Shown here: positions 1 to 62,411 of the stretch, piece after piece
Layout of the letters: each line of letters begins with the position of its first letter
Numbering within the stretch: the stretch's first letter is position 1
Assembly: GCA_002368735.1 (NCBI GenBank)
Contig: DFEQ01000029.1
Span: 1-62,411 of the forward strand
Length of the DNA stretch: 62,411 bases
Direction of reading: 5' to 3'
Source: Christensenella sp. UBA3798
GTDB taxonomy: Bacteria; Bacillota; Clostridia; Christensenellales; CAG-1252
Made by a program: the position numbers and the translations under genes
The notes under the pieces: generated by a model
Seen by the model: the letters and a program-made list of their open reading frames with translations, nothing else
The model's database searches: none
What the model was told of the DNA's origin: nothing

Positions 1-836
1 AGGCAGAGCACGACGATATATCTGATATCGTAGCTCTTCTTGCGGAAGATCAAGGTGATCGCTACGCCTTCCAGGATCGTAAAGATGATCCAGCCGATAT
101 GATAGAACTTGCCAAAGGCAAAGGTGGAGAATCCCTGCTCCGTGGTGAGAGCGTATCCCTTAAAGAGGTATTGCGGCACGTAGATCGGCAGGATGGAGAA
201 GAGGAGCGCGCAGAGGAGGGCGAGGAAGGTCAGGACCTTCTTTACGGTGAAGGTGGGCAGGAGATCCTTTGTCTCAAAGACCACGATATTGATGAGGAGC
301 ATCGCTTCCAGATAGCAGAGCACGGCGAAGTAGATCGTGCGGAAGGCGTAGTTTGTGAAGAACGCCTTGAGTCCCTCTCCGAAAAAGCGGATCTCCTTGA
401 TCCCCGCGCTGTGCGCCGCATCGGTATAAAAACCGATATATTTATAGAAGCAAGCCGCATTCAAAATACAGACGATCAGGCAGAAATACGCCGCGACCTT
501 CTTGAAGGTCTTGTCTTTCATAAAGATCGCTACGGGGATCACGAGGAATGCTACGTCGTGAGCCCAGGTGAGTAGAGCAAAGGGGATATTCTCTCCGCTC
601 TCGTAGGGAGTCAGATCCTCAAAAGTGCGCATCGCGAAGGCATTGGGAAGAAAGAGATTCAGGAAATACAGCGCCATCCATACGACGCAGACGATCTTTG
701 TCGTCTTGTCTCTCGCGATGTCAAAGGGGGTGAGCTCTCCGAGCTCCGTGACGGGAGCGTATTTGCGTTTGATCAAGACGAGCGCGCAGGCGCCGAGAGC
801 GACGAGTAAGAAAAATACGATATAAAATGCTGCCAT
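1..836 (-). CDS. multi-pass integral membrane protein, unknown family (3' end runs off the window)
   Basis: ATG at 836-834 on the minus strand. I read the frame down to position 3 without a stop (MAAFYIVFFLLVALGACALVLIKRKY...). It has many hydrophobic helices. It is absent from the ORF track because it has no stop in the window. Candidate promoter just upstream. Confidence 0.6.
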   Translation of the reverse strand, partial: MAAFYIVFFLLVALGACALVLIKRKYAPVTELGELTPFDIARDKTTKIVCVVWMALYFLNLFLPNAFAMRTFEDLTPYESGENIPFALLTWAHDVAFLVIPVAIFMKDKTFKKVAAYFCLIVCILNAACFYKYIGFYTDAAHSAGIKEIRFFGEGLKAFFTNYAFRTIYFAVLCYLEAMLLINIVVFETKDLLPTFTVKKVLTFLALLCALLFSILPIYVPQYLFKGYALTTEQGFSTFAFGKFYHIGWIIFTILEGVAITLIFRKKSYDIRYIVVLC

Positions 837-869
837 AATCTTTTATACCTATTATATAGATTGGATTTG

Positions 870-898
870 AGTATAGCATTATTATCGTGGATTGTCAA
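870..898 (-). promoter_or_regulatory. sigma-70-type promoter candidate for the membrane protein gene
   Basis: Minus strand reads TTGACA (898-893), a 17-nt spacer ending in TGc, then TATACT (875-870). Confidence 0.35.
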
Positions 899-930
899 AT
901 ACTACCATCGACTCGAGTGCGAGAGCCCGA

Positions 931-1962
931 TTAAAGTTTTTCCGCGATGTCGTATATCAGCCTCTCAGACTTTTCCCATCCGAGGCAGGGGTCGGTGATG
1001 GACTTACCGTACACTCCTTCGCCTATCTTCTGGGCGCCGTCCTCGATGTAGCTTTCTATCATGAAGCCCTTGACGAGGGCGCGTACGTCGGCGTTATACT
1101 TCCTGCTCGCCAGCACCTCTTTGACTATCCTCTCCTGCTCAAAGGGGTTCTTGCCCGAATTGGAGTGGTTGTAGTCGATGATGGCGGCGGGATACTTTAG
1201 CCCCCTCTCCTTATACATTTCGTCAAGCAGCATAATATCCTCGTAGTGATAGTTGGGGTGCGACTGCCCGTGCTTGTTTACGTAGCCGCGCAGGATGGCG
1301 TGCGCGTAGGGGTTGCCCGTCGAATGTACCTCCCAGCCGCGATATAGGAAGGTGTGCGGGTGCTGTGCGGCGGTAATGGAGTTCAGCATTACGCCATAGT
1401 CGCCGCTCGTGGGGTTCTTCATCCCTACGGGAACGCCGATGCCGCTCGACACCAAACGGTGCTGTTGGTTCTCCACCGAGCGAGCCCCCACCGCCACGTA
1501 GCCGAGCACGTCGTCGAGGTAGCGATAGTTCTCGGGATAGAGCATCTCGTCCGCGCAGGTAAAGCCCGTCTCACGGATAGCGCGGATGTGCAGTTCACGG
1601 ATGGCGATGAGCCCCTTCATCATATCGGGCTTGGCGTTCGGGTCGGGCTGGTGCAGCATCCCCTTGTAGCCGTCCCCCGTCGTGCGCGGCTTATTGGTGT
1701 AGATGCGGGGCACGATGAGTATCTCGTTTTTGACCCTTTCCTGCACCTTGACCAGGCGTGAGATGTAATCCATCACGCTGTCTTCGCGGTCGGCGGAGCA
1801 GGGGCCGATGATGAGGAGCAAGCGGTCGTCTTCGCCCGCGAGCGATCTCTTTATCTCACAGTCGCGCTCTTCAAAGACGCGGGTGCAGTGGGCGTCCATC
1901 GGGTAGAGCTCCTTGATCTCGATGGGTAGGGCGACCTTTCTGTCAAACGTCATATTATCCAT
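931..1962 (-). CDS. 3-deoxy-7-phosphoheptulonate (DAHP) synthase, AroF/G/H-like class I
   Basis: 343-aa ORF with DAHP-synthase hallmarks (LLIIGPCS, KPRTTGDGYKGM, GARSVENQ). GGAG RBS. Sits 17 nt downstream of pheA on the same strand. Confidence 0.85.
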   Translation of the reverse strand: MDNMTFDRKVALPIEIKELYPMDAHCTRVFEERDCEIKRSLAGEDDRLLLIIGPCSADREDSVMDYISRLVKVQERVKNEILIVPRIYTNKPRTTGDGYKGMLHQPDPNAKPDMMKGLIAIRELHIRAIRETGFTCADEMLYPENYRYLDDVLGYVAVGARSVENQQHRLVSSGIGVPVGMKNPTSGDYGVMLNSITAAQHPHTFLYRGWEVHSTGNPYAHAILRGYVNKHGQSHPNYHYEDIMLLDEMYKERGLKYPAAIIDYNHSNSGKNPFEQERIVKEVLASRKYNADVRALVKGFMIESYIEDGAQKIGEGVYGKSITDPCLGWEKSERLIYDIAEKL

Positions 1963-1979
1963 ACTTCTTTCTCCTTTTT

Positions 1980-2804
1980 TTATCGTATTTCTTTGCCGGG
2001 GATGAATCTCCCCGCGATCTTTATGTCGTCACAACAATTCTTGAGTCCGTTTATGAGGGCGTCTTCCTCGCCGTCGCCCTCCGCTTCTACGTAGAAGTAA
2101 TATTGCCACGGCCTGTCCTTCAAGGGGCGGCTATGCAGTGATTTCATATTGTACCCATAGCGCGCGATGATGGATAAGGCTTCCGCAAGGGCGCCCGAGC
2201 GGTCCCCCACGGCGAAGAGGAGGATGACGTGCTCCCCCTCGCGCTTTTCGGCGGGGCGGGGGGAGAAAAGGGCGAAGCGGGTCGTGTTTTCACGGCTTTC
2301 GGCGATGTCGGCGGCGATGACCTCGAGGCCGTACAAATCGGCGCAGGCGCGGCTCGCTATGGCGGCAAGCGCCTTGGAGCCCTTATCCGCCACCGTCTTT
2401 GCGGCAAAGGCGGTATTCTCCGATACCACTTCTCCGAATTTGTGCGCCGCGATGTACTCCGCGCATTGCGCGAGGGCTTGGGGATGGCTTATCACCGTCT
2501 TGACGTCATCGAGGCTCGTCCCCTTTACCCCCACGAGGTTTTGCTCTATCTTCATTTCGTAGAGGTCGCTGACGAGCAGATCGCCGCGGTATAATAGCTC
2601 CAAGGTCGCCGCTACTTCGCCCGCGTAGCTATTTTCAATGGGGAGGAGGGCACTTTCCGCTTCTCCCGAGCGGGCAAGCTCGTACGCTTCTTTAAAGGTG
2701 GCGCAGGGGAGCAACTTTCCATTAGGAAAGAGTTTACTCGCGGCAATTTCGCCGAAGGAGCCGCGGGTGCCGCAATAGGCAACAGTCGTTTGCTTTTCTT
2801 TCAT
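1980..2804 (-). CDS. pheA: prephenate dehydratase
   Basis: 274 aa. PDT domain followed by a C-terminal ACT-like region (ENTTRFALFS, HSRPLKDRPWQYYFYVE). RBS AAGGAGGG. Confidence 0.85.
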   Translation of the reverse strand: MKEKQTTVAYCGTRGSFGEIAASKLFPNGKLLPCATFKEAYELARSGEAESALLPIENSYAGEVAATLELLYRGDLLVSDLYEMKIEQNLVGVKGTSLDDVKTVISHPQALAQCAEYIAAHKFGEVVSENTAFAAKTVADKGSKALAAIASRACADLYGLEVIAADIAESRENTTRFALFSPRPAEKREGEHVILLFAVGDRSGALAEALSIIARYGYNMKSLHSRPLKDRPWQYYFYVEAEGDGEEDALINGLKNCCDDIKIAGRFIPGKEIR

Positions 2805-2820
2805 AAGTCCCTCCTTTTTA

Positions 2821-2860
2821 ATAAAAAAACCGCTGCTTTTTGAACATGAAAAGCAGCGGT
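2821..2860 (-). terminator. intrinsic terminator acting as attenuator in the pheA leader
   Basis: Minus-strand RNA reads ACCGCUGCUUUU-CAUGUUCA-AAAAGCAGCGGU followed by UUUUUUU. That is a perfect 12-bp stem, an 8-nt loop and a U7 tract, ending about 15 nt before the pheA start codon. Confidence 0.8.
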
Positions 2861-2884
2861 GCGGATCTATAGAGTTTCACTCAA

Positions 2885-2935
2885 TCACACATCGCTTTCC
2901 TGCGTAAAGAAAAAGTTGACGGTATATAGTTTCAT
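2885..2935 (-). CDS. 16-aa Phe-rich leader peptide (MKLYTVNFFFTQESDV)
   Basis: ATG at 2935, preceded by GAGGAG with a 6-nt spacer. Three consecutive Phe codons UUU UUC UUU (2914-2906). UGA stop at 2887-2885. It lies between the promoter and the terminator upstream of pheA. Confidence 0.6.
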   Translation of the reverse strand: MKLYTVNFFFTQESDV

Positions 2936-2963
2936 TTCTCGCTCCTCATCGGATGATACTTGA

Positions 2964-2992
2964 ATGATACACCCGCAAAAGCGAGCTGTCAA
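2964..2992 (-). promoter_or_regulatory. sigma-70-type promoter of the pheA leader
   Basis: Minus strand reads TTGACA (2992-2987), a 17-nt spacer, then TATCAT (2969-2964). Confidence 0.55.
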
Positions 2993-3076
2993 CGAAAGTA
3001 AGATAAAAAGCTGAAAACTTTTCGCCGCGCGGCGGCGAAGCGCGCTTTTTCTTTTGTAACAATTCTTCGGAGCGTC

Positions 3077-3105
3077 TTGTATTTTTCCCGCGTGGATGCT
3101 ATAAT
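3077..3105 (+). promoter_or_regulatory. promoter candidate for the MBL hydrolase gene
   Basis: TTGTAT (3077-3082), a 17-nt spacer ending in TGc, then TATAAT (3100-3105). Confidence 0.45.
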
Positions 3106-3137
3106 ATTATCGAAGAAAGTTTTTTTCGGAGGTCTTC

Positions 3138-4730
3138 ATGTTTCTGACGTTTTACGGTGCGGCAAGAGAGGTCACGGGCAGTTGCTTTTTATTGCAGGTC
3201 TCAGGCAAAAATATCTTGGTAGACTGCGGTCTCAGGCAGGGCACGGATATCTTTGAAGGGGAGGAGGACGGCTTTGTCTTCGACGCCTCGACCATCGACT
3301 ACGTCCTATTGACCCACGCCCATATCGACCACAGCGGCAGGCTCCCCCTCCTATATAAAAAGGGGTTTCGCGGCGAGATCTATTGCACCTCCGCCACCAC
3401 GAAGCTTTGTTCTATCATGCTGCTCGACAGCGCGCACATCCAGGAGAGCGACGCCGAATGGCGCAATCGCAAGAAAAAGAGGAGCGGCGACGACCTCATC
3501 CAACCCCTCTATACCACTGCGGACGCCGAGAACGTGTGCCGCTTCTTCCATTCTGTGGAATATGGCGAAGAGAAGACGCTTTTCAAAGGCTTTTCCGTCG
3601 AGTTTAACGACGCGGGGCACCTCTTGGGCTCCTCTTCCGTGACCGTCCGCGCGACGGAGGGCGACGTCACCAAGACCATCGTCTTTTCGGGGGATATCGG
3701 CAATTCGGATCAGCCCCTTTTGAACGACCCGAAATATCTGAAGCAGGCTGACTATATCGTGATGGAGAGCACCTATGCCGACCGCGTGCACGAAGTGGCG
3801 GGCGGGACGGAGGACGACCTCGCCTACGTCATCCAGAACACCTTCGATCGCGGGGGCAACGTGGTCATTCCGTCCTTTGCGGTAGGGCGTACGCAGGAGA
3901 TTCTTTATTACATCCGCAACATCAAGGAGCAAGGGAAAATCAAGGGACACGACGACTTCCCCGTCATCGTGGATAGCCCCCTTGCGATAGACGCCACAAA
4001 CATCTTTTCCGAGGTGGGTGAGATGTATTACGACGCGGAGACCAAGGCGCTCCTCGACCAAGGCGTCAATCCCATCGGCTTCCCCGGGCTCGGCGTGACC
4101 ATCACCTCTGAGGAGAGCCGAGCCATCAACGACGACCCCACCCCCAAGGTCATCATCTCCGCGAGCGGTATGTGCGACGCGGGGCGCATCCGTCACCATT
4201 TGAAGCACAATTTGTGGCGCAACGAGTGCACCATCCTCTTTGTGGGTTATCAGGCGGTGGGCACTCTCGGACACGCCATCCTGAACGGGGCGAAGCGGGT
4301 CAGGATATTCGGCGAGGACATCGCGGTCAACGCCAGCATCCAAAAGCTCAAGAACACCAGTTCGCACGCCGATCGCGTGGGGCTCATGCGCTGGCTGGAC
4401 GCTATCGACAACCGTCCCGAGCGCGTCTTTGTGGTGCACGGCGGCGATGGCAATACCGAGAAGTGGGCGGACGACGTCAGGAATCAGTTCGGATTCAATG
4501 CCGTTAGCCCGCAATTTGCGGAATCATACGACCTTTTGAAGAATACCCGCATCAAGGAAGGCTATACTCCCGAGACGCGCAGTCGCATCACCCCGAATAC
4601 CGTCTACAAGTATCTTTTGGAGTCGGGCGGCAGGATAGGCGAGCTCATACGCAACTTTAAGGGCAGGACCAATTCCGAGACCAAAAAGTTCGTGCGCGAG
4701 CTCGACGACTTGTTCAAAAGGTTTTCGTGA
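3138..4730 (+). CDS. MBL-fold beta-CASP family hydrolase (RNase J/CPSF-like RNA-processing nuclease)
   Basis: 530 aa with the HAHIDHSG metallo-beta-lactamase motif and typical beta-CASP length and layout. RBS GGAGG. Confidence 0.75.
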   Translation: MFLTFYGAAREVTGSCFLLQVSGKNILVDCGLRQGTDIFEGEEDGFVFDASTIDYVLLTHAHIDHSGRLPLLYKKGFRGEIYCTSATTKLCSIMLLDSAHIQESDAEWRNRKKKRSGDDLIQPLYTTADAENVCRFFHSVEYGEEKTLFKGFSVEFNDAGHLLGSSSVTVRATEGDVTKTIVFSGDIGNSDQPLLNDPKYLKQADYIVMESTYADRVHEVAGGTEDDLAYVIQNTFDRGGNVVIPSFAVGRTQEILYYIRNIKEQGKIKGHDDFPVIVDSPLAIDATNIFSEVGEMYYDAETKALLDQGVNPIGFPGLGVTITSEESRAINDDPTPKVIISASGMCDAGRIRHHLKHNLWRNECTILFVGYQAVGTLGHAILNGAKRVRIFGEDIAVNASIQKLKNTSSHADRVGLMRWLDAIDNRPERVFVVHGGDGNTEKWADDVRNQFGFNAVSPQFAESYDLLKNTRIKEGYTPETRSRITPNTVYKYLLESGGRIGELIRNFKGRTNSETKKFVRELDDLFKRFS

Positions 4731-4750
4731 TAATGGTATTCGGTCACTCT

Positions 4751-4779
4751 GCGCTCTCTTCGCGAGGGCGCTTTTTTTA
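4751..4779 (+). terminator. intrinsic terminator
   Basis: GCGCTCTC-ttcgc-GAGGGCGC (8 bp including one G.U pair) followed by TTTTTTT. Confidence 0.6.
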
Positions 4780-4812
4780 TCCTTTTTACGCGCGAAAATA
4801 TCGCGGGCGTGA

Positions 4813-4842
4813 TTGACAAGATATATTTTGTTATGCTACTAT
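4813..4842 (+). promoter_or_regulatory. promoter candidate for the uronate operon
   Basis: TTGACA (4813-4818), an 18-nt spacer ending in TGc, then TACTAT (4837-4842). Confidence 0.45.
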
Positions 4843-4917
4843 TTACTTAATGCGCGTTTATGCGCACGGAGGCGGGCATCCCGCACACATTTATAATTCT
4901 CTCAGGAGGGACTTTTT

Positions 4918-5547
4918 ATGACAGACGAACTACTACAACGCATCGCAGAATGTAAGATCGTCCCGGTCGTGAAGATCGACGACGTGGCGGACACTCTTCC
5001 TTTGATGAAGGCTCTGGCGGCAGGCGGCATCATGAGCGCGGAGATCACTTTCCGTACCGCGTGCGGTCCCGACGCCCTAGCTCTCGCGGCGAAGAATTGC
5101 CCCGATATGCTTGTCGGCGCAGGTACCGTTATCAATAAGGAGCAGGCGGAGAAGGCCGTCAATTGCGGCGCGAAGTTTATAGTGGGTCCCGGTTTCAGTA
5201 AGGAGGTCGCCGACGTTTGCCGCAAGGCGGACGTCCTGTATCTCCCCGGCGTGGTCACTCCCACCGAGGTCATGATGGCTATCGCCGAAGGCTTGAAGGT
5301 CGTCAAGTTCTTCCCGGCGGAGAACTACGGCGGCGTCAAGACCATCAAGGCGCTCGCAGGACCCTTCCCGCAGCTCAAGTTTATGCCCACGGGCGGCATC
5401 TCGGCGGAGAATATCAAGGGATATTTCGAGACGGGCAAGGTCATCGCGTGCGGCGGTAGCTGGATGGTCAAGGACAGCCTGATCAAGGCAAAGGAATTCG
5501 ATAAAATAACCGCTTTGTCTAAAGAAGCGATGGAGGTAGTGAAATGA
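4918..5547 (+). CDS. eda: 2-dehydro-3-deoxyphosphogluconate (KDPG) / 4-hydroxy-2-oxoglutarate aldolase
   Basis: 209 aa with Eda-family length and motifs (VVKID, GAGTV, FKFFPA, MPTGGI). RBS AGGAGGG. Confidence 0.85.
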   Translation: MTDELLQRIAECKIVPVVKIDDVADTLPLMKALAAGGIMSAEITFRTACGPDALALAAKNCPDMLVGAGTVINKEQAEKAVNCGAKFIVGPGFSKEVADVCRKADVLYLPGVVTPTEVMMAIAEGLKVVKFFPAENYGGVKTIKALAGPFPQLKFMPTGGISAENIKGYFETGKVIACGGSWMVKDSLIKAKEFDKITALSKEAMEVVK

Positions 5548-6566
5548 AAGTAGTAACGTTTGGCGAATTGATGTTGAGGCTTGCTCCGGAGGGATATCTC
5601 CGTTTCGTGCAGGCGGATAAGTTTACGGTCACTTTCGGCGGCGGCGAGGCAAACGTCGCGGTGTCCCTCGCGAATTACGGCGTGGACGCGGCGTTTGTCA
5701 GTAAGCTCCCGAATAACGATATCGGGCAGGCGGCGGTGAATAGCCTCCGCAGGTTCGGCGTGGATACTTCGTCCATCGTCCGCGGCGGCGATAGGATAGG
5801 CATCTATTTCCTCGAGAAGGGTGCAAGTCAGCGCCCCAGCAAGGTCATCTACGATCGCGCGGCGTCCGCTATTGCGCTTGCCAAGAGGGAGGACTTCGAC
5901 TGGGATAAGATATTCGAAGGGGTCGATTGGTTCCACTTCACCGGCATCTCTCCCGCTCTTTCCGATGCTGCGGCGGAGATCACCATGGACGCCGTCAAGG
6001 CGGCGAAGGCGAAGGGAATAACCGTCTCCTGCGACCTCAATTACAGGAAGAAGCTTTGGACCAAGGCGAAGGCGAAGGAGGTCATGACTTCCCTCATGCC
6101 TTACGTGGACGTTCTCATCGCCAACGAAGAGGACAGTGCGGACGTCTTCGGCATCAAGGCGGACGACACCGATATCTCCAAGGGCGCTCTCAATAAAGAG
6201 GGCTACAAGTCGGTCGCGAAGAAGCTCGTGGACGCCTTCGGCTTCAAGTACGTGGCGATCACGCTTCGCGGCTCCATCTCCGCGAACGACAATAAGTGGA
6301 GCGCGATGCTCTATAACGGCAAGGACTACTTCTTCAGCAAGGAATATATGATACACATCGTGGACCGCGTGGGCGGCGGCGACAGCTTCGGCGGCGGCCT
6401 TATCTACGGTATGCTCCACTTCCCCGAGGACAGCCAAAAGGTCATCGAGTTCGCGGTGGGCGCGAGTTGCTTGAAGCATTCCATCGAGGGCGACTACAAT
6501 ATGGTCTCGGTGGACGAAGTATTGAAACTCATCGAAGGCGACGGCAGCGGCCGCGTGCAAAGATAA
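5544..6566 (+). CDS. kdgK: 2-dehydro-3-deoxygluconokinase (PfkB family)
   Basis: 340 aa. PfkB sugar kinase (GGGEANVAV, DRVGGGDSF). ATGA overlap with eda. Confidence 0.8.
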   Translation: MKVVTFGELMLRLAPEGYLRFVQADKFTVTFGGGEANVAVSLANYGVDAAFVSKLPNNDIGQAAVNSLRRFGVDTSSIVRGGDRIGIYFLEKGASQRPSKVIYDRAASAIALAKREDFDWDKIFEGVDWFHFTGISPALSDAAAEITMDAVKAAKAKGITVSCDLNYRKKLWTKAKAKEVMTSLMPYVDVLIANEEDSADVFGIKADDTDISKGALNKEGYKSVAKKLVDAFGFKYVAITLRGSISANDNKWSAMLYNGKDYFFSKEYMIHIVDRVGGGDSFGGGLIYGMLHFPEDSQKVIEFAVGASCLKHSIEGDYNMVSVDEVLKLIEGDGSGRVQR

Positions 6567-6582
6567 TAAGGAGGACGAGAAA

Positions 6583-7413
6583 ATGGACGTCAGATACGCA
6601 GTTTCCAAGAAAGAATACAGCAGGATGAATACCGAGGAGCTCCGCGAGAACTTCCTCATTCAGAATATCTTTGAGGCGGATAAGATCAATTTGACCTATT
6701 CGCACATCGACAGGATCATCGCGGGCGGCGCATGCCCCGTCACCAAGGAGCTTCCCCTCCTGGCGGGCGAGGAGCTCGGCGCGGAGTATTTCTGCGAGAG
6801 GCGCGAGCTGGGCGTGATCAATATCGGCGGCGCGGGCACCGTTACGGTGGACGGCACGGTCTATAAGATGGATCACTTCGACGGCTTGTACGTCGGCAGA
6901 GGGACCAAGGAGATTATCTTCAAGTCCGCAGACCCCGCTTGCCCCGCGCATTTCTATATCAACAGCACTCCCGCGCACAAGGAATATCCCACCAAGCATA
7001 TCCCTCTCGTGAATGCGGTGCATCGCGCTTGCGGCGACTTCAAGGACTGCAATAAGCGCACCATCAATCAGTTCATCGTCCCCGGCAACTGTGACAGCTG
7101 CCAACTCACGATGGGTCTCACCCAGCTCGAGGAGGGCAGCAACTGGAACACCATGCCCGTGCACACTCACGAGCGCCGTATGGAAGTATACATCTATTTC
7201 GACATTCCGCAGGATAACGTGGTCTTCCACATGATGGGCAACCCCACCGAGACCCGTCACATCGTGGTGCAGAACGAGGAGGCAGTCATCTCTCCGAGCT
7301 GGTCCATCCACAGCGGCGTCGGCACCAAGAACTATACCTTTATTTGGGGTATGTGCGGCGAGAACCAAGTCTTTGACGACATGCAGGGCGTCAAGACCAC
7401 CGACCTCAGATAG
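6583..7413 (+). CDS. kduI: 5-dehydro-4-deoxy-D-glucuronate isomerase
   Basis: 276 aa. KduI-like N-terminus (MDVRYA...LRENFLI) and cupin core (MPVHTHERRMEVYIYF). Confidence 0.85.
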   Translation: MDVRYAVSKKEYSRMNTEELRENFLIQNIFEADKINLTYSHIDRIIAGGACPVTKELPLLAGEELGAEYFCERRELGVINIGGAGTVTVDGTVYKMDHFDGLYVGRGTKEIIFKSADPACPAHFYINSTPAHKEYPTKHIPLVNAVHRACGDFKDCNKRTINQFIVPGNCDSCQLTMGLTQLEEGSNWNTMPVHTHERRMEVYIYFDIPQDNVVFHMMGNPTETRHIVVQNEEAVISPSWSIHSGVGTKNYTFIWGMCGENQVFDDMQGVKTTDLR

Positions 7414-7426
7414 TAAGGAGACGGCA

Positions 7427-8215
7427 ATGAAGATCGGTTTGCAATTATTCACTTGCCGCAAGCAGGCGCAGAAGGACCTCTACGGCACCTTGAAGAACCT
7501 CGCGGGTCTCGGCATCAAGTATATCGAGGCGGCGCGCATCAATTTTGACGACACCGACATCGCCGCCTTTAAGAAGGCGAAAGAGGAGTTCGGCATCGAG
7601 GTGATCTCGGCGCAGATCAAGCCCAATATCCTTGCGGACGAATTTGATAAATGCTTGAAATTCCTCAATGAGACCGAGTGCAAGATCGCCATCATCTCGG
7701 TGCTTCCCACCAAGAATATCATCGGCAGCGACGACAAACTCATCGAGTTCTGCGCTTGGGCGAGCGAGCTTGCCAAGAAGTACAAGGAACACGGCATCCA
7801 GCTGTGCTATCATCACCACGACTTTGAGTTTATCCGCGCCACCAAGAAGGGCTTCAAGGGCACCCGCTTCGACCTTATCGTGGAGAATATGAGCGAGGAT
7901 ATGAACTTCGTCATCGATACCTATTGGACGACCAAGGCGGGTATCAACGTAGAAAAGCTCCTTCAGCGCTTGAGCGGCAGGGTGCGCGGCGTGCATCTCC
8001 GTGATTACGCCCTCTATCGCCGCTTTATCGGCAGGAATCCCGCGAACTACGCGCTCGGCGACGGCGTCATCGACTTCAACTGGATCATCGAGGCGGCAAA
8101 GGCTGCGGGCGTGGACTACGGCGCCATCGAGCAGAATACCCCGCATCCTTACAGCGAGATAGCCAAGAGCGTCGAGCACTTGAAGAGTATCGGCTACGAA
8201 GAGGAAATGAAATAA
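7427..8215 (+). CDS. sugar phosphate isomerase/epimerase (xylose-isomerase-like TIM barrel)
   Basis: Start moved to the ATG at 7427 (MKIGLQLFT...), which has a TAAGGAG RBS. The track start at 7373 lies inside kduI. AP-endonuclease-2 / TIM-barrel-like sequence. Confidence 0.65.
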   Translation: MKIGLQLFTCRKQAQKDLYGTLKNLAGLGIKYIEAARINFDDTDIAAFKKAKEEFGIEVISAQIKPNILADEFDKCLKFLNETECKIAIISVLPTKNIIGSDDKLIEFCAWASELAKKYKEHGIQLCYHHHDFEFIRATKKGFKGTRFDLIVENMSEDMNFVIDTYWTTKAGINVEKLLQRLSGRVRGVHLRDYALYRRFIGRNPANYALGDGVIDFNWIIEAAKAAGVDYGAIEQNTPHPYSEIAKSVEHLKSIGYEEEMK

Positions 8216-9270
8216 TGAGTATCGAGATCGCAAAGAAGCTCGCAGACTATATCGTCAGGACCAAGGACCCCCACATGCGTTGGACGTGGGGACAGGGCAT
8301 TATGGGCGCCGCTTTCGACGACCTCGATGCCTATCTCGGCACGGAGAATTACACTCCCTTCCTTCGGGCTTTCTGTGATCATTACGTCAAGCACGAGCCC
8401 ACCGTCGATTCGGCGGATACCGCCGCGCCCGGCTTTATCACCTACGCGGTGTATCGTCGCACGGGCGAAGCGCAGTACAAGGCGCTCACCGACAAAGTGC
8501 TCGATTATATCAAGCACGAGCCTCGCGTCTACAAAGACGCCGTCAATCACCTCGGCAGGCATTGGGTCGCGAAGATATATCCCGATTCCATTTGGGTGGA
8601 TAGCTTGATGATGTTCTCGGTCTTTCCCGCGCGCTACGCCGCAGAGGAGGGGGACAAAGAGCTCCTCGAAGTGGCTGCCCGTCAGCCCGCCCTCTACGCC
8701 GACTGCATGATGGACAAGGACGACCACTTGTGGTATCACAGCTATTGGGTCAAAAGGGGCTCGCACTATCCTAAACGAAAGTATTATTGGGCGAGGGGCA
8801 ACGGCTGGGTCATCTCCGCTCTCCCCAAGATACTCGATTGCATCAGCGATCATCCCGACCGCGAGCGCATTCTCGAAGTATTGCGCCTCACCGTGGACGC
8901 CGTCGTAAAGAAGCAGCATCCCTCGGGCGGGTTCAATACCCTTCTCGGGCGGTGCACTTATCTGGAGTCTTGCGCCACTAGCCTCATTGCGGACGGCATC
9001 TATCACTCGGTGCGTATGGGCTATATCGGCGCCGAGTATCTCCCCTATGCGGAGAAGGCGTACGAATTCGTTCTCTCCTGCATCAAGGAGAAGAAGGACG
9101 GCAGGGTCTTGATGACCAAGATCAGCGGTCCTACCATCCCCGTTCCCGTCATCCCCTATATCGGATACGCTTGGGTGCCGAGGGCAAATAACCTGACCTA
9201 CGGCATAGCGTCCTTCCTGTGGGCGGCGATAGAAAGGGATAAACTGGTCAAAGAGGGCGTGTTGAAATGA
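8215..9270 (+). CDS. GH105-type unsaturated rhamnogalacturonyl/glucuronyl hydrolase (YteR/YesR-like)
   Basis: 351 aa with WARGNGW and other (alpha/alpha)6 GH105-like motifs. 1-nt TAATG overlap with the upstream gene. Confidence 0.7.
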   Translation: MSIEIAKKLADYIVRTKDPHMRWTWGQGIMGAAFDDLDAYLGTENYTPFLRAFCDHYVKHEPTVDSADTAAPGFITYAVYRRTGEAQYKALTDKVLDYIKHEPRVYKDAVNHLGRHWVAKIYPDSIWVDSLMMFSVFPARYAAEEGDKELLEVAARQPALYADCMMDKDDHLWYHSYWVKRGSHYPKRKYYWARGNGWVISALPKILDCISDHPDRERILEVLRLTVDAVVKKQHPSGGFNTLLGRCTYLESCATSLIADGIYHSVRMGYIGAEYLPYAEKAYEFVLSCIKEKKDGRVLMTKISGPTIPVPVIPYIGYAWVPRANNLTYGIASFLWAAIERDKLVKEGVLK

Positions 9271-10028
9271 AGATCTCCCGCTTAAAGATCCCCGAGGGGG
9301 TCGTCTATGCCTCTCTTCGCGAGGACGGCTATCACCTGATCCTCGGCGATATCTTCCACGAATGGGGCGAATTGTCCGAGCCTTACGAGGGTGACTATAC
9401 CCTTTTGCCCCCCGTCAGTCCCACCAAGGTGGTGTGTCTCGGCGCAAACTATAAAAAACACGCGGAGGAACTCTCTCTCGACGTTCTTCCCGAACCCACT
9501 GTCTTTTTGAAACCCGCATCCTCCGTCATAGCCAGCGGGGAGGATATCGTCTATCCCGCTTCGGCGACCAAGGTGGATTACGAGTCCGAGCTCGCCGTCG
9601 TTATCGGCAAGAGGGCAAAGAACGTTAAGGAGGAGGACGCACTATCTTACGTCCTCGGGTACACCGCCGCAAACGACGTGACGGAGCGCAATATGCAGAA
9701 AAGGGACGGGCAGTGGACGCGCGCCAAGAGCTTTGACACCTTCTGTCCACTGGGCGCTTATATCGACACCGAGCTTTCCCCGGACGACCTTGAGATAGTG
9801 GGCAAACGCAACGGCGTCGTCGTTCAGCGCGGGCGCACGCGCGACCTAATAAACAGCGTGGAGAAGTCCATCGCTTTCATCAGCGGTATCATGACCCTCG
9901 AGCCCGGCGACGTTATCTTGACCGGCACGCCCGAAGGGATAGGCGAACTCTCCGTGGGCGACACCTTCGAGGTGGATGTCGCGGGGGCTGTCATGCTCCG
10001 TAATACGGTCATTAAGGAGAAAGTATGA
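9267..10028 (+). CDS. fumarylacetoacetate hydrolase (FAH) family protein
   Basis: 253 aa. FAH-fold motifs (YESELAVVIGK, AKSFDTFCPLG, GTPEGIG). ATGA overlap. Confidence 0.75.
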   Translation: MKISRLKIPEGVVYASLREDGYHLILGDIFHEWGELSEPYEGDYTLLPPVSPTKVVCLGANYKKHAEELSLDVLPEPTVFLKPASSVIASGEDIVYPASATKVDYESELAVVIGKRAKNVKEEDALSYVLGYTAANDVTERNMQKRDGQWTRAKSFDTFCPLGAYIDTELSPDDLEIVGKRNGVVVQRGRTRDLINSVEKSIAFISGIMTLEPGDVILTGTPEGIGELSVGDTFEVDVAGAVMLRNTVIKEKV

Positions 10029-12169
10029 AAAAGAAGTTTTTAGCATTGACCTCTATCATCCTCGTTCTGCTCCTCACTATATCGCTTTGTTTGGTTTCTT
10101 GCTCCGATAGAGAGCAGGAAGTCGAACCTACCGTTACTTCCGACTACGGCAAGTATATCACTGACGGCGAAAAGGATATCTCCATCGGCGTGCTCGCCGA
10201 TATCCACGTGATGGCGGAGGCGCAGGCGGTCAATATGACCTGCGAAGACTTCAAGTCGTGGGAGTCGCACGGGCAAAAGATGCTCGGGCTCTCCGAGAGT
10301 ATCTTGAAGACCACGGTGGATAGGATCATTGCGGAGTCCGACTTTGACGTGGTCCTCGTTTCGGGCGACAATGCGGACGACGGCGGCGAGGTCAGCCATC
10401 GCTTGGTGGCGGCGGAGCTCAAAAGGCTGGAAAACGCAGGAATCAAAGTATATACCATTCCCGGCAACCACGATATCAATAATAAGTCCTATACCTATGC
10501 AAGTGGCAAGGCGGCATTTACGAGTCCCACCACCGAGAAGGAGTTTGCCGAGATTTACAGGGACTTCGGTTACAATTCGACGGACACCTTGGAGTTTTAT
10601 AAGAACTCGGGGTCGAGCGCCGCGGCAAACGACGCTTCGTTCGATATAGGGGATAACCTCTCCTACGTTGCCGACCTCGGCGACAAATATCGCTTGATAG
10701 CGATAGATATGTGCAAGTACGTTTCCGACTACTACTTGACCGACTCCGACGGCAGTTACGCCGCCGCAGGTTATCAGGTGGACGACGAAGGGCGCGTCCT
10801 CGTGGAGGGCAAGCCCTATCCTTTGGTCTCGAGTCGTCACGACGGACATATGACCACAGAGCTCCTCGACTGGGCGGCGGCAAAGACGGCGGAGGCTGTC
10901 GCCGCGGGCAAGATCCCCGTCGGTATGATGCACTTCCCGCTCATACAGCACTTCGGCTCTCTCGTACAGGCGAAGAACGCCGCCGTCAACGAGCCCGACG
11001 AAGAGCGCTACGTTGCGGACGTGCTTGCGGACGCAGGGATGAAATTCATCTTCACAGGGCATATCCACATTCAGGATGACGCCATGTATACTTCCAAGGC
11101 GGGCAATAAGATACTCGATATCAACAGCGCTTCGCTGTGCAATTATCCCACCCCCGTGCGCTACGTCCGCGCCAAGGGCGACGATGTATACGTACGCACC
11201 TGGAATATGAACTACGTGGCGGAAAAGTACCTTCCGTCCTATCTGACCGCCGCGGAGAAGGCAAAGCTCGTCAGCGACCTAAAGAGCTATTCCATAGCTT
11301 ATCTTGACGACAGCATGCTTGCAAAAATCAAGAACACGGTGGACTTGGACCTCGTCTACACCATGCTTTCCAAGCTCGGTGTGAAGAAGAACGGGACGAA
11401 CGACGCTGCCGTCACGGCGCTTGCCACAGGGATCTATAACGACGTGATCATGCGTTTCTTCAAGCTCCCCATGTACGAGAAGGACGCCAAGGGCGGCTTA
11501 TCGGTGGAGGGCGCGGCGAAAGCCTACGGCATCACGATTCCCGACTCTGAGTATACCGACGTATTTAATCTCGCAATGAGTTTCGTTGCGGGGCTGTACG
11601 GCGGCGATGAAAAGCTCGCTTCGGACGATAAGCGCATCGATCTGTTGAAGTATTCTATCTATGCCGCGTTCAAGCTCATTGCGGATTACGACCTCTTTGC
11701 GAAGATAAAAGCGGTCAATCCCGATTTCGCCACCATCGACCTCTCCGAAGCGGTTCCCGACCTCTATCGCTACGACGCCCTCGACGTGTGCAACGACAAT
11801 CTGCTCGTGGGTTTGGTCAGTTCGCTCCAGATCAAGGCGATCAAGACCTATCTGAACTACGACGAGAATAAAGACCCCTTCGATGCTCTTTCGGGGATCG
11901 TGAACCTTTCGGGGACGCTCGGTCCGTTGCTCAAAGGCTTTAACGTTTCGTCGTATATCGGCGTGAATAAGAAAGAGAAGACGGGTGATATCTTCCTCGG
12001 TGACCTTATTGAGGAGAATATCGCGTCCGAGCTGCTCCTCGGCTTGACCAACGACAGCTTGGAAGATGGCAGCACCTATGACTATTTGGACGGTTCGACG
12101 GACAGCGCGCCCGCCGATAACTGTTTGAAATTCAATTTGACTACGATGGCGTATTCAGCGCTCAAATAG
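10025..12169 (+). CDS. calcineurin-like metallophosphoesterase, predicted lipoprotein
   Basis: 714 aa. Signal peptide with lipobox LVSC. Motifs GVLADIHV, SGDNADDGG, IPGNHD, GHIH. ATGA overlap. Confidence 0.7.
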   Translation: MKKKFLALTSIILVLLLTISLCLVSCSDREQEVEPTVTSDYGKYITDGEKDISIGVLADIHVMAEAQAVNMTCEDFKSWESHGQKMLGLSESILKTTVDRIIAESDFDVVLVSGDNADDGGEVSHRLVAAELKRLENAGIKVYTIPGNHDINNKSYTYASGKAAFTSPTTEKEFAEIYRDFGYNSTDTLEFYKNSGSSAAANDASFDIGDNLSYVADLGDKYRLIAIDMCKYVSDYYLTDSDGSYAAAGYQVDDEGRVLVEGKPYPLVSSRHDGHMTTELLDWAAAKTAEAVAAGKIPVGMMHFPLIQHFGSLVQAKNAAVNEPDEERYVADVLADAGMKFIFTGHIHIQDDAMYTSKAGNKILDINSASLCNYPTPVRYVRAKGDDVYVRTWNMNYVAEKYLPSYLTAAEKAKLVSDLKSYSIAYLDDSMLAKIKNTVDLDLVYTMLSKLGVKKNGTNDAAVTALATGIYNDVIMRFFKLPMYEKDAKGGLSVEGAAKAYGITIPDSEYTDVFNLAMSFVAGLYGGDEKLASDDKRIDLLKYSIYAAFKLIADYDLFAKIKAVNPDFATIDLSEAVPDLYRYDALDVCNDNLLVGLVSSLQIKAIKTYLNYDENKDPFDALSGIVNLSGTLGPLLKGFNVSSYIGVNKKEKTGDIFLGDLIEENIASELLLGLTNDSLEDGSTYDYLDGSTDSAPADNCLKFNLTTMAYSALK

Positions 12170-12177
12170 GAGGACTT

Positions 12178-13284
12178 ATGAAAATACTCAAAACCATACT
12201 TATCGTGATTTTTGCGCTTCTCTTTGCTTTAAGCGGCGGGTTGCTCGTGTATTCGGCGATCAATCCCCCCACAGAACTGGAGAAGGAGAAGATCGTCATC
12301 GGCGGAGCCCCCGCGCTTTCCCTGTACGAAGGCGGGAAAGCCACTTATGACGTAAAGGCGATCGAAGAGGACGAGGACCTCGCCCCCGAAAAGAAGGCTA
12401 CCGACATCATGGTGCAGACGGTGTATAACCTCATCAATATCAAACAGTTCTTCTTCAATGCGCGTGTGGACGTCGAGGCGGCGTCCAGCTGGGCGTTCTC
12501 CGATTACCATTACACCAAGAACGGCTTGGATAACTTCAAGAGGGCGCAGGCGTATACCGGTAGTTTGAATACCTTCGTATTGAGAAGCTACTATGGCGAC
12601 CAGAGGTTTGAAAAGAGCGGTATGAGCGATTACGACTTCGACAAGGAAAGCTGGAGCTATACTGCTACCTTGAAGTCCGGCGTTGAAGAATCTAAGGATA
12701 GGAGCAAGGACGACGAGACTCCGTATTTCTATTACGGCACCCTCGACTTCCCGCTTGACTTCGGCGGCGTGAAGGCAAAGTGGATCAAGGAAGGGCGCAG
12801 CGAAGCCATCGACTATACCATGATAGATGCCGCGAGCGTGAAGATCGAGGACAGCGAGGAAGGATACTTCACCTTGTCCTTCAACTGCAATGTCGCCGCA
12901 TTGAACGCATCCGAGGAGACCAAGCTCCGCTTGTCCAACACGACCACCGATGGCAGGATGGAGAATATCGTCTTTACCGACTTCACCGTTACGGCGGAGG
13001 TATGGAAGGACTCGGGCGTCTTCCGCACCCTTCACTACGTTACCAACGTGCACGCCTCTCTCAGCGGCAAGTCCGGCAACTCCTTGATCGAGAAGACCAT
13101 GAAGTTCAGCTACGACGACGAGAATTGCAGCATTGCCAAAAAGATCACGACAGAACAATACTTCTATGACAATCTCAACGCCGCCAACAAGAAGGCGTGC
13201 GACGATGAGGTCGCAGCGCTTGCGGCGGCTGCCGCTGAAAAGGCGGACAAGGCGGCTAAGCAAGACAAGGACGACGAGGAATAA
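12178..13284 (+). CDS. hypothetical N-terminally membrane-anchored extracytoplasmic protein
   Basis: 368 aa with an N-terminal TM helix and an A/K/D/E-rich tail. RBS AGGAGG. Family not recognised. Confidence 0.55.
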   Translation: MKILKTILIVIFALLFALSGGLLVYSAINPPTELEKEKIVIGGAPALSLYEGGKATYDVKAIEEDEDLAPEKKATDIMVQTVYNLINIKQFFFNARVDVEAASSWAFSDYHYTKNGLDNFKRAQAYTGSLNTFVLRSYYGDQRFEKSGMSDYDFDKESWSYTATLKSGVEESKDRSKDDETPYFYYGTLDFPLDFGGVKAKWIKEGRSEAIDYTMIDAASVKIEDSEEGYFTLSFNCNVAALNASEETKLRLSNTTTDGRMENIVFTDFTVTAEVWKDSGVFRTLHYVTNVHASLSGKSGNSLIEKTMKFSYDDENCSIAKKITTEQYFYDNLNAANKKACDDEVAALAAAAAEKADKAAKQDKDDEE

Positions 13285-13305
13285 AATAGCAAGAGGAAAG
13301 GATAT

Positions 13306-14691
13306 ATGAACAACGTTTTACTCACTAATTCTACAGCAAAGAAACTCTACAAATACGTCAGAAGCTTCCCGATCTTCGACTACCATTGCCACCTCTCGGT
13401 GAAGGAGATGTACGAGAACAAGCCCTACAACAATCTGACCGAAATATGGCTCAAAGGCGACCACTACAAGTGGCGTCAGATGCGCACCTTCGGCGTAGCC
13501 GAAGAGTTCATAACGGGGGACGCGTCGGACTGGGATAAATTCTATAATTACATCGCGATGCTCGAGACCGCCGTGGGCAACCCCCTCTATCTGTGGTCGG
13601 CGTTTGAGCTGGAATTCTATTTCGGCATCAAGTATCCCTTGACCCGCACCTATGCAAAGAAGATATGGGACAAGGCGAACGCCGTGATCGAGAAGACGCA
13701 GTTCTCTCCCTTGACCGCCATCGGCATGTCCAACGTGGATACCGTCTGCACGACGGAGGAGATATTCTGCGACCTCCAATATCATCGTCTGCTCCGCAAT
13801 CGCGCCGAGATAAAGACCAAGATCCTCCCCGCCTTCCGAGGCGACCGCGCCATCAATATCGACAGCCCCGAGTTCATCAAGAATATCGAGAAGCTCGCCG
13901 GGGTGGCTAATTTCGGCATTCGCTCGCTCGAAGATATGGAAGACGCCCTTCGTCAGCGCCTGGACGCCTTCAAGGAAGCAGGGGCTGTGACCTCTGACTT
14001 CGCCATAGAAGGACTCAATTATTTCCGCGCATCCCGCGAGGATGCGGACGCCGTGTTCCGCGCCGCTCTCAAGGGAGAAGTTAGGGACGTGGATACCTAC
14101 AAGAGCTATATGATACGCTTCCTTTTGACCGAGTGCTATAAGAGGGGTTTCAGCGTACAGCTCCATATCGGCGCAATGCGTAATAACAATACCGCGATGA
14201 ATATGCGCTTGGGTGCGGATACCGGCTTTGACTCTATCTCGACCGAGAAGTATCAGACGGGCTTAAAGAACCTCTTGGACGACCTCAATATGTCGGGCGT
14301 CCTCGGCAAGACCATCATCTTTAACCTCAACCCCGCGGACAACGCCTACGTCGGCACCTTGATAGGTTGCTATCAGGGCAGTGAGGACGGCGTGAAAGGG
14401 AAGATGCAGATGGGTGCCGCCTGGTGGTTCAACGACACCAAGAACGGCATTCTCAACCACTTCAAGGCGCTTTCCGAGCTGTCGCACTTCGGCTCCTTCC
14501 TCGGGATGCTGACCGACAGTCGCAGCTTTATCTCCTACACCCGCCACGATTATTTCCGCAGGCTGATGTGCTCCTACGTCGGCGAACTTGCCGAAAAGGG
14601 AGAGTTTACCAAGGATTGGGACGTTCTCAAAAAAGTTGTCGGCGACGTTGCGTACGAGAACGCCAAGCGCTATTTCGCCATTTTTGAATAA
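13306..14691 (+). CDS. uxaC: glucuronate (uronate) isomerase
   Basis: 461 aa. UxaC hallmarks (FPIFDYHCHL, WLKGDHYKWR, QLHIGAMRN). Confidence 0.9.
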   Translation: MNNVLLTNSTAKKLYKYVRSFPIFDYHCHLSVKEMYENKPYNNLTEIWLKGDHYKWRQMRTFGVAEEFITGDASDWDKFYNYIAMLETAVGNPLYLWSAFELEFYFGIKYPLTRTYAKKIWDKANAVIEKTQFSPLTAIGMSNVDTVCTTEEIFCDLQYHRLLRNRAEIKTKILPAFRGDRAINIDSPEFIKNIEKLAGVANFGIRSLEDMEDALRQRLDAFKEAGAVTSDFAIEGLNYFRASREDADAVFRAALKGEVRDVDTYKSYMIRFLLTECYKRGFSVQLHIGAMRNNNTAMNMRLGADTGFDSISTEKYQTGLKNLLDDLNMSGVLGKTIIFNLNPADNAYVGTLIGCYQGSEDGVKGKMQMGAAWWFNDTKNGILNHFKALSELSHFGSFLGMLTDSRSFISYTRHDYFRRLMCSYVGELAEKGEFTKDWDVLKKVVGDVAYENAKRYFAIFE

Positions 14692-14730
14692 TTCCGAAAT
14701 ATCCGCGTATCACAAAGATTTTTTGCAAAG

Positions 14731-14765
14731 AGTCGCATGGGGTGAGCCCCGTGCGACTTTTTATT
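14731..14765 (+). terminator. intrinsic terminator after uxaC
   Basis: AGTCGCATGGGG-tgag-CCCCGTGCGACT (12 bp including one G.U pair) followed by TTTTTAT. Confidence 0.75.
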
Positions 14766-14823
14766 GCCCCGCGTAGTCATCGTCGCCACGCTGCACGTCG
14801 CATGTTCTCAAAAAAATTTATAC

Positions 14824-14853
14824 TTTACAAATTGACGCTTATTATGCTATAAT
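14824..14853 (+). promoter_or_regulatory. promoter candidate for the GPH transporter gene
   Basis: TTTACA (14824-14829), an 18-nt spacer ending in TGc, then TATAAT (14848-14853). Confidence 0.45.
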
Positions 14854-14924
14854 TTAAATACTTATTATTATGCATATGTGCGCGCATTGCAGCCGCATAC
14901 GCGTAGACACGGAAGGAGTAACGA

Positions 14925-16511
14925 ATGGAAAACGTCGCCACTGCTGAAAACCCCGCTGTTATCGAACCCAAGAAGAAAGGCCTTTTTAAGAACCGTACCC
15001 CCGAGCAAGCTACGATATCCTCTATCGTCAGTTTCTGCGGCTCCACCTTCTTTTCAAGGAGTATAGGCGAGCTCATCGCTTCCTATTTCACCCTCTTCTT
15101 GACCGACTTCATGTTGATCCCGACGGTGCAGATCACCGTCCTGATGCTCGTTACGAGGATCATCGACGCCTTCACCGACCCCATCGCGGGCGCTATCGTC
15201 GATATCACCAAGTCGCGTTGGGGCAAGTCAAGGCCGTACGTCTTGTTCGGCTCGTTCCCGCTTGCCATCTTTACCGTGCTCCTCTTCTCGGTCCCCAATA
15301 TCAGTATCATGGGTAGGCTGGTCTATACCTACGTCATCTATATCGGGTACGGCTTGGCGCAGACGATATTCTCGGTGCCTCTCGCCACCTTGAGTATGTC
15401 CATCAGCGCCGATCCCAAGGAGAGAAAGAACATCTATACGATCTCCGGCTTCATGGGAACGCTCGGGACGGCTATCCCGGGCGCGGTGCCCATCATCTTC
15501 CAATACATCGCCACCAGCCATGCCGCGCAGGAGACGGCGTATTTCCTCATCGCGATGGTCATCGGCGTGGGCACGCTCGTCTTCGGCATCCTTTCCTTTG
15601 TCACGATGAAGGAAAAGGTCGTCGGCATCCAAACGGTGAAGAAGGAGAAGGTCAAGCTCGGCAAGAATATCAAGGCTCTCTTTAAGAACCGTCCTTTGAT
15701 CTGCGTATTCCTTTCCAGCGTTGCCATCTCGCTTCGTTCCATGGGTTACGGCGCGATGATCTACTTCTTTAAGGAAACGATGGCGAACTACGCGCTCGCC
15801 ACCTTCACGGGTATCGGCAGCTCCATTCCGTCCTATATATTCATGGCGCTCGTTCCCTTCCTTGCCAAACGAATATCGCCGCGTAACCTATGTATCATGG
15901 GTTATGCGTATAACGCGCTGATGTACCTACTGTTCTTCTTTGCGGGATATTCCAGCGTGTTCTGGGTGGCATTCTTCTTTATCGTTTCGGGCGTGCCCAA
16001 CGGTATGATAGGCACCTGTACCACCATCATCGTCGCAGACTCGGTCGACTATATGGAGTGGAGGACAGGCGTCAGGTCGGAAGGCTTGGTGTGGAGTATC
16101 AACGGACTAAAGACCAAGGCGTCCAGCACCCTTTCGGGTATGTGGCTCCCCATCGGTCTCAGCATCATCGGTTACCACGTCGCGGCGGCGAATTCCGAGC
16201 TCGTTATCCAGTCGGACGCCACCAAGCAGGGTCTTTTCTACCTCGTTACGCTCGCACCTCTCGCAGGTTCAGTTTTGGCGATCATCCCGCTCCTCTTCGA
16301 CAACTTCTACGGCAAGAAGCGTGACGAAATATTCGCCGAGCTCGAATCGCGTCGTAAGGCAGCCATCGAAGAAGCCAAAGCTCTTGAGGACGCCAAGGCA
16401 GGCGAGGGCGCTCTCGTGGGCGCCGGCGCAGAGGGCGGTGAGGTGGTTATCTCCGCAGACAGCGCCGACGAGGTCACTGCGCCGAGCGAAGACGACAAGC
16501 CGAACGACTGA
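14925..16511 (+). CDS. glycoside-pentoside-hexuronide (GPH)/MFS cation symporter
   Basis: 528 aa with about 12 TM segments. GPH-type motif (RIIDAFTDPIAGAIVD..SRWGKSRPY). Acidic C-terminal tail. Confidence 0.75.
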   Translation: MENVATAENPAVIEPKKKGLFKNRTPEQATISSIVSFCGSTFFSRSIGELIASYFTLFLTDFMLIPTVQITVLMLVTRIIDAFTDPIAGAIVDITKSRWGKSRPYVLFGSFPLAIFTVLLFSVPNISIMGRLVYTYVIYIGYGLAQTIFSVPLATLSMSISADPKERKNIYTISGFMGTLGTAIPGAVPIIFQYIATSHAAQETAYFLIAMVIGVGTLVFGILSFVTMKEKVVGIQTVKKEKVKLGKNIKALFKNRPLICVFLSSVAISLRSMGYGAMIYFFKETMANYALATFTGIGSSIPSYIFMALVPFLAKRISPRNLCIMGYAYNALMYLLFFFAGYSSVFWVAFFFIVSGVPNGMIGTCTTIIVADSVDYMEWRTGVRSEGLVWSINGLKTKASSTLSGMWLPIGLSIIGYHVAAANSELVIQSDATKQGLFYLVTLAPLAGSVLAIIPLLFDNFYGKKRDEIFAELESRRKAAIEEAKALEDAKAGEGALVGAGAEGGEVVISADSADEVTAPSEDDKPND

Positions 16512-16578
16512 TATCTGTTATTCCGTCCCCTGTGGAGCGCCGCTTTGCAGGGGATGTTATCAATAGGAGGGTTTTACC

Positions 16579-18747
16579 GTGAAAGATAAAATGTCTGCTA
16601 TAGAGAAGAAAGAACTGGCGCTGATGATCCTTCGTTTGGCGCTTCTCATTGCGGCGATAGCGCTGCTTATCTGGGTCAACGCATACTTCGCTTTCGTTAT
16701 CCTTGCCATCGTTATATGGATAGTTATCGACGTCGTCGTGGGGTTAAAGACCAAGAAGTGTCCCTCTCAACCCCCAAAGGACGCCAAACAGACCCATCCC
16801 AAGTACCATCTCAACGATATCATTTGGCATCTTGAAAATCCCGGACTCACCAATCCCGACATCGACTTTACGTTGGACGACGTGACGGAAGACGACCTTA
16901 TGGAGTCCATCGAGCCGTACTGCTCCTATATCAAGGCGCGTTACGACTGCTTGGATTTCCGCGCGACGGTCTTATATCGCCTCATCGCGAACGGCAACGA
17001 TTTTATCGACAAGGTATCCCCTTCGGGCAAGGCAAGGCAGCTGCTTGACGAAACCTTCCTCGGCATGAAGTTTTGGATGACCGAGAAGGGGGACGACAGC
17101 GTCTGCTACTTCTCCGAAAATCACGAGATAACCTTCTTTGTCCTCGCCTATCTCCTTGGAAAGATGTATTCCGACCGCGTGTTTGAGAGCGACGGCAGGA
17201 AGGGGGCGGATAAAGTGCCCGAAGCGCGCGAGCGCATGATCACTTGGTTCGAGCTTCGCGGCAAGTACGGCTTTTCCGAGTTCTATTCGCATAATTATCT
17301 CCCCATCGATTTTGCATCTATCTCGCTTCTCTTGCTCTATGGCGACAGGACGGATAAGGAGCTTATGGACCGCGCCCGCGGCGTGATGGACATCCTCTGT
17401 TTGGACTACGCCCACTCCTACGCCTTCGGCACCACGATAGGCGCGATGGGTAGGGCGTATGCGCGCAACAATATCAACTGTGCCTTCCATGAGAATACCA
17501 CCGACCTTGTCACCGACGCCATTTGGAATGATTCCAAGAAGTTCGGCGGCATCTATTATCACAAACCCAGTCAGGTGGGCGCCTTCCAACGCCTTATGAA
17601 TGTCAAGGACGAGGAGGGCAAGCACCTTTACGAAGTGCCCGCGGCGATCAAGGCGATCGGCACGGATACTTCCACGCAGGTCATCAAGAGCTCCTTCGGC
17701 TTGGACCTTAAGGATATCGAGAAGGAGGGGCTCCTCGGCATGAGCGACCGCCAAGTCATGTTCCAGTTCGGCATGGTCGCGATGTCCAATCCCGAGATCA
17801 TCAACAATTCCTTTGACTTTGTCAACGAGTATTCCTTGATCTCCAACGAGTTCTTCTCTTCCTTCAAGTATTTCAATATCTCTCTGTTGCGTTTCCTCGG
17901 CGTGTTCCCGCTGATCTCACGCGCTTTGAAGATCTATCCCAACGGCGTGGCTCTCCAGCGCTCCAACGTGTATATCTATCGCACCAAGGACTATAAGCTC
18001 TCCACCCTCGTGGGATATCATCCGGGGAGCGCGGGCGCACAGCAGACCACGATGATGGCGCTCCTTCCGGGCGGCGTGACGGTATTTACCCATCATCCTT
18101 TGAAGGATAAGACCTTCGGGACGGCTCCCGGCTTCTGGGGCGGCTACGGATGCGCTCCCCACGCGGTGCAGGACCATAACGTGTGTATGCTCATCCACCA
18201 CATCCCGAAGAGCATCACCTTCTCTCCCGCTCCCATGCTCCCCTATACGCACACCTATCTTGCGGAGGAGCTTATGGACGAGGTCGTCGTGGAAGGTAGG
18301 TACGCCTTTGCGCGCAAGGGGGGTACCTTCTTGGCTCTGATCGGCGCGTCCGACTTTGAATACCTCGAGCACGACCCCGACAAGGCGGCGGTCATGGAAG
18401 GGCTCTTAAAGGATGCTACCAAGCGCTTCGAGCTCGTACAGCGCGGCAAGACGCAGTTCACCATCTACGAATTGTCCTCCGCGGACAAGGAGAGCTTTGC
18501 CTCCTTTATGGAGCGTATCAAGGCTGCCGAGGTATCCTTTGACGGCGACCATCTGAGCTACCGCTCGGAGAAGTCGTACGAACTTACCTACGAAGGGGAT
18601 TTCAACGTGGACGGCGAAAAGCAGCCCTACGAGTACAAGCGCTACGACAGCTCCTACGTGCAGGCGGATTACCTCTCTGAGGATATCGTTGTGAACGCGG
18701 CGGGGCAGACGCACCACGTCAATATTGCCGCGGGCGTACGTGAATGA
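16579..18747 (+). CDS. hypothetical membrane-anchored protein (722 aa), unknown function
   Basis: GTG start 7 nt after AGGAGGG. Two N-terminal TM helices followed by a large soluble domain. No family recognised with confidence. Confidence 0.55.
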   Translation: MKDKMSAIEKKELALMILRLALLIAAIALLIWVNAYFAFVILAIVIWIVIDVVVGLKTKKCPSQPPKDAKQTHPKYHLNDIIWHLENPGLTNPDIDFTLDDVTEDDLMESIEPYCSYIKARYDCLDFRATVLYRLIANGNDFIDKVSPSGKARQLLDETFLGMKFWMTEKGDDSVCYFSENHEITFFVLAYLLGKMYSDRVFESDGRKGADKVPEARERMITWFELRGKYGFSEFYSHNYLPIDFASISLLLLYGDRTDKELMDRARGVMDILCLDYAHSYAFGTTIGAMGRAYARNNINCAFHENTTDLVTDAIWNDSKKFGGIYYHKPSQVGAFQRLMNVKDEEGKHLYEVPAAIKAIGTDTSTQVIKSSFGLDLKDIEKEGLLGMSDRQVMFQFGMVAMSNPEIINNSFDFVNEYSLISNEFFSSFKYFNISLLRFLGVFPLISRALKIYPNGVALQRSNVYIYRTKDYKLSTLVGYHPGSAGAQQTTMMALLPGGVTVFTHHPLKDKTFGTAPGFWGGYGCAPHAVQDHNVCMLIHHIPKSITFSPAPMLPYTHTYLAEELMDEVVVEGRYAFARKGGTFLALIGASDFEYLEHDPDKAAVMEGLLKDATKRFELVQRGKTQFTIYELSSADKESFASFMERIKAAEVSFDGDHLSYRSEKSYELTYEGDFNVDGEKQPYEYKRYDSSYVQADYLSEDIVVNAAGQTHHVNIAAGVRE

Positions 18748-20144
18748 ATCGAATAGAAGGTTTCTCAATGAACGAACAAGAACAGTTACAAAACAAAGAA
18801 AACGTCTTTATCTCCTTTAAAAAGGTCGTCGTGACCGCGGTCATCGTCCTTGTCCTCTTTGCGCTTGCCATCGTTGCGGTCGTCCTGTTCGCGCCGGACG
18901 CCATGCCCGTGGATTGGAGCAAAGTGCGCAAGATACCCACCAAAGTCACCCTTCTGGCGGCGGAGGACGATAGGAATCCCACCGATACCCACGCCCTCGT
19001 CAAGCTGAACGACGACGGCAAGCCCGACGCCTCCGACTGGAAGGTCTTGCAGTTCACCGATATCCATCTGACGCAGGATCACGAAAGGAACAAAGTCAAC
19101 TTGAACTATCTCATCGACACTCTAAATCGCGAAAAGCCCGATTTCGTCGTCTTGACCGGAGACATCATCACCCGTCCTCGAGGCAGGGCGCGCGCCATCC
19201 AACTGGCGCAGATCTTTGAAAGAATGGGCATTTACTGGAGTTACTGCTTGGGCAATCACGAAGGCGATTCCATGCCTTTTACCCTCTCTCGCGAGGAGAA
19301 TATCCGCATTTGGTCGGAGTACGACCATTGCGTCCTCGATAACGACGTCAAGAGAACTTCGGACGGCACCGCCGTTTGGGGTCTCGGCAATACCGTCGTC
19401 AACCTGCTCGGCGCGGACTATGAGGTCGTGCAATCCATGATCTTTATGGATAGCGGCAACAAGCTTACGGATGAGAGCGTGGCGGAACTCAAGGAGAAAG
19501 GCGTCGAAGATATCAACATGAATAGTTACGACTTTTTGAAGAGCAGTCAGATGGCTTGGTACGAGGAGCAGGTGCGCGCGGTCACGGACGACCTCACGAA
19601 CGGCGTCAAGACCATGCTCTTTATACATATCCCCTTAGTGGAGCAGGGCAACGTGAAACTAATCAAGTATTCCGACGTCTTGGATGAAGGTTGGGGCTAC
19701 GCTTATCCGGAAAAGCCCCTGATGATCGGGGAGGAGACGTATGGCTACACGGTGGTCAAGGACGGTTGGAAACTCGTGAACGGCACCGAGAGCTACGAAA
19801 AGTGCTACTGTTCCGACTACAATAACGGCATGTACGACCTTATGAAGTCGCTTCGCGCCGGCGTGAACGCCTTGTTCTGCGGACACGACCATATCAGCAA
19901 TAGCATTCTCTACGAGGAGGAAATCGCCTCGGACGACCCCGTCTATCTGTGCTACGGCATCTGCAGCGGCTTGCAGAGCTACAATATGTACTCGATGGGT
20001 CTTTCGGACACCAACGACTACTCGCTGCGCGGCTACGCAAAGATCACCGTCCACGCCGACAGCACCTTTGACTATCACCAGATCAGATACGTTGATATCG
20101 AGCATCCCGTCGCGTGCATCGTGAACGGCGTTGCTTGCGACTAA
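18744..20144 (+). CDS. membrane-anchored metallophosphoesterase (paralog A)
   Basis: 466 aa with an N-terminal TM helix. Motifs VLQFTDIHL, TGDII, LGNHEGD, FIHIPL, CGHDH. ATGA overlap with the upstream gene. Confidence 0.7.
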   Translation: MNRIEGFSMNEQEQLQNKENVFISFKKVVVTAVIVLVLFALAIVAVVLFAPDAMPVDWSKVRKIPTKVTLLAAEDDRNPTDTHALVKLNDDGKPDASDWKVLQFTDIHLTQDHERNKVNLNYLIDTLNREKPDFVVLTGDIITRPRGRARAIQLAQIFERMGIYWSYCLGNHEGDSMPFTLSREENIRIWSEYDHCVLDNDVKRTSDGTAVWGLGNTVVNLLGADYEVVQSMIFMDSGNKLTDESVAELKEKGVEDINMNSYDFLKSSQMAWYEEQVRAVTDDLTNGVKTMLFIHIPLVEQGNVKLIKYSDVLDEGWGYAYPEKPLMIGEETYGYTVVKDGWKLVNGTESYEKCYCSDYNNGMYDLMKSLRAGVNALFCGHDHISNSILYEEEIASDDPVYLCYGICSGLQSYNMYSMGLSDTNDYSLRGYAKITVHADSTFDYHQIRYVDIEHPVACIVNGVACD

Positions 20145-20173
20145 TATGAAATCGATTGGAGGCACATACGCTT

Positions 20174-21520
20174 ATGAGTTCAAAAGTAAAGATCATCGTC
20201 GCCTGTTCGATCGCGCTTGCGTTCATCGCTGCCGTCGTTTTGGTGATTTTATTCGCTCCGCTTCCTATGAACGTTGAATGGGACGATATCTATAACGTCG
20301 AGAATAACGTCACGTTGCTCGACGCCAATGCCGAGGGCAATCCGACCGATGCCCCCGCTCTCGTCAAGCTGAATAAGGACGGCAAGCCCGACACCTCGGA
20401 CTGGAAGGTCTTGCAGTTCACCGATATGCACCTTGCGGAGACCAACAAGGGCAACCTCGGCAACGATAGGACCATCAAGATGTTTATCGAGACCATCGAG
20501 ACCGAGCGCCCCGACTTCGTCGCCTTCACGGGTGATATCATCACCAGTTTTCGCGGCAGGGCGCGCGCTATCCAGCTCTGCGAGATGATGGAGAAACTGG
20601 GCGTCTACTGGGCGTACTGCTTGGGCAATCACGAAGGAGACGCCTTCTATAAGATGCCGCGCAAAGAGCTGATGGAACTCGTGGAGAAGTATCCCCATTG
20701 CCTGACCGACGCTTCTGTCAAGAAGACAGCCGCAGGTGAGGAGGTGTGGGGCTACGGCAACTTTGTCGTAAACCTGCTCGGCGCGAATAACAAGGTCGTG
20801 CAATCTATGATATTTATGGACAGCGGCGACGCCATCTCTAAGGAGGACGCCGAGAAGTTCGACGTCAAGAAGGGCAGTTACGACTATCTGAAGGATAGCC
20901 AAAAGGTTTGGTATGAGGAAGAGGTCAGGAAGGTCACGAACGACCTCACGAACGGCGTTAAGACTATGCTCTTTATCCATATCCCCTTGGTCGAACAGCG
21001 CAATATGAAGTACGTTTCGCTCTCCAACCTTGAGGAAGGGTGGACTGCGGATGCGGCGGGCGATGGCTACACCTATCTCGACGGGGTCTATACCAAAGAT
21101 CACGACGGCAACGTCGTCGGCCTGGTGGCGATCGCGGACGGCTGGTACGCCGCCAAAGGCACGGCGAACTACGAAGGCGTGTGCTCTTCCGAGCACAATA
21201 ACGGAATGTACGATTTGATGAAGTCGCTCCGCGCAGGGGTAAACGGCTTGTTCTGCGGGCACGACCACGTCAATAATTCCGTCCTATACGAGGCTGCGGG
21301 CGAAGGGGAGACTCCCGTCTACCTCTGTTACGGGGTTTGCGGCGGCTATGCTACCTACAACCTCTACAAAGCCAATAAGACCGACGACCCGGACAATCTG
21401 ATGAAGGGCTACTCGATAATCACCATCCACGCCGACCGCACCTTCGATTATACGGGGGTCAGCTGGGACTACGACTACGAGCGCTCCGTCTACGTTGAAA
21501 ATAGCCTTCCCAAGGCGTAA
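20174..21520 (+). CDS. membrane-anchored metallophosphoesterase (paralog B)
   Basis: The track ORF begins at a TTG at 20156. I prefer the ATG at 20174 (MSSKVKI), which follows a GGAGG. Long stretches are near-identical to paralog A (GRARAIQL, TNDLTNGVKTMLFIHIPLVEQ, NNGMYDLMKSLRAGVN..FCGHDH). Confidence 0.7.
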   Translation: MSSKVKIIVACSIALAFIAAVVLVILFAPLPMNVEWDDIYNVENNVTLLDANAEGNPTDAPALVKLNKDGKPDTSDWKVLQFTDMHLAETNKGNLGNDRTIKMFIETIETERPDFVAFTGDIITSFRGRARAIQLCEMMEKLGVYWAYCLGNHEGDAFYKMPRKELMELVEKYPHCLTDASVKKTAAGEEVWGYGNFVVNLLGANNKVVQSMIFMDSGDAISKEDAEKFDVKKGSYDYLKDSQKVWYEEEVRKVTNDLTNGVKTMLFIHIPLVEQRNMKYVSLSNLEEGWTADAAGDGYTYLDGVYTKDHDGNVVGLVAIADGWYAAKGTANYEGVCSSEHNNGMYDLMKSLRAGVNGLFCGHDHVNNSVLYEAAGEGETPVYLCYGVCGGYATYNLYKANKTDDPDNLMKGYSIITIHADRTFDYTGVSWDYDYERSVYVENSLPKA

Positions 21521-21537
21521 AAGTCTATAAAAAAAGG

Positions 21538-21570
21538 ATGCGCTTCCTTCTCGGGAAGCGCATTTTTTTG
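21538..21570. terminator. bidirectional intrinsic terminator between convergent genes
   Basis: ATGCGCTTCC-ttctcg-GGAAGCGCAT (10 bp), flanked by an A-run upstream and T7 downstream. Confidence 0.75.
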
Positions 21571-21599
21571 TGCTTATAGCAGATATTTCGACGTGGGCG

Positions 21600-22862
21600 T
21601 CAGATGCCGATCTTCCCCTTGACTCTCCCTAGGACGTAGTTGTCCTCGTCCCTCTTTCGGAGGGCTACGACGGGGTGCTCCTTGACCTGATAGCGATAGT
21701 CCTCGCCCAGCTCCTTGATGTGCTTTTCGATGACCTCGTGGCTCGCCACACCCGTCGCGCTGCCGTTGACCCTCTTTTGGTAGTCGAAGAAGTCAAAGTT
21801 ATCGCCGAGGGCGTCCACTTTTGCAAAGTCCTCGCGCATTCCCGTTTCAAGCACGCTGTCCTTCAAGACGCCGCGGACGTACTCCTTTTGCTCGGTGATG
21901 AATAATAGCTCGGGGAAGGTCGCCTTGGGGATGACCTCTTGATACTCCTTTCCGTCGTACTTTCGGAGGAGTTCCGCCGCATAGTGCAGGTGCGCCACTT
22001 CCTGCTCGAAGAATTCTTCCCATACCTTCTTCACCTTGGGGTCGGTCTCGCTCTCGTAACAGCTGTAATAGAGATAGGCTTCGGTGTATTCGTGCATCAA
22101 GAGCTTTTCCAGCGGGGAGCACGCGGGATCTATCAGGCTGCCGTACTGGCTGACGTGCTGTTCCTCTATCATCCCTATCTCCTGATACAGCCTTCTGCCG
22201 AGGTCGGACTTATAGAACCCGCATTGGTTCATATAGTAGTTCATGGTCTGCTGTTCCGCAGCGGTGATGATGTTGACCTGCAGTTTGGTGAGCAACGAGT
22301 CCTTCTTTGCGTCGATGGGGCGCTTGACGTCGTCGTAGGGATGGCGATGCTCGCTGATGGTCGGACGCCCCGGCATTATCTCGGTGTATCCGCCGACGAG
22401 TTCCTCCGCCTTTTCGCCCGTTTCCATATTCATGAGGTCGGCATAGCGGTACAGATGGTCAAAGTCCTCGAGGAGGGCAAAGTCCATACAATGCTTGACG
22501 TAAGGATTGCTTTCGCGCGCAGCCATCGTGGCGGTCAGATCCACCGCGAGTTGCTCGTAGGCGATGGTGTTTTCGAGCACGCTCTCCGAGATGGGTTTCA
22601 AGCAGGCGATGCGCTTTTGCTGCATCTGCTCGCTGCGCCGAAGCATGGCTAGGTCTCGCCTAAGGTCGGCGCGCTTCTCGTTACGCATCGTGTTGTGCCC
22701 GAATCCGACCTCCTCGAATTCCGTGCCGTTCATCAAGATGATGCGGAGCTTGGTATAGGGGTTTGCGCTGTGCTTGTCATAGCTGTATCCGTATAGCTCT
22801 TTTCGTTCGATGAAACAGCTGTCCATTTCCATTGGTTTGAGTTCAAAAGGGTTAATGCTCAT
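21600..22862 (-). CDS. hypothetical protein, possibly ferritin-like / di-iron four-helix-bundle family
   Basis: 420 aa. Repeated E..H-type motifs (LEDFDHLY, IEEQHVSQY, EQEVAHLHY). Assignment is tentative. Confidence 0.4.
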   Translation of the reverse strand: MSINPFELKPMEMDSCFIERKELYGYSYDKHSANPYTKLRIILMNGTEFEEVGFGHNTMRNEKRADLRRDLAMLRRSEQMQQKRIACLKPISESVLENTIAYEQLAVDLTATMAARESNPYVKHCMDFALLEDFDHLYRYADLMNMETGEKAEELVGGYTEIMPGRPTISEHRHPYDDVKRPIDAKKDSLLTKLQVNIITAAEQQTMNYYMNQCGFYKSDLGRRLYQEIGMIEEQHVSQYGSLIDPACSPLEKLLMHEYTEAYLYYSCYESETDPKVKKVWEEFFEQEVAHLHYAAELLRKYDGKEYQEVIPKATFPELLFITEQKEYVRGVLKDSVLETGMREDFAKVDALGDNFDFFDYQKRVNGSATGVASHEVIEKHIKELGEDYRYQVKEHPVVALRKRDEDNYVLGRVKGKIGI

Positions 22863-23022
22863 GGGTTACCTCCGAGCGAGAGTATGGACGATCAACGGCT
22901 TTTTTAAACAGGCAAAACGCAAATGCGCAAAAACTTTTGACTTTTCCCTGCGACTATACTATTATTAACTATTATAATATTATTTCGCTCGCGAAAAGTC
23001 GGAGCGAAGAAAAGGACCGATT

Positions 23023-25431
23023 ATGAAGGATTATTCACCAAGAGAGATTGAAGCAAAGTGGCAGCGCATTTGGGAGGAGAAAGAGCTCTTCAAGGCGAAG
23101 GATTTCAGCGATAAACCCAAGTTTTACGGCTTGATAGAGTTTCCCTATCCGTCGGGTGCGGGGCTGCACGTGGGGCATATCCGCGCCTTCACCTCGATGG
23201 AGGTGGTCTCCCGCATGAGGAGATTGCAGGGCTATAACGTCTTGTTCCCCATCGGATGGGACGCTTTCGGACTGCCCACCGAGAACTACGCGATGAAGAC
23301 CAATCAGCACCCCCGCAAGGTCACGGACGACAATATCAAGACCTTCGTCTCTCAGCTGAAGCGCGTCGGCTATTCCTTTGACTGGGATAGGACGGTGGAT
23401 ACCACCGATCCCTCATACTACAAGTGGACGCAATGGATCTTCTTGCAGCTCTTCAAGCGTGGGCTCGCCTATCGCAGCAATACCTACGTCAATTTCTGCG
23501 AAAACTGCAAGGTCGTTCTGTCCAACGAGGAATCGCAGGGGGGCGTATGCGACCGTTGCGGCTCTCCCGTCATCCAGAAGCAGAAGGACGTTTGGTTCTT
23601 GAAGATACGCGACTACGCCGATAAGCTCCTGGACGGCTTGGAGGGCTTGGACTTCCTCCCCCGCGTCAAGACCGAGCAGGAGAATTGGATCGGGCGTAGC
23701 TACGGCGCCGAGCTCGACTTCCCCGTCACGACGGGCGGCAACCTGCGCGTGTTCACCACCCGTGCGGATACCGTTTTCGGCGTGACCTTTATGTGTATCG
23801 CGCCCGAGCACCCGTTGATAGAGGAGAACGCCGCGCATATCAAGAATATGGAGGAGATAGAAGCCTATCGCGAGGCGGCTCGCCGCAAGAACGAGTTTGA
23901 GCGCGTACAGCTCCAAAAGGATAAGACGGGCGTCAGGATAGACGGCGTCGCCGCCATCAACCCCTTGACGGGCAAGGAAGTGCCCATCTTCGTAGCCGAC
24001 TACGTAATGATGGGGTACGGTACGGGCGCCATCATGGCGGTTCCCGCGCACGATACCCGCGACTATGACTTTGCAAAGAAATACTCTCTTCCCATCATTC
24101 AGGTCATCGACGGCGAGGTGGACCTTGAAAAGACTGCCTATACCGATATCTACAACGGCACGATGATCAATAGCGATTTCCTGAACGGGCTACCCGTCAA
24201 AGAGGCTATCGCCAAGATGATAGACTACGTAGAAGAGAAGAAGATCGGCACCCGCAAGGTCAATTACAATATGAAGGACTGGGCGTTCAACCGTCAGAGA
24301 TATTGGGGCGAACCCATCCCCATCGTGTACTGCGACAAGTGCGGCATGGTGCCCGTCCCCGAAGAGGAGCTCCCCTTGAAGCTCCCCGACCTCGAGGAGT
24401 ACAAGCCCACCGATACGGGCGAGTCCCCCCTCTCCAAGGTCACCGATTGGGTGAATTGCAAGTGCCCCAAGTGCGGCGGCGCCGCGCGGCGTGAGACCGA
24501 TACGATGCCGCAGTGGGCGGGTTCGTCGTGGTACTTCCTGCGTTATATCGACCCGAGGAATAATAACGCCCTCGCCGACCCCGAGAAGCTCCGTTATTGG
24601 GGCCCCGTGGATTGGTACAACGGCGGTATGGAGCACGTTACCCGCCACCTCATCTATTCGCGTTTCTGGAATCGCTTCCTGTACGACATTGGCGCCGTTC
24701 CTTTCCCCGAGCCTTATAAGAGGCGCACCGCGCAGGGGCTCCTCCTCGGCAGCGACGGCAACAAGATGAGCAAGAGCCTCGGCAACGTGGTCAACCCCAA
24801 CGAGTGCATCGACAAGTACGGCAGCGACGTCCTGCGTACCTACGTAATGTTTATCGGCGACTACGAGCGCCCCGCGCCTTGGTCGGATAACAGCATCGTG
24901 GGTTGCAAGCGCTTTATCGAAAGGGTGTGGCGCCTCCCCGAGATCATGAACGATGAGCAAGGCTACAGCCGCAAGCACAACGCAAGCGTGCATCGCATGA
25001 TCAAGAAGGTCACCGCCGACTACGAGTCCACCGGCTTTAATACCGCCATCGCTGCCATGATGACCTTCGTCAACGAGGTCTATGCCGACGGCTATATCAC
25101 GAGGTGCGAGTTGGAGACCCTCTTGAAGCTCCTCTATCCCGTGGCGCCTCACGTCACCGAGGAGATAAACGAGGCGATCGGCAACAAGAGATTGATCGCC
25201 GAGAGCACTTGGCCCGAGTATGACGAAAACCACCTCGTGGAGGACGAAGTATCCATCCCGGTGCAGATCCTCGGCAAGCTGAAGGGCGTCATAAAGGTGG
25301 CGCGTACCGCCTCGCAGGAGGAGGTCGTGGACGCCATCTTGAATGGAGAACTCAAGGGCTACTTCGAGGGCAAACAGATCGTCAAGGTCATCTACGTTCC
25401 CGCAAAGATAGTCAACTTTATCGTCAAGTAA
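23023..25431 (+). CDS. leuS: leucine--tRNA ligase
   Basis: 802 aa. Class I motifs (HVGH, KMSKS) and typical LeuS N-terminus (YSPREIEAKWQRIWEE). Confidence 0.95.
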   Translation: MKDYSPREIEAKWQRIWEEKELFKAKDFSDKPKFYGLIEFPYPSGAGLHVGHIRAFTSMEVVSRMRRLQGYNVLFPIGWDAFGLPTENYAMKTNQHPRKVTDDNIKTFVSQLKRVGYSFDWDRTVDTTDPSYYKWTQWIFLQLFKRGLAYRSNTYVNFCENCKVVLSNEESQGGVCDRCGSPVIQKQKDVWFLKIRDYADKLLDGLEGLDFLPRVKTEQENWIGRSYGAELDFPVTTGGNLRVFTTRADTVFGVTFMCIAPEHPLIEENAAHIKNMEEIEAYREAARRKNEFERVQLQKDKTGVRIDGVAAINPLTGKEVPIFVADYVMMGYGTGAIMAVPAHDTRDYDFAKKYSLPIIQVIDGEVDLEKTAYTDIYNGTMINSDFLNGLPVKEAIAKMIDYVEEKKIGTRKVNYNMKDWAFNRQRYWGEPIPIVYCDKCGMVPVPEEELPLKLPDLEEYKPTDTGESPLSKVTDWVNCKCPKCGGAARRETDTMPQWAGSSWYFLRYIDPRNNNALADPEKLRYWGPVDWYNGGMEHVTRHLIYSRFWNRFLYDIGAVPFPEPYKRRTAQGLLLGSDGNKMSKSLGNVVNPNECIDKYGSDVLRTYVMFIGDYERPAPWSDNSIVGCKRFIERVWRLPEIMNDEQGYSRKHNASVHRMIKKVTADYESTGFNTAIAAMMTFVNEVYADGYITRCELETLLKLLYPVAPHVTEEINEAIGNKRLIAESTWPEYDENHLVEDEVSIPVQILGKLKGVIKVARTASQEEVVDAILNGELKGYFEGKQIVKVIYVPAKIVNFIVK

Positions 25432-25432
25432 T

Positions 25433-26290
25433 ATGTCCGAGATCAGCGAGAGACTGGATAGGGTGCTTTCCCCCGCGCGCCTTCTCAACGTAGGAGAGGG
25501 GCATCCCGCCGTAAAGACGGTCAAGAATATCCAAACCAACAGCAAGCCGAACCCGCGTAGGCTCTTCGTCGCCGAGGGCTTTTGGCTCGCTTCTCTCGCC
25601 CTCAAGGACGGTATCGAGGTGGAGACGCTCCTCGTCGCGCCCGAATGCGTCTATACGCAGGAGTGCGTCACCCTCGTGGAGAAAATGCTCCCGGTGGCGG
25701 AAAATGCCTATACCGTCAGCGCCAAGGTCTTTCAAAAGATAGCGGAGAAGGATAAGCCCGACGGCGTCATCGCCATCTGCCGTATGAAGCAGTGGGCTTT
25801 GTCCGACCTCGTCTTTGACGACAAGGCGGTCGTCCTCATCCTCGACGGGGTGGAGATCCCCGGCAATATGGGCACCCTTGTCCGCGTTGCGGACGGCGCG
25901 GGGGCGGACGCCGTATTTATCTGCAATCGCAAGGCGCGTTTGACCCATCCCAAATTCATACACAGCACGATGGGGGCGGCGTTTCACGTGCCTATCGTGG
26001 AGTTTGAGAGCGTGGACGAGTGCTTTGACTATCTCGAGTCGAAGAACTTCACCGTCTACCTCGCCGACAGCCGCGCCGAGAAGATGTATTATCAACTTCC
26101 TTTCGGCAAGCGCGTGGCCTTCGTTATGGGGAGCGAACGTTACGGCATCAGCCGCGTTTGGTACGATAAAGAGGTCGACCTCGTCGCCATCCCGATGCTT
26201 GGCGAGTGCGACTCTCTGAACGTCGGCGTGGCGGGCACCGTACTCTTATACGAGGCTTGTGTCAAAAATAAGCTCGGCGGCAGACAGTAA
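25433..26290 (+). CDS. TrmH/SpoU-family RNA 2'-O-methyltransferase
   Basis: 285 aa. SpoU motifs (PGNMGTLVRVADGAGAD, SLNVGVAGTVLLYE). Starts 1 nt after the leuS stop. Confidence 0.75.
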   Translation: MSEISERLDRVLSPARLLNVGEGHPAVKTVKNIQTNSKPNPRRLFVAEGFWLASLALKDGIEVETLLVAPECVYTQECVTLVEKMLPVAENAYTVSAKVFQKIAEKDKPDGVIAICRMKQWALSDLVFDDKAVVLILDGVEIPGNMGTLVRVADGAGADAVFICNRKARLTHPKFIHSTMGAAFHVPIVEFESVDECFDYLESKNFTVYLADSRAEKMYYQLPFGKRVAFVMGSERYGISRVWYDKEVDLVAIPMLGECDSLNVGVAGTVLLYEACVKNKLGGRQ

Positions 26291-26358
26291 TTATTGCGGC
26301 GCACTCGTTACGGGCGCGCCTCAATGGGCAGGAGTGCCCAAAGTGAAAAGGAGATAAT

Positions 26359-27531
26359 ATGGACAATGAGTCTATGAACGAAGCGACCCCCGAAGTCAGC
26401 CTTTCTGCACCCCGAAAGCAAGCGGTCAGAGCGAAGATATCCGCCTTGGCGAAGAGGTGGTTTATCGACGCCTTTTCGGGGATGGCGCAGGGATTGTTCT
26501 GCACCTTGATAGCGGGCACCATCCTCGCGCAAATTGCCTCTTGGTGCGGTGATAACGCCTTCGCGGCGACCCTGCTTGTGATATCCAAGATAGCCAAGTC
26601 GCTGATGGGCGCGGGCATCGGCGTGGGCATTGCGAGCAAGCTCGGCGCAAAGCACCTCGTCGTCTTTACGGCGGCGGTCACGGGCATGGTGGGCGCATTC
26701 GCCTCCCCCCTCGTGGAGTTACTTACCAAAGGTACGGCGTTCGCCTTTACGCTCGGCGCGCCCGGCAACCCCATCGGCGCCTACGTCCTGACCCTCTTTA
26801 CGATGGAGATCGCTCTTCTATACGCAGGCAAGACCAAGCTGGATATCGTGCTCGTTCCCCTCGGGATGATGGTACTCGTCCTCGGCGGCATCTTCCTGGC
26901 TTGGCCCTTTATCAAGCTCATCGACCTCCTCGGCATTGGCATCGCCAAGGCGATCGAGGCGGGCGTGGCGGTGAAGCTGATCGTGGGCGTATTCGTCGCC
27001 GTGATTATGGGCGTACTGCTCACTATGCCTACTTCCTCTGCGGCGATATGGATAGCTATTACCGCGGCAGTCTCCGCCGAATACGTGGACGCTCTGTCCA
27101 TCGCAGGTGGCGCCGCCGTTGCGGGATGCGCCGCGCATATGGTGGGCTTTGCGGTGGCTTCCTTCCGTGAAAACGGGGTGGGCGGTTTGATATCGCAGGG
27201 GATAGGTACCAGCATGCTCCAAATACCGAATATTATGAAAAAGCCCGTTATCATGCTCCCCGAGATCGTCGCAAGCGCGGTGTCGGGGCTTGTCGCCGTG
27301 CTCCTTGACCTTCGTTGCAACGCGGCGGGCGGCGGCATGGGCACGAGCGGACTCGTTGGCGTCTTCGGCGCAGTGGAAGCCTCCGGGAACGCGGGTCTTC
27401 CCGCCTGGAAGATAGCGCTGGGCGTCACCCTCTGCCTGTTCGTTATCCCCGCGGTGGTATCCTTCATTGTCAGCGAGTTATTGCGCAAGAAGAATATCAT
27501 TGCCGCAGGCGACCAAAAACTTGAAGCATAG
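26359..27531 (+). CDS. EIIC-like polytopic membrane permease (PTS_EIIC_2-like)
   Basis: 390 aa with many TM helices. The N-terminal FIDAFSGMAQGLF..LIAGTI pattern resembles orphan PTS EIIC-type proteins. Confidence 0.5.
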   Translation: MDNESMNEATPEVSLSAPRKQAVRAKISALAKRWFIDAFSGMAQGLFCTLIAGTILAQIASWCGDNAFAATLLVISKIAKSLMGAGIGVGIASKLGAKHLVVFTAAVTGMVGAFASPLVELLTKGTAFAFTLGAPGNPIGAYVLTLFTMEIALLYAGKTKLDIVLVPLGMMVLVLGGIFLAWPFIKLIDLLGIGIAKAIEAGVAVKLIVGVFVAVIMGVLLTMPTSSAAIWIAITAAVSAEYVDALSIAGGAAVAGCAAHMVGFAVASFRENGVGGLISQGIGTSMLQIPNIMKKPVIMLPEIVASAVSGLVAVLLDLRCNAAGGGMGTSGLVGVFGAVEASGNAGLPAWKIALGVTLCLFVIPAVVSFIVSELLRKKNIIAAGDQKLEA

Positions 27532-27540
27532 GAGTTATCG

Positions 27541-29304
27541 ATGAAAAGAACGGAAGTTGATTCGAAATATAAGTGGAACTTGGACAGCGTCATGCGCGCG
27601 GAGGAATGGGAAGAGGCTTTCCTCTCTCTTTCGGCGGAGAAAAACTCCCTCGCAAAGTATATGGGCAAGCTGAAGGATAAAAAGCAGCTTCTTTCCTGTA
27701 TGCGAGAGGAAAATGCCCTTGCCATCCGCATGGAGAACCTCTACGTCTATGCAAAGATGAAGCAGGACGAAGATACCGCGCTCGCCTCCTCGCAGAGCAT
27801 GGTGGGTCGTGCAAGGAATCTTGCGGCGGAGATATCCGCATCCGCCAGCTTTATCTCGCCCGAGATAATCGCTTCCTATACGGAGGAGGAACTCATCGAT
27901 CTTTCTCGCGACCCCGACTTCTCCGATTATTCCTATTCCTTGACCGAGCTGGCGCGCAATCGCAAACGGGTTCTGTCCGAAAAGGAGGAGGTCATCCTCT
28001 CCCGCGTTTCCGAACTCGCGGGCGGGTATCAAAACGCCTTTACGATGTTTGACAATGCAGACGTCAAGTTCGCGCGGGTCAGGAACGAAGAGGGCGCCAA
28101 AGTAAAGCTCACGCACGGCGTATACGGCGAGCTGTTGATGAGCAAGGATCGCTCCGTACGCAAGGGTGCGTATAAGAGCATGTTTACCGCCTATAAGGAG
28201 ATGATAAATACCATCGGCGCCTTGTATCTCGGCAATCTCAAGAAGGACGAATTCTACGCGCATTTCCGCGGCTACGGCAGTTCGCTCGAAATGTGTATGG
28301 ACGAGGAGAACGTTGACGTCAAGGCGTACGAGAACCTCATAAAAGGGGTGAATGCGGGCATTCCCTCCCTCCACAAGTATCTTTCGGTGCGCAAAAAGCT
28401 CCTCGGCGTTTCGCGTCTCACGATGTACGATATGCACGTCCCCGTCGTGTCGGGCGCCGACCTTAAACTCGGCTACGAAGAGGCATACGACCTCGTCATC
28501 CGCGCGCTTTCCTGCCTTGGCGACGATTACGTCGCTCTCCTCAAAAAGGCGCGTGACGAAGGCTGGATAGACGTGTACGAGACCGAGAACAAGCGGAGCG
28601 GAGCCTATTCTTGGGGCACCTATACTTCGCACCCCTACGTGCTGCTCAATTACAAGCCAACGACGCACGACGTATTCACCATCGCGCACGAACTCGGGCA
28701 CGCTATGCACTCCTATAAGTCGGACGCGGCGCAGCCCTATGCCAAGGCGGGATACGAGATATTCGTGGCGGAGATAGCCTCTACCGTCAACGAAATGCTC
28801 CTGTATCGTTATCTGCTGAAGGAAGGCAAGGCGGATCGCCGCTATCTATTGTCCTACCTCGCCGATATGTTCCGCACCACCTTTTTCCGTCAAACGATGT
28901 TTGCGGAGTTTGAGCTTGCGGCGCATCAAAAGGTGGAGCAAAACGGTACGGTCACGCCCTCCGAGTTGTGCGAGATATACGCGGGGCTCAACGCCAAGTA
29001 TTACGGCAAGAGGGCTACCGACGAACTGATCTCCTACGAATGGGCGAGGATACCGCATTTTTATACTTCCTTCTACGTCTACAAGTACGCCACGGGCATC
29101 GTGTCGGCGGCGGCTATCTCCAAGGATATTTTCGAGGGGAAGGAAGGAGCGCTCGAAGGGTATATGCGTTTCCTGTCCCTCGGCGGCAGTATGCCTCCTT
29201 TGGATATCCTGCGCGTCGCGGGGGTGGACCTCACGACGGAGGACCCCTTCAAAAAGGCGCTCTCGCTGTTTAGCGAGTCGGTGGAGGAACTGGGGCGTCT
29301 ATGA
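27541..29304 (+). CDS. pepF: oligoendopeptidase F (M3B metallopeptidase)
   Basis: 587 aa. HELGHAMH zinc motif and PepF-like N-terminus (YKWNL). Confidence 0.85.
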   Translation: MKRTEVDSKYKWNLDSVMRAEEWEEAFLSLSAEKNSLAKYMGKLKDKKQLLSCMREENALAIRMENLYVYAKMKQDEDTALASSQSMVGRARNLAAEISASASFISPEIIASYTEEELIDLSRDPDFSDYSYSLTELARNRKRVLSEKEEVILSRVSELAGGYQNAFTMFDNADVKFARVRNEEGAKVKLTHGVYGELLMSKDRSVRKGAYKSMFTAYKEMINTIGALYLGNLKKDEFYAHFRGYGSSLEMCMDEENVDVKAYENLIKGVNAGIPSLHKYLSVRKKLLGVSRLTMYDMHVPVVSGADLKLGYEEAYDLVIRALSCLGDDYVALLKKARDEGWIDVYETENKRSGAYSWGTYTSHPYVLLNYKPTTHDVFTIAHELGHAMHSYKSDAAQPYAKAGYEIFVAEIASTVNEMLLYRYLLKEGKADRRYLLSYLADMFRTTFFRQTMFAEFELAAHQKVEQNGTVTPSELCEIYAGLNAKYYGKRATDELISYEWARIPHFYTSFYVYKYATGIVSAAAISKDIFEGKEGALEGYMRFLSLGGSMPPLDILRVAGVDLTTEDPFKKALSLFSESVEELGRL

Positions 29305-30071
29305 AACTTTGGAAAGTCGCCTTGGTCGTTATCCTTTTGATATCGACGACGCTTCTTTTCTTTGGATGCGGCGAGAGCTTTACCTATGCTTTCTATACCG
29401 ATAACGTCGGCGGCGTGCATACGGATATCACCTTCGTGTACGAAAAGGACGCCTACGATGCAAAAGAGGTAAAAGAGCAGGCGATACAGGCGATGCAGAA
29501 CTACGTTACGGCAAGGTCCCTTAACGCCTACGCCACCCTGACTACCGACGTGGATGGCGTGGTGAAGCTCGAATTATCCTTTCCCTCCGTTACCGATTAC
29601 TACATAGCGCTCGGCTATACCGGAAAGGAGAGAAACGAGCCCTACGAGCCGACCAAAGTGGGCTTTATCGACACCTACGAGGATAGACAAAGCAGCTACC
29701 TTACCGAGGCGAATATCCGCTCCGTCCGCGCGGCTGTCAGCGAGGAATTTGCCGATTTTCCCCTTGACTGCGACTTCTATTACACCTACGGCACCACCTC
29801 TAAACTCACGCAGTCCAACGGCGAGGTGGAGGAAAGGGACGGCATATACTATCATACCTGGAAATTGAACTACGGAGAGGACGCGGATATCGTCATCACC
29901 AAGTACGCCCCCAACGGGGTCATCCTGATGTCCATTGTAATTTCGATTTTCGTATTGAGTTTAGCAATTATATTTGTTATAATATTTATTACACGCAAGA
30001 AAAAAGCACGCCGTGCGGCAGCAGCCGCGACGGATGGCGACGCGGAGGGCAACGACGCACCCGAGCAATAA
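29301..30071 (+). CDS. hypothetical lipoprotein with C-terminal TM helix
   Basis: 256 aa. Signal peptide with lipobox FFGC, a C-terminal hydrophobic helix and a basic/acidic tail. ATGA overlap with pepF. Confidence 0.55.
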   Translation: MKLWKVALVVILLISTTLLFFGCGESFTYAFYTDNVGGVHTDITFVYEKDAYDAKEVKEQAIQAMQNYVTARSLNAYATLTTDVDGVVKLELSFPSVTDYYIALGYTGKERNEPYEPTKVGFIDTYEDRQSSYLTEANIRSVRAAVSEEFADFPLDCDFYYTYGTTSKLTQSNGEVEERDGIYYHTWKLNYGEDADIVITKYAPNGVILMSIVISIFVLSLAIIFVIIFITRKKKARRAAAAATDGDAEGNDAPEQ

Positions 30072-30089
30072 AGCCTATAAGGAGCGATT

Positions 30090-31523
30090 ATGGCAAGAGA
30101 AAAAGATAAAAAGAAAGTGCGCACTTTCCCCGCAAGTATCGAAGCGGAACGGAGTGTCCTCGGCGCATTCATGATAGACCCGAGCGCGGTGAATGACAAT
30201 ATCACGCAGCTCTCGACGGACGACTTCTCCACACAGCCCAACAAGAGTATCTTCGACGCTATGCGCGAACTGTTTATGGAGAGCCATCCCATCGATATCG
30301 TCAGCGTTGCGGATAAGATGCGCTTGATGGGTACCCTTGCAGAAGCGGGCGACGTCCCCTATATCAGCGGCATCGCGGCGTCCATTCCCAGCGCGGCGGG
30401 ATGCAAATACTACGTTCAGATATTGAAGAGGGACGGACTTCTGCGCAAACTTTTGCAAGCGTCCAAGGATATCTCTGAGGACGTCTACACCTCCGAGGAC
30501 GGCGACGAAAGCCTCTCCTTTGCACAGCAACGCATCCTGCAGGTCACCCAGTCCATCGGGCAGTCCTCCCTTGTGCGCGCGGGCACCGTCGCGGACGAGG
30601 TCATACGCGAGATAGAGGAGCATCACGCAAATCCCGACTCTTCCGTCGGGCTGCTGACGGGCTTTTCCAACCTCGACCACAGGTTGCAGGGATTGCAACG
30701 TTCCGACCTCATGATAATCGCCGCTCGACCCGGCGTGGGCAAAACGGCTTTTGCGCTGAACATCGCTACGAATATCGCACAGCGCGAACCCGATAAGAAC
30801 ATCTTGATATTCACCCTCGAAATGGCAAACGGACAGTTGGTGCGCCGTATGTTGTGCTCTTTGACGGGTATCAAGAACGATTCCATCTCGCGCAGCAACC
30901 TCGAAATGCAGGAATTCGTCAAGCTCAACCAAGCGCGCCAGGCGTTGTGGAAGAGCCACATCTATATCGACCAGACGGCGATGCAGACCCCTTCCGATAT
31001 CTTAGCCAAGTGCCGTCGCTTTATGATAGAGAATAATTGCAATATAGACCTCATCATCATCGACTATATGCAGCTCATGACTTGCCCCGGCAAGGAGAGC
31101 CGCCAGCAGGAAGTCGCGGAGATAAGCCGTAATATGAAGCTCCTCGCGAAGGAGATAAACGTGCCCGTTATCGTGCTCTCGCAGCTGTCCAGAAACGCCG
31201 AGATGAAGAGCGAGAAGCCGCAACTCCACGACCTTCGCGACAGCGGCTCCATCGAGCAGGACGCCGATATCGTTTCCTTCCTGTATAAGGAGAAGGGTCA
31301 AGACCCCGATAACTCCATCGTCGAGTTTATCGTCGCGAAGTTCAGGAACGGTAAGACGGGATCTTTGGCGTTCGAGTGGCACGGCAGTACCTTTACCTTC
31401 GTTCCCACCGATAACGAAAGGTTGCAGTACGTCAAGAAGGCTCCGCCCAAAGGGTCGGAAGGCGATAATAAGTCCGAGGACGAGGGGGGTAGACCCGCCG
31501 AAGACGGAGGGAGCGAGGAATGA
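30090..31523 (+). CDS. dnaB: replicative DNA helicase
   Basis: 477 aa. DnaB N-domain (AERSVLGA), Walker A (ARPGVGKT) and RecA-like C-domain (LSQLSR, LRDSGSIEQDAD). Confidence 0.9.
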   Translation: MAREKDKKKVRTFPASIEAERSVLGAFMIDPSAVNDNITQLSTDDFSTQPNKSIFDAMRELFMESHPIDIVSVADKMRLMGTLAEAGDVPYISGIAASIPSAAGCKYYVQILKRDGLLRKLLQASKDISEDVYTSEDGDESLSFAQQRILQVTQSIGQSSLVRAGTVADEVIREIEEHHANPDSSVGLLTGFSNLDHRLQGLQRSDLMIIAARPGVGKTAFALNIATNIAQREPDKNILIFTLEMANGQLVRRMLCSLTGIKNDSISRSNLEMQEFVKLNQARQALWKSHIYIDQTAMQTPSDILAKCRRFMIENNCNIDLIIIDYMQLMTCPGKESRQQEVAEISRNMKLLAKEINVPVIVLSQLSRNAEMKSEKPQLHDLRDSGSIEQDADIVSFLYKEKGQDPDNSIVEFIVAKFRNGKTGSLAFEWHGSTFTFVPTDNERLQYVKKAPPKGSEGDNKSEDEGGRPAEDGGSEE

Positions 31524-31993
31524 CGGAAAGCAATTCTACCCTTGTTTTGAAGGATAACGAGATACTCGTCGTCTTTGCCGATAAGTCGGAGCTCGGCAGT
31601 GCCCTCAACTCCCTAGGTGTAGGGAGAATAGCGAAAAAGGAGAACGGGGAGCCCTATCTGGCGGATTCCTCCTATTTCATCTCTTTTTCGCACAAGGACG
31701 ATATCGCGGTCGCCGCGCTGTCGAGTAGCCGCGTTGGCGTGGACGTGGAGAACGTGACCATTCCTCGCAACGTGGCGCGTTTATCGCGTCTTTTCCACGA
31801 CAGCGACGTTCCTTCGTCACTCTATGACTTCTATCGTCTGTGGACGAGCAAGGAGGCGCTGGGCAAGTACGAAGGTACCGGTATCACCACCGACTTATTA
31901 AAGAGAAAGACGGACGGCGTGCGGCATATAGAGCATGGAGATTATCTCATCGGCGTCGCCGGAGAGGGCGATATCACAATGAAAATTATTTAA
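31520..31993 (+). CDS. 4'-phosphopantetheinyl transferase family protein
   Basis: 157 aa. Motifs FSHKDD..VGVDVE and WTSKEALGK. ATGA overlap with dnaB. Confidence 0.6.
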   Translation: MTESNSTLVLKDNEILVVFADKSELGSALNSLGVGRIAKKENGEPYLADSSYFISFSHKDDIAVAALSSSRVGVDVENVTIPRNVARLSRLFHDSDVPSSLYDFYRLWTSKEALGKYEGTGITTDLLKRKTDGVRHIEHGDYLIGVAGEGDITMKII

Positions 31994-32005
31994 GGAGCAA
32001 CAAAA

Positions 32006-32233
32006 ATGATCGAAGAAAAAGTGTATGACATCATCAGCGAGCAATTCGACGTGGACAAATCGTCCCTCTCGGCGGCAACCGACCTCGTGAACGACCTTCA
32101 CGCAGATTCCTTGGACCTCGTGGAGCTCATTATGGCGTTTGAGGACGAGTTCGGGCTCTCCATCCCCGATGAGGTGGCGCTCTCGGTAAAGACGCTGGGC
32201 GACGCGGTGGAGTACATTCGTTCGGCTAAGTGA
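32006..32233 (+). CDS. acpP: acyl carrier protein
   Basis: 75 aa with the DSLD phosphopantetheine attachment motif (LHADSLDLVELIMAFEDEFG). Confidence 0.85.
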   Translation: MIEEKVYDIISEQFDVDKSSLSAATDLVNDLHADSLDLVELIMAFEDEFGLSIPDEVALSVKTLGDAVEYIRSAK

Positions 32234-32256
32234 CCTTCTTTCAGAAGGTCTTTTTA
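32232..32256 (+). terminator. intrinsic terminator after the ACP gene
   Basis: GACCTTCT-ttc-AGAAGGTC followed by TTTTT. Confidence 0.65.
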
Positions 32257-32265
32257 TAAGACGGG

Positions 32266-32294
32266 TTGAATTGTCCCATCGAAAGTGATATAAT
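32266..32294 (+). promoter_or_regulatory. promoter candidate for the esterase gene
   Basis: TTGAAT (32266-32271), a 17-nt spacer, then TATAAT (32289-32294). Confidence 0.45.
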
Positions 32295-32320
32295 GGAATC
32301 GTTACGAAGCGGAGGGAAAT

Positions 32321-33316
32321 ATGGCTTCATTTCAACGTGTATTGTTTAAGTCCATCGATATTCTGTTCAATCGTGCGCAGAATAAGCATAAGTTTGCCGA
32401 TATCGACGTCAAGAAGGACATCGTCTACGACGAGGAATATCCTAACGAATGCGCCTTTGATATCTATCGTCACGGCAGTAAGATAGGCTTCAAGTTGCCT
32501 ACCATCATCAACTTCCACGGCGGTGGATATATGGCGGGCGGCAAGGAATATCGTTCGGGTATCGCGAGCTTTCTCGTGGACAAACTGGACATCTGCGTTA
32601 TCAACGTCAGCTATCATAAGTGCGAGAACTGCAAGTTCCCGCAGTTTACCCGCGATAGCTTAAAGGCCCTCGCCTATATAGAGGAACACGCCGACGAACT
32701 CAACGTCGACCTCGGCAACCTCTATATCATGGGGGACAGCGCAGGGGCGCAGATCGCGGCGCACGCCGTCACCATCATCCAAAACGATGAGATGCGTGAG
32801 GCGCTCGGTTGCGTTAAATGCACTTTAAAGTTCAAGGCGGCGCTTTTGTTCTGCGGACCCTACGACGTCATCAGCGCCGTCACGTCACCCTCTATCTTGG
32901 ATATTGCCAGAGGGCTTGGCAACAAGGTGCTCGGCATCAACGTAAAGAATAAGGAGGAGCTCGACGCTTATCCATACATAAAGTATCTCAATCTCCTGGA
33001 TTGGGTAGGGGACGACTTCCCCCCGTGCTTCATCGGTCATACGAAGTATGATATTTTCTGCGCAGGGCAGGGAGAGCGCTTGATAAATGAGCTCAAAAAG
33101 CGCAATATCCCCTATGTGTCCTATCTTTCGACCAAACACCTCGACTACCATTGCTGGTATCTCGCTTTGAACAATCGCAGCGCAAAGAAACTGCTTGCCG
33201 AGCTCGTTACCTATATGCAGAGTATGCTGAGGGGGGAGATCCCCGAAGTGCGCGAGATAATATACGGCACGCCGCCCAAGGCGGAGGAGGGTGCGGACGT
33301 CAAGCCCGAGGCATGA
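32321..33316 (+). CDS. alpha/beta-hydrolase esterase/lipase (HSL-like)
   Basis: 331 aa. HGGGY oxyanion motif and GDSAG nucleophile elbow. Confidence 0.75.
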   Translation: MASFQRVLFKSIDILFNRAQNKHKFADIDVKKDIVYDEEYPNECAFDIYRHGSKIGFKLPTIINFHGGGYMAGGKEYRSGIASFLVDKLDICVINVSYHKCENCKFPQFTRDSLKALAYIEEHADELNVDLGNLYIMGDSAGAQIAAHAVTIIQNDEMREALGCVKCTLKFKAALLFCGPYDVISAVTSPSILDIARGLGNKVLGINVKNKEELDAYPYIKYLNLLDWVGDDFPPCFIGHTKYDIFCAGQGERLINELKKRNIPYVSYLSTKHLDYHCWYLALNNRSAKKLLAELVTYMQSMLRGEIPEVREIIYGTPPKAEEGADVKPEA

Positions 33317-33340
33317 CGTCTGATATATTCCAAGATGACG

Positions 33341-33370
33341 GGACGCGCCATGCGGTGCGTCCTTTTTTAT
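33341..33370 (+). terminator. intrinsic terminator isolating the esterase gene from the giant gene
   Basis: GGACGCGCC-atgc-GGTGCGTCC (9 bp including one G.U pair) followed by TTTTTT. Confidence 0.75.
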
Positions 33371-33770
33371 TCAATAGTCCCTACAAGCCCCTAGGCTCGC
33401 ATTCTTGCCGATGCAATGCAAAAAGTCCCTTAATAGCCCCTAGGAGTCCCTTAAAATGTCGTGTCGATCGGGTCATCGGCTCGTGAATGTATTGTCCGTT
33501 GATTTATTTTGTTGATCTACGCATCCTTTCGTGTCCGCTTATCGCGCCTGTTTGCGTTTGCTCGCCCGCCGATAAGCCCTCCCACGCTTGCACTTTTTCA
33601 AGCTTTTCTCTTTTTTCTTATTTTGTCGTAGCAGTGCGTATTTCGTCCCTTTTATTTGCTTTTTGTCGGGCAATTTACGATCGGAAAAGGCTTTTGATTA
33701 AGATTTCGATAAGGGCTCGTTAAGTTTTATTAATAGGAATTATTTTATAAATAAGATTACGTACTTACCA

Positions 33771-33800
33771 TTGAACTTTCCATTCATAGAATGGTACTAT
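33771..33800 (+). promoter_or_regulatory. promoter candidate for the giant gene
   Basis: TTGAAC (33771-33776), an 18-nt spacer ending in TGg, then TACTAT (33795-33800). This leaves a 5' UTR of roughly 65 nt before the RBS. Confidence 0.3.
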
Positions 33801-33871
33801 GTTTGCAGGTGTTTACGCGTACGCATAATGCGAAGCGTCAAACGGCAAACAAACAGTTACAGGAGGCTGTT

Positions 33872-33949
33872 ATGAGCAAACGGAAAATTTCGATTTTGAT
33901 ACTCGTCTTACTGATGGTGGCGCTGGTCGCGTTCACATTCGTTTCTTGT
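33872..33949 (+). other. lipoprotein signal peptide of the giant protein (MSKRKISILILVLLMVALVAFTFVSC)
   Basis: Basic n-region, hydrophobic core and lipobox-like FVSC, with the Cys codon at 33947-33949. Confidence 0.75.
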
Positions 33950-36900
33950 AGTAAGAAAACGATGGAATTGACAGTCACCGACGTCAAAGCGGTCTACGAC
34001 GGCGCTGCGCACGCTGTCGAGGTGTCGTGCGATACGGGCGACACTTCGGGCTGGACTATCTCGTATGAGAACGAGAATGGTGAAGTCACCTCCAGCCCCG
34101 TCAACGCCGGTAAGTATACGGCAACGGTCACCTTTGAGAAGAAAGGGTACAACACCGCCGTCGCTACCGCCACGTTGACCATCTCGCAGGCTACCCCGGA
34201 GGTGTACAAGTGGCCTACCTTGGTTTATAACTATCCCGAGGCGGCACCCACCGAGCGTCGCGAGGTATACGGCACGGCGATGTCCGACAGCTGGCTCTCT
34301 GTCACCACTCTTGACGAGAGCAATTACGAAGAGTATGCAAGCGTTCCCGGCACTTTCTCCTGGTCTGCCGGCGAAAAGCTCTCTGCCAAGACTGCCGCCT
34401 ACGACGTCACCTTTACTCCTGCCGGTTCGTCGAAGGATAGCAACAGTTATTACAACAATTATAAGAAAAAGTATCTCAAAAACACCGATTTCGGTAAGCT
34501 TCCCATCACCGTCCTGCCCGTTACTCCTGTACTTTACGGCGCCGACCAAGCGGAGCAAGAGAGGAATAAGCCTACCACCACCTATACCGGCGGCACCTTA
34601 GTCAGCGGTACCAAGCTTAGCTTGGTCAAGCTCAATAAGGCGAGGTCCACTTCGACCGAAACGAGGCACGGCTACGTCGTTCCCGGCACCAACGAAGAGA
34701 TAAGCGGCACCTACCGTTGGGGACATTTGGATGCGGAGGGCAACCCCGTCTATCACGACGAGCTCACCGTCCACGTGGCAAATAACGATATCCCGTACAC
34801 CTATCTTTTCGTTCCCACCAACCTCGTCGATCATAAGATCGCCGTAGGCGAACTCAAGGTCATCGCCTCCAAGGCAAACGTCGTCGTCGATACTTCCGTC
34901 ACGATCTCGGCGACCGACATTATGTTCGGGCAGAAGCTCTCGCACAGCACCTTTACCGTTAACGGCAACTACATAAGCAACTCCTATTACGGCACCTACG
35001 CCTGGGTCGAGCCCGATTATATCCCGACCAAGGTGGGCGAGACTATCGTATACCTGTCCTATTCTCCCTTGACACAGTCGGGTGAAGAAGACCCCGAGCT
35101 CAATGGTACGCGCGATATCCCCGTCAAGGTCAACGTCACTAAAGCTAAGCTTTATTTCGACGGCTTGCAGGTCTTCTCGGCGGGCGAGACCAAGCTCGAG
35201 AGCAGTATTTTCTACGGTGATAAGCTGGAGACCTATGCCCTCAGGTGGGATAGCGTCTATTATATAGACGAAGGCTTTGACCAAAACGGTAGGCTCTACC
35301 CCGACCAAAAGCACTATCTCAATACGGACGTTAACGACCCCGAAGTATTGGGCTTGACGTGGAAAGATACCGTAAGCGAGGTCAATAATACCTATTTCGT
35401 GCAGGTGAAGACCACCGACGATCTCACGGGCTATAATATCCCGAGCGACCTTGAAGACCGCTATCTCAATACCTATTACTTCCCCCTCGAAGTCACCCTT
35501 TCCGAGCGTGCGGAAGAGTTCCTCTTCGACAGTGTTGCCGACCTCATCTTCACGGTCAAGAAGATCGATGTCAATACCAAGACCAAGAACAGCGAGAAGG
35601 AGTTCGGCGCTCTCGAGACCGTAGCCTTCGGCACGCCTCTTTCGGCAGTTAAGCTGCCCACCGATGACAAGTTCACGATGTGGGCTACGTCGGGTCAGGT
35701 TCGCGGCACCTTCACGTGGGTCGACGATACCATCTATCCCGGTATGCCCGAGCAGAGCGATTCGGATAATATTTACGTAGACGAACAAATCCTCGATTAT
35801 TACACTTATTCGGAGAATAATCAGACGGTCAGGAAGCCCATCTACGCCACCTATTATAAGGCGAAGTTCACTCCCGACCCCGAGCATTTTTCAAATTATC
35901 AGGACGTCTTCGTCTTCTTCCGCGTGGACGTTTCGAGCGCGACGAGCCTCACCTTCAGCAATACACCCGGCGTGGGCGAAGCCACTGCGGGTGATTCCCT
36001 GAGCGACGTCGAACTCAACACCGATGGCATCAACACCTACGTCGTCGGTTATAAGAAGGTCACGGTCACCTCGCAGGATGCGTTGACCGACCCCAATAAT
36101 AAGCACTATATCCGCAATACGGACGGTAAGTTCGTCTATACGAACGAGTATCAGTCCGGCGTGAGTTATTACGTCGCCGAGAATATCCTTATCGACGGCG
36201 TCATCAACTGGGATAACCCGCAGCAGACCGTCGAGATGAAGACTTCCACCTATTATATCGGCTTCACTCCCGACAAGAAGTTCGCTTCGGTCGTTTCCTA
36301 CTACAAGTATCTCGTGCACCTGATCGTGTACACCAATTCCTCTTGCTTCATCTTGGGCGAGAAGAACGAGAGCGCAAAGACCGCCTACATCATGGGCGTG
36401 AAGGAAGGCATCTCCGCCGACGACATCGAGAACGTCGTCATTCAAGATACCATCAAAGATGAGAACAAAGTCCCCTATACCATTATAGGTATCGCGGGTT
36501 CCACCGACGATAGCCTCGGCGCGTTCCAGGGCAAGGTCGCCATCAAGACCCTCTCGCTCCCCGATACCATCAAGTTCATCGGCAAAGAGGCATTTGCGGG
36601 CTGTACCTCCCTCACCGAAGCGCGTCTCTCCGTCGGGTTAAAGACCATCGGCGACCGTGCGTTCGAGGGGTGTACTGCCTTGACCACGCTCGATATCCCC
36701 GAGTCTTGTCAGTATACCTCTATCGGCGCGTTTGCCTTCAAAGATTGCGTAAAACTCGCCTCTGTCTCCGTGCCTTCCGAGACCGCTACGATCGGTATCG
36801 GCGCCTTCCTCAACTGCAAGGACCTCGTATCCGTCACCATCGACGAGGCGAACGACTATTATCGCCTGTCCGAAAACGGCCACGCCATCTTACGCTTGGA

Positions 36901-39900
36901 CAATGAGGGTAATTTCTCCATATTACACACTTACTTTGCTTCCAACGCAGCTTTGAGCTACGTCATCGAGCCCGAGATAACCACCATCGGCGCCTATGCC
37001 TTCGCGGGCAATACGACGCTTGTAGGTAAGGTCATCGCAAAGAACGTTACTCACATCGAGGAATATGCCTTTGCGGGAGCCACTTCCTTGACCTACGCCT
37101 ACTTCATGGTGGACGACGTCGTCATCGACGAGCAAGAGACCACCTTTGAAGGCAACGAACACGTCATCGTCTACGGACCCGAGGGCAGCGTGGTTATCAA
37201 GGCGTTCTGTGCGGCCGCACACCTCGAGTTCAAGGAGCAGACCTTCGTGCGCTACCTCGGACTTATCCAAGCCGACCCGAACTACGTTTCGACCTTCAAG
37301 ACCACCGTGGACGCCAGCGGCAACGCCACCATCGTGGGCTTCTCCAAGGGCGAATATCTGCCGGCGAACGACCTCGACGCAGAGGGCTTTGCCGCGCGCA
37401 TTTACGCTGATTATTCCGAGCTCGACTTCTATTACGTTGACACCGTAAAAAAGGCGTACGTCTTCGCGGACAGCTACGACGAGGACTACGTAGCCGCGGG
37501 CGGCAAGTATTACTATTACGCCCAGTTCGATGAGAACACCGGCAATCCGAGCACCGAGCTCATCATCCCCGCCTACATCTCGCAGGAGGCTATCTCGCCC
37601 CTCTATGAGCTCCCGCCCGAGTGCGACGGTTACGCCCGCGTCACCAAGGTCATGGGCTTTGGTAGTACCAATATCACCAAACTCGTTATCCCCGATACCG
37701 TCACCGAGATAAGCGACCGCGCCTTTGAGCGTTGCACCTCCTTGACCGAGGTCACCCTCTCTGCGGCTCTGACCACCATCGGTAAGAACGCATTCTACGG
37801 CTGTACCTCCTTGCGTAGCGTACTGCTTCCCGAATCCTTGACCACCATCGGCGACAACGCCTTCAACAATTGCACCTCTTTGAAGTCGGCAAGCTTTGAA
37901 GGGGACGTGGCGAACCTTGGCGCGGATATCTTCTATTATACCCCCGTCGAGATCTACGGACCCGAAGAGGGCAACGTAAAGACCTACTGCCAGAGTCACG
38001 GCTATACTTATAACGCCGGCACCCGCACCTCTTGCTTCTACTATGAGAAGAACGAGGCGGGCACGCAGGTCAAGATCACCGGCTTGAAGTCGCACAACTG
38101 CAAGGACGGCCACAGCAACATCATTATCCCCGCGACCATCGAAGGTCTCCCCGTCACCGAGATAGCGGACGAAGCCTTCAAGAACAACTTGCAGCTCGTC
38201 TCTATCACCATTCCCGCCTCGGTCAAGAAGATAGGCTCGGGCGTGTTCAGCGGATGCAGCAACCTGATGAGCGCCGATTCGGGGACAAACCCCTATTACC
38301 ACTTCGAGAGCTTAGTGGTAGGCACCAGGCTGGAGTATATCGTCATGTATTCCGGTTCGGGCGACACCTTGATAAGCTACTTCGCCGCATCCAAAGCGGA
38401 GATATTTGAGGTGCCCGAAACCGTCACAAAGATAGCGTCCGGCAGCTTTGCGGGCGCGACCAACCTCACCGATATCGTCATCGGCGCGGGTGTTTCGTCC
38501 ATCGCCGCCGACGCATTCAACGGTTGCACGAACCTCTCGAATATCGACATCTCTTCCAACAACCGTTACTTCAGCACCGACAGCAAAGCTATCTACAATA
38601 AGAACGGCACCAAACTCATCACTTACCTGAGTTACAACAGCAGCGACCTCTATGAGATAAAGGCCGGCGTGGAGACCATCGGCGAGCGCGCCTTCTATGA
38701 GAATACCGTCCTCCGCAGAGTGGTGATACCCACCTCGGTATCCGTCATCGAAGCGAGTGCCTTCTACGGCGCCAATAGGCTTATCAGCGTGACGGTGAAG
38801 GGGAACCTCACCTCCATTGGCAACAACGCTTTTGCGGGTGATGTCTCGCTGCTCTCCTTCTACGTGGAGGAGGACGTGGCGGCGCTCGGCAAGGACGTCT
38901 TTGCGGGTGATACTTCCATGATCATTTACAGCCCGAACGGCGAGAACCTCGGACTGTACGCCTACAGGAACCACTTGCGCTTCAATAACTGCTATTCGGC
39001 GGAAAGCTTCGCCACCAACGGCGATTCCGAGAAGGTGACCATCACGGGTCTTAAGCTGAACTACGTTGAGTCCGACCCCGAAAAGAAACTTTACATCTCC
39101 ATTCCTCCTTATATAGACGGTGCCCGCGTGTGCGCGATAGGTCAGGAAGCGTTCTCCGAGTATGGCATCGGCGAGATCGCCCGCTTGAACAGCATCTATA
39201 TCCCCGATACCGTGGAGACTATCGGTAGCAAGGCGTTCTATATGTGCTCCGACCTCACCAGCGTCTATTTCGGCGGCAATATGCGCTATGAAGATATCGC
39301 TACGGACGCCTTTGACGGCATCGTCAAGAAGAACCTCAACTTCTACTTTGCCACCGAGAGCAGTCTCTATTTGGAATTCATGAATAACGCCGACGACGAG
39401 TATAAGGATAACGTCAGGTTGGTGGATCTGCACAACTGTCTGGAATACGCCCCCGGCAACGAGGCTTGGACGGTCACGGGTCAGTCTCAGCACATTTGCA
39501 CCGAGAGCCATAACTTCGTGTCTGTCCCCGCCAAGTATACCGGCGACGTCGTGGAGAATGAAGAGCGCGTCACGAAGACCTATTTCGTCACCGTCGTCAA
39601 GGACGCCGCGTTCATCGGCAATAACAAGATATATACCGTGGAGTTTGAGAGCAGCAGCGAGGAGGGCGCGTCGCTTGCGATAGGCAAGTCCGCCTTTAAG
39701 GATGCGCGCGGCTTGACCTCGGTCACCTTTGCTTCGCATACTACCTCCATCGGTAGCGACGCATTCCGTAACGACGTCAAACTCGAGAGCGTCGTTCTTC
39801 CCGAGAAATTGACCTATATCGGCAGTAACGCCTTTGCGGGTTGCACGAGCCTGACCTCGGTATTCTTTACCTCCGACGTTGCGGGTCTCAGCGGTTACGT

Positions 39901-42900
39901 GTTCGGCAACGCCGAGGAGCGCAATCCCGACCTCGTCATCTACGGACCGGGCGGAGGCGAACTCGAAACCTATTGCAATAACAGGGGCTATGCCTTCAAG
40001 GCTTGGACGGTCTCCTACTATCTGAACGAATGGAAGGATATTGACGCATCCACCTGCGAGCTCGTCAAGTGCCGTGAAGGGCAGGATGACCTCGAGAGCG
40101 TCGTGATCCCCTACAGCCACAATAATAAGAAGGTGGTGAAGATCGGCAACAAGGCATTCAGCGACGGCACCGCCAACGGCAGTGACAAGTACGCCAATAT
40201 CAAGGAGATAATCATCGGCGAGGGCGTCGAAGAGATAGGTGAGATGGCGTTTGCTTATACCGGCATCACCTCCATCACCATTCCCGCTTCGGTCAAGAAG
40301 ATAGGCAGCAGGGCATTCTTCGGTTGCACCGATCTGACAGAGATCTATTTCAAGGGCGATATCCTCACCGACGGTATGCAGTACCTTGTCAGTACGGGCA
40401 AGAAACTCAACGTCTTCGGTCCTGCGAATAGCAACCTCGAGCGCTATTTCGCCAAGTATCCGCTCATTACTTACAATGCCTACACGATGCCTTCCTGCTT
40501 CGAGGTGGAGGTGTCGGAGGATAACGAGAACGAGGTGTATATCTCGGGCTTGAAGGACCATTACTGCGCCTCGGGTCACACCAATATCGATATTCCCGAT
40601 TACATAAACGGTAAGAAGGTCGTCGGCATCAAGTGGCACGCCTTTGTGGGTCATACCGAGATATACGGCTTATCCATTCCCTCCACGCTGACCGATATCG
40701 AAACGGGCGCTTTCTACGGTTGCACGGGATTGAAGAACGTCAAGGTCTCTTCGGACAATCCCGCCTATAAGTATCTGGACGGCGCTTTGCTCTCGATGAA
40801 CGGCAAGAAGATGTATATCTGCCTGTCGAGCGAGGTGGAATACACCGTTCCCGAAGGTGTGACCGAGATATTGGACGGCGCGTTTGACGGCGCTATCAAT
40901 ATGGAAGTGCTCATCTTGAACGAGCAGGTGTCCAAGATCGCCCCCGACGCCTTCAAGGGCTGCGATAACCTTGCAAACATCGCCGTGCCCGAGCAGAACC
41001 CGAACTTCGTATTCACGGGCGGCGCGCTCTTCAATAAGGACCAGACGCTTCTGTATATCTATCTGTACACCAGCAGATATAAGAGCTACGACGTGCCCGA
41101 TACCGTCACCGAGGTGGCGGACGCCGCCTTCCGCAAGGCGGGCGCCTTGGAGCAGATACGCTTCTACTCCGACGTGATCGTGGGCGACAAGATCTTCGGC
41201 GACGAGGACGATATCCACGCGGCAGTGTATGCCCCCGCGGGTAGTTATAACTTGGAAAAAGCGGCGATATACGCCGGCTTGGAGTTCTATAACGATATCA
41301 CCCCGTGTTTCTCCTACGAGGTGTCCGACCTCGGCGTGACCATCACCGGGTTTAGCTGCCTCGACCATGCGCACGACGAGATAAATATTCCGCTCTATAT
41401 CGAGAATAAGCCCGTCATCGCCATCGGCGAAGACGCCTTCGCGGAGAATGGCGACAAGGGCGGATATATCGAAGTTGCGGTGACAGCCGACACCTTCGTC
41501 AGAGGCAAGTATTACACACAGCTCATCAATTATCAAGAGCTCGTCGTTGCGGAAGAATACAGTGAAGAACTCTATTACGCGGACGGCACGGGTCCCATCT
41601 TCGTGGACGAAGACAACTTCTATAATGATACCTACTACGTCATGAAGGTGTACGACTTGATATACGTTCCGGCGGAGAGCTATAACGAGTTCAATATGTA
41701 CTATCTGCCTTTCCGCGGCGTAAGGATAGGCGACAACGTGACGAGGATCGAGAGCGGCGCCTTCCGAGGCAGCAACCTCAGGAGCGTCGTCATCGGTTCC
41801 TCCGTCGAGAGCATTGCGGCGGATGCCTTCGAGGGTGCTAACTCCCTCACCGAGGTGTACTTCAAGTCGGATATTGACTTGAGCGGCGCCTTTACGGGGC
41901 TCAATAACGCTGACTTGACCGTCTACTTCACCGAGGATTGCACGCACCTCTACGATTACTTCGACGCCATGTTCACCGCCTACGACCCCGAGGAGGAAAC
42001 GGGCGAACCGGGCAGCGTCGTCTTGCTTTCGTCGCTTGAGGATAATACCAACTGCTTTATCTATGCGGACGGCGATCCCACCAGGATAGTCGGCTTGAAG
42101 GATCACGTATGTCTGACCGCGCACGATGACGTCGTTATCCCCGCGCACGTCACCGCCATCGGCGACAATGCCTTTGAGAACAATAAGGAAATCATTCGCT
42201 TGACTTTCTCTGCGGGCATGACTTCCTTAGGGAGCGGCGCGCTCAGCGGCTGCACTCGCTTGACCGAGATCGTCATAGACGAAGCCAATCCCTACTTTGC
42301 ATTTAAGGACGGCGTCCTGTACGGCAAGGAGGGCGATGAGCTCAAGACCTTGATCTTCTACACCGCCAAGAACACCGCTACCTCTTATACCGTCGCGGAC
42401 GGCATCACGAGGATCGCTACGGGCGCCTTCTACGGCAACGAATACTTACGGACCATCACCATCGGCAAGGACGTTACCCTCGTGGACGACAACGCTTTCG
42501 TTGCGTGCACCGCGCTTCAGAATATCTACGTGCACGAAGCCAATGAGAAGTACGTCAGCACTGCCAAGTACGGCGACGGCGCGGTGGGCGTCTTGTACGA
42601 GGTCAAGAGCCGTAAGGCGGACGATACCGTGGACAAGGCGGCACTCGTTGCGTATCCCGCAGGGGCAAGAGCCACCTACGTGACGGTCGGCGGTTCCTTT
42701 GACGTCAACGAAGTCAAGAGCGGCGCGTTCAACAGCGCGAAGTACTTGACCCTCGTCTACTTCGAGACCTATGTCGGTTATATGGGCGAAGAGGGCATCT
42801 TCGATAACTTTACTCACTTCGACTCGCTCAAGGTGTGCTTGCCCATCGGTGCGGGCGCCAATAGCTTTGCGTCCTATCTCACTACGCTGGGCATCGAAAC

Positions 42901-45900
42901 CTTGCGCTATACGTCCAAGGAGGCTTTGACTTTCGAGAGGAATACTTCGGGTTACACCGTGACGGGCGTCAATGACGCCGCGTTTATCAAGAGTAACACC
43001 TCGATGGATATCAGTGCTTCGCCGCTCAATGCAGAAGCCATCAACGGATACTTCCTCTTCGGCGGAAAGAAGCTCATCAAAGTGCCGCTTTATTACAACG
43101 GTCTCCCCGTCAATGAGATAGCCGATTATGCCTTTGCCGTCAAGGAGGCGGATGCGTCGCTGAGCGTCGCTTCCACCATCGAGAAGGTGAGCATCGCGGG
43201 TTCGGTGTCCGTGATCGGCGTGGGCGCCTTTGCCAATATGGATGCGCTGACCGAGATAGAGCTCGCGGCGAACCCCATCAGCGGCGCCACTTCCTCCTAC
43301 GTCTTTGAAAACGGCGTGCTCTATACGAGCTTGAATAAGGACGTCTTGCACACCTATCTCTCCTCCAATAGCTACGAGGTGGTGAACTTTGCGGGTCCCA
43401 TCCTTATCGAAGTGGAAGAGGAGGCAACGACCCCAGATAATTCGGAAGAGAATGCGGAGAACGAAGAGTCCGACGAAGACGAGAACGAGGAAGAGGGCGG
43501 CTCGGATGAAGAGCCCGCACCGCAATCCAACGTCAGATACGAGGAGAGCAACGTTACCACCATCGAAGGCAACGCCATCACCTTCCGCGGTGTTAGGAAG
43601 ATATTGGCAGGCGCCTTTAACGGCAACGATGCGGTCAAGGAGATCTCGCTGAACGCGGGCATCGCGGAGATAGGCGACGGCGCCTTCTCGCTCACCACCG
43701 CGCTCGTGGATATCATCGTTTCGTCCGATAACGAGAATTATCGCTTCGAGAAGGCGATAACCGCGCGCAACGAAGAGGGAGCACCCGTCCTGACCGGTGG
43801 TCTGTTCAATAAGGACCTCTCGCTCTTGCACACCTATCTCTACACCAATAACTACGATTCCGTTATCCTCACCGAGGTGGGCATCGGCAGCGGTCTCACG
43901 CATATCGGCGGCCGCGCATTCGAAGGCACGAAGGTGTCCAGAGTTCGTTTGCCCGATTCCATCCTTGTCGTGGGCGACTACGCCTTCAAAGATATGACGA
44001 ACCTCAAGTATCTGTACTTTGAGAGCTCGCCCGCAGAGGATAAGCTCGGTATCGACATTATGGGCAACAAGGCGGAATTTGAGAATACCGACCGCAAGAT
44101 ACTCGTCTACGGTCCGGGCGGAGAGGACCGCGCAAGCAACGTCAACTCCTATAGCTCGGTACAGAAGTACTTCGTCGACAACTACGCCGAGGAGAGCGAA
44201 GCCACCACGCACGTGCGCTATATCGCTTGGACGGAGGACGAAGCATTCAATTACTTGCTCGTCAAGACTTCCGACAATCGGGGCGTAGCCACCATCCTTT
44301 CGATGACGGCGGACGCCGCGTTCGATTATGGCTACGGCTATAAGGAGATAGTCGTCGCGCCTTACCTCAAGAAGGACGGCGTACGTTATGACATCACCAC
44401 GATAGGCGCCGAGGCGTTTAAGAACAGGGTGGAGATAAAGAGCTTGACCCTCCTCTACTCGGTCACCGAGATCGCGGAAGGCTTCGTCAAGGGCGCCTAC
44501 AATATCGAGGATATCTTTATCAACGATAACGACGCTTATCGCGTGTTGCAGAATGACGAGACCTACGCGTCGGGCATCGTATATACCCGCGATATGACCA
44601 CGCTCATGGCGTATATGCCCATGAACGCCCCGCGTTATATCAACACCAACTACACCGCATTCCCCGTACCGTCGAGCGTAAAGCGCATCGCGGCGGGCGC
44701 TTTCGCGGGCGCGAAACATCTTATCAAGATAAGCTTTGGCGAAAACGTGACCGAGATAGGAGCGGGCGCCTTTGCGGATTGCGAGTATCTCAATGATATC
44801 GTCATCTCTTCCGCAAATCAGAGTTACCGCTTTGACGGTTATACCTTGTATAACTACGACATGACCCTCTTGCATACCTATCTCGCCACCGGCGGCGGCA
44901 ACAACGGCGTGGGCAACTACGTCGTCCCGCAGGGCGTCACCGAGATAGCTCCCTATGCCTTTGAGGGCAACGACAGGTTGGAGTATATCCGCATCCCCGA
45001 GTACCTCACAGAGGGCGATACCGTCACTTCCGCCACGATCGTTGGATACTGCGCCTTTGCCAATATGAATTCTCTCTCCGAGGTATTCTTCGAGAACCTG
45101 GTGGAGATAGGTACCGACGCAAAGGAACTCGCGGGAAGCGAGGTCACGGACGAGGATCGCGTCAATAACGAGACCTACGTCGCCGAAAATGCCAAGATGA
45201 CCGCTATCAAGGTCACCACCACCCTCTATCACTACAACGATGCCGAGTCCTACGTCGCGGTCGGCGACCTCTCGGAGGATGTCTTCAACGCGACCAAGGC
45301 GCAGCTCTACTATAAGGTAGCGGGGCAGTACGAAAGCGCCGAGAACACGACTTTCGACGCGAATGTCGTCTACTACACGAGGTTAGATAGGAGAGAGGAG
45401 GTCTTCGTCGGCAAGAACAGCTTCAAGTGGGGCGAGGACTTCACCGCAGCGGGTCTAAACGTCTACGCGCTGTATGAAGGCAACGGTTCGCACCTCTTGA
45501 CGGAGGACGAATACACGGTGGACGCTTCCGGCTACAATAAGTATGCGGCGGGCACCTATCGCATCATCGTTACTTCCAAGGCAAATAGCGCCTATTCCAC
45601 CTACTACGACGTGACGGTCGAGCCCATCAAGGACATCTTCGGCGAGCTCGCCGGCGGCAAAACCGTCACCGTCTACGCGCCGCAGTCGAGCTATCTCAAC
45701 CACGTGGCGGAGATGCACAGCGCGGTGGTTTACGTTCCCTATACGCCCAAGCAATGCTTGGACCTCACCTTGACTGAGGACGGATACGTCATCAACGGGT
45801 TCAATACTGAGGAGGATCCCTGCGTACTGGATGCCACGGATTACGTGAACGAGAACTATGTCACCAAGGGAGATCACTCCACCCTTACCGTCCCGAGCTA

Positions 45901-48900
45901 TATCAACAATACTCCGGTCTATAAGATCGCAGACGGCGCCTTCTACGCCTCCGACCTTACCTCCGTCAAGCTGTTGCAGGGCGTGGAGGTCATCGGTAAG
46001 AGGGCGTTTGAGAAATCTCTGCAATTGAAGCGCGTCGAGCTGTCCTCTACGGTCAGCGAGATAGGCGCGGGCGCATTCCTCTATCTCAACGCGCTCGATA
46101 GCTTTACCCTTGTCAACAACGGTTACTTCTTCTTGAAGGACGGCGCTCTCTACGGCGAGGGCGGCACCCTCTTGCACACGATGTTCAATGCCTTTGCCTC
46201 CGAGGTCTTTGAGACCGAGGAAGCGGTGGAGCGCATCGAGGATCGCGCGTTTGAAGGGGTCTCCACCATTCGCTACCTGACCGTTCCCTATACGACCACG
46301 CACGTGGGCGAGAAGGCGTTCAAAAACATGGAGGACCTCGAGGAGATATACTTCTGCACCGATATGGATACCGACGTGGAGCACGGCTATATCGCCTCCG
46401 ACGCCTTGTCGGGATGCATGGTTGGCTTGCAACTCTTCGGGCCCAAGGGCGTCTATCTCGAGAGCTTCGCCAATAAGAGCGGCGTGATATACGTGGCTTG
46501 GAACGACGCTTCTTGCTTCGAGTATAAGTTCTACACCAAGTCGGTGGAGATAACCGGGCTCGTCGCCGCAGGTCACGAAGGTTGCAGCGGCGGTTATCAC
46601 GACGACGTCGTTATCCCGATGTATATCGGCGGCGTCAAGGTCACTTCTATCGGGGCGGGCGCCTTCAAGGATGAGGATAAACTCACCTCCGTCGTCATTC
46701 CGACCAGCGTCACCTCTATCGGGGAGCGCGCGTTCGAGGCGTGCACCTCGCTTGCGTACGTCACCATTCCGTACAGCGTCAAGACCATCGGCGATAACGC
46801 CTTTGCTTCCTGCTCCTCTCTCGACGAGGTGGTCTTCAATACCGACGCCATCACCCTCGGCAAGGACGTCTTCATCTCGGCAAAGAGCACGATGATACTC
46901 TACTCCGAGAATAAGAGAGGGGAGGTCTCCAAATACGCGACCGCTTACTCTATCCCCTTCAATACGGGCACGCCGTACACCTGCTTCCTCACCTCCACTA
47001 TCATGAATAGTTCGGGCACCTCCACCATCCGCGTGGACGGCTTGAAGAAGCATAAGTGCAAGTACGAGCACAAAGAGGTCATCATTCCCAATTTGATCCG
47101 CGGCAAAGTCGTACAAAAGATCAAGAGCGGCGCCTTTGCGGGTCTTACCAATTTGGAGAAACTCGTTATCTCCGCCTATATCGACGACGTGGGCACCGGC
47201 ACCTTCAACGGTTGCGAGAAGCTCACCACCGTGGATATCTCCGCCGATAACGAATACCTTGCCATCAACAACGGTTTGATCTATACCGCGGACGGCAAGA
47301 CGCTGCTTGCCATCGTTGACTCCATCGCGGGCAACAACGTCACTCTCGCCGACTCCACCGAGAAGGTGCAGAGCAACGCCCTCTACGGATCCGCCGTCGT
47401 CACGCTTTCCTTGAATAACGAGCTGACCACCATCGGTTCGGGCGCGTTCGGCGGAGCCAACAGCCTTACCGCCATCACCGTTGGGGAGGATAATAAGAAG
47501 TTCTCCTCCGAGGACGGCATTCTCTATAATAAGAGCAAGACCGCGCTCATCGCCTATCCTGCCGGTATCACGAGCGAGTATTACATCGTCAAGGACGGTG
47601 TGATCGTGATCGGTGCGGGCGCCTTTGGCGGTGCGGCTTCGCTGAAGAGCGTGGTGCTTCCCGTCTCTGTATCCAGCATATCGCAGAATGCCTTCTACGG
47701 TGCGTCCAACCTCATCGACATCCAGGTCAACGGCGCCATCTCCACGGTGGACAAGGGCGCCTTTGAGGCTACCGCTCCCACCCTCGTGGTGACAGGCGTA
47801 TCGGACGATAACGCACAGGCTGTGGGTGCGCTCGAGATATTCTGCACCGAGAATAACGTGCGCTTTATGGCGATAACGCCTTCTACTTGCTTTACCTACA
47901 CGACGGAAGGCATGCCCGCAGGCACCGCCAAGGTAACGGGGTTGCAACCGCATAAATGCACCCATCACGTCAACGTGGTCGTCCCGATGTATATCGACGG
48001 ACTGCGCATCACGGCGGTGGGCGACAGGGCGTTTGCGCATCAGCAACAGCTGGTATCCATCGTTATACCGCAGACGGTCACCAACGTGGGCGTTGCGGCG
48101 TTCGCAGGATGCAAGAACCTTACCAGCGTCTATCTCGGCGACAGCGTATCCTACATCGCCAGCAAAGCGTTTACTTCCACCGAGTCCTTGACGGAAGTCT
48201 TCATCACCTCGGGCGACTTCAAGGTGTCCAACGACGCATTCTACAATGCCGGTTACAACGACCTCACCGTCTATCTCGATCGCGCGCTTACGGAGGTCAT
48301 CTCGGTCATCGAGGATGACAACGGCATCCGTATCGCATCCATTGAAGAGATCGTCTGCTTGCGTGACCATTACAGCGTCGTCAACGGCAACGAGATAAAG
48401 ATTACGGGTCTCTCCTCGCACGTTTGCCCGAGCGGACATAACGCGCTCATTATCCCCGAGACCATCGACGGCAAGGTAGTCACCGCCATTGCAGACGACG
48501 CCTTCCTCAATAATCACACCGTCGTCAAGATCTATCTCCCCGCCACTGTCAAGAAGATCGGCGAGAGCGCGTTTATGGGCGCGTCCAAGCTCTACGATAT
48601 CGCCTTCTACTACTACGACGAGAACGGCTCCTTCGTGGAGAGTGACCACAACGACTACTTCGCTATGGACGGCGGCGCGCTGTATTCCGCCGACTTCAAG
48701 ACGCTCTATGCCTACATGACGGCAAGGAGCGAGGTGGAGATGAACGTCAATAGGAACGCGCGTTACGTGAAGTCGCATGCCTTCTATAACGCCGCAAATC
48801 TCCTCTCCATCACCTTCCTTGAGGACATCTACGACAGCAGTAACATCAAGTCCTCGGCGCTCGAAGGGGTCAACCAGAACCTCATCGTCTACGTACCGAC

Positions 48901-51900
48901 CGATACCTCCGAAGTGTACGAAGGGCTCATCGATGGGGCAGATACAATGTATCAACTCAAGGCGATATCCGGACACTCCGTCTATAACGCGACCGATTAC
49001 TTCACCTACGAGTACCTCGACGACGAGGAGAATACCGTCAAGATAACGGGTATCACTGGCGAGTACAAGACCGAGCTCGGCACAAGCTATGCCGACGCCA
49101 CCCTCGTCATCCCGCAGTACATCAACGGCAGGAAGGTATCCACCATCGCCGACAAGGCGTTCGTCGGATTGAAGTTCGGCGCTGTCGTATTCCCCGACGG
49201 CTTGACCCGTATCGGCGAGATGGCGTTCGCCAACTGGACCAACCTCTCCAACGTGGTATTCCCGTCTTCCTTGCAGACTCTTGAGAAGATGGCGTTCAGC
49301 GGTTGCTCCAATATGTACGAGGCATACTTCCTCGGCGCGGCTACCGCCCTCGGCGACAGTATCTTCAACAATACGATGAACGTTGCCTTCGGCGCAAAAC
49401 GCAACTTTACGGCGTTCGGTCCTACCACGACGTACATGACCGAATACTTTGAGGAGAAGGGCGTGGAATACAACGCTTGTACTTCGGTGCTCTGCTTCAA
49501 CTACGAGGTGCTGGATAACGGCATGGTTGAGATCCACTCCATCAAAGACCACGTGTGCAACGCCAATCATAAGGTCGTCCACGTGCCTGATAAGATCAAC
49601 GGCAGGGAGGTTGACAGCATCGACGGCAACACCATGTTTAAAGGTCTCACTACGGTGGAAACCGTCACCTTGCCCGACAACATGACGAGCATTCCCGCCG
49701 GTCTCTTTAAGAACTGCAGTTCGCTTGTCTCGGTGAATATGCCTTCCGGATTGATGTCCATCGGTGCCGGCGCCTTTGAAAACTGCGTGTCGCTTGATAG
49801 CATCACCTTCTCCGATAACCTGTCTTTGATCGGCGAATATGCATTCAAGAATTGCCACGGACTAACCGACATTATCATACCCTCGAGCGTGTACAATATC
49901 CATGAGGGTGCCTTCTCCGGATGCAGCGGCATCACACGCATCATGCTTTCGCGCTCTGTCACGAGCATCAGCGCGCATCTATTTGACGGCTGCTCGTCGC
50001 TCGAAACTCTCTATTACAGAGATGCCAACGGCATGACCAAGAATGGTCTGTCCACCGGTATTTCTTCGGTCGGTGAGTACGCATTCTACGGTTGTAGCTC
50101 CTTGAGAGGCATCTTTAGCGGCGATTACGAGGTGCTCTCCACCATCGGTGAGAAGGCGTTTGCCTACTCCGGCATCGAGAGCTTCACCATCTACTCCTCC
50201 ATCACCTCCCTCGGTGAGGGCGCATTTGCGGGTTGTAACGACCTTACCCTTGAAGACGGCGGCAACGAGATCTACTCGCTGGAAGATGGTATCATTTACC
50301 AGTCCGAGACCATCAAGGCGGTCAAGGAGACCGATTCAGGCGAAGGCGACAACACCTTCTCGATCACGGGTGATCAGAAAGATTTCTTCTACAGCACGGC
50401 GGACAGTGGCGAATATATGTTGGTCTCGGGTGAGCATCCCGATTACTTCGGTCCGGCGACGTATACTAACTATGGCAAGAACGACAGCACTCCGAAAAAC
50501 TCCGGTTGGATTTCGTACTCTTATTACAGCGACAACGGAAGTGCGGCTGTTCTCGGCCATTACACCGGGTCGACCACTTGGTCGAGTGATACCGATTACT
50601 CCACTACATATTTCGAAGGGACAAACGTTGAAGAGCACTTCGAAATTACAAATAGTAGCACGGTGAAGTGGAGAGATACCGGTAAGACCTTCTATCGTCA
50701 ATTGGGTGCAGGTACCTACACCGTGAGCGTCTCCTTCGACTGGGCTCACAACGAATACCGCAATGACGGTAGCTCTTATGGCGGATTGGGCGGTAGCACC
50801 AAGAGGGCTCACGATATTTATAGCTACACATTCACCTTTAAGATTAATACAGTCAACAAGGTGTGGTATTATAACCTGCAACCCAACGAGGAAGGCAACG
50901 ACCAAGACGAAGAGGCCGCAAACATCCTGCAACATGCGGCGACCAATATGCCGACCGACGCTGTAGAGCTCAAGAGGTCGGTGCTTCAGCCGAACAGTTA
51001 CTTCCTCGGCGATCCTGAAGATCCTCACTTCGCTTTCGATGAAAAGCAGGGCACCGTCTCCGTCAACCTCAAGAAGAATTCGGAATTCCTCAATATGAAG
51101 GGACACCTTATCGTCTTCTTTGAAGTTTCTGACGGTTCGGAGAATTTCATCACGACCGCTCGCTGTTACAAGCTAAGCTCCGTTGTTAACAATACCTTCA
51201 AGCAGCACGTTACCATCCATACCGTATCTGCCAATTTGAGCGGACCTTTGGAGATAGATTGTAAAGATGGGCTCAGCGTGGTCATCAAGGATGAGGAGAC
51301 AGACTATTGCGTGCGCGGTCCCGAGATGCCGAACGGCACCGAGAACGTCACCAAGATAGCTTATACTTCCGGATACGTCAAGATAACGACGGGTGCGACG
51401 ACCCTCTTCGCAAATACTACCGCCGACGCGGTGTCGAAGGGGCTTATCACCATCGTATCCTTGGAGGGCAAGTTCCAGGTCGAATACGACTTGACTGCCA
51501 TTAAGCGTCTGTCGGGTGCAGGTGCCAATGCGACCATCCGCTTCTATACCAACGAAACGTATACCGACGCGGTGGATGACGGATACACCTATAATCTCGC
51601 TACCCCCACCGCTAACGCAGGCGCTTATGCTGCGTATATCTCGGTTACCGCCGAGTTCAACGGGACGACGATATACGGCAAGAAGGAGGGCGACCTCTAT
51701 CGCTTCAATAACAATGACCTCGCCGACGCTATCGCCACTATGGACGCGGCGGGTGCCATCCTTGCCGTGCGCACCATTTCGGAATTCGCCCTCGAGGGTT
51801 GCTCTTCGCTCGATTCTCTCTCCATCGGGAAAGCGGTGGATTCTATCGGCGCGGGCGCGCTCATCAATACGCAGGGCATCGCGGAGATAGGCGTACACGA

Positions 51901-54900
51901 GCAGAACGAATACTTTGTGCTGCACAAGATCAACGCCAACGATCCGCAATACGCCTATTCGGGCGGCGGCTTGTATCGTAAGTTGACGGGCGTCAACGAG
52001 GGCAAGACCGAGCTCATCGCCTTCCTTGGCAGCAACACCGTCACCGAGTTCACTCTTCCCGATCACTGTATTATGATAGGCGACTATGCCTTCTCGCACA
52101 ATACCACCATCGAAAGGGTCTATTTGAACAAAGTGACCACGCTCGGCAAGAAGGCGTTCTACGGCTGTACTTCCTTGAAGTATATGGAATTGCCCGCCGG
52201 TTGGTCTCCCTCCGGTGGTTACAAGTACGGCGAACGCGTCTTTGAGGGCGCAGGGCTGGAAAGCGTCTACTTCGAGGGTGATTTCCGTTATACCGCGCAG
52301 ATAGGCGATATGCTCTTCGGCGAGAACTACGACGTCACCATCTATACGAAATACGACGACGGCATCTTGGCAGGCTATTGCGCTGATTATAACGGCAGGT
52401 CCCTGCGCGTTTACAAGATGACCGCACTTAATGACTTCGCCTATCAGACGGTGAACGGCAACGAGATCGAGATAATGAAGTATCTCGGCGACGACGAGAA
52501 CGTCATCGTGCCCGATATGATAGAGAATAAGAAGGTCACCGCCATCGGCGACGCCGCCTTTGAAGGCACTAACGTCGTGACCGTCAACCTTCCCGCCTAT
52601 ATCACCTTGATAGGAGATTACGCCTTCAGCGATGCCAAGTCGCTCAAAGAGCTTTACGTCAATTCCGATCCTTCCATCAAGCAGAACCTCTTCAACAATC
52701 ACTCTTCTGCCTTGATCGTCTACGGTATCACCGCGAGCATCCTTGACGAGTACTGCGAGTCCATCGGCGTTGCCTTCAACCTAGGCACTACGTGGGGTTG
52801 CTTCCATTATGAAACGGGCGCGGTCGGCGGCGGCGCGAAGATCACGGGCCTTGTGGACCACGTATGCAACTCTTCGCACAAGCATATCGTCATCCCCTCC
52901 GAGATCCACGGATACACCGTGACCGAGATCGACGAGAACGCTTTCAACGCGCGCACCAAGGCGGAGGGCGAGAGGGCGATGTATCGTGCCATCGAGTCCG
53001 TGACCATCCCCTCCAGCGTGAAGGTCATCGGCAAAGGCGCCTTTGCGAATAACTCCTCGCTCAAGGTGATGCGCTTCCAGAATACGACCATCTCCTCTAT
53101 CGGCGCTAATTATTACGATTTGAGCGGCAACCTCTGCAATACCTTTGGCGACAACGCGGCGCTCATCGTGTACGCGGCTGAATTCGAAAGCACCGAGGTA
53201 AGGGACTTCTGCACCGAGAATGCCATCGAATTCCACGCCGTCCTTAACATCAACAACGTCACGTACGAAGAGATCAACGGCAGCTATGCCATTACCCACG
53301 TCTCTTCGACGGATAAGAGCATCATCCTCCCCGATATGATCGGCGGTAAGAAAGTTACCGAGATAGCCAAGTTCGCCATGCAGAGCAAGGACTATGCATC
53401 CGTGAAACTCGGCAAGTACGTGACCAAGATAGGCGAGCATGCCTTTGACAATTGCGAAAAGTTAAAGGTCATCGATTTGCCCGAGGGCTTAAAGACCATC
53501 GGCGAACTTGCCTTCAACGGCTGTAAGAGTTTGACGGCTATCTTCATCCCCTCTTCCGTCCAGACCATCGGCGATAAGGCGTTTGCCGAGTGCACCGGTC
53601 TCAAGACCCTGCGCTTCCTCGGCGACGTCAAGAACATCGGCGCGAACCTCCTCTACGGCGTGACGATGACCTATGCTTCCGTCGGCTCGACCGGCAGCGT
53701 CAAGACGGTACCCTTCTTGCAAATCAGGTCGTCCGCGACGAACTTGGATACTTACTTCCGCAATAAGCTCAGCGTACGCGCCACCAAGGTGGAGAATATG
53801 GACGACTACCGCAGGTGGGAGGAGTGCTATGAATACATGGTTGACGTCGACGAATACGGCGAGGTCTGTATCGATATAACGGGTCTCAAAGACCACATCT
53901 GCGTCAACGGCGGACACGGCGATATCCTTATCCCCGGGCAGATAGGCGGCATCAAGGTCAGAAAGGTCGCCGACAAGGCTTTCGCGGGTGAAAAGACCAT
54001 CCGTTCCGTCACCTTCGAGCTCATCTCCAACGAAGGCTTGAGCCAGATAGGCAAGCAGGCGTTCTCGGGCTGCGAACTGCTCGGAAAGGTCAACCTCGGC
54101 CCCGTCCAACTCATCGGCGACGGTGCGTTTGAGTACTGCAAGTTGCTCTCCACCATCATCTCGCCCTTCGGCAGCGTCAGCACGATAGCGGACAATACCT
54201 CCGCGGGTATGGCGGGCGTGTTTGCCGGTTGCGAGAACCTCAAGTCCATCGAGGGCTTGACGAATAGCAATCCGCTGTATGCCTCCAACGGCGTCATCTA
54301 CTTCGGAGCGGGCAATACCCGTATAGCCAGGTACGTTTATGACCTCTCCGCCGAAGTGTTGAACCTCGACAAAGCTACTTCCGTAGACCCGAAGGCGTTT
54401 GATTCCATCGATAAAGCGGGGGTACGCATCATCAATATCCCCGAGACTTTGACCGCATTGAGCTATGCGATGATAAAGGATTTCAAGAATCTCGAGGAGA
54501 TCAACGTCGCAGGTGCCTTCCGCCTGTCCAATGTACCCAATGCAACGACGTCGGTACCCGACCCCTTGTACGATATGATGTTCTACGTACCTATCGGCAA
54601 GACCGTGCTTGGTATTGCAGATGATCACCTCACCAGGATAAACGATCCGGCGCACTTTAACTACGTCCCGGTGGAGAAGGACGGCGTCATCGTAGGCGTG
54701 GAGATCAAGGCAAACGATGCCTTCGGCGCATCCTCTATGGCCGGCGGCACCTTGGTCTTGCCTCACTACGGCTATGTGGACGGCGTCTCTTATCCCGTCA
54801 TCGGCATCGCAGAAAGAGGCTTTGCGGGCAAGACGGCTATTATTTCTATCGACCCCTTGCACGTCACCTACATCGGGGTTGAAGCCTTCGAGGGTTGTAC

Positions 54901-57900
54901 TGAGCTCGTTACTGCTAAGCTGTACGAGGGCAAGGTGGATAAGCTCGAAGAGATCAGGGCGGATGCCTTCAGTGGTTGCTCCGCGTTGAAGTACGTCTAT
55001 CTCGGCAAGGCTCTGACCTTCATCGACGGCAACCCCTTCGGCAGCTGCAGCATCGACCAAAAGGCAGGCTCGGTCTTCGCCATCGACGCGGATAACCCCT
55101 ACTACACCAGCAAGGTGGACGGCAAGAATACAAACATGATACTCAGCAAGGATGCCGTCACGTTGTACGCTTCCTACGCTACGGGCGACGTTGTGGTGCC
55201 CGACGGCGTGGTCAGGATCCTTTCGGGCGCATTCAAGGGCGCGGGCATCACGTCCATCACCATCCCGACCTCGGTGCGTTCCATCGCCGTGGATGCCATC
55301 GTGCGCTGCTCCGATCTCACCAGACTCACCATCCTCTCCGAGAATTTGACGATGGGCGAATATGTAAGGGGTAAGGGCGGCAACGGCATCGTCACGAAGG
55401 ACGAATGCGCCGCTTCCTTCACCGTCTTCGGCGTAGAGGGCACTATCGTGGAGTCCTACGCCAAGTGGTTCGACGACGATAAGGAGGCGATGCCCTTCCG
55501 CGCAGTCATCTCCACGGGCGCATTGACCATTGCGGGCGGTGTGGTCTTGAAGGCGGATATCTCCAAGCTCGGCAAGGTGGTCATCATCCCGACCGAATAC
55601 TACGAAGGTATCGAGATGAAGAACATCACCGAGATAGCCGACAGCGCATTCTACGGCGCAAAGCAGGTGGAAGAGATCTACCTCTCCGCATACCACCTCA
55701 CAAAGATAGGTAAAGCCGCCTTCGCGGGTATGACCTCGCTCAAAAAGGTCGTATTCTTCGACGACGGAGATTACGCACGCTTCAGAGAGCTCGTTATCGA
55801 CGAAAACGCATTTGCTTACAGCTACTCCTTGAACGAGGTGCACTTTGAGACCTATACGAGGAATATGTCTATCGCCGCAACGGCGTTCCGTTCTTCGGGC
55901 AGCAATCTCACGATCTACGCCCCCAACCTCATAAATGAGCTCAACGACCTTGCCGCGTTGCAGGGCGTGGTAGCTACCTGTGAGGTCTCCTATTACGGTA
56001 TGCTCAGCATCGAGGCGTTGAATGCTAACGAGGCTAAACTTGTCGGCATCCGCGAGCGCTACGTCGAGGACGGCAGAATAAAGAATAGAGCCACCTATGA
56101 AGATTACGCGGGTAACGGCGCCTACTTCTACTACGAAGGCAGCACGCTCACCTCTGTCATCGATTCGGATACCGGCTTGCTCAAAGACTACGACAGCTAC
56201 GATGCAAATGAGAAATTCTATCAGCAGGTCGGGCTGGGTGGCAATCTCTATATCCCCGAGTATATCGCGGGTATGCAGATGGTCGCGGTGGATATCGCGG
56301 ATCCGGATACCTTGTCGGGTATCAAGAAACTCTTCTTGCCCGATAGCATCCGTTCTATCAGTGCGGGTAGCTTCTCCAATACGATGCTCACCGAGGTCCT
56401 GCTGCCCGACGGCATCACGGATATCGGCGAGGGCGCCTTTAAGGCAAAGTCTAACGCCCTCCACATCTACTACGACGGCGACGCCCTCGACGCAAACGTC
56501 TTCGCTTCGAGCGCTTATACCGTCTACGTCCATACCGGTGCGACTATCGACCATCCGAGGACGGGTGTCGAAAAGGTGGCAGTCACGCCCGCTTCCTACT
56601 TTACCTACACAGTCTTCAACGGCAGGGAAGTCGAGATAACGGGCTTGAAGGGCGCGGGTCTCTCCGAGAAGAACGTGGTCATCCCCACCTACCTCAAGGG
56701 CAGGAAGGTCACCTCGATCGGCGACGGTGCCTTCGCGCATGACGCTAACCTCAAGACCTTGACCATCTCCAAGTACATCACCGAGATAGGCAACAGCGTC
56801 TTTGTGGGTACCTTTGAGAATATCGAGTACGTTACCTCTCCCTTCATCCTCTTTGAAGAAGGCTCCAATTCCTTCGTTATCGAGCACGTAGCGAACCGCG
56901 ATCTCTTGCTCCTGCGTGAGAAGGGCGATGATTATACCACCATCTACGCCGTATTCTCCGTCTTGAAGAGCGAGGACGATGAGGAGAGCGTGGCGCTGAA
57001 CTTCTCGGTGCCCACCTCCGTGACAGAGATCAGGGAAGGTGCCTTTGCGGGCGCGTATAGCCTCAGAAAAGTCTATGGCAATACCTACTATAGGGCGGAA
57101 GCGGAGAATACCGCTCTCGTAAAACTGGTCGAATCGGAATACGTCGAGAACTCTTCGAGCAACGTCTTGCTTGCGGTGCTCCGCACTTGCGAGAGCTTGG
57201 AGATCGCCACAGGCAACGTCTATCGCGTTGGTGCGTACGCCTTCTACGGCGCTACGATGGAGAAGATCATCGGCATCCCGAGCACGGTGACCGAGCTTGG
57301 CGAAGGTGCCTTTGAGAATTGCTCCGCTCTGACGAGCGTCGAGCTGCCCGAGGGTATATCCTATCTCCCCGCGCGCGTGTTCTACGGCTGCTCCCGGTTG
57401 ACGGGCATCAGTATTCCCGACGGCGTCAATTCCATCGGCGAGTTCGCCTTTGGCAAGTCGGGTCTCATCAGCATCGACCTTACCGCGCTCGACAATCTGT
57501 CCAAGATAGGCGAGAGCGCCTTTGCTTACTGCGAAGCGCTCCGCACGGTCAGTTTCGTCGGTACCAACGTCGTATCCATCGGCAAGGACGCCTTCCGCGG
57601 CTGCTCGGATCTGATGGATATCGACCTCTTCACCACCGTGAATGCGGAGACGGGAGCAAAGACCAGTAACCTCGAGGAGATCGGCGAAGGCGCATTTGCG
57701 GGCACCGCGATCACCTCCATCGTACTTCCCGAAAACGTGACTGCCATCTCCGACAAGATGTTTGAGGGCGCGACCTTCCTGCGTGAGATAAGCGCGCTCG
57801 GCGCGGTGGAGACGATAGGCGATTATGCCTTCCACGGTGCGTCGTCGCTCCTCGGCATCCCCGACTCCATTCTGCCTACCTTGCGCACGATAGGCGAAGG

Positions 57901-60900
57901 TGCGTTCATGAACAGCGGTCTCAGGTCCATCACCTTGCCGCAGAGCGTGACCGACATCGCTCCCTATACCTTTATGGGATGTACCTATCTGACGAGCGTC
58001 ACCTTGACCTCTTCGCTTAGGACGATCGGTGAGAGCGCCTTTGAAGGCTGCGACGGCAGAATCGCGCTTGACGATTACTCCTACGTGGAAGTCAGGGGCG
58101 GCAGAGTGTACCTTGTGGATGCGGCGGACGAGGAGAAGACTCGCCTCGTTGAAACCACTACCATCTCGGGCAATACCGCTTACACCGTGGTCAACGGTCG
58201 CAAGATCTACAACGCGGGCGATAAAATCGTCGTGGACGGTCGCTTCGCAGGCACCGTATACGAGGATGCCAGGACGCACGAAGCATACCGCATCGCCTAT
58301 CTGGACGAGAGCGGCCTCAGAGTGGAGCTCTCCAAGGTGAGCGGTGAATATGTCCTCCGCATTTATCCCGCGGACGGCGAGGGTGACTCCTCCGATCCCA
58401 AGTTGACCGACGTGACCAACTTCGAGGATAAGCTTAAGGACTGCAAGATCAACCTCAGCTTCGGTGTCACCAAGATAAACCTCGGCATCCGCGTCACCGA
58501 GATAGGTAATAGGGCGTTCGCCAAGACGGCGATAGAGTCCATCAGCCTGTCCGACAGCGTGACCAAGGTGGGTGACGAAGCCTTTGCCTACAACGAGAAC
58601 TTGCAGAACGTGCTTATCGGCGCGAAACTGAGGACCATCGGCGCAGGCGTCTTCCGCGGCACTCCCAACCTTGCCGGCGTGGACGTCAATAAGAAGAATA
58701 TCTACTTCAAGTCGGACGACGACAAGGTGCTCTATATGGCAAGGTTCGACAAGGTCACGGAGGAAGGCGCAAAGGCTGAGTCCGGCGTGATTTACTACGA
58801 ATTGAACGGCGACTCCTATTCCACCAAGACGGGCTTGACCGTCGGCGAATCCTCCGTCACAGGTCTCTACGAGAAGAATTGGGTCTTGAAACTCTATCCT
58901 GCGGGTCGCGTACCTGCGGGTGACCTCTCCTTCGTCGTGCCTTCCGACGTCGTCGGCATCGATGCGGGCGCATTCTACGATTGCAAGCTTGAGCGCGTCA
59001 TCATACAAGACAGCGTCAAGAATATCGCCAAGGGCGCCTTTGAGGATGCAGGTTACTTACAGACCGTATTCTTCGACGCCGATCTGACCATCGCCGCAGA
59101 CGTCTTTGACGGAACGAGCGTGGAGCTTGACGTGCCGATGTACGGTACCCTCGCGGCGAATTGCGCGGGCAACTACTTCACGGGCGACGTCACCTATAAG
59201 ACCCATACGCCCAAGAGCTGCTTTACCTACGAGGTCAACGGCTCTACGGTGAAGATCACGGGCTTCAAGGGCGGCTGCTCTCACGACCACGCCAACCTCA
59301 TCATACCCGACTATATCGACGGTTGCAGGGTCACTAAGATAGGTGCTCTTGCCTTTGCTCACTGCGAGATAGAGTCGCTCACCCTCCCGCTCCTCCTGGA
59401 CGAGATCGGCGACGGTGCGTTCTATGATAACGATATCACCGCCATTACCTTGAAGGGCGAGGAAACGGAGGACGACTACGAGGCATACAGCGAGAACGAT
59501 ACCTTCAAGGTCGCTAAGGTCTACGGTGATAAGAATATGACCGAGGATAGCGCTCTCTACACCCTGCTTTACAACAAGGTGGACGGCGTACTCATCCTCT
59601 ATCTCGACGGCAAAGTCGATATTGACGGCGAAGAGACGGCTTTGAAGCTTCCCGACGGTATTACCGCCATCGGCTTCGGCGCATTCTACGGCACCGAGAA
59701 GATAACGGCGGTGGATCTCACGGGCGTCACCACTATCGGCACCGCGGCGTTTATGGATTCCAAGGTCAACGCCGTCAGCGGTCTTGACAAAGTATCTACC
59801 GTCGGCGACAGCGCCTTTGAGAATACCGAGATCACGACGTTTGCCTTCGGCTCGGGTGTGTCGAGTATCGGCGCGGCTGCCTTTGCGGGTGTGGACGTTA
59901 CCTCCATCACCTTTGGCGGTGAGGGCGTGTATGAGAACCGTTTCTACCATTACGAGAACGATTTGTTGTTCGCCTATGTCGATAGGACGGAGATGAAGAT
60001 GTCATTGCACACCGTCTTCAAGGCGTATCTTGCAAACGTCGGCGCTAATTATCTCACCGTTCCCGATAGCTTCGAGACGGATGATAAGGGTGAGACGGTT
60101 ACGTACCTGCTCTCCGACATCGGCGCGTATGCCTTTAAGAGCCTTGACTTCGGCATGACCTACGATTACAAGCTCAATAAGGACAAGGTCTTTGACGCGA
60201 GCGCTACCTACTATAAGCTGGATAACGGCGTTTACTCCGTCGTCGAGCTCACTCAGGAGACCTACCTTGCGAAGAAGTATTACAACTACGTCGGCACCAG
60301 AAACGGCGTTATACTCATCCCGTCGGCAAAGGATCTGACCGTCTCCGAGGGCGCTTTCGTCAACGACACCATCAGAGAGGTGCACTTCGAGAGCAGGGTG
60401 GACGCCATCGAGGGCGGTACGTATTTCGACAAGGATACCGTCGTCTACTATCCGCAAGGCTCGGCGATAGCCACGGCGCTCACCGCTTCCGGTCATACCG
60501 AAGCGCTTGCCTTCACGCCCAAATCCTACCTCGTCTACGACGATACGGAGTCTGAGACGGAGATAAGGATAACGGGAGTCAGCGGCAGGGTGCCCGACCT
60601 TGTTATCCCCGCATTCGTGGATGGCAAGCTGGTCACGGCGGTGGGCACTGACAGCACGAATTCCGACTTTGGAACAAGCGGAGTCACTCGCCTCGTCATC
60701 ACCGACCGCGTCATCGAGCTCGGTAAGTACGCCTTCAAGAACTGCACCACCTTGACGGAGGCTACCATCGGCGCGGGCGTCACCGAGATACCCGAGGGCT
60801 TCTTCCTCAGCTGTTCTCTCTTGAAGACGGTGACCTTGTCCGAATCCGTCACGACCATCGGCGCCGAAGCGTTCAAGAGCACCATCTTGACCAAGATACC

Positions 60901-62411
60901 GGTCGCTGTGGATGAGTTTGGTGAGGCTAACGTCACTGAGATAGGCGCTTCCGCCTTTGAGAACGTGAGGACCATCACGGAGATCAAGTTCTGGAGTCTG
61001 CCGCTTGACGAGAATAAGCAAGAGCAGAAGCTCATCGTGGGCGACGCCGCCTTCAAGAACTGCAACAACCCCGCCATCGTTATGATAGACGTTCCCTCGT
61101 GGGTCCAGCTGGGCGCCGGCGTCTTCTACAGCAAGGCGAACAATCTCTCCTACCTCCTTTTTGAAGGGGATCAGTTCGCTTTGGAAGAAGATGATGAATA
61201 CGAATCGCCGGAGGAGAAGGCAGAGGCGTTCGCCAATGCGGCTAAGGCAAATATGGAGCTTTGCTTCGTGAACCTCAATAGCCCGAATTTCAGCAAGGTC
61301 AGCGTGCCCATGAGCGCAACGAGGCTCAGAGCATACTTCACTATTGTTGCGGGCGCAGAGAGCTCCAAATGGGTCAGTTTCACGCCCGACGAGTGCTTCG
61401 AATGGGGCAGTGATAATGAAACGGGCGAAGTAGTCTTGATGGGCTTGAAGACAAATGCAAGCAATTGGGAGAGCGGTCTCAAACCGTACGTCACAGACGC
61501 CGCTTACGGCAACGGCTCCCTCATCATCCCCGAGTATCATAACGGCTTGCCTGTCAGGATCATCGGTACGAGCAACTTGCTCACCGGCAAGTACAATGTC
61601 GATTACGTGACGCATATCGTCATTCCGGACAACGTGACGAAGATACAGCAGAATGCTTTCCGCGTGTATCGTTACGACGGTATGGATCACGATTCCGGCT
61701 TTACTGCGGGAGCCGTAGAGGTGGAGTTCGGAGAGAATACCTTGATATCCTCTATCGGCGACTACGCCTTTAATGGTGTCAAGATCGGCAAGCTCTCCAT
61801 CTCCGGCAAGAATCAACTCACCGTCGGCGAGGAGGCGTTCAGCGGAACGGCGCTTACCGAGTTGAAGATAACCAAGGTGAATCGCGTCGGAAAGAATGCC
61901 TTCTATGGCTTGACTGCGCTCACCAAGGTCGATCTCACCTTCGCGGGTGATAACGCCGTGATCGGCGAGTCTGCTTTCGCGCTCGAGAGCAACGTGTCGG
62001 GTTCCGCCACTCTCGTGGTCAGAGGCGCCCTCTCCGAAATAAGGAAGAACGCCTTCAAGAATAACGATTTGGGCATTTGGAGATTTGAGGCGAAGGCGGA
62101 GACGATAGGAGGATCTGCCTTTGAGAATTCCAAGGTCACGGTGGTGCCCTCCAACGCGGTCACCATCGGCGACTACGCCTATAGGAATGCGACCATCCTC
62201 GACAAGTACGGTAAGGGTGACGTCGTCTTGAAAGACGTTGACTCGGTCGGTAAGGCGGCGTTTAGCGGCAGTACCATCACGAGCTTCACCTTTGGTAGCA
62301 AGATGAAGACCTTCTATGCGGACGACTCCGCTGATAACGGCTCGCTCCATAATACCGTGAAGCTTGCGACTATCGCTTACGGCGGCGGCGACGTTTCGAA
62401 TCCGTACTTCG
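33872..62411 (+). CDS. giant BspA-type leucine-rich-repeat surface lipoprotein (at least 9,513 codons; 3' end beyond the window)
   Basis: The ATG at 33872 follows AGGAGG (33861-33866) by 5 nt. I read the frame (positions congruent to 2 mod 3) codon by codon to 62411 and found no stop. It is not in the ORF track because there is no stop in the window. No track ORF on the plus strand lies in this frame. The translation shows a lipoprotein signal peptide, Ig-like repeats, then well over 100 units of the BspA/LRR_5 pattern (IP.SVT.IG..AF..C..L..V). Confidence 0.92.
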   Translation, partial: MSKRKISILILVLLMVALVAFTFVSCSKKTMELTVTDVKAVYDGAAHAVEVSCDTGDTSGWTISYENENGEVTSSPVNAGKYTATVTFEKKGYNTAVATATLTISQATPEVYKWPTLVYNYPEAAPTERREVYGTAMSDSWLSVTTLDESNYEEYASVPGTFSWSAGEKLSAKTAAYDVTFTPAGSSKDSNSYYNNYKKKYLKNTDFGKLPITVLPVTPVLYGADQAEQERNKPTTTYTGGTLVSGTKLSLVKLNKARSTSTETRHGYVVPGTNEEISGTYRWGHLDAEGNPVYHDELTVHVANNDIPYTYLFVPTNLVDHKIAVGELKVIASKANVVVDTSVTISATDIMFGQKLSHSTFTVNGNYISNSYYGTYAWVEPDYIPTKVGETIVYLSYSPLTQSGEEDPELNGTRDIPVKVNVTKAKLYFDGLQVFSAGETKLESSIFYGDKLETYALRWDSVYYIDEGFDQNGRLYPDQKHYLNTDVNDPEVLGLTWKDTVSEVNNTYFVQVKTTDDLTGYNIPSDLEDRYLNTYYFPLEVTLSERAEEFLFDSVADLIFTVKKIDVNTKTKNSEKEFGALETVAFGTPLSAVKLPTDDKFTMWATSGQVRGTFTWVDDTIYPGMPEQSDSDNIYVDEQILDYYTYSENNQTVRKPIYATYYKAKFTPDPEHFSNYQDVFVFFRVDVSSATSLTFSNTPGVGEATAGDSLSDVELNTDGINTYVVGYKKVTVTSQDALTDPNNKHYIRNTDGKFVYTNEYQSGVSYYVAENILIDGVINWDNPQQTVEMKTSTYYIGFTPDKKFASVVSYYKYLVHLIVYTNSSCFILGEKNESAKTAYIMGVKEGISADDIENVVIQDTIKDENKVPYTIIGIAGSTDDSLGAFQGKVAIKTLSLPDTIKFIGKEAFAGCTSLTEARLSVGLKTIGDRAFEGCTALTTLDIPESCQYTSIGAFAFKDCVKLASVSVPSETATIGIGAFLNCKDLVSVTIDEANDYYRLSENGHAILRLDNEGNFSILHTYFASNAALSYVIEPEITTIGAYAFAGNTTLVGKVIAKNVTHIEEYAFAGATSLTYAYFMVDDVVIDEQETTFEGNEHVIVYGPEGSVVIKAFCAAAHLEFKEQTFVRYLGLIQADPNYVSTFKTTVDASGNATIVGFSKGEYLPANDLDAEGFAARIYADYSELDFYYVDTVKKAYVFADSYDEDYVAAGGKYYYYAQFDENTGNPSTELIIPAYISQEAISPLYELPPECDGYARVTKVMGFGSTNITKLVIPDTVTEISDRAFERCTSLTEVTLSAALTTIGKNAFYGCTSLRSVLLPESLTTIGDNAFNNCTSLKSASFEGDVANLGADIFYYTPVEIYGPEEGNVKTYCQSHGYTYNAGTRTSCFYYEKNEAGTQVKITGLKSHNCKDGHSNIIIPATIEGLPVTEIADEAFKNNLQLVSITIPASVKKIGSGVFSGCSNLMSADSGTNPYYHFESLVVGTRLEYIVMYSGSGDTLISYFAASKAEIFEVPETVTKIASGSFAGATNLTDIVIGAGVSSIAADAFNGCTNLSNIDISSNNRYFSTDSKAIYNKNGTKLITYLSYNSSDLYEIKAGVETIGERAFYENTVLRRVVIPTSVSVIEASAFYGANRLISVTVKGNLTSIGNNAFAGDVSLLSFYVEEDVAALGKDVFAGDTSMIIYSPNGENLGLYAYRNHLRFNNCYSAESFATNGDSEKVTITGLKLNYVESDPEKKLYISIPPYIDGARVCAIGQEAFSEYGIGEIARLNSIYIPDTVETIGSKAFYMCSDLTSVYFGGNMRYEDIATDAFDGIVKKNLNFYFATESSLYLEFMNNADDEYKDNVRLVDLHNCLEYAPGNEAWTVTGQSQHICTESHNFVSVPAKYTGDVVENEERVTKTYFVTVVKDAAFIGNNKIYTVEFESSSEEGASLAIGKSAFKDARGLTSVTFASHTTSIGSDAFRNDVKLESVVLPEKLTYIGSNAFAGCTSLTSVFFTSDVAGLSGYVFGNAEERNPDLVIYGPGGGELETYCNNRGYAFKAWTVSYYLNEWKDIDASTCELVKCREGQDDLESVVIPYSHNNKKVVKIGNKAFSDGTANGSDKYANIKEIIIGEGVEEIGEMAFAYTGITSITIPASVKKIGSRAFFGCTDLTEIYFKGDILTDGMQYLVSTGKKLNVFGPANSNLERYFAKYPLITYNAYTMPSCFEVEVSEDNENEVYISGLKDHYCASGHTNIDIPDYINGKKVVGIKWHAFVGHTEIYGLSIPSTLTDIETGAFYGCTGLKNVKVSSDNPAYKYLDGALLSMNGKKMYICLSSEVEYTVPEGVTEILDGAFDGAINMEVLILNEQVSKIAPDAFKGCDNLANIAVPEQNPNFVFTGGALFNKDQTLLYIYLYTSRYKSYDVPDTVTEVADAAFRKAGALEQIRFYSDVIVGDKIFGDEDDIHAAVYAPAGSYNLEKAAIYAGLEFYNDITPCFSYEVSDLGVTITGFSCLDHAHDEINIPLYIENKPVIAIGEDAFAENGDKGGYIEVAVTADTFVRGKYYTQLINYQELVVAEEYSEELYYADGTGPIFVDEDNFYNDTYYVMKVYDLIYVPAESYNEFNMYYLPFRGVRIGDNVTRIESGAFRGSNLRSVVIGSSVESIAADAFEGANSLTEVYFKSDIDLSGAFTGLNNADLTVYFTEDCTHLYDYFDAMFTAYDPEEETGEPGSVVLLSSLEDNTNCFIYADGDPTRIVGLKDHVCLTAHDDVVIPAHVTAIGDNAFENNKEIIRLTFSAGMTSLGSGALSGCTRLTEIVIDEANPYFAFKDGVLYGKEGDELKTLIFYTAKNTATSYTVADGITRIATGAFYGNEYLRTITIGKDVTLVDDNAFVACTALQNIYVHEANEKYVSTAKYGDGAVGVLYEVKSRKADDTVDKAALVAYPAGARATYVTVGGSFDVNEVKSGAFNSAKYLTLVYFETYVGYMGEEGIFDNFTHFDSLKVCLPIGAGANSFASYLTTLGIETLRYTSKEALTFERNTSGYTVTGVNDAAFIKSNTSMDISASPLNAEAINGYFLFGGKKLIKVPLYYNGLPVNEIADYAFAVKEADASLSVASTIEKVSIAGSVSVIGVGAFANMDALTEIELAANPISGATSSYVFENGVLYTSLNKDVLHTYLSSNSYEVVNFAGPILIEVEEEATTPDNSEENAENEESDEDENEEEGGSDEEPAPQSNVRYEESNVTTIEGNAITFRGVRKILAGAFNGNDAVKEISLNAGIAEIGDGAFSLTTALVDIIVSSDNENYRFEKAITARNEEGAPVLTGGLFNKDLSLLHTYLYTNNYDSVILTEVGIGSGLTHIGGRAFEGTKVSRVRLPDSILVVGDYAFKDMTNLKYLYFESSPAEDKLGIDIMGNKAEFENTDRKILVYGPGGEDRASNVNSYSSVQKYFVDNYAEESEATTHVRYIAWTEDEAFNYLLVKTSDNRGVATILSMTADAAFDYGYGYKEIVVAPYLKKDGVRYDITTIGAEAFKNRVEIKSLTLLYSVTEIAEGFVKGAYNIEDIFINDNDAYRVLQNDETYASGIVYTRDMTTLMAYMPMNAPRYINTNYTAFPVPSSVKRIAAGAFAGAKHLIKISFGENVTEIGAGAFADCEYLNDIVISSANQSYRFDGYTLYNYDMTLLHTYLATGGGNNGVGNYVVPQGVTEIAPYAFEGNDRLEYIRIPEYLTEGDTVTSATIVGYCAFANMNSLSEVFFENLVEIGTDAKELAGSEVTDEDRVNNETYVAENAKMTAIKVTTTLYHYNDAESYVAVGDLSEDVFNATKAQLYYKVAGQYESAENTTFDANVVYYTRLDRREEVFVGKNSFKWGEDFTAAGLNVYALYEGNGSHLLTEDEYTVDASGYNKYAAGTYRIIVTSKANSAYSTYYDVTVEPIKDIFGELAGGKTVTVYAPQSSYLNHVAEMHSAVVYVPYTPKQCLDLTLTEDGYVINGFNTEEDPCVLDATDYVNENYVTKGDHSTLTVPSYINNTPVYKIADGAFYASDLTSVKLLQGVEVIGKRAFEKSLQLKRVELSSTVSEIGAGAFLYLNALDSFTLVNNGYFFLKDGALYGEGGTLLHTMFNAFASEVFETEEAVERIEDRAFEGVSTIRYLTVPYTTTHVGEKAFKNMEDLEEIYFCTDMDTDVEHGYIASDALSGCMVGLQLFGPKGVYLESFANKSGVIYVAWNDASCFEYKFYTKSVEITGLVAAGHEGCSGGYHDDVVIPMYIGGVKVTSIGAGAFKDEDKLTSVVIPTSVTSIGERAFEACTSLAYVTIPYSVKTIGDNAFASCSSLDEVVFNTDAITLGKDVFISAKSTMILYSENKRGEVSKYATAYSIPFNTGTPYTCFLTSTIMNSSGTSTIRVDGLKKHKCKYEHKEVIIPNLIRGKVVQKIKSGAFAGLTNLEKLVISAYIDDVGTGTFNGCEKLTTVDISADNEYLAINNGLIYTADGKTLLAIVDSIAGNNVTLADSTEKVQSNALYGSAVVTLSLNNELTTIGSGAFGGANSLTAITVGEDNKKFSSEDGILYNKSKTALIAYPAGITSEYYIVKDGVIVIGAGAFGGAASLKSVVLPVSVSSISQNAFYGASNLIDIQVNGAISTVDKGAFEATAPTLVVTGVSDDNAQAVGALEIFCTENNVRFMAITPSTCFTYTTEGMPAGTAKVTGLQPHKCTHHVNVVVPMYIDGLRITAVGDRAFAHQQQLVSIVIPQTVTNVGVAAFAGCKNLTSVYLGDSVSYIASKAFTSTESLTEVFITSGDFKVSNDAFYNAGYNDLTVYLDRALTEVISVIEDDNGIRIASIEEIVCLRDHYSVVNGNEIKITGLSSHVCPSGHNALIIPETIDGKVVTAIADDAFLNNHTVVKIYLPATVKKIGESAFMGASKLYDIAFYYYDENGSFVESDHNDYFAMDGGALYSADFKTLYAYMTARSEVEMNVNRNARYVKSHAFYNAANLLSITFLEDIYDSSNIKSSALEGVNQNLIVYVPTDTSEVYEGLIDGADTMYQLKAISGHSVYNATDYFTYEYLDDEENTVKITGITGEYKTELGTSYADATLVIPQYINGRKVSTIADKAFVGLKFGAVVFPDGLTRIGEMAFANWTNLSNVVFPSSLQTLEKMAFSGCSNMYEAYFLGAATALGDSIFNNTMNVAFGAKRNFTAFGPTTTYMTEYFEEKGVEYNACTSVLCFNYEVLDNGMVEIHSIKDHVCNANHKVVHVPDKINGREVDSIDGNTMFKGLTTVETVTLPDNMTSIPAGLFKNCSSLVSVNMPSGLMSIGAGAFENCVSLDSITFSDNLSLIGEYAFKNCHGLTDIIIPSSVYNIHEGAFSGCSGITRIMLSRSVTSISAHLFDGCSSLETLYYRDANGMTKNGLSTGISSVGEYAFYGCSSLRGIFSGDYEVLSTIGEKAFAYSGIESFTIYSSITSLGEGAFAGCNDLTLEDGGNEIYSLEDGIIYQSETIKAVKETDSGEGDNTFSITGDQKDFFYSTADSGEYMLVSGEHPDYFGPATYTNYGKNDSTPKNSGWISYSYYSDNGSAAVLGHYTGSTTWSSDTDYSTTYFEGTNVEEHFEITNSSTVKWRDTGKTFYRQLGAGTYTVSVSFDWAHNEYRNDGSSYGGLGGSTKRAHDIYSYTFTFKINTVNKVWYYNLQPNEEGNDQDEEAANILQHAATNMPTDAVELKRSVLQPNSYFLGDPEDPHFAFDEKQGTVSVNLKKNSEFLNMKGHLIVFFEVSDGSENFITTARCYKLSSVVNNTFKQHVTIHTVSANLSGPLEIDCKDGLSVVIKDEETDYCVRGPEMPNGTENVTKIAYTSGYVKITTGATTLFANTTADAVSKGLITIVSLEGKFQVEYDLTAIKRLSGAGANATIRFYTNETYTDAVDDGYTYNLATPTANAGAYAAYISVTAEFNGTTIYGKKEGDLYRFNNNDLADAIATMDAAGAILAVRTISEFALEGCSSLDSLSIGKAVDSIGAGALINTQGIAEIGVHEQNEYFVLHKINANDPQYAYSGGGLYRKLTGVNEGKTELIAFLGSNTVTEFTLPDHCIMIGDYAFSHNTTIERVYLNKVTTLGKKAFYGCTSLKYMELPAGWSPSGGYKYGERVFEGAGLESVYFEGDFRYTAQIGDMLFGENYDVTIYTKYDDGILAGYCADYNGRSLRVYKMTALNDFAYQTVNGNEIEIMKYLGDDENVIVPDMIENKKVTAIGDAAFEGTNVVTVNLPAYITLIGDYAFSDAKSLKELYVNSDPSIKQNLFNNHSSALIVYGITASILDEYCESIGVAFNLGTTWGCFHYETGAVGGGAKITGLVDHVCNSSHKHIVIPSEIHGYTVTEIDENAFNARTKAEGERAMYRAIESVTIPSSVKVIGKGAFANNSSLKVMRFQNTTISSIGANYYDLSGNLCNTFGDNAALIVYAAEFESTEVRDFCTENAIEFHAVLNINNVTYEEINGSYAITHVSSTDKSIILPDMIGGKKVTEIAKFAMQSKDYASVKLGKYVTKIGEHAFDNCEKLKVIDLPEGLKTIGELAFNGCKSLTAIFIPSSVQTIGDKAFAECTGLKTLRFLGDVKNIGANLLYGVTMTYASVGSTGSVKTVPFLQIRSSATNLDTYFRNKLSVRATKVENMDDYRRWEECYEYMVDVDEYGEVCIDITGLKDHICVNGGHGDILIPGQIGGIKVRKVADKAFAGEKTIRSVTFELISNEGLSQIGKQAFSGCELLGKVNLGPVQLIGDGAFEYCKLLSTIISPFGSVSTIADNTSAGMAGVFAGCENLKSIEGLTNSNPLYASNGVIYFGAGNTRIARYVYDLSAEVLNLDKATSVDPKAFDSIDKAGVRIINIPETLTALSYAMIKDFKNLEEINVAGAFRLSNVPNATTSVPDPLYDMMFYVPIGKTVLGIADDHLTRINDPAHFNYVPVEKDGVIVGVEIKANDAFGASSMAGGTLVLPHYGYVDGVSYPVIGIAERGFAGKTAIISIDPLHVTYIGVEAFEGCTELVTAKLYEGKVDKLEEIRADAFSGCSALKYVYLGKALTFIDGNPFGSCSIDQKAGSVFAIDADNPYYTSKVDGKNTNMILSKDAVTLYASYATGDVVVPDGVVRILSGAFKGAGITSITIPTSVRSIAVDAIVRCSDLTRLTILSENLTMGEYVRGKGGNGIVTKDECAASFTVFGVEGTIVESYAKWFDDDKEAMPFRAVISTGALTIAGGVVLKADISKLGKVVIIPTEYYEGIEMKNITEIADSAFYGAKQVEEIYLSAYHLTKIGKAAFAGMTSLKKVVFFDDGDYARFRELVIDENAFAYSYSLNEVHFETYTRNMSIAATAFRSSGSNLTIYAPNLINELNDLAALQGVVATCEVSYYGMLSIEALNANEAKLVGIRERYVEDGRIKNRATYEDYAGNGAYFYYEGSTLTSVIDSDTGLLKDYDSYDANEKFYQQVGLGGNLYIPEYIAGMQMVAVDIADPDTLSGIKKLFLPDSIRSISAGSFSNTMLTEVLLPDGITDIGEGAFKAKSNALHIYYDGDALDANVFASSAYTVYVHTGATIDHPRTGVEKVAVTPASYFTYTVFNGREVEITGLKGAGLSEKNVVIPTYLKGRKVTSIGDGAFAHDANLKTLTISKYITEIGNSVFVGTFENIEYVTSPFILFEEGSNSFVIEHVANRDLLLLREKGDDYTTIYAVFSVLKSEDDEESVALNFSVPTSVTEIREGAFAGAYSLRKVYGNTYYRAEAENTALVKLVESEYVENSSSNVLLAVLRTCESLEIATGNVYRVGAYAFYGATMEKIIGIPSTVTELGEGAFENCSALTSVELPEGISYLPARVFYGCSRLTGISIPDGVNSIGEFAFGKSGLISIDLTALDNLSKIGESAFAYCEALRTVSFVGTNVVSIGKDAFRGCSDLMDIDLFTTVNAETGAKTSNLEEIGEGAFAGTAITSIVLPENVTAISDKMFEGATFLREISALGAVETIGDYAFHGASSLLGIPDSILPTLRTIGEGAFMNSGLRSITLPQSVTDIAPYTFMGCTYLTSVTLTSSLRTIGESAFEGCDGRIALDDYSYVEVRGGRVYLVDAADEEKTRLVETTTISGNTAYTVVNGRKIYNAGDKIVVDGRFAGTVYEDARTHEAYRIAYLDESGLRVELSKVSGEYVLRIYPADGEGDSSDPKLTDVTNFEDKLKDCKINLSFGVTKINLGIRVTEIGNRAFAKTAIESISLSDSVTKVGDEAFAYNENLQNVLIGAKLRTIGAGVFRGTPNLAGVDVNKKNIYFKSDDDKVLYMARFDKVTEEGAKAESGVIYYELNGDSYSTKTGLTVGESSVTGLYEKNWVLKLYPAGRVPAGDLSFVVPSDVVGIDAGAFYDCKLERVIIQDSVKNIAKGAFEDAGYLQTVFFDADLTIAADVFDGTSVELDVPMYGTLAANCAGNYFTGDVTYKTHTPKSCFTYEVNGSTVKITGFKGGCSHDHANLIIPDYIDGCRVTKIGALAFAHCEIESLTLPLLLDEIGDGAFYDNDITAITLKGEETEDDYEAYSENDTFKVAKVYGDKNMTEDSALYTLLYNKVDGVLILYLDGKVDIDGEETALKLPDGITAIGFGAFYGTEKITAVDLTGVTTIGTAAFMDSKVNAVSGLDKVSTVGDSAFENTEITTFAFGSGVSSIGAAAFAGVDVTSITFGGEGVYENRFYHYENDLLFAYVDRTEMKMSLHTVFKAYLANVGANYLTVPDSFETDDKGETVTYLLSDIGAYAFKSLDFGMTYDYKLNKDKVFDASATYYKLDNGVYSVVELTQETYLAKKYYNYVGTRNGVILIPSAKDLTVSEGAFVNDTIREVHFESRVDAIEGGTYFDKDTVVYYPQGSAIATALTASGHTEALAFTPKSYLVYDDTESETEIRITGVSGRVPDLVIPAFVDGKLVTAVGTDSTNSDFGTSGVTRLVITDRVIELGKYAFKNCTTLTEATIGAGVTEIPEGFFLSCSLLKTVTLSESVTTIGAEAFKSTILTKIPVAVDEFGEANVTEIGASAFENVRTITEIKFWSLPLDENKQEQKLIVGDAAFKNCNNPAIVMIDVPSWVQLGAGVFYSKANNLSYLLFEGDQFALEEDDEYESPEEKAEAFANAAKANMELCFVNLNSPNFSKVSVPMSATRLRAYFTIVAGAESSKWVSFTPDECFEWGSDNETGEVVLMGLKTNASNWESGLKPYVTDAAYGNGSLIIPEYHNGLPVRIIGTSNLLTGKYNVDYVTHIVIPDNVTKIQQNAFRVYRYDGMDHDSGFTAGAVEVEFGENTLISSIGDYAFNGVKIGKLSISGKNQLTVGEEAFSGTALTELKITKVNRVGKNAFYGLTALTKVDLTFAGDNAVIGESAFALESNVSGSATLVVRGALSEIRKNAFKNNDLGIWRFEAKAETIGGSAFENSKVTVVPSNAVTIGDYAYRNATILDKYGKGDVVLKDVDSVGKAAFSGSTITSFTFGSKMKTFYADDSADNGSLHNTVKLATIAYGGGDVSNPYF
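33950..36534 (+). other. N-terminal non-LRR region: degenerate Ig-like/MBG-like repeats
   Basis: A first module with VYDGAAH...NAGKYTATV...ATLTISQA. Then recurring G-T-[FY]-x-W ... F-T-P units near 34350, 34706, 34990 and 35704, plus VINW near 36200. Confidence 0.55.
36535..50329 (+). repeat. protein-level array of BspA-type LRR cassettes (first block)
   Basis: Repeating 22-26-aa LRR units are grouped into cassettes. Each cassette ends in a ..[IV]YGP.G....Y-like tail and restarts with ..CF.YE...ITG....IP..I.G..V..I...AF. Confidence 0.85.
43409..43524 (+). other. acidic low-complexity linker inside the giant ORF
   Basis: Translation reads EVEEEATTPDNSEENAENEESDEDENEEEGGSDEEPAPQ. Confidence 0.8.
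50330..51765 (+). other. roughly 480-aa non-LRR insert in the giant ORF (beta-rich/Ig-like?)
   Basis: The LRR periodicity is lost here. Sequence is rich in Y/T/S/N/G (GAGTYTVSVSFDW, NAGAYAAYISVTAEF). Visibly more A/T-ending codons, and the antisense shadow ORFs fragment in this stretch. Confidence 0.6.
51766..62411 (+). repeat. protein-level array of BspA-type LRR cassettes (second block, continues past the window)
   Basis: Same LRR unit and cassette-junction pattern as the first block. The last readable residues (...DNGSLHNTVKLATIAYGGGDVSNPYF) are mid-cassette. Confidence 0.85.

Follow-up and report, generated by a model that had tools for sequence, protein, structure and literature searches.

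The 62,411-nt stretch of DNA analysed here (the window) contains the first 9,513 codons of a giant gene. It is a real chromosomal gene, and a single one, from an uncultured member of the class Clostridia living in the rumen. The complete gene is ~29.6 kb long and encodes a protein of ~9,856 aa and ~1.07 MDa. We consider it probable that this single gene specifies a lipid-anchored leucine-rich repeat (LRR) surface protein that acts as a multivalent binding fibre, most probably an adhesive one.

Translation of positions 33872-62410 on the plus strand gives 9,513 codons without a stop, and there are zero N bases in the window. The closest in-frame stop 5' of the ATG is at 33752. Across the same stretch the remaining two plus-strand frames contain 330 and 389 stops, which excludes chance as the origin of the frame (probability ~e^-350, calculated from the stop frequencies of those other frames). 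The original prediction described an uninterrupted frame of at least 9,513 codons, preceded by an AGGAGG ribosome binding site and still unfinished at the window edge, and the sequence agrees on each point. The AGGAGG motif is located at 33861-33866, 5 nt before the ATG at 33872, and the copy of the gene in another strain is complete at 9,856 aa. The visible part had also been expected to exceed 1 MDa, and the mature protein encoded in the window has a computed mass of 1,032 kDa (pI 4.6). The gene is missing from standard ORF listings because the contig stops within it, consistent with the explanation given earlier that the ORF track omits frames that have no stop in the window.

Codon usage was scored with a table built from the 24 neighbouring genes. 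The sense frame of the giant gene has an LLR of 0.518 per codon, compared with 0.473 for the neighbours, and the score is above zero in all 300-codon windows. GC content at codon positions 1/2/3 is 0.50/0.40/0.75 in the giant gene and 0.54/0.37/0.75 in the neighbours. The long minus-strand ORFs opposite the gene (Table 1), which the original prediction had named as potential refuting genes, are shadows of codon bias and not genes. Their length, up to 1,839 aa, is what could recommend them as real genes, but codon bias accounts for it: all lie in the codon-aligned antisense frame, in which the 21 stops mirror rare TTA, CTA and TCA sense codons (13, 5 and 3, respectively). The antisense frame has an LLR of -0.008 versus +0.518 for the sense frame, and its GC pattern (0.75/0.40/0.50) is the mirror image of that of the real gene. 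The probability that these ORFs are real genes is thus next to nil.

Table 1. Positions in the window of the giant gene, its parts and the associated upstream and antisense features.
Feature	Position	Strand	Basis or remark
Intrinsic-terminator-like hairpin and T-run after the esterase gene	33340..33373	+	10-pair stem, 7 G-C pairs
Conserved control region (candidate promoter, leader and ribosome binding site)	33685..33871	+	Cross-species comparison
Giant gene, codons 1-9,513	33872..62411	+	Truncated by window end; 9,856 codons in same-species strain
Predicted lipoprotein signal peptide, aa 1-26	33872..33949	+	PROSITE PS51257-style rule
N-terminal non-LRR region, aa 27-893 (~865 aa), beta-rich	33950..36550	+	No family match
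LRR array, aa 894-9483 (~8,600 aa)	36551..62320	+	Pfam and self-trained HMM
Non-LRR insert 1, aa 3755-4015	45134..45916	+	Gap in LRR map
Non-LRR insert 2, aa 5461-5964 (largest)	50252..51763	+	Gap in LRR map
Non-LRR insert 3, aa 8684-8933	59921..60670	+	Gap in LRR map
Run of long antisense ORFs (largest 1,839 aa)	33908..62350	-	Shadow ORFs in the codon-aligned antisense frame

Copies of the gene were found in other assemblies. Over the 19,052 nt compared, Logan contig SRR5322904_129 (38,081 nt) matches the window at 100% identity, and it likewise carries the giant gene open up to the contig end. Scaffold_243 of ENA ERZ28653838 (SAMEA7016610; 163,395 nt) has 96.4% nucleotide identity to the window and therefore represents another strain of the same species. 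Across codons 1-3,153, its copy of the gene has 97.4% amino acid identity with no gaps and a pN/pS of 0.15, and the gene is complete at 9,856 aa, well within the contig (length from the gene-call table). The window and SRR5322904_129 both break inside the giant gene at sites no more than 66 nt apart (62411 and 62345). The last 200 nt of the window have no k-mer of 15 nt or longer in common with the rest of the window, and an exact search of genome contigs with the last 42 nt of the window gave 0 matches. Strain variation and a drop in coverage are possibilities for the break. By exact look-up, the 9,491-aa and 9,513-aa products are absent from the protein collection.

An ortholog from another species is encoded on GTDB contig CAMOTC010000015.1 (L003; 'uncultured Clostridia bacterium', from a bin of SRR873603). 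The 5' gene order is the same as in the window (PepF-like peptidase, a 253-aa ORF that is 256 aa in the window, DnaB, ACPS, ACP and esterase). Both SRR873603 and SRR873604 are metagenomes of sheep rumen (PMC4158751); these contain the ortholog and an identical copy of the neighbouring gene. Residues 1-4678 of the window protein align with residues 1-4680 of this ortholog in a single collinear alignment with no stops, at an identity of 64% (BLASTP) or 68% (MAFFT). Divergence between the two genes (dN 0.25, dS 1.16, dN/dS ~0.22), together with a pN/pS of 0.26-0.58 in every 400-codon window, indicates purifying selection along the length of the gene.

These comparisons bear directly on whether the long frame could be an artefact (mis-assembly, a collapsed repeat, a chimera, a pseudogene or several genes). 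Two assemblies do break at 62345 and 62411, and one low-quality ortholog contig splits the region into two gene calls. However, the longest exact DNA repeat inside the 28.5-kb gene is only 20 nt, independent assemblies are identical or collinear, the signature of purifying selection extends throughout, and the complete 9,856-aa call lies inside a 163-kb contig. DNA repeat families within the gene are no longer than 71 nt and are 60-86% identical, with a spacing in multiples of three, so that the gene offers no long repeats that might collapse in assembly, as had been feared. In-frame stops and frameshifts, which had been proposed as grounds for refutation, are absent from three independent sequences. 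We regard an artefact as extremely unlikely.

The protein begins with MSKRKISILILVLLMVALVAFTFVSC. The predicted lipoprotein signal peptide consists of an n-region (MSKRK), an uncharged hydrophobic core ending in VALVAFTFVSC, and a lipobox (T-F-V-S-C) with Cys26. The canonical lipoprotein signal of the original prediction is exact in sequence and conforms to the PS51257-type rule (K/R within the first 7 residues, an uncharged hydrophobic stretch, the lipobox [LIVMFWSTAG]2-[LIVMFYSTAGCQ]-[AGS]-C, and Cys at 15-35). Residues 1-26 form the sole hydrophobic 19-mer region in the 9,513 aa. The strain copies (L074 and L076) have exactly this signal peptide, and the lipobox FTFVSC is identical in the CAMOTC010000015.1 ortholog, whose signal peptide differs at two h-region residues. 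Neither the 9,513 aa nor the complete C-termini of two further orthologs (P0001 and P0271) contain an LPxT[GAN] motif, and a hydrophobic segment at the C-terminal end is likewise absent from the window protein and from these two orthologs. The protein thus lacks the features of sortase-anchored (LPXTG) surface proteins. A C-terminal anchor, which had been sought at the true end of the gene, did not materialize in the orthologs, where the complete C-termini have neither an LPXTG motif nor a membrane anchor.

Based on this signal sequence, the giant protein would be exported by Sec, receive a diacylglycerol modification by Lgt and be cleaved by LspA at Cys26. Once modified and cleaved at Cys26, the protein would be held by its N-terminus at the outer face of the cytoplasmic membrane (on the assumption, based on its class, that the organism has a single membrane). 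The ~865-aa beta-rich stalk would then span the wall, and the acidic chain of LRR solenoids, with at least 58 modules that differ from one another, would be displayed on the surface as a multivalent binding fibre.

The putative stalk contains recurring 'GTFxW...Y.v.FTP...NY' motifs. Searches of this region against Pfam, NCBIfam and PDB sequences gave no match, and its database relatives are two weak matches to proteins with MBG_2/YDG/Big_3_5 domains. In a single-sequence AF2 model the first domain is all-beta (pLDDT 60-82) and the model as a whole is poor (pLDDT 39). With low confidence, the region could be a stalk of MBG/Ig-like beta-sandwich domains.

The remainder of the protein is dominated by the LRR array, in which a self-trained HMM of 125 aa delimits 44 blocks with at least 58 significant segments of BspA-type LRR_5. 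Counts obtained with an HMM of the 23-aa unit or with a 'cassette head' regex were incomplete. Pfam LRR_5 (PF13306; gathering score 27.7 bits) matches the first 4,800 aa with E = 1.8e-293 (956 bits, 24 stretches) and the remaining 4,713 aa with E = 0 (1,076 bits, 26 stretches), in line with the BspA-type LRR content that had been read from the sequence. Strict I-G-x-x-A-F cores occur 127 times, versus 4.1 +/- 2.2 in shuffles. The repeat unit has a period of 22-23 aa (the commonest spacings are 23 and 22, and 53 spacings fall within 20-26 aa) and a self-derived consensus of AFAGCTSLTSVTIPSSVTTIG. The protein therefore has the (I/V)-x-I-G-x-x-A-F-x-x-C-x-x-L core in a ~22-23-aa unit by which the family is recognized. 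An AF2 model of the last 600 residues of the window protein (aa 8914-9513; 52 homologs) reached a pLDDT of 75.6 and adopts the solenoid fold of the LRR_5 family. Foldseek matched this model to 4gt6, 4fs7, 6mlx, 4cp6 and 4h09 at probability 1.00, with a TM of 0.63 normalised to TpLRR, and a PDB sequence search gave the same LRR_5 structures (E = 2e-42 to 4e-9).

Other domain types are scarce. The Pfam scan of the giant protein found no Big_2 or other Ig family above cut-off and no SecA, and the three non-LRR inserts in the array have no match in the family databases (Pfam/NCBIfam). Two NCBIfam models, adhesin_HupY/LrrG (NF047961) and glide_Gli349 (NF045861), score 120 bits each, far below their respective cut-offs of 1,250 and 1,750, and these scores stem solely from local LRR-type similarity. 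Within the largest insert the codon-usage LLR dips to 0.28-0.39, compared with ~0.55 elsewhere, and the frame is still open. The insert could have been acquired later or represent a different type of domain.

Conservation of the array differs between paralogous and orthologous comparisons. Paralogous LRR blocks are mutually 25-37% identical (45% in one 93-aa pair). Identity to the CAMOTC010000015.1 ortholog is 73% in LRR blocks, 65% in inter-block linkers and 55% in the N-terminal region, which is the least conserved part. Positions of the LRR unit that vary among paralogs, where the commonest residue accounts for 14-30%, are 50-80% identical between orthologs. This module-specific conservation indicates that the array is old, that its modules are individually constrained and that their order is fixed. 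A recent repeat expansion does not fit the divergent paralogs and the ortholog-conserved unit-specific residues.

LRR_5 domains act as binding modules in the few cases that have been studied (BspA, LrrA and PcpA), and most members of the family are uncharacterised. By analogy, the giant protein most probably serves to attach the rumen bacterium to plant particles, other microbes or material derived from the host. The strongest alternative is a role as surface coat or spacer, i.e., a thick, acidic, protease-resistant brush against phages, protozoan grazing and enzymes, in which the solenoids are rigid blocks. Such a role would suit a very long, acidic protein with a monotonous fold and no catalytic or known ligand-binding domain besides LRR in the Pfam and NCBIfam searches, and similar LRR_5 proteins of several thousand residues occur in many bacteria. 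A spacer, however, needs neither the retention of non-consensus unit residues between species nor a preserved module order, and the LRR blocks are more conserved than the linkers between them. The fact that modules resemble their positional counterparts (73%) far more than one another makes individually constrained binding or structural surfaces likelier than a recently amplified spacer. Module-specific conservation hence argues against the coat, which we consider unlikely while still giving it some weight.

The end of the gene can be followed in orthologous fragments. P0001 (on ENA scaffold L006) and P0271 (GCA_016648615.1) match the last 325-525 residues of the window protein at 49% and 56% identity and run for 320 and 306 aa, respectively, beyond its final residue before a stop codon. 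These extensions agree with the 9,856 aa of the strain copy, and the window therefore lacks only ~343 residues (~3.5%) of the protein. The C-terminus of the orthologs consists of LRR_5 followed by a tail without an assigned family. Nucleotides 1-77 of the L006 scaffold are out of the giant-gene frame, with an in-frame stop at position 21, and are probably a contig-end assembly artefact. Metagenome contigs scanned with the C-terminal alignment yielded no ortholog, only generic LRR proteins at 22-42% identity.

The stop of the giant gene is followed, 13-20 nt further on, by the start of a T2SSF (PilC/GspF-like) gene in two orthologous fragments, hinting at a neighbouring type IV pilus or T2SS-like cluster there. 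The T2SSF gene is at 2785-3831 of L006 and is also present on the GCA_016648615.1 contig; in one fragment it is followed by 302-aa and 91-aa ORFs. The giant protein could accordingly be imagined as a cargo, tip or partner of this machinery, not an autonomous lipoprotein. What suggests this is the adjacency seen in the two orthologous fragments. Against it, a conserved candidate promoter region of its own precedes the giant gene, the encoded signal is of the standard Sec/lipoprotein kind, and the protein has no pilin-like N-terminus. We judge a pilus partner to be very improbable. A further possibility, for which the term 'library on a string' seems apt, elaborates on the binding fibre. In this scheme ~fifty ancient, divergent modules in fixed positions would each have a different ligand, maybe in concert with the T2SSF/pilus-like system. 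Although we find this scheme doubtful and would not expect it to hold, it would mean that one lipid-anchored megadalton molecule provides a broad, hard-wired binding repertoire, with plant polymers, partner microbes, protozoa and host glycans as candidate ligands.

Upstream of the giant gene, the sequence suggests dedicated control. The terminator-like hairpin marks the end of the esterase gene and is set between the esterase and the giant gene; its stem is followed by TTTTTTATT, and it is kept in the strain and in the CAMOTC010000015.1 ortholog. The ~190 nt directly 5' of the ATG are almost invariant among the window, the strain copies L074/L076 and the ortholog L003 (11350-11536 in L074 and 5510-5696 in L003). 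Synonymous sites in the coding region of the giant gene are saturated between species, unlike this stretch, and its near-invariance therefore points to strong regulatory constraint. It contains a candidate -35 element (TTGAAC, 33771-33776), separated by 18 nt from an extended -10 element (TGgTACTAT, ending at 33800), which would give a 5' leader of ~70 nt. From these elements we infer a promoter role for the region. Just 3' of the esterase terminator, at 33376-33395 and 33424-33454, there are three copies of an AGTCCCT(A/T)..CCCTAGG-like motif that are also kept in the other-species ortholog locus and may represent either a binding site or what is left of a small element. The Rfam scan of the whole window gave no match.

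The genes 5' of the giant gene in the window comprise chromosomal housekeeping genes (LeuRS, DnaB, SpoU methylase and PepF) and uronate/pectin-type sugar-utilisation genes. Directly 5' of the giant gene (31520-33316) are genes for a holo-ACP synthase (157 aa), a 75-aa acyl carrier protein and a BD-FAE/Abhydrolase_3 esterase, and this trio is also kept at the other-species ortholog locus. Further upstream, at 5544-20144, genes encoding a PfkB kinase, a GH88 unsaturated glucuronyl hydrolase, a UxaC glucuronate isomerase and an MFS_2 transporter are interleaved with those for two large calcineurin-like metallophosphoesterases; a third such phosphoesterase is encoded at 20156-21520. ORFs of 368 aa and 722 aa in the 5544-20144 cluster have no Pfam match.

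Residues 1-1200 of the giant protein were searched against 1.84 billion cluster representatives, giving 276,542 matches, 46,319 of them at E <= 1e-30. The best 150 of the 276,542 matches are LRR_5 proteins with lengths of 950-7,983 aa and a median of 3,712 aa. All show 12-54 matched stretches except for a 950-aa ortholog fragment (P0129) with a single stretch. Two expectations of the original prediction have to be given up in view of this search. That BspA-like proteins are normally one cassette long is not borne out by the median length and the many stretches per protein among the best 150 matches. Nor is a lipid-anchored form with many cassettes a novelty, as 36 of these 150 proteins pass a loose lipobox test (for instance P0123 with 5,945 aa and P0145 with 5,054 aa). 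The ten largest of the 150 are all unnamed or 'hypothetical' metagenome proteins.

The closest parallels to the giant protein are these large LRR_5 proteins from uncultured bacteria. Proteins such as P0130 (7,983 aa), P0137 (7,622 aa), P0123 and P0145 likewise have tens of LRR_5 segments, and many have an N-terminal lipoprotein signal like that of the giant protein. They are, however, merely 31-43% identical to it in the LRR part. Among the matches listed, the N-terminal 865-aa region is shared by P0129 alone and so appears to be specific to orthologs, and the giant protein is longer than any of them (its own cluster is not among these matches). Since many similar proteins of several thousand residues lie unnamed in public assemblies, no new type of system needs to be invoked.

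Even larger proteins, of 10,000-30,000 aa, have been described from Clostridia of the gut; leucine-rich repeats are listed among the domains they contain, and adhesion has been proposed as their role (West-Roberts et al. 2023, 10.1101/2023.11.21.568195). These come from mammalian gut metagenomes and also contain RCC1, Listeria-Bacteroides repeat, YG-repeat and dockerin domains, and the full-length giant genes (>30,000 aa) encode numerous transmembrane regions and, in most cases, a SecA DEAD-like helicase domain (10.1101/2023.11.21.568195). The giant protein has in common with them the class Clostridia, a gut or rumen habitat, a highly repetitive sequence and a proposed role in cell adhesion. 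In contrast to those giant genes, it has 9,856 aa (<10,000), one hydrophobic segment, no SecA and essentially LRR_5 alone, and lacking both the transmembrane regions and SecA, it falls outside that group.

BspA of Tannerella forsythia and LrrA of Treponema denticola have the same LRR type (Pfam LRR_5) as the giant protein. Both are exposed on the surface, where they bind host matrix proteins as well as partner bacteria. They have ~1,100 aa or less and one LRR region, and BspA also has Big_2 Ig-like domains and a Bacteroidota-type C-terminal sorting domain. The giant protein differs in having at least 58 LRR segments, a predicted N-terminal lipid anchor and no Big_2 match, and thus does not share the strict BspA-like architecture (one LRR region, Big_2 and a C-terminal sorting domain). 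The best matches to its modules among solved structures include 4GT6 (a cell surface protein of Faecalibacterium prausnitzii), 4FS7 and 4FDW (Bacteroides ovatus), 4H09 (Eubacterium ventriosum), 6MLX (Treponema pallidum TpLRR) and 4CP6 (pneumococcal PcpA). These solved LRR_5 proteins are single modules of 150-450 aa, most without a known ligand. Ebh of Staphylococcus aureus and other megadalton adhesins are repetitive cell-surface proteins of ~1 MDa that are proposed to form fibres. The likeness of Ebh to the giant protein is one of size class only, and the repeat types are unrelated: Ebh is built from FIVAR/GA modules and anchored via a C-terminal membrane segment, unlike the giant protein with its N-terminal lipobox and LRR_5 repeats.

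For the biology of such proteins, the case shows that very large LRR_5 lipoproteins are kept module by module by purifying selection, not built via recent amplification, and it documents an intact ~29.6-kb bacterial gene with strain-level and species-level comparisons. It could also be a good model for what the thousands of uncharacterised BspA-type proteins of gut and rumen Firmicutes bind. Judged by sequence similarity, the giant protein is a very large further example of the common, uncharacterised LRR_5 proteins of several thousand residues; what is particular to it is its size among the matches listed, its ortholog-only N-terminal region and the clean comparative evidence.

What the first reader, a model, noticed from the sequence alone, without database searches (positions are those of the whole stretch)
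36535..62411. Architecture: about 28 complete BspA-like cassettes fused head-to-tail in one frame
Each cassette looks like a whole stand-alone BspA-type protein. It has an entry strand (..CF.YE....[IV]TG....[IV]IP..I.G..V..I...AF), several LRR units (IP.SV..IG..AF..C..L..V), often an internal ..NP.[YF]...DG.L[YF].. element, and a tail (..[IV]YGP.G......Y/F.....F). I count roughly 27 junctions; tails or entries lie near 37170, 37960, 38925, 39345, 39935, 40410, 41225, 41920, 42835, 44100, 45665, 46430, 46895, 47785, 48265, 48880, 49405, 52335, 52715, 53165, 53760, 55415, 55905, 56520, 59135, 60440 and 61390. The cassettes are strongly diverged at the DNA level. The longest near-identical stretch I noticed is 34/36 nt (38201-38236 versus 40271-40306). 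So this is not a recent tandem amplification or an assembly stutter. It looks like an old, diversified array, which suggests many different binding specificities on one molecule.
Basis: seen in the sequence. Interest (0 to 1): 0.75.

Follow-up and report, generated by a model that had tools for sequence, protein, structure and literature searches.

The report
Giant surface protein of 28 leucine-rich-repeat domains
One gene of an uncultured rumen Clostridia bacterium encodes a lipid-anchored surface protein of at least 9,513 residues built from 28 complete, strongly diverged BspA-type leucine-rich-repeat domains in a fixed order that related species share, which makes it most likely a very long multi-site adhesin and an extreme case of a widespread but little-described architecture.

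Summary
Frame +2 is open from 33752 to the window end. The gene starts at ATG 33872, not 36535, and gives 9,513 residues before the window cuts it. A profile of the junction (C-cap tail plus N-cap entry) finds 25 full junctions, the first entry and one tail-only site.

Each cassette is a complete capped LRR_5 domain. AlphaFold2 gave pLDDT 92 for cassette 3, and Foldseek matched PcpA, 4GT6, 4H09 and 4OJU. Stand-alone proteins use the same grammar. Orthologues in other rumen Clostridia MAGs align collinearly at about 60% identity, against 21-31% in long alignments between cassettes (up to 46% over short stretches). A relative with only 50% DnaB identity keeps cassettes 1-7 in order, so the array is ancient.

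Duplication versus fusion cannot be resolved. Tandem capped cassettes are common; only this family and P0009 exceed 20 among the 150 best-scoring proteins. Half the N-caps carry a conserved Cys...His-x-Cys-x3-His motif. An adhesin role is inferred.

The parts
33340..33373 (+). Intrinsic terminator of the upstream esterase gene. It isolates the giant gene as its own transcription unit.
   Evidence: 10-bp stem with 7 G-C pairs, followed by a T run.
33765..33871 (+). Promoter-like hexamers (33765-33792 and 33802-33829) and an AGGAGG Shine-Dalgarno sequence 7 nt before the start codon. They lie in an AT-rich intergenic region of about 500 nt.
   Evidence: No Rfam riboswitch was found. The sites are consensus matches only.
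33872..33949 (+). Lipoprotein-type signal peptide, MSKRKISILILVLLMVALVAFTFVSC, with a lipobox cysteine.
   Evidence: A Cys-containing lipobox is also present in the homologues L004 (FVSC), L008 (LAAC) and P0009 (MSAC).
33950..36343 (+). N-terminal non-LRR region of about 800 aa made of repeated 'G.F.W....Y.V.F.P.D..NY' beta-domains. It is MBG/Ig-like and is the presumed stalk.
   Evidence: No Pfam hit. There is a weak match to an 'MBG domain-containing protein' (P0008, E = 1e-4) and one true homologue, P0007 at 44% identity. Identity to the L004 orthologue is 54-56%.
36344..49492 (+). Cassettes 1-17, each a capped LRR_5 domain. Nucleotide starts are 36344, 37253, 38033, 39005, 39437, 40019, 40496, 41306, 42053, 42923, 44243, 45755, 46514, 46982, 47888, 48356 and 48998.
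   Evidence: Junction profile and boundaries. Pfam LRR_5. AF2 model of cassette 3 with pLDDT 92. AF2 model of the end of C12 + C13 + the start of C14 with pLDDT 81.
43430..43540 (+). Acidic low-complexity linker (EEEATTPDNSEENAENEESDEDENEEEGGSDEEP) inside cassette 10.
   Evidence: Read from the translation.
49493..52432 (+). Cassette 18 (980 aa). It carries a non-LRR insertion of about 480 aa (roughly nt 50300-51760) inside an NPxY..DGxLY hairpin.
   Evidence: Pfam finds nothing significant in the insertion. The insertion is conserved in the orthologue L003 at 57% identity.
52433..61393 (+). Cassettes 19-27. Nucleotide starts are 52433, 52799, 53255, 53825, 55520, 56000, 56597, 59219 and 60527.
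   Evidence: The region is collinear with the orthologue L003 at 59.6% identity in a single HSP.
61394..62411 (+). Cassette 28, cut by the window end. The orthologue implies about 305 more residues, including one last Cys/His-rich entry-like element and no LPXTG or transmembrane anchor.
38033..38130 (+). Example of the Cys...His-x-Cys-x3-His N-cap motif (cassette 3: SCFYYEKNEAGTQVKITGLKSHNCKDGH). The motif is present in 14 of the 28 cassettes.
   Evidence: All four residues are conserved in the orthologue in 7 of 7 covered cassettes and in the distant L008 equivalents of C3 and C7. The 'CF' Cys and the HxC..H loop co-occur with odds ratio 44.

Best explanation
The region is a single chromosomal gene (33872 to beyond 62411) of an uncultured rumen Clostridia bacterium that is Christensenellales-like. 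It encodes a protein of about 1 MDa that I expect to sit on the cell surface.

A lipoprotein signal peptide should export the protein through Sec and tether its N-terminus to the membrane by a lipidated cysteine. About 800 residues of Ig/MBG-like beta-domains then form a stalk. After the stalk come 28 autonomous BspA/TpLRR-type (Pfam LRR_5) domains, strung head to tail.

Each domain has four parts:
- its own N-cap, a beta-hairpin 'CF.YE..V.ITG' followed by 'V.IP..I.G..V..IG..AF';
- 2 to about 20 LRR units of 23 residues;
- optional NPxY..DGxLY hairpins;
- a C-cap, a strand 'VYGP' followed by a helix.

Half of the N-caps carry four conserved Cys/His residues that probably hold a structural metal ion.

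The cassettes differ from one another as much as unrelated LRR_5 proteins do. Even so, each is kept in its position in related species. I therefore propose that every cassette presents its own conserved binding surface, and that the whole molecule works as a long multivalent, multi-specific adhesin or tether to other cells or to host or plant material.

Shown: the gene structure, the cassette grammar, the domain fold, the antiquity of the array, its collinearity and the purifying constraint. Inferred: lipidation, surface exposure, metal binding, ligand binding and adhesion.

The confidence of 0.6 is for the whole statement including the adhesin role. For the architecture alone (one gene, 28 capped LRR_5 domains, ancient fixed order) I would put it at about 0.95.
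For: - Single ORF with LRR_5 matches throughout.
- 27 junctions and 28 cassettes.
- Cassette 3 is one confident domain, pLDDT 92.1 and pTM 0.87, with an N-cap hairpin, a solenoid and a C-cap helix. Its best Foldseek matches are the adhesin PcpA (4CP6), 4GT6 and 4H09 at probability 1.0.
- The three-cassette model does not superpose on one continuous solenoid (rmsd 13-19 A). One cassette of it matches the 143-aa 4OJU at TM 0.8 and rmsd 2.5-2.9 A.
- Stand-alone proteins have identical grammar (P0275 and P0159).
- The signal peptide and lipobox Cys are conserved in four homologues.
- No LPXTG occurs in the window portion, and the orthologue's C-terminus shows no LPXTG when read.
- Orthologues L004 and L003 are collinear at 59.8% and 59.6% identity in single HSPs, against 21-31% for long off-diagonal alignments.
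- In L008, whose DnaB is 50% identical, the best hits of C1-C7 fall in order.
- Per-cassette orthologue identity ranges from 42% to 82%, which indicates cassette-specific constraint.
- The variable LRR positions are 60-71% identical between orthologues despite about 3 bits of entropy between paralogues.
- Synonymous sites are equally diverged in DnaB and the giant gene, while amino-acid identity is 88% versus 63%. The gene is therefore fast-evolving but constrained.
- The Cys/His residues are fully conserved in 7 of 7 cassettes.
- Established knowledge (from my own knowledge, not checked here): T. forsythia BspA, T. denticola LrrA and S. pneumoniae PcpA are LRR_5 adhesins.
Against: - There is no experimental or expression evidence.
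- No ligand is known for any cassette.
- The C-terminus is missing from the window, and I could not recover it.
- The AF2 loops that contain the Cys/His residues have low confidence (pLDDT < 50).
- The position-specific conservation analysis rests on only 20-71 sites per position.
- A monoderm cell wall has to be crossed by an N-terminally anchored protein. The stalk role of the first 800 residues is conjecture.
Confidence: 0.6

Rival explanations
1. Scaffold rather than adhesin. The 28 distinct LRR domains act like the cohesins of a scaffoldin. Each recruits a specific partner protein of the same cell, such as an enzyme or another surface protein, and so assembles a large ordered extracellular complex.
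For: - The fixed order and cassette-specific conservation across species fit non-redundant partner sites.
- Some small LRR_5 proteins found with cassette 3 also carry dockerin domains (PF00404 in P0178, P0238 and P0243). This shows that LRR_5 modules take part in cellulosome-type systems in related organisms.
Against: - Pfam detected no cohesin or dockerin in the giant protein.
- No candidate partner genes are clustered with it. The window upstream is housekeeping, and downstream in the orthologue lie type IV pilus assembly genes.
- Characterised LRR_5 proteins bind foreign cells or host proteins (my own knowledge).
Confidence: 0.15
2. Passive structural fibre or surface coat. The protein mainly builds a long spacer, capsule-like fringe or barrier, for example against phages, protozoan grazing or host factors. 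The individual LRR surfaces would have no specific ligands, and the cassettes diverged by drift under fold-only constraint.
For: - Size is at least 9,513 aa.
- pTM is 0.70 across three consecutive cassettes, which suggests fairly fixed inter-cassette packing and hence a semi-rigid rod.
- Cassette lengths and insertions vary widely.
- Overall amino-acid divergence is about 3 times that of DnaB.
Against: - Under fold-only constraint, the exposed variable LRR positions should be much less conserved between orthologues than the scaffold positions. They are still 60-71% identical.
- Some cassettes are 78-82% identical while their neighbours are 53-58%.
- Strict conservation of cassette order over deep divergence is not needed for a mere spacer.
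Confidence: 0.2
3. Artefact. The long ORF is an assembly chimera of many separate BspA-like genes, or a run of adjacent genes whose stops were lost. It is not a real single gene.
For: - The window and an independent Logan contig both end within 66 nt of each other inside the gene, so assemblers struggle at this point.
- The orthologue L003 has a frame break between an 8,878-aa ORF and a 560-aa ORF.
Against: - There is no stop in 28.5 kb of one frame, against more than 300 in each of the other two + frames.
- There are no repeated DNA segments that could mis-join reads; the longest exact repeat is 20 nt.
- The same sequence was assembled independently at 100% identity over 19 kb.
- Three other MAGs carry collinear orthologues with uninterrupted ORFs of 8,878, at least 2,622 and at least 2,574 codons.
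- The junctions are protein-coding cap elements with no start, stop or RBS signatures.
Confidence: 0.02

Closest known systems
BspA / TpLRR-type leucine-rich-repeat surface proteins (Pfam LRR_5, PF13306). Examples are T. forsythia BspA, T. denticola LrrA, S. pneumoniae PcpA (PDB 4CP6), T. pallidum TpLRR (6MLX) and the JCSG gut-bacterial structures 4GT6, 4H09, 4FS7 and 4OJU.
   Same: - The same 23-residue repeat, LxxIxIPxxVxxIGxxAFxxCxx.
- The same N-cap start ('VV.P..I.G..V..I...AF' aligns to the start of TpLRR).
- The same fold.
- A secretion signal, which fits a surface location.
   Different: - The known examples contain one LRR_5 domain of about 140-400 aa, sometimes with other modules. 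Here 28 complete capped domains follow one another in at least 9,513 aa.
- Half of the N-caps carry a Cys...HxCx3H motif. That motif was absent from 615 of 681 N-caps in the other multi-cassette proteins examined. It also lies outside the regions that aligned to solved structures.
Other multi-cassette LRR_5 proteins in public metagenomes, for example P0009 (7,944 aa), P0012 (3,958 aa), P0016 (4,012 aa), P0053 (6,193 aa) and P0159 (two cassettes).
   Same: - The same C-cap + N-cap junction. The junction profile hits 4,078 representative proteins at E <= 1e-3.
- 107 of the best 150 have at least one full junction.
- P0009 also has a lipoprotein signal, MBG-like N-terminal repeats and Cys/His N-caps.
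   Different: - Only two of the 150 representatives have 10 or more junctions (P0009 with 27 and P0012 with 10); 16 have 5 or more. This protein has 23 by the strict count and 27 by the relaxed count, and it is the longest of those examined.
- P0009 is not collinear with it cassette by cassette; all HSPs are 22-29% identical. It is therefore a separate giant lineage or a very old split.
Giant bacterial surface proteins and 'giant genes', as in West-Roberts et al. 2023 (bioRxiv 10.1101/2023.11.21.568195) and the Giant1-5 proteins of Apilactobacillus kunkeei (PMC12863079).
   Same: - A very large extracellular repeat protein with a presumed adhesion role.
- The preprint notes gut Clostridia proteins of 10,000-30,000 aa whose domains include leucine-rich repeats.
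   Different: - The Omnitrophota giant proteins that are the preprint's main subject carry many transmembrane regions and SecA-like domains, and the Oscillospiraceae class it describes is built of RCC1 repeats. None of these features is seen here.
- Typical giant adhesins are built of near-identical tandem Ig-like repeats. Here the repeats are whole capped LRR domains that are only 21-31% identical in long pairwise alignments and have no DNA similarity.
Cellulosomal scaffoldins (tandem cohesin arrays) of rumen and gut Clostridia.
   Same: A long surface protein made of many diverged copies of one protein-binding module. It occurs in the same ecological setting.
   Different: There are no cohesin, dockerin or SLH domains. 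The module type is LRR_5.

Membership tests
BspA-like / TpLRR leucine-rich-repeat proteins (Pfam LRR_5, PF13306) | Match to the LRR_5 profile above Pfam's gathering score | tested here: met
   980 and 1052.6 bits against a cut-off of 27.7, in 25 + 24 stretches.
BspA-like / TpLRR leucine-rich-repeat proteins (Pfam LRR_5, PF13306) | Repeat of about 23 residues with the consensus (L)xxIxIPxxVxxIGxxAFxxCxxL | tested here: met
   The unit profile has the consensus IVIPDSVTTIGEGAFAGCTSLTE. It gives 125 units with score > 0, and spacing peaks at 23 residues. F15 is present in 98%, L21 in 96%, A14 in 88% and I10 in 84% of units.
BspA-like / TpLRR leucine-rich-repeat proteins (Pfam LRR_5, PF13306) | Fold similarity to solved LRR_5 structures | tested here: met
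   The cassette 3 model (pLDDT 92) matches 4CP6, 4GT6 and 4H09 with E from 1e-11 to 1e-9, probability 1.0 and TM about 0.46. A short cassette matches 4OJU with TM 0.77-0.81 and rmsd 2.5-2.9 A.
BspA-like / TpLRR leucine-rich-repeat proteins (Pfam LRR_5, PF13306) | Binding to host or microbial ligands (fibronectin, fibrinogen, coaggregation), as shown for BspA, LrrA and PcpA | not testable with these tools
   This requires recombinant cassettes and binding assays.
Bacterial lipoproteins | N-terminal signal peptide ending in a lipobox with an invariant Cys | tested here: met
   MSKRK-ISILILVLLMVALVAFTFVS-C. My reading is that it fits the PROSITE PS51257-type pattern; I ran no predictor. The Cys is conserved in L004, L008 and P0009.
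Bacterial lipoproteins | Processing by Lgt and Lsp, and lipid attachment | not testable with these tools
   This is a biochemical question.
LPXTG (sortase)-anchored Gram-positive adhesins | C-terminal LPXTG motif followed by a hydrophobic segment and a charged tail | tested here: not met
   No LP.T[GAN] occurs in the 9,513 residues. The orthologue's C-terminal 560 aa (P0001) ends without such a motif (read by eye). The C-terminus of this species itself is missing.
Cellulosomal scaffoldins | Cohesin and/or dockerin modules | tested here: not met
   Pfam finds only LRR families.
Structural zinc knuckle / Cys2His2-type metal site (proposed for the N-cap) | Four conserved Cys/His ligands with fixed spacing | tested here: met
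   The pattern C-x(12-20)-H-x(1-2)-C-x(3-4)-H occurs in 14 of 28 N-caps. It is fully conserved in 7 of 7 orthologous pairs. The first Cys co-occurs with the HxC..H loop at odds ratio 44 (the entries are not independent).
Structural zinc knuckle / Cys2His2-type metal site (proposed for the N-cap) | Ligand side chains converge in space and bind metal | tested here: inconclusive
   In the AF2 models these loops are the weakest parts: pLDDT < 50 in model 1 and about 82 in model 2. Coordinates are not returned, so distances could not be measured.
Giant bacterial proteins (roughly 10,000 aa or more) | A single uninterrupted ORF of that size, confirmed in independent assemblies | tested here: met
   At least 9,513 codons lie in the window, and about 9,820 are expected from the orthologue. 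An identical Logan contig exists. Orthologues have ORFs of 8,878 + 560 codons.

The most novel reading that the evidence does not exclude
The protein is an ordered 'address strip'. Each of the 28 cassettes has its own dedicated, conserved ligand. Cassette order has been fixed since before the divergence of lineages whose DnaB proteins are now only 50% identical, because position along the fibre matters for function, for example through distance from the cell or through sequential engagement of partners. Half of the cassettes are in addition stabilised by a previously undescribed extracellular Cys2His2 metal knuckle in the LRR N-cap. That would make this a new structural subclass of LRR cap and a natural multi-specific binding scaffold.
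Probability: 0.2. Interest if true: 0.7.

Novelty: new variant of a known kind. Interest (0 to 1): 0.45.

Why it matters
BspA-type LRR proteins are among the most abundant predicted surface proteins of gut, oral and rumen microbes, and of Trichomonas and Entamoeba. Even so, very few have known ligands. This gene shows that the unit of evolution and folding is a capped cassette.

Cells can string at least 28 mutually dissimilar cassettes into one lipid-anchored molecule of about 1 MDa, and that string can be kept in order across long evolutionary distances. This gives three things:
- a clear parsing rule, the C-cap/N-cap junction, for annotating thousands of large 'leucine-rich repeat domain-containing' proteins;
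- a natural library of 28 stable, individually expressible LRR domains for ligand screening in the rumen ecosystem;
- a candidate metal-stabilised N-cap variant.

It also warns that such genes are systematically truncated or split in metagenome assemblies and hidden from length-limited homology searches.

Tried and rejected
- **Finding the full-length protein or its C-terminus.**
  - A homologous-protein search with the last cassette returned only the orthologue fragment P0001.
  - A genome-contig scan with the unique insertion alignment A1 found nothing.
  - A metagenome-contig scan with alignment A6 returned only generic LRR_5 loci at 38% identity or less.
  - The true C-terminus of this species therefore remains unknown.
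- **Searching with the N-terminal 860 aa.** This gave only one real homologue. The hit lists of the search for homologous proteins never exceeded about 1.7 times the query length, so that tool cannot reveal giant relatives. The exhaustive representative search was needed for that.
- **First MAFFT alignment of overlapping cassette segments (A3).** It tiled identical overlaps instead of aligning paralogues, so I discarded it and used non-overlapping segments (A4).
- **A second, widened junction HMM.** It absorbed a cassette-specific insertion and was not used for counting.
- **BLAST of the whole protein against itself.** It returned only the trivial hit, so I replaced it with a cassette-versus-cassette BLAST.
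It is not computable. The only same-species sequence is 100% identical. Against the nearest orthologue, four-fold sites are only about 50% identical, in DnaB too, so they are saturated. I substituted conservation by LRR position.
- **Riboswitch or other cis-regulatory RNA upstream.** Nothing reached significance.
- **Pfam for the N-terminal region, the 480-aa insertion and two other non-LRR stretches.** No significant family was found.
- **Considered and rejected.**
  - Phage tail fibre or mobile element: the context is chromosomal housekeeping genes.
  - Minus-strand genes: the long antisense ORFs are shadow ORFs of the + strand gene.
Full report

Yes. Beyond position 35000, + frame 2 has no stop codon at all, while the other two + frames have 372 and 321. 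The last stop in that frame is at 33752.

The first good start is ATG 33872. It lies 7 nt after an AGGAGG and opens with MSKRKISILILVLLMVALVAFTFVSC. From there the frame runs 9,513 codons to the end of the window without terminating.

Pfam finds only leucine-rich-repeat families. LRR_5 ('BspA type') matches in 25 + 24 stretches at E = 6.7e-301 and E = 0.

I built a profile from the tail plus entry region of 20 regex-picked sites and searched the protein with it. It returned 25 full junctions, the first entry and one tail-only site. Their nucleotide positions match all 27 coordinates in the finding one for one.

Taking the Cys/Phe of the entry strand as the boundary gives 28 cassettes of 122-980 aa. 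Together they hold about 125-165 LRR units and 18 'NPxY..DGxLY' elements.

Only five blastn self-HSPs reach E < 1e-5. The longest exact repeat is 20 nt, against 14-17 nt in codon-shuffled controls. A recent amplification or an assembly stutter is therefore excluded.

**2. Corrections to the description**

- The gene starts 2.7 kb upstream of the stated start. Residues 1-26 are a lipoprotein-type signal peptide.
- Residues of about 27-824 are repeated beta-domains with a 'G.F.W...Y.V.F.P.D..NY' signature. They have no Pfam match and only a weak link to an 'MBG domain' protein.
- Several cassettes carry big non-LRR insertions:
  - about 480 aa inside a hairpin of cassette 18;
  - a region at about aa 3740-3920 in cassette 11;
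  - an acidic linker in cassette 10;
  - expanded N-caps in cassettes 2 and 24.
- The last cassette is cut by the window end.

**3. Is it a real single gene, and whose?**

A Logan assembly contig (SRR5322904_129) is 100% identical to the window over 19 kb. It also ends inside the gene, 66 nt before the window end.

The upstream genes are chromosomal housekeeping genes:
- an RNase J-like beta-CASP protein;
- LeuRS;
- UxaC;
- MFS transporters;
- PepF;
- DnaB;
- ACP synthase and ACP;
- an esterase.

A strong terminator follows the esterase gene. An AT-rich 500-nt spacer with promoter-like sites precedes the giant gene, and no riboswitch was detected.

DnaB places the organism among uncultured rumen Clostridia. 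Its identity to relatives is:

| Relative | DnaB identity |
|---|---|
| 'uncultured Clostridia bacterium' MAG SRR873603_bin.166 | 89% |
| 'Christensenella sp. UBA3770' | 86% |
| Goat and buffalo rumen MAGs | 76-77% |
| Goat rumen MAG RGIG3541 | 50% |

**4. Orthologues**

| Locus | Source | What aligns | Identity |
|---|---|---|---|
| L004 | the 89% DnaB relative | an ORF in the same position after dnaB, open to the end of the locus (2,622 codons), aligned to residues 1-2572 in one HSP | 59.8% |
| L003 | ENA ERZ1061184 scaffold_386 | an 8,878-aa ORF, a frame break, then a 560-aa ORF (P0001); its last 3,326 residues align to residues 5664-9225 in one HSP | 59.6% |

P0001 continues to align to the end of the window at position 255 of 560. 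The complete protein here is therefore probably about 9,820 aa. By analogy it ends with one more Cys/His-rich entry-like element and no LPXTG or transmembrane anchor.

Off-diagonal alignments, meaning one cassette against a different one, are only 21-31% identical in these long comparisons. Best paralogue pairs reach 25-46% over shorter stretches.

In the distant relative L008 (DnaB 50%) a giant ORF again follows dnaB. It has a lipobox and the same N-terminal repeats. The best hits of cassettes 1-7 fall at 758, 1053, 1208, 1533, 1687, 1934 and 2056, which is in perfect order.

Fragments of further orthologues from other assemblies match individual cassettes at 45-85% identity, always at the collinear position. 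Examples are P0029, P0020, P0014, P0023 and P0022.

The array and its order are therefore much older than these lineages, and there is no concerted evolution.

**5. Selection**

Against L004, four-fold degenerate sites are about 50% identical in both dnaB and the giant gene. They are saturated, so dN/dS is not meaningful. Amino-acid identity is 88% for DnaB and 63% for the giant protein.

Constraint differs by cassette:
- cassettes 3, 7, 19 and 21 are 72-82% identical to their orthologues;
- cassettes 1, 2, 4, 6 and 20 are 53-58% identical;
- cassette 24 is 42% identical when identity is taken over its full length.

Within LRR units, the scaffold positions I10, A14, F15 and L21 are 93-100% conserved between orthologues. 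The variable positions of the beta-strand face are 60-71% identical. The other variable positions are 43-76% identical, although paralogues show about 3 bits of entropy at those positions (n = 20-71 per position).

I see no sign of an arms-race style diversification. The variable surfaces look cassette-specific and maintained.

**6. What a cassette is**

An AlphaFold2 model of cassette 3, built with 75 aligned sequences, has pLDDT 92.1 and pTM 0.87. It shows, in order:
- an N-terminal beta-hairpin;
- the 'V.IP..I.G..V' strand;
- the solenoid with hairpin excursions;
- a terminal strand-helix-strand cap.

Its best PDB matches are the pneumococcal adhesin PcpA (4CP6), 4GT6 and 4H09, all at probability 1.0 and TM about 0.46.

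A second model covers the end of cassette 12, all of cassette 13 and the start of cassette 14. It has pLDDT 81 and pTM 0.70. It does not superpose on any single long LRR solenoid (rmsd 13-19 A). About 145 residues of it match the 143-aa structure 4OJU at TM 0.77-0.81 and rmsd 2.5-2.9 A. The cassettes are therefore separate solenoid blocks joined by cap-to-cap junctions.

By sequence, the entry 'VV.P..I.G..V..I...AF' aligns with the very start of TpLRR (6MLX).

Stand-alone proteins use the same grammar:
- P0275 (324 aa) is signal peptide + 'FSYSDNKGEITIEKYNGKGGNVVIPEFIEGKPVTEIGRKAF' + LRRs + NPxY element + '...VTIYGYKNSFSEEYSKHNRIPF'.
- P0159 from a Planctomycetia MAG has two such cassettes with the same junction.

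**7. How common is the architecture?**

I searched a 78-position profile of the junction core (alignment A2) against 1.84 billion representative proteins.

| Threshold | Proteins found |
|---|---|
| E <= 1e-3 | 4,078 |
| E <= 1e-10 | 654 |
| E <= 1e-30 | 54 |

Re-scoring the best 150 for near-full-length junctions gave the following.

| Full junctions | Proteins (of 150) |
|---|---|
| at least 1 | 107 |
| at least 3 | 71 |
| at least 5 | 16 |
| at least 10 | 2 (P0009 with 27, P0012 with 10) |

By the same strict count, this protein has 23 junctions.

P0009 (7,944 aa) has a low-GC type amino-acid composition. It shares the lipoprotein signal, the N-terminal repeats and the Cys/His N-caps, but it is not collinear with this protein.

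Tandem capped LRR_5 cassettes are thus a widespread theme. The papers my searches returned do not describe it:
- The TvBspA survey (PMC2843621) treats one LRR region per protein.
- The 'Giant genes' preprint only mentions LRRs among the domains of gut Clostridia giants.

Arrays of more than 20 cassettes appear confined to very few lineages, although fragmentation of assemblies limits that statement.

**8. Duplication or fusion?**

This is unresolved. For cassette 3, 728 proteins of 320-570 aa match at E <= 1e-10. By BLAST, the best of those small external proteins score about as well against each cassette as the best internal paralogue does.

| Cassette | Best external small protein (bits) | Best internal paralogue (bits) |
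|---|---|---|
| C3 | 137 | 119 |
| C1 | 114 | 76 |
| C14 | 114 | 129 |
| C7 | 106 | 119 |

The cassettes have diverged to the background level of the family. Sequence similarity alone therefore cannot tell an ancient internal duplication from serial fusion.

**9. A detail not in the finding**

Fourteen of the 28 N-caps carry the pattern Cys(F)-x12-20-His-x1-2-Cys-x3-4-His, as in 'SCFYYEKNEAGTQVKITGLKSHNCKDGH'.

- In all 7 such cassettes covered by an orthologue, all four residues are conserved. Cassettes without the motif lack it in both species. Cassette 1 lost it relative to its orthologues.
- The motif is retained in the L008 equivalents of cassettes 3 and 7.
- Across 681 N-caps in 150 multi-cassette proteins, the first Cys and the HxC..H loop co-occur with odds ratio 44. 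These entries are not independent. 615 of the N-caps have neither element.
- AF2 is least confident exactly in these loops.

A structural metal site (Zn) is my favoured reading. A disulfide plus histidines is the alternative. The geometry could not be checked.

**10. Mechanism**

Shown: one gene, a signal peptide with a lipobox, 28 autonomous LRR_5 domains, an ancient fixed order, and purifying but cassette-specific constraint.

Inferred:
- Sec export and lipid anchoring at Cys26;
- the first 800 residues acting as a wall-spanning stalk;
- a fibre on the order of 100 nm (my own rough estimate, not computed);
- each cassette offering its own binding surface, so that the molecule acts as a multivalent, multi-specific adhesin, by analogy with BspA, LrrA and PcpA (my own knowledge).

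Rivals are a scaffoldin-like recruitment platform and a passive spacer or coat. An assembly artefact is essentially excluded.

Downstream of the orthologue lie PilC (T2SSF), a PilM-like gene, two unknown genes and another ORF of at least 2,924 aa with a bactofilin-like beta-helix. This may hint at a surface-structure gene neighbourhood, but no link is demonstrated.

**11. Verdict**

The thing itself is an extreme, anciently fixed example of a common but undescribed multi-cassette BspA-type architecture, with a possibly new metal-binding N-cap. It is interesting for annotation and for ligand discovery, but it is not a new kind of system.

Noticed in passing
window 36900-62350, minus strand: The antisense frame of the giant gene has only 19 stops in about 27 kb. 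It therefore produces very long shadow ORFs, for example 53489..59008 (1,839 aa) and 45455..49858 (1,467 aa). These are not genes, but gene callers could report them.
   Followed up: partly
window 62345-62411: The window and an independent Logan contig (SRR5322904_129, 100% identical over 19 kb) both stop within 66 nt of each other. This is about 300 codons before the expected end of the gene. Something just downstream breaks assemblies. The cause is unknown, because no repeat is visible in the orthologue at that point.
   Followed up: partly
L003 9971-10053: The orthologue in ERZ1061184 scaffold_386 has a frame break inside the N-cap of cassette 28. An 8,878-aa ORF is followed by an overlapping 560-aa ORF. 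The window is in frame at that point. The break could be a sequencing error, a pseudogenising frameshift or a real split; this is undecided.
   Followed up: partly
L003 11696-21683: Directly downstream of the orthologous giant gene lie PilC/T2SSF (E = 4e-59), a PilM-like protein (E = 4.8e-5), two ORFs with no Pfam match, and a second very large ORF (at least 2,924 aa by the gene call). That ORF has a bactofilin-like beta-helix segment (E = 4.2e-9).
   Followed up: partly
window 50300-51760 (aa about 5477-5963): A non-LRR insertion of about 480 aa sits inside an NPxY..DGxLY hairpin of cassette 18. It is conserved at 57% identity in the orthologue and has no Pfam family; DUF5025 matches only at E = 0.0098, below its cut-off. 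Its fold and function are unknown.
   Followed up: partly
window 33950-36343 (aa 27-824): The N-terminal region is built of about 7-8 repeats carrying 'G(T)F.W ... Y.V.F.P.D..NY'. It has no Pfam match and only one real homologue in the 5.8-billion-protein search, plus a weak hit to an 'MBG domain' protein. It is conserved in L004, L008 and P0009.
   Followed up: partly
window 10025-12169, 18744-20144, 20156-21520: Three separate calcineurin-like metallophosphoesterase genes lie upstream of the giant gene, interleaved with glucuronate isomerase and an MFS sugar transporter. This may be a sugar-acid utilisation cluster. It appears unrelated to the finding.
   Followed up: no
L071, L070, L028, L055 and other loci: Human-gut and other metagenome contigs recovered with generic LRR_5 patterns contain open frames of 2,500-3,700 codons. 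Large LRR_5 proteins therefore appear to be frequent outside the rumen too. I did not check these frames for LRR_5 content or junctions.
   Followed up: no
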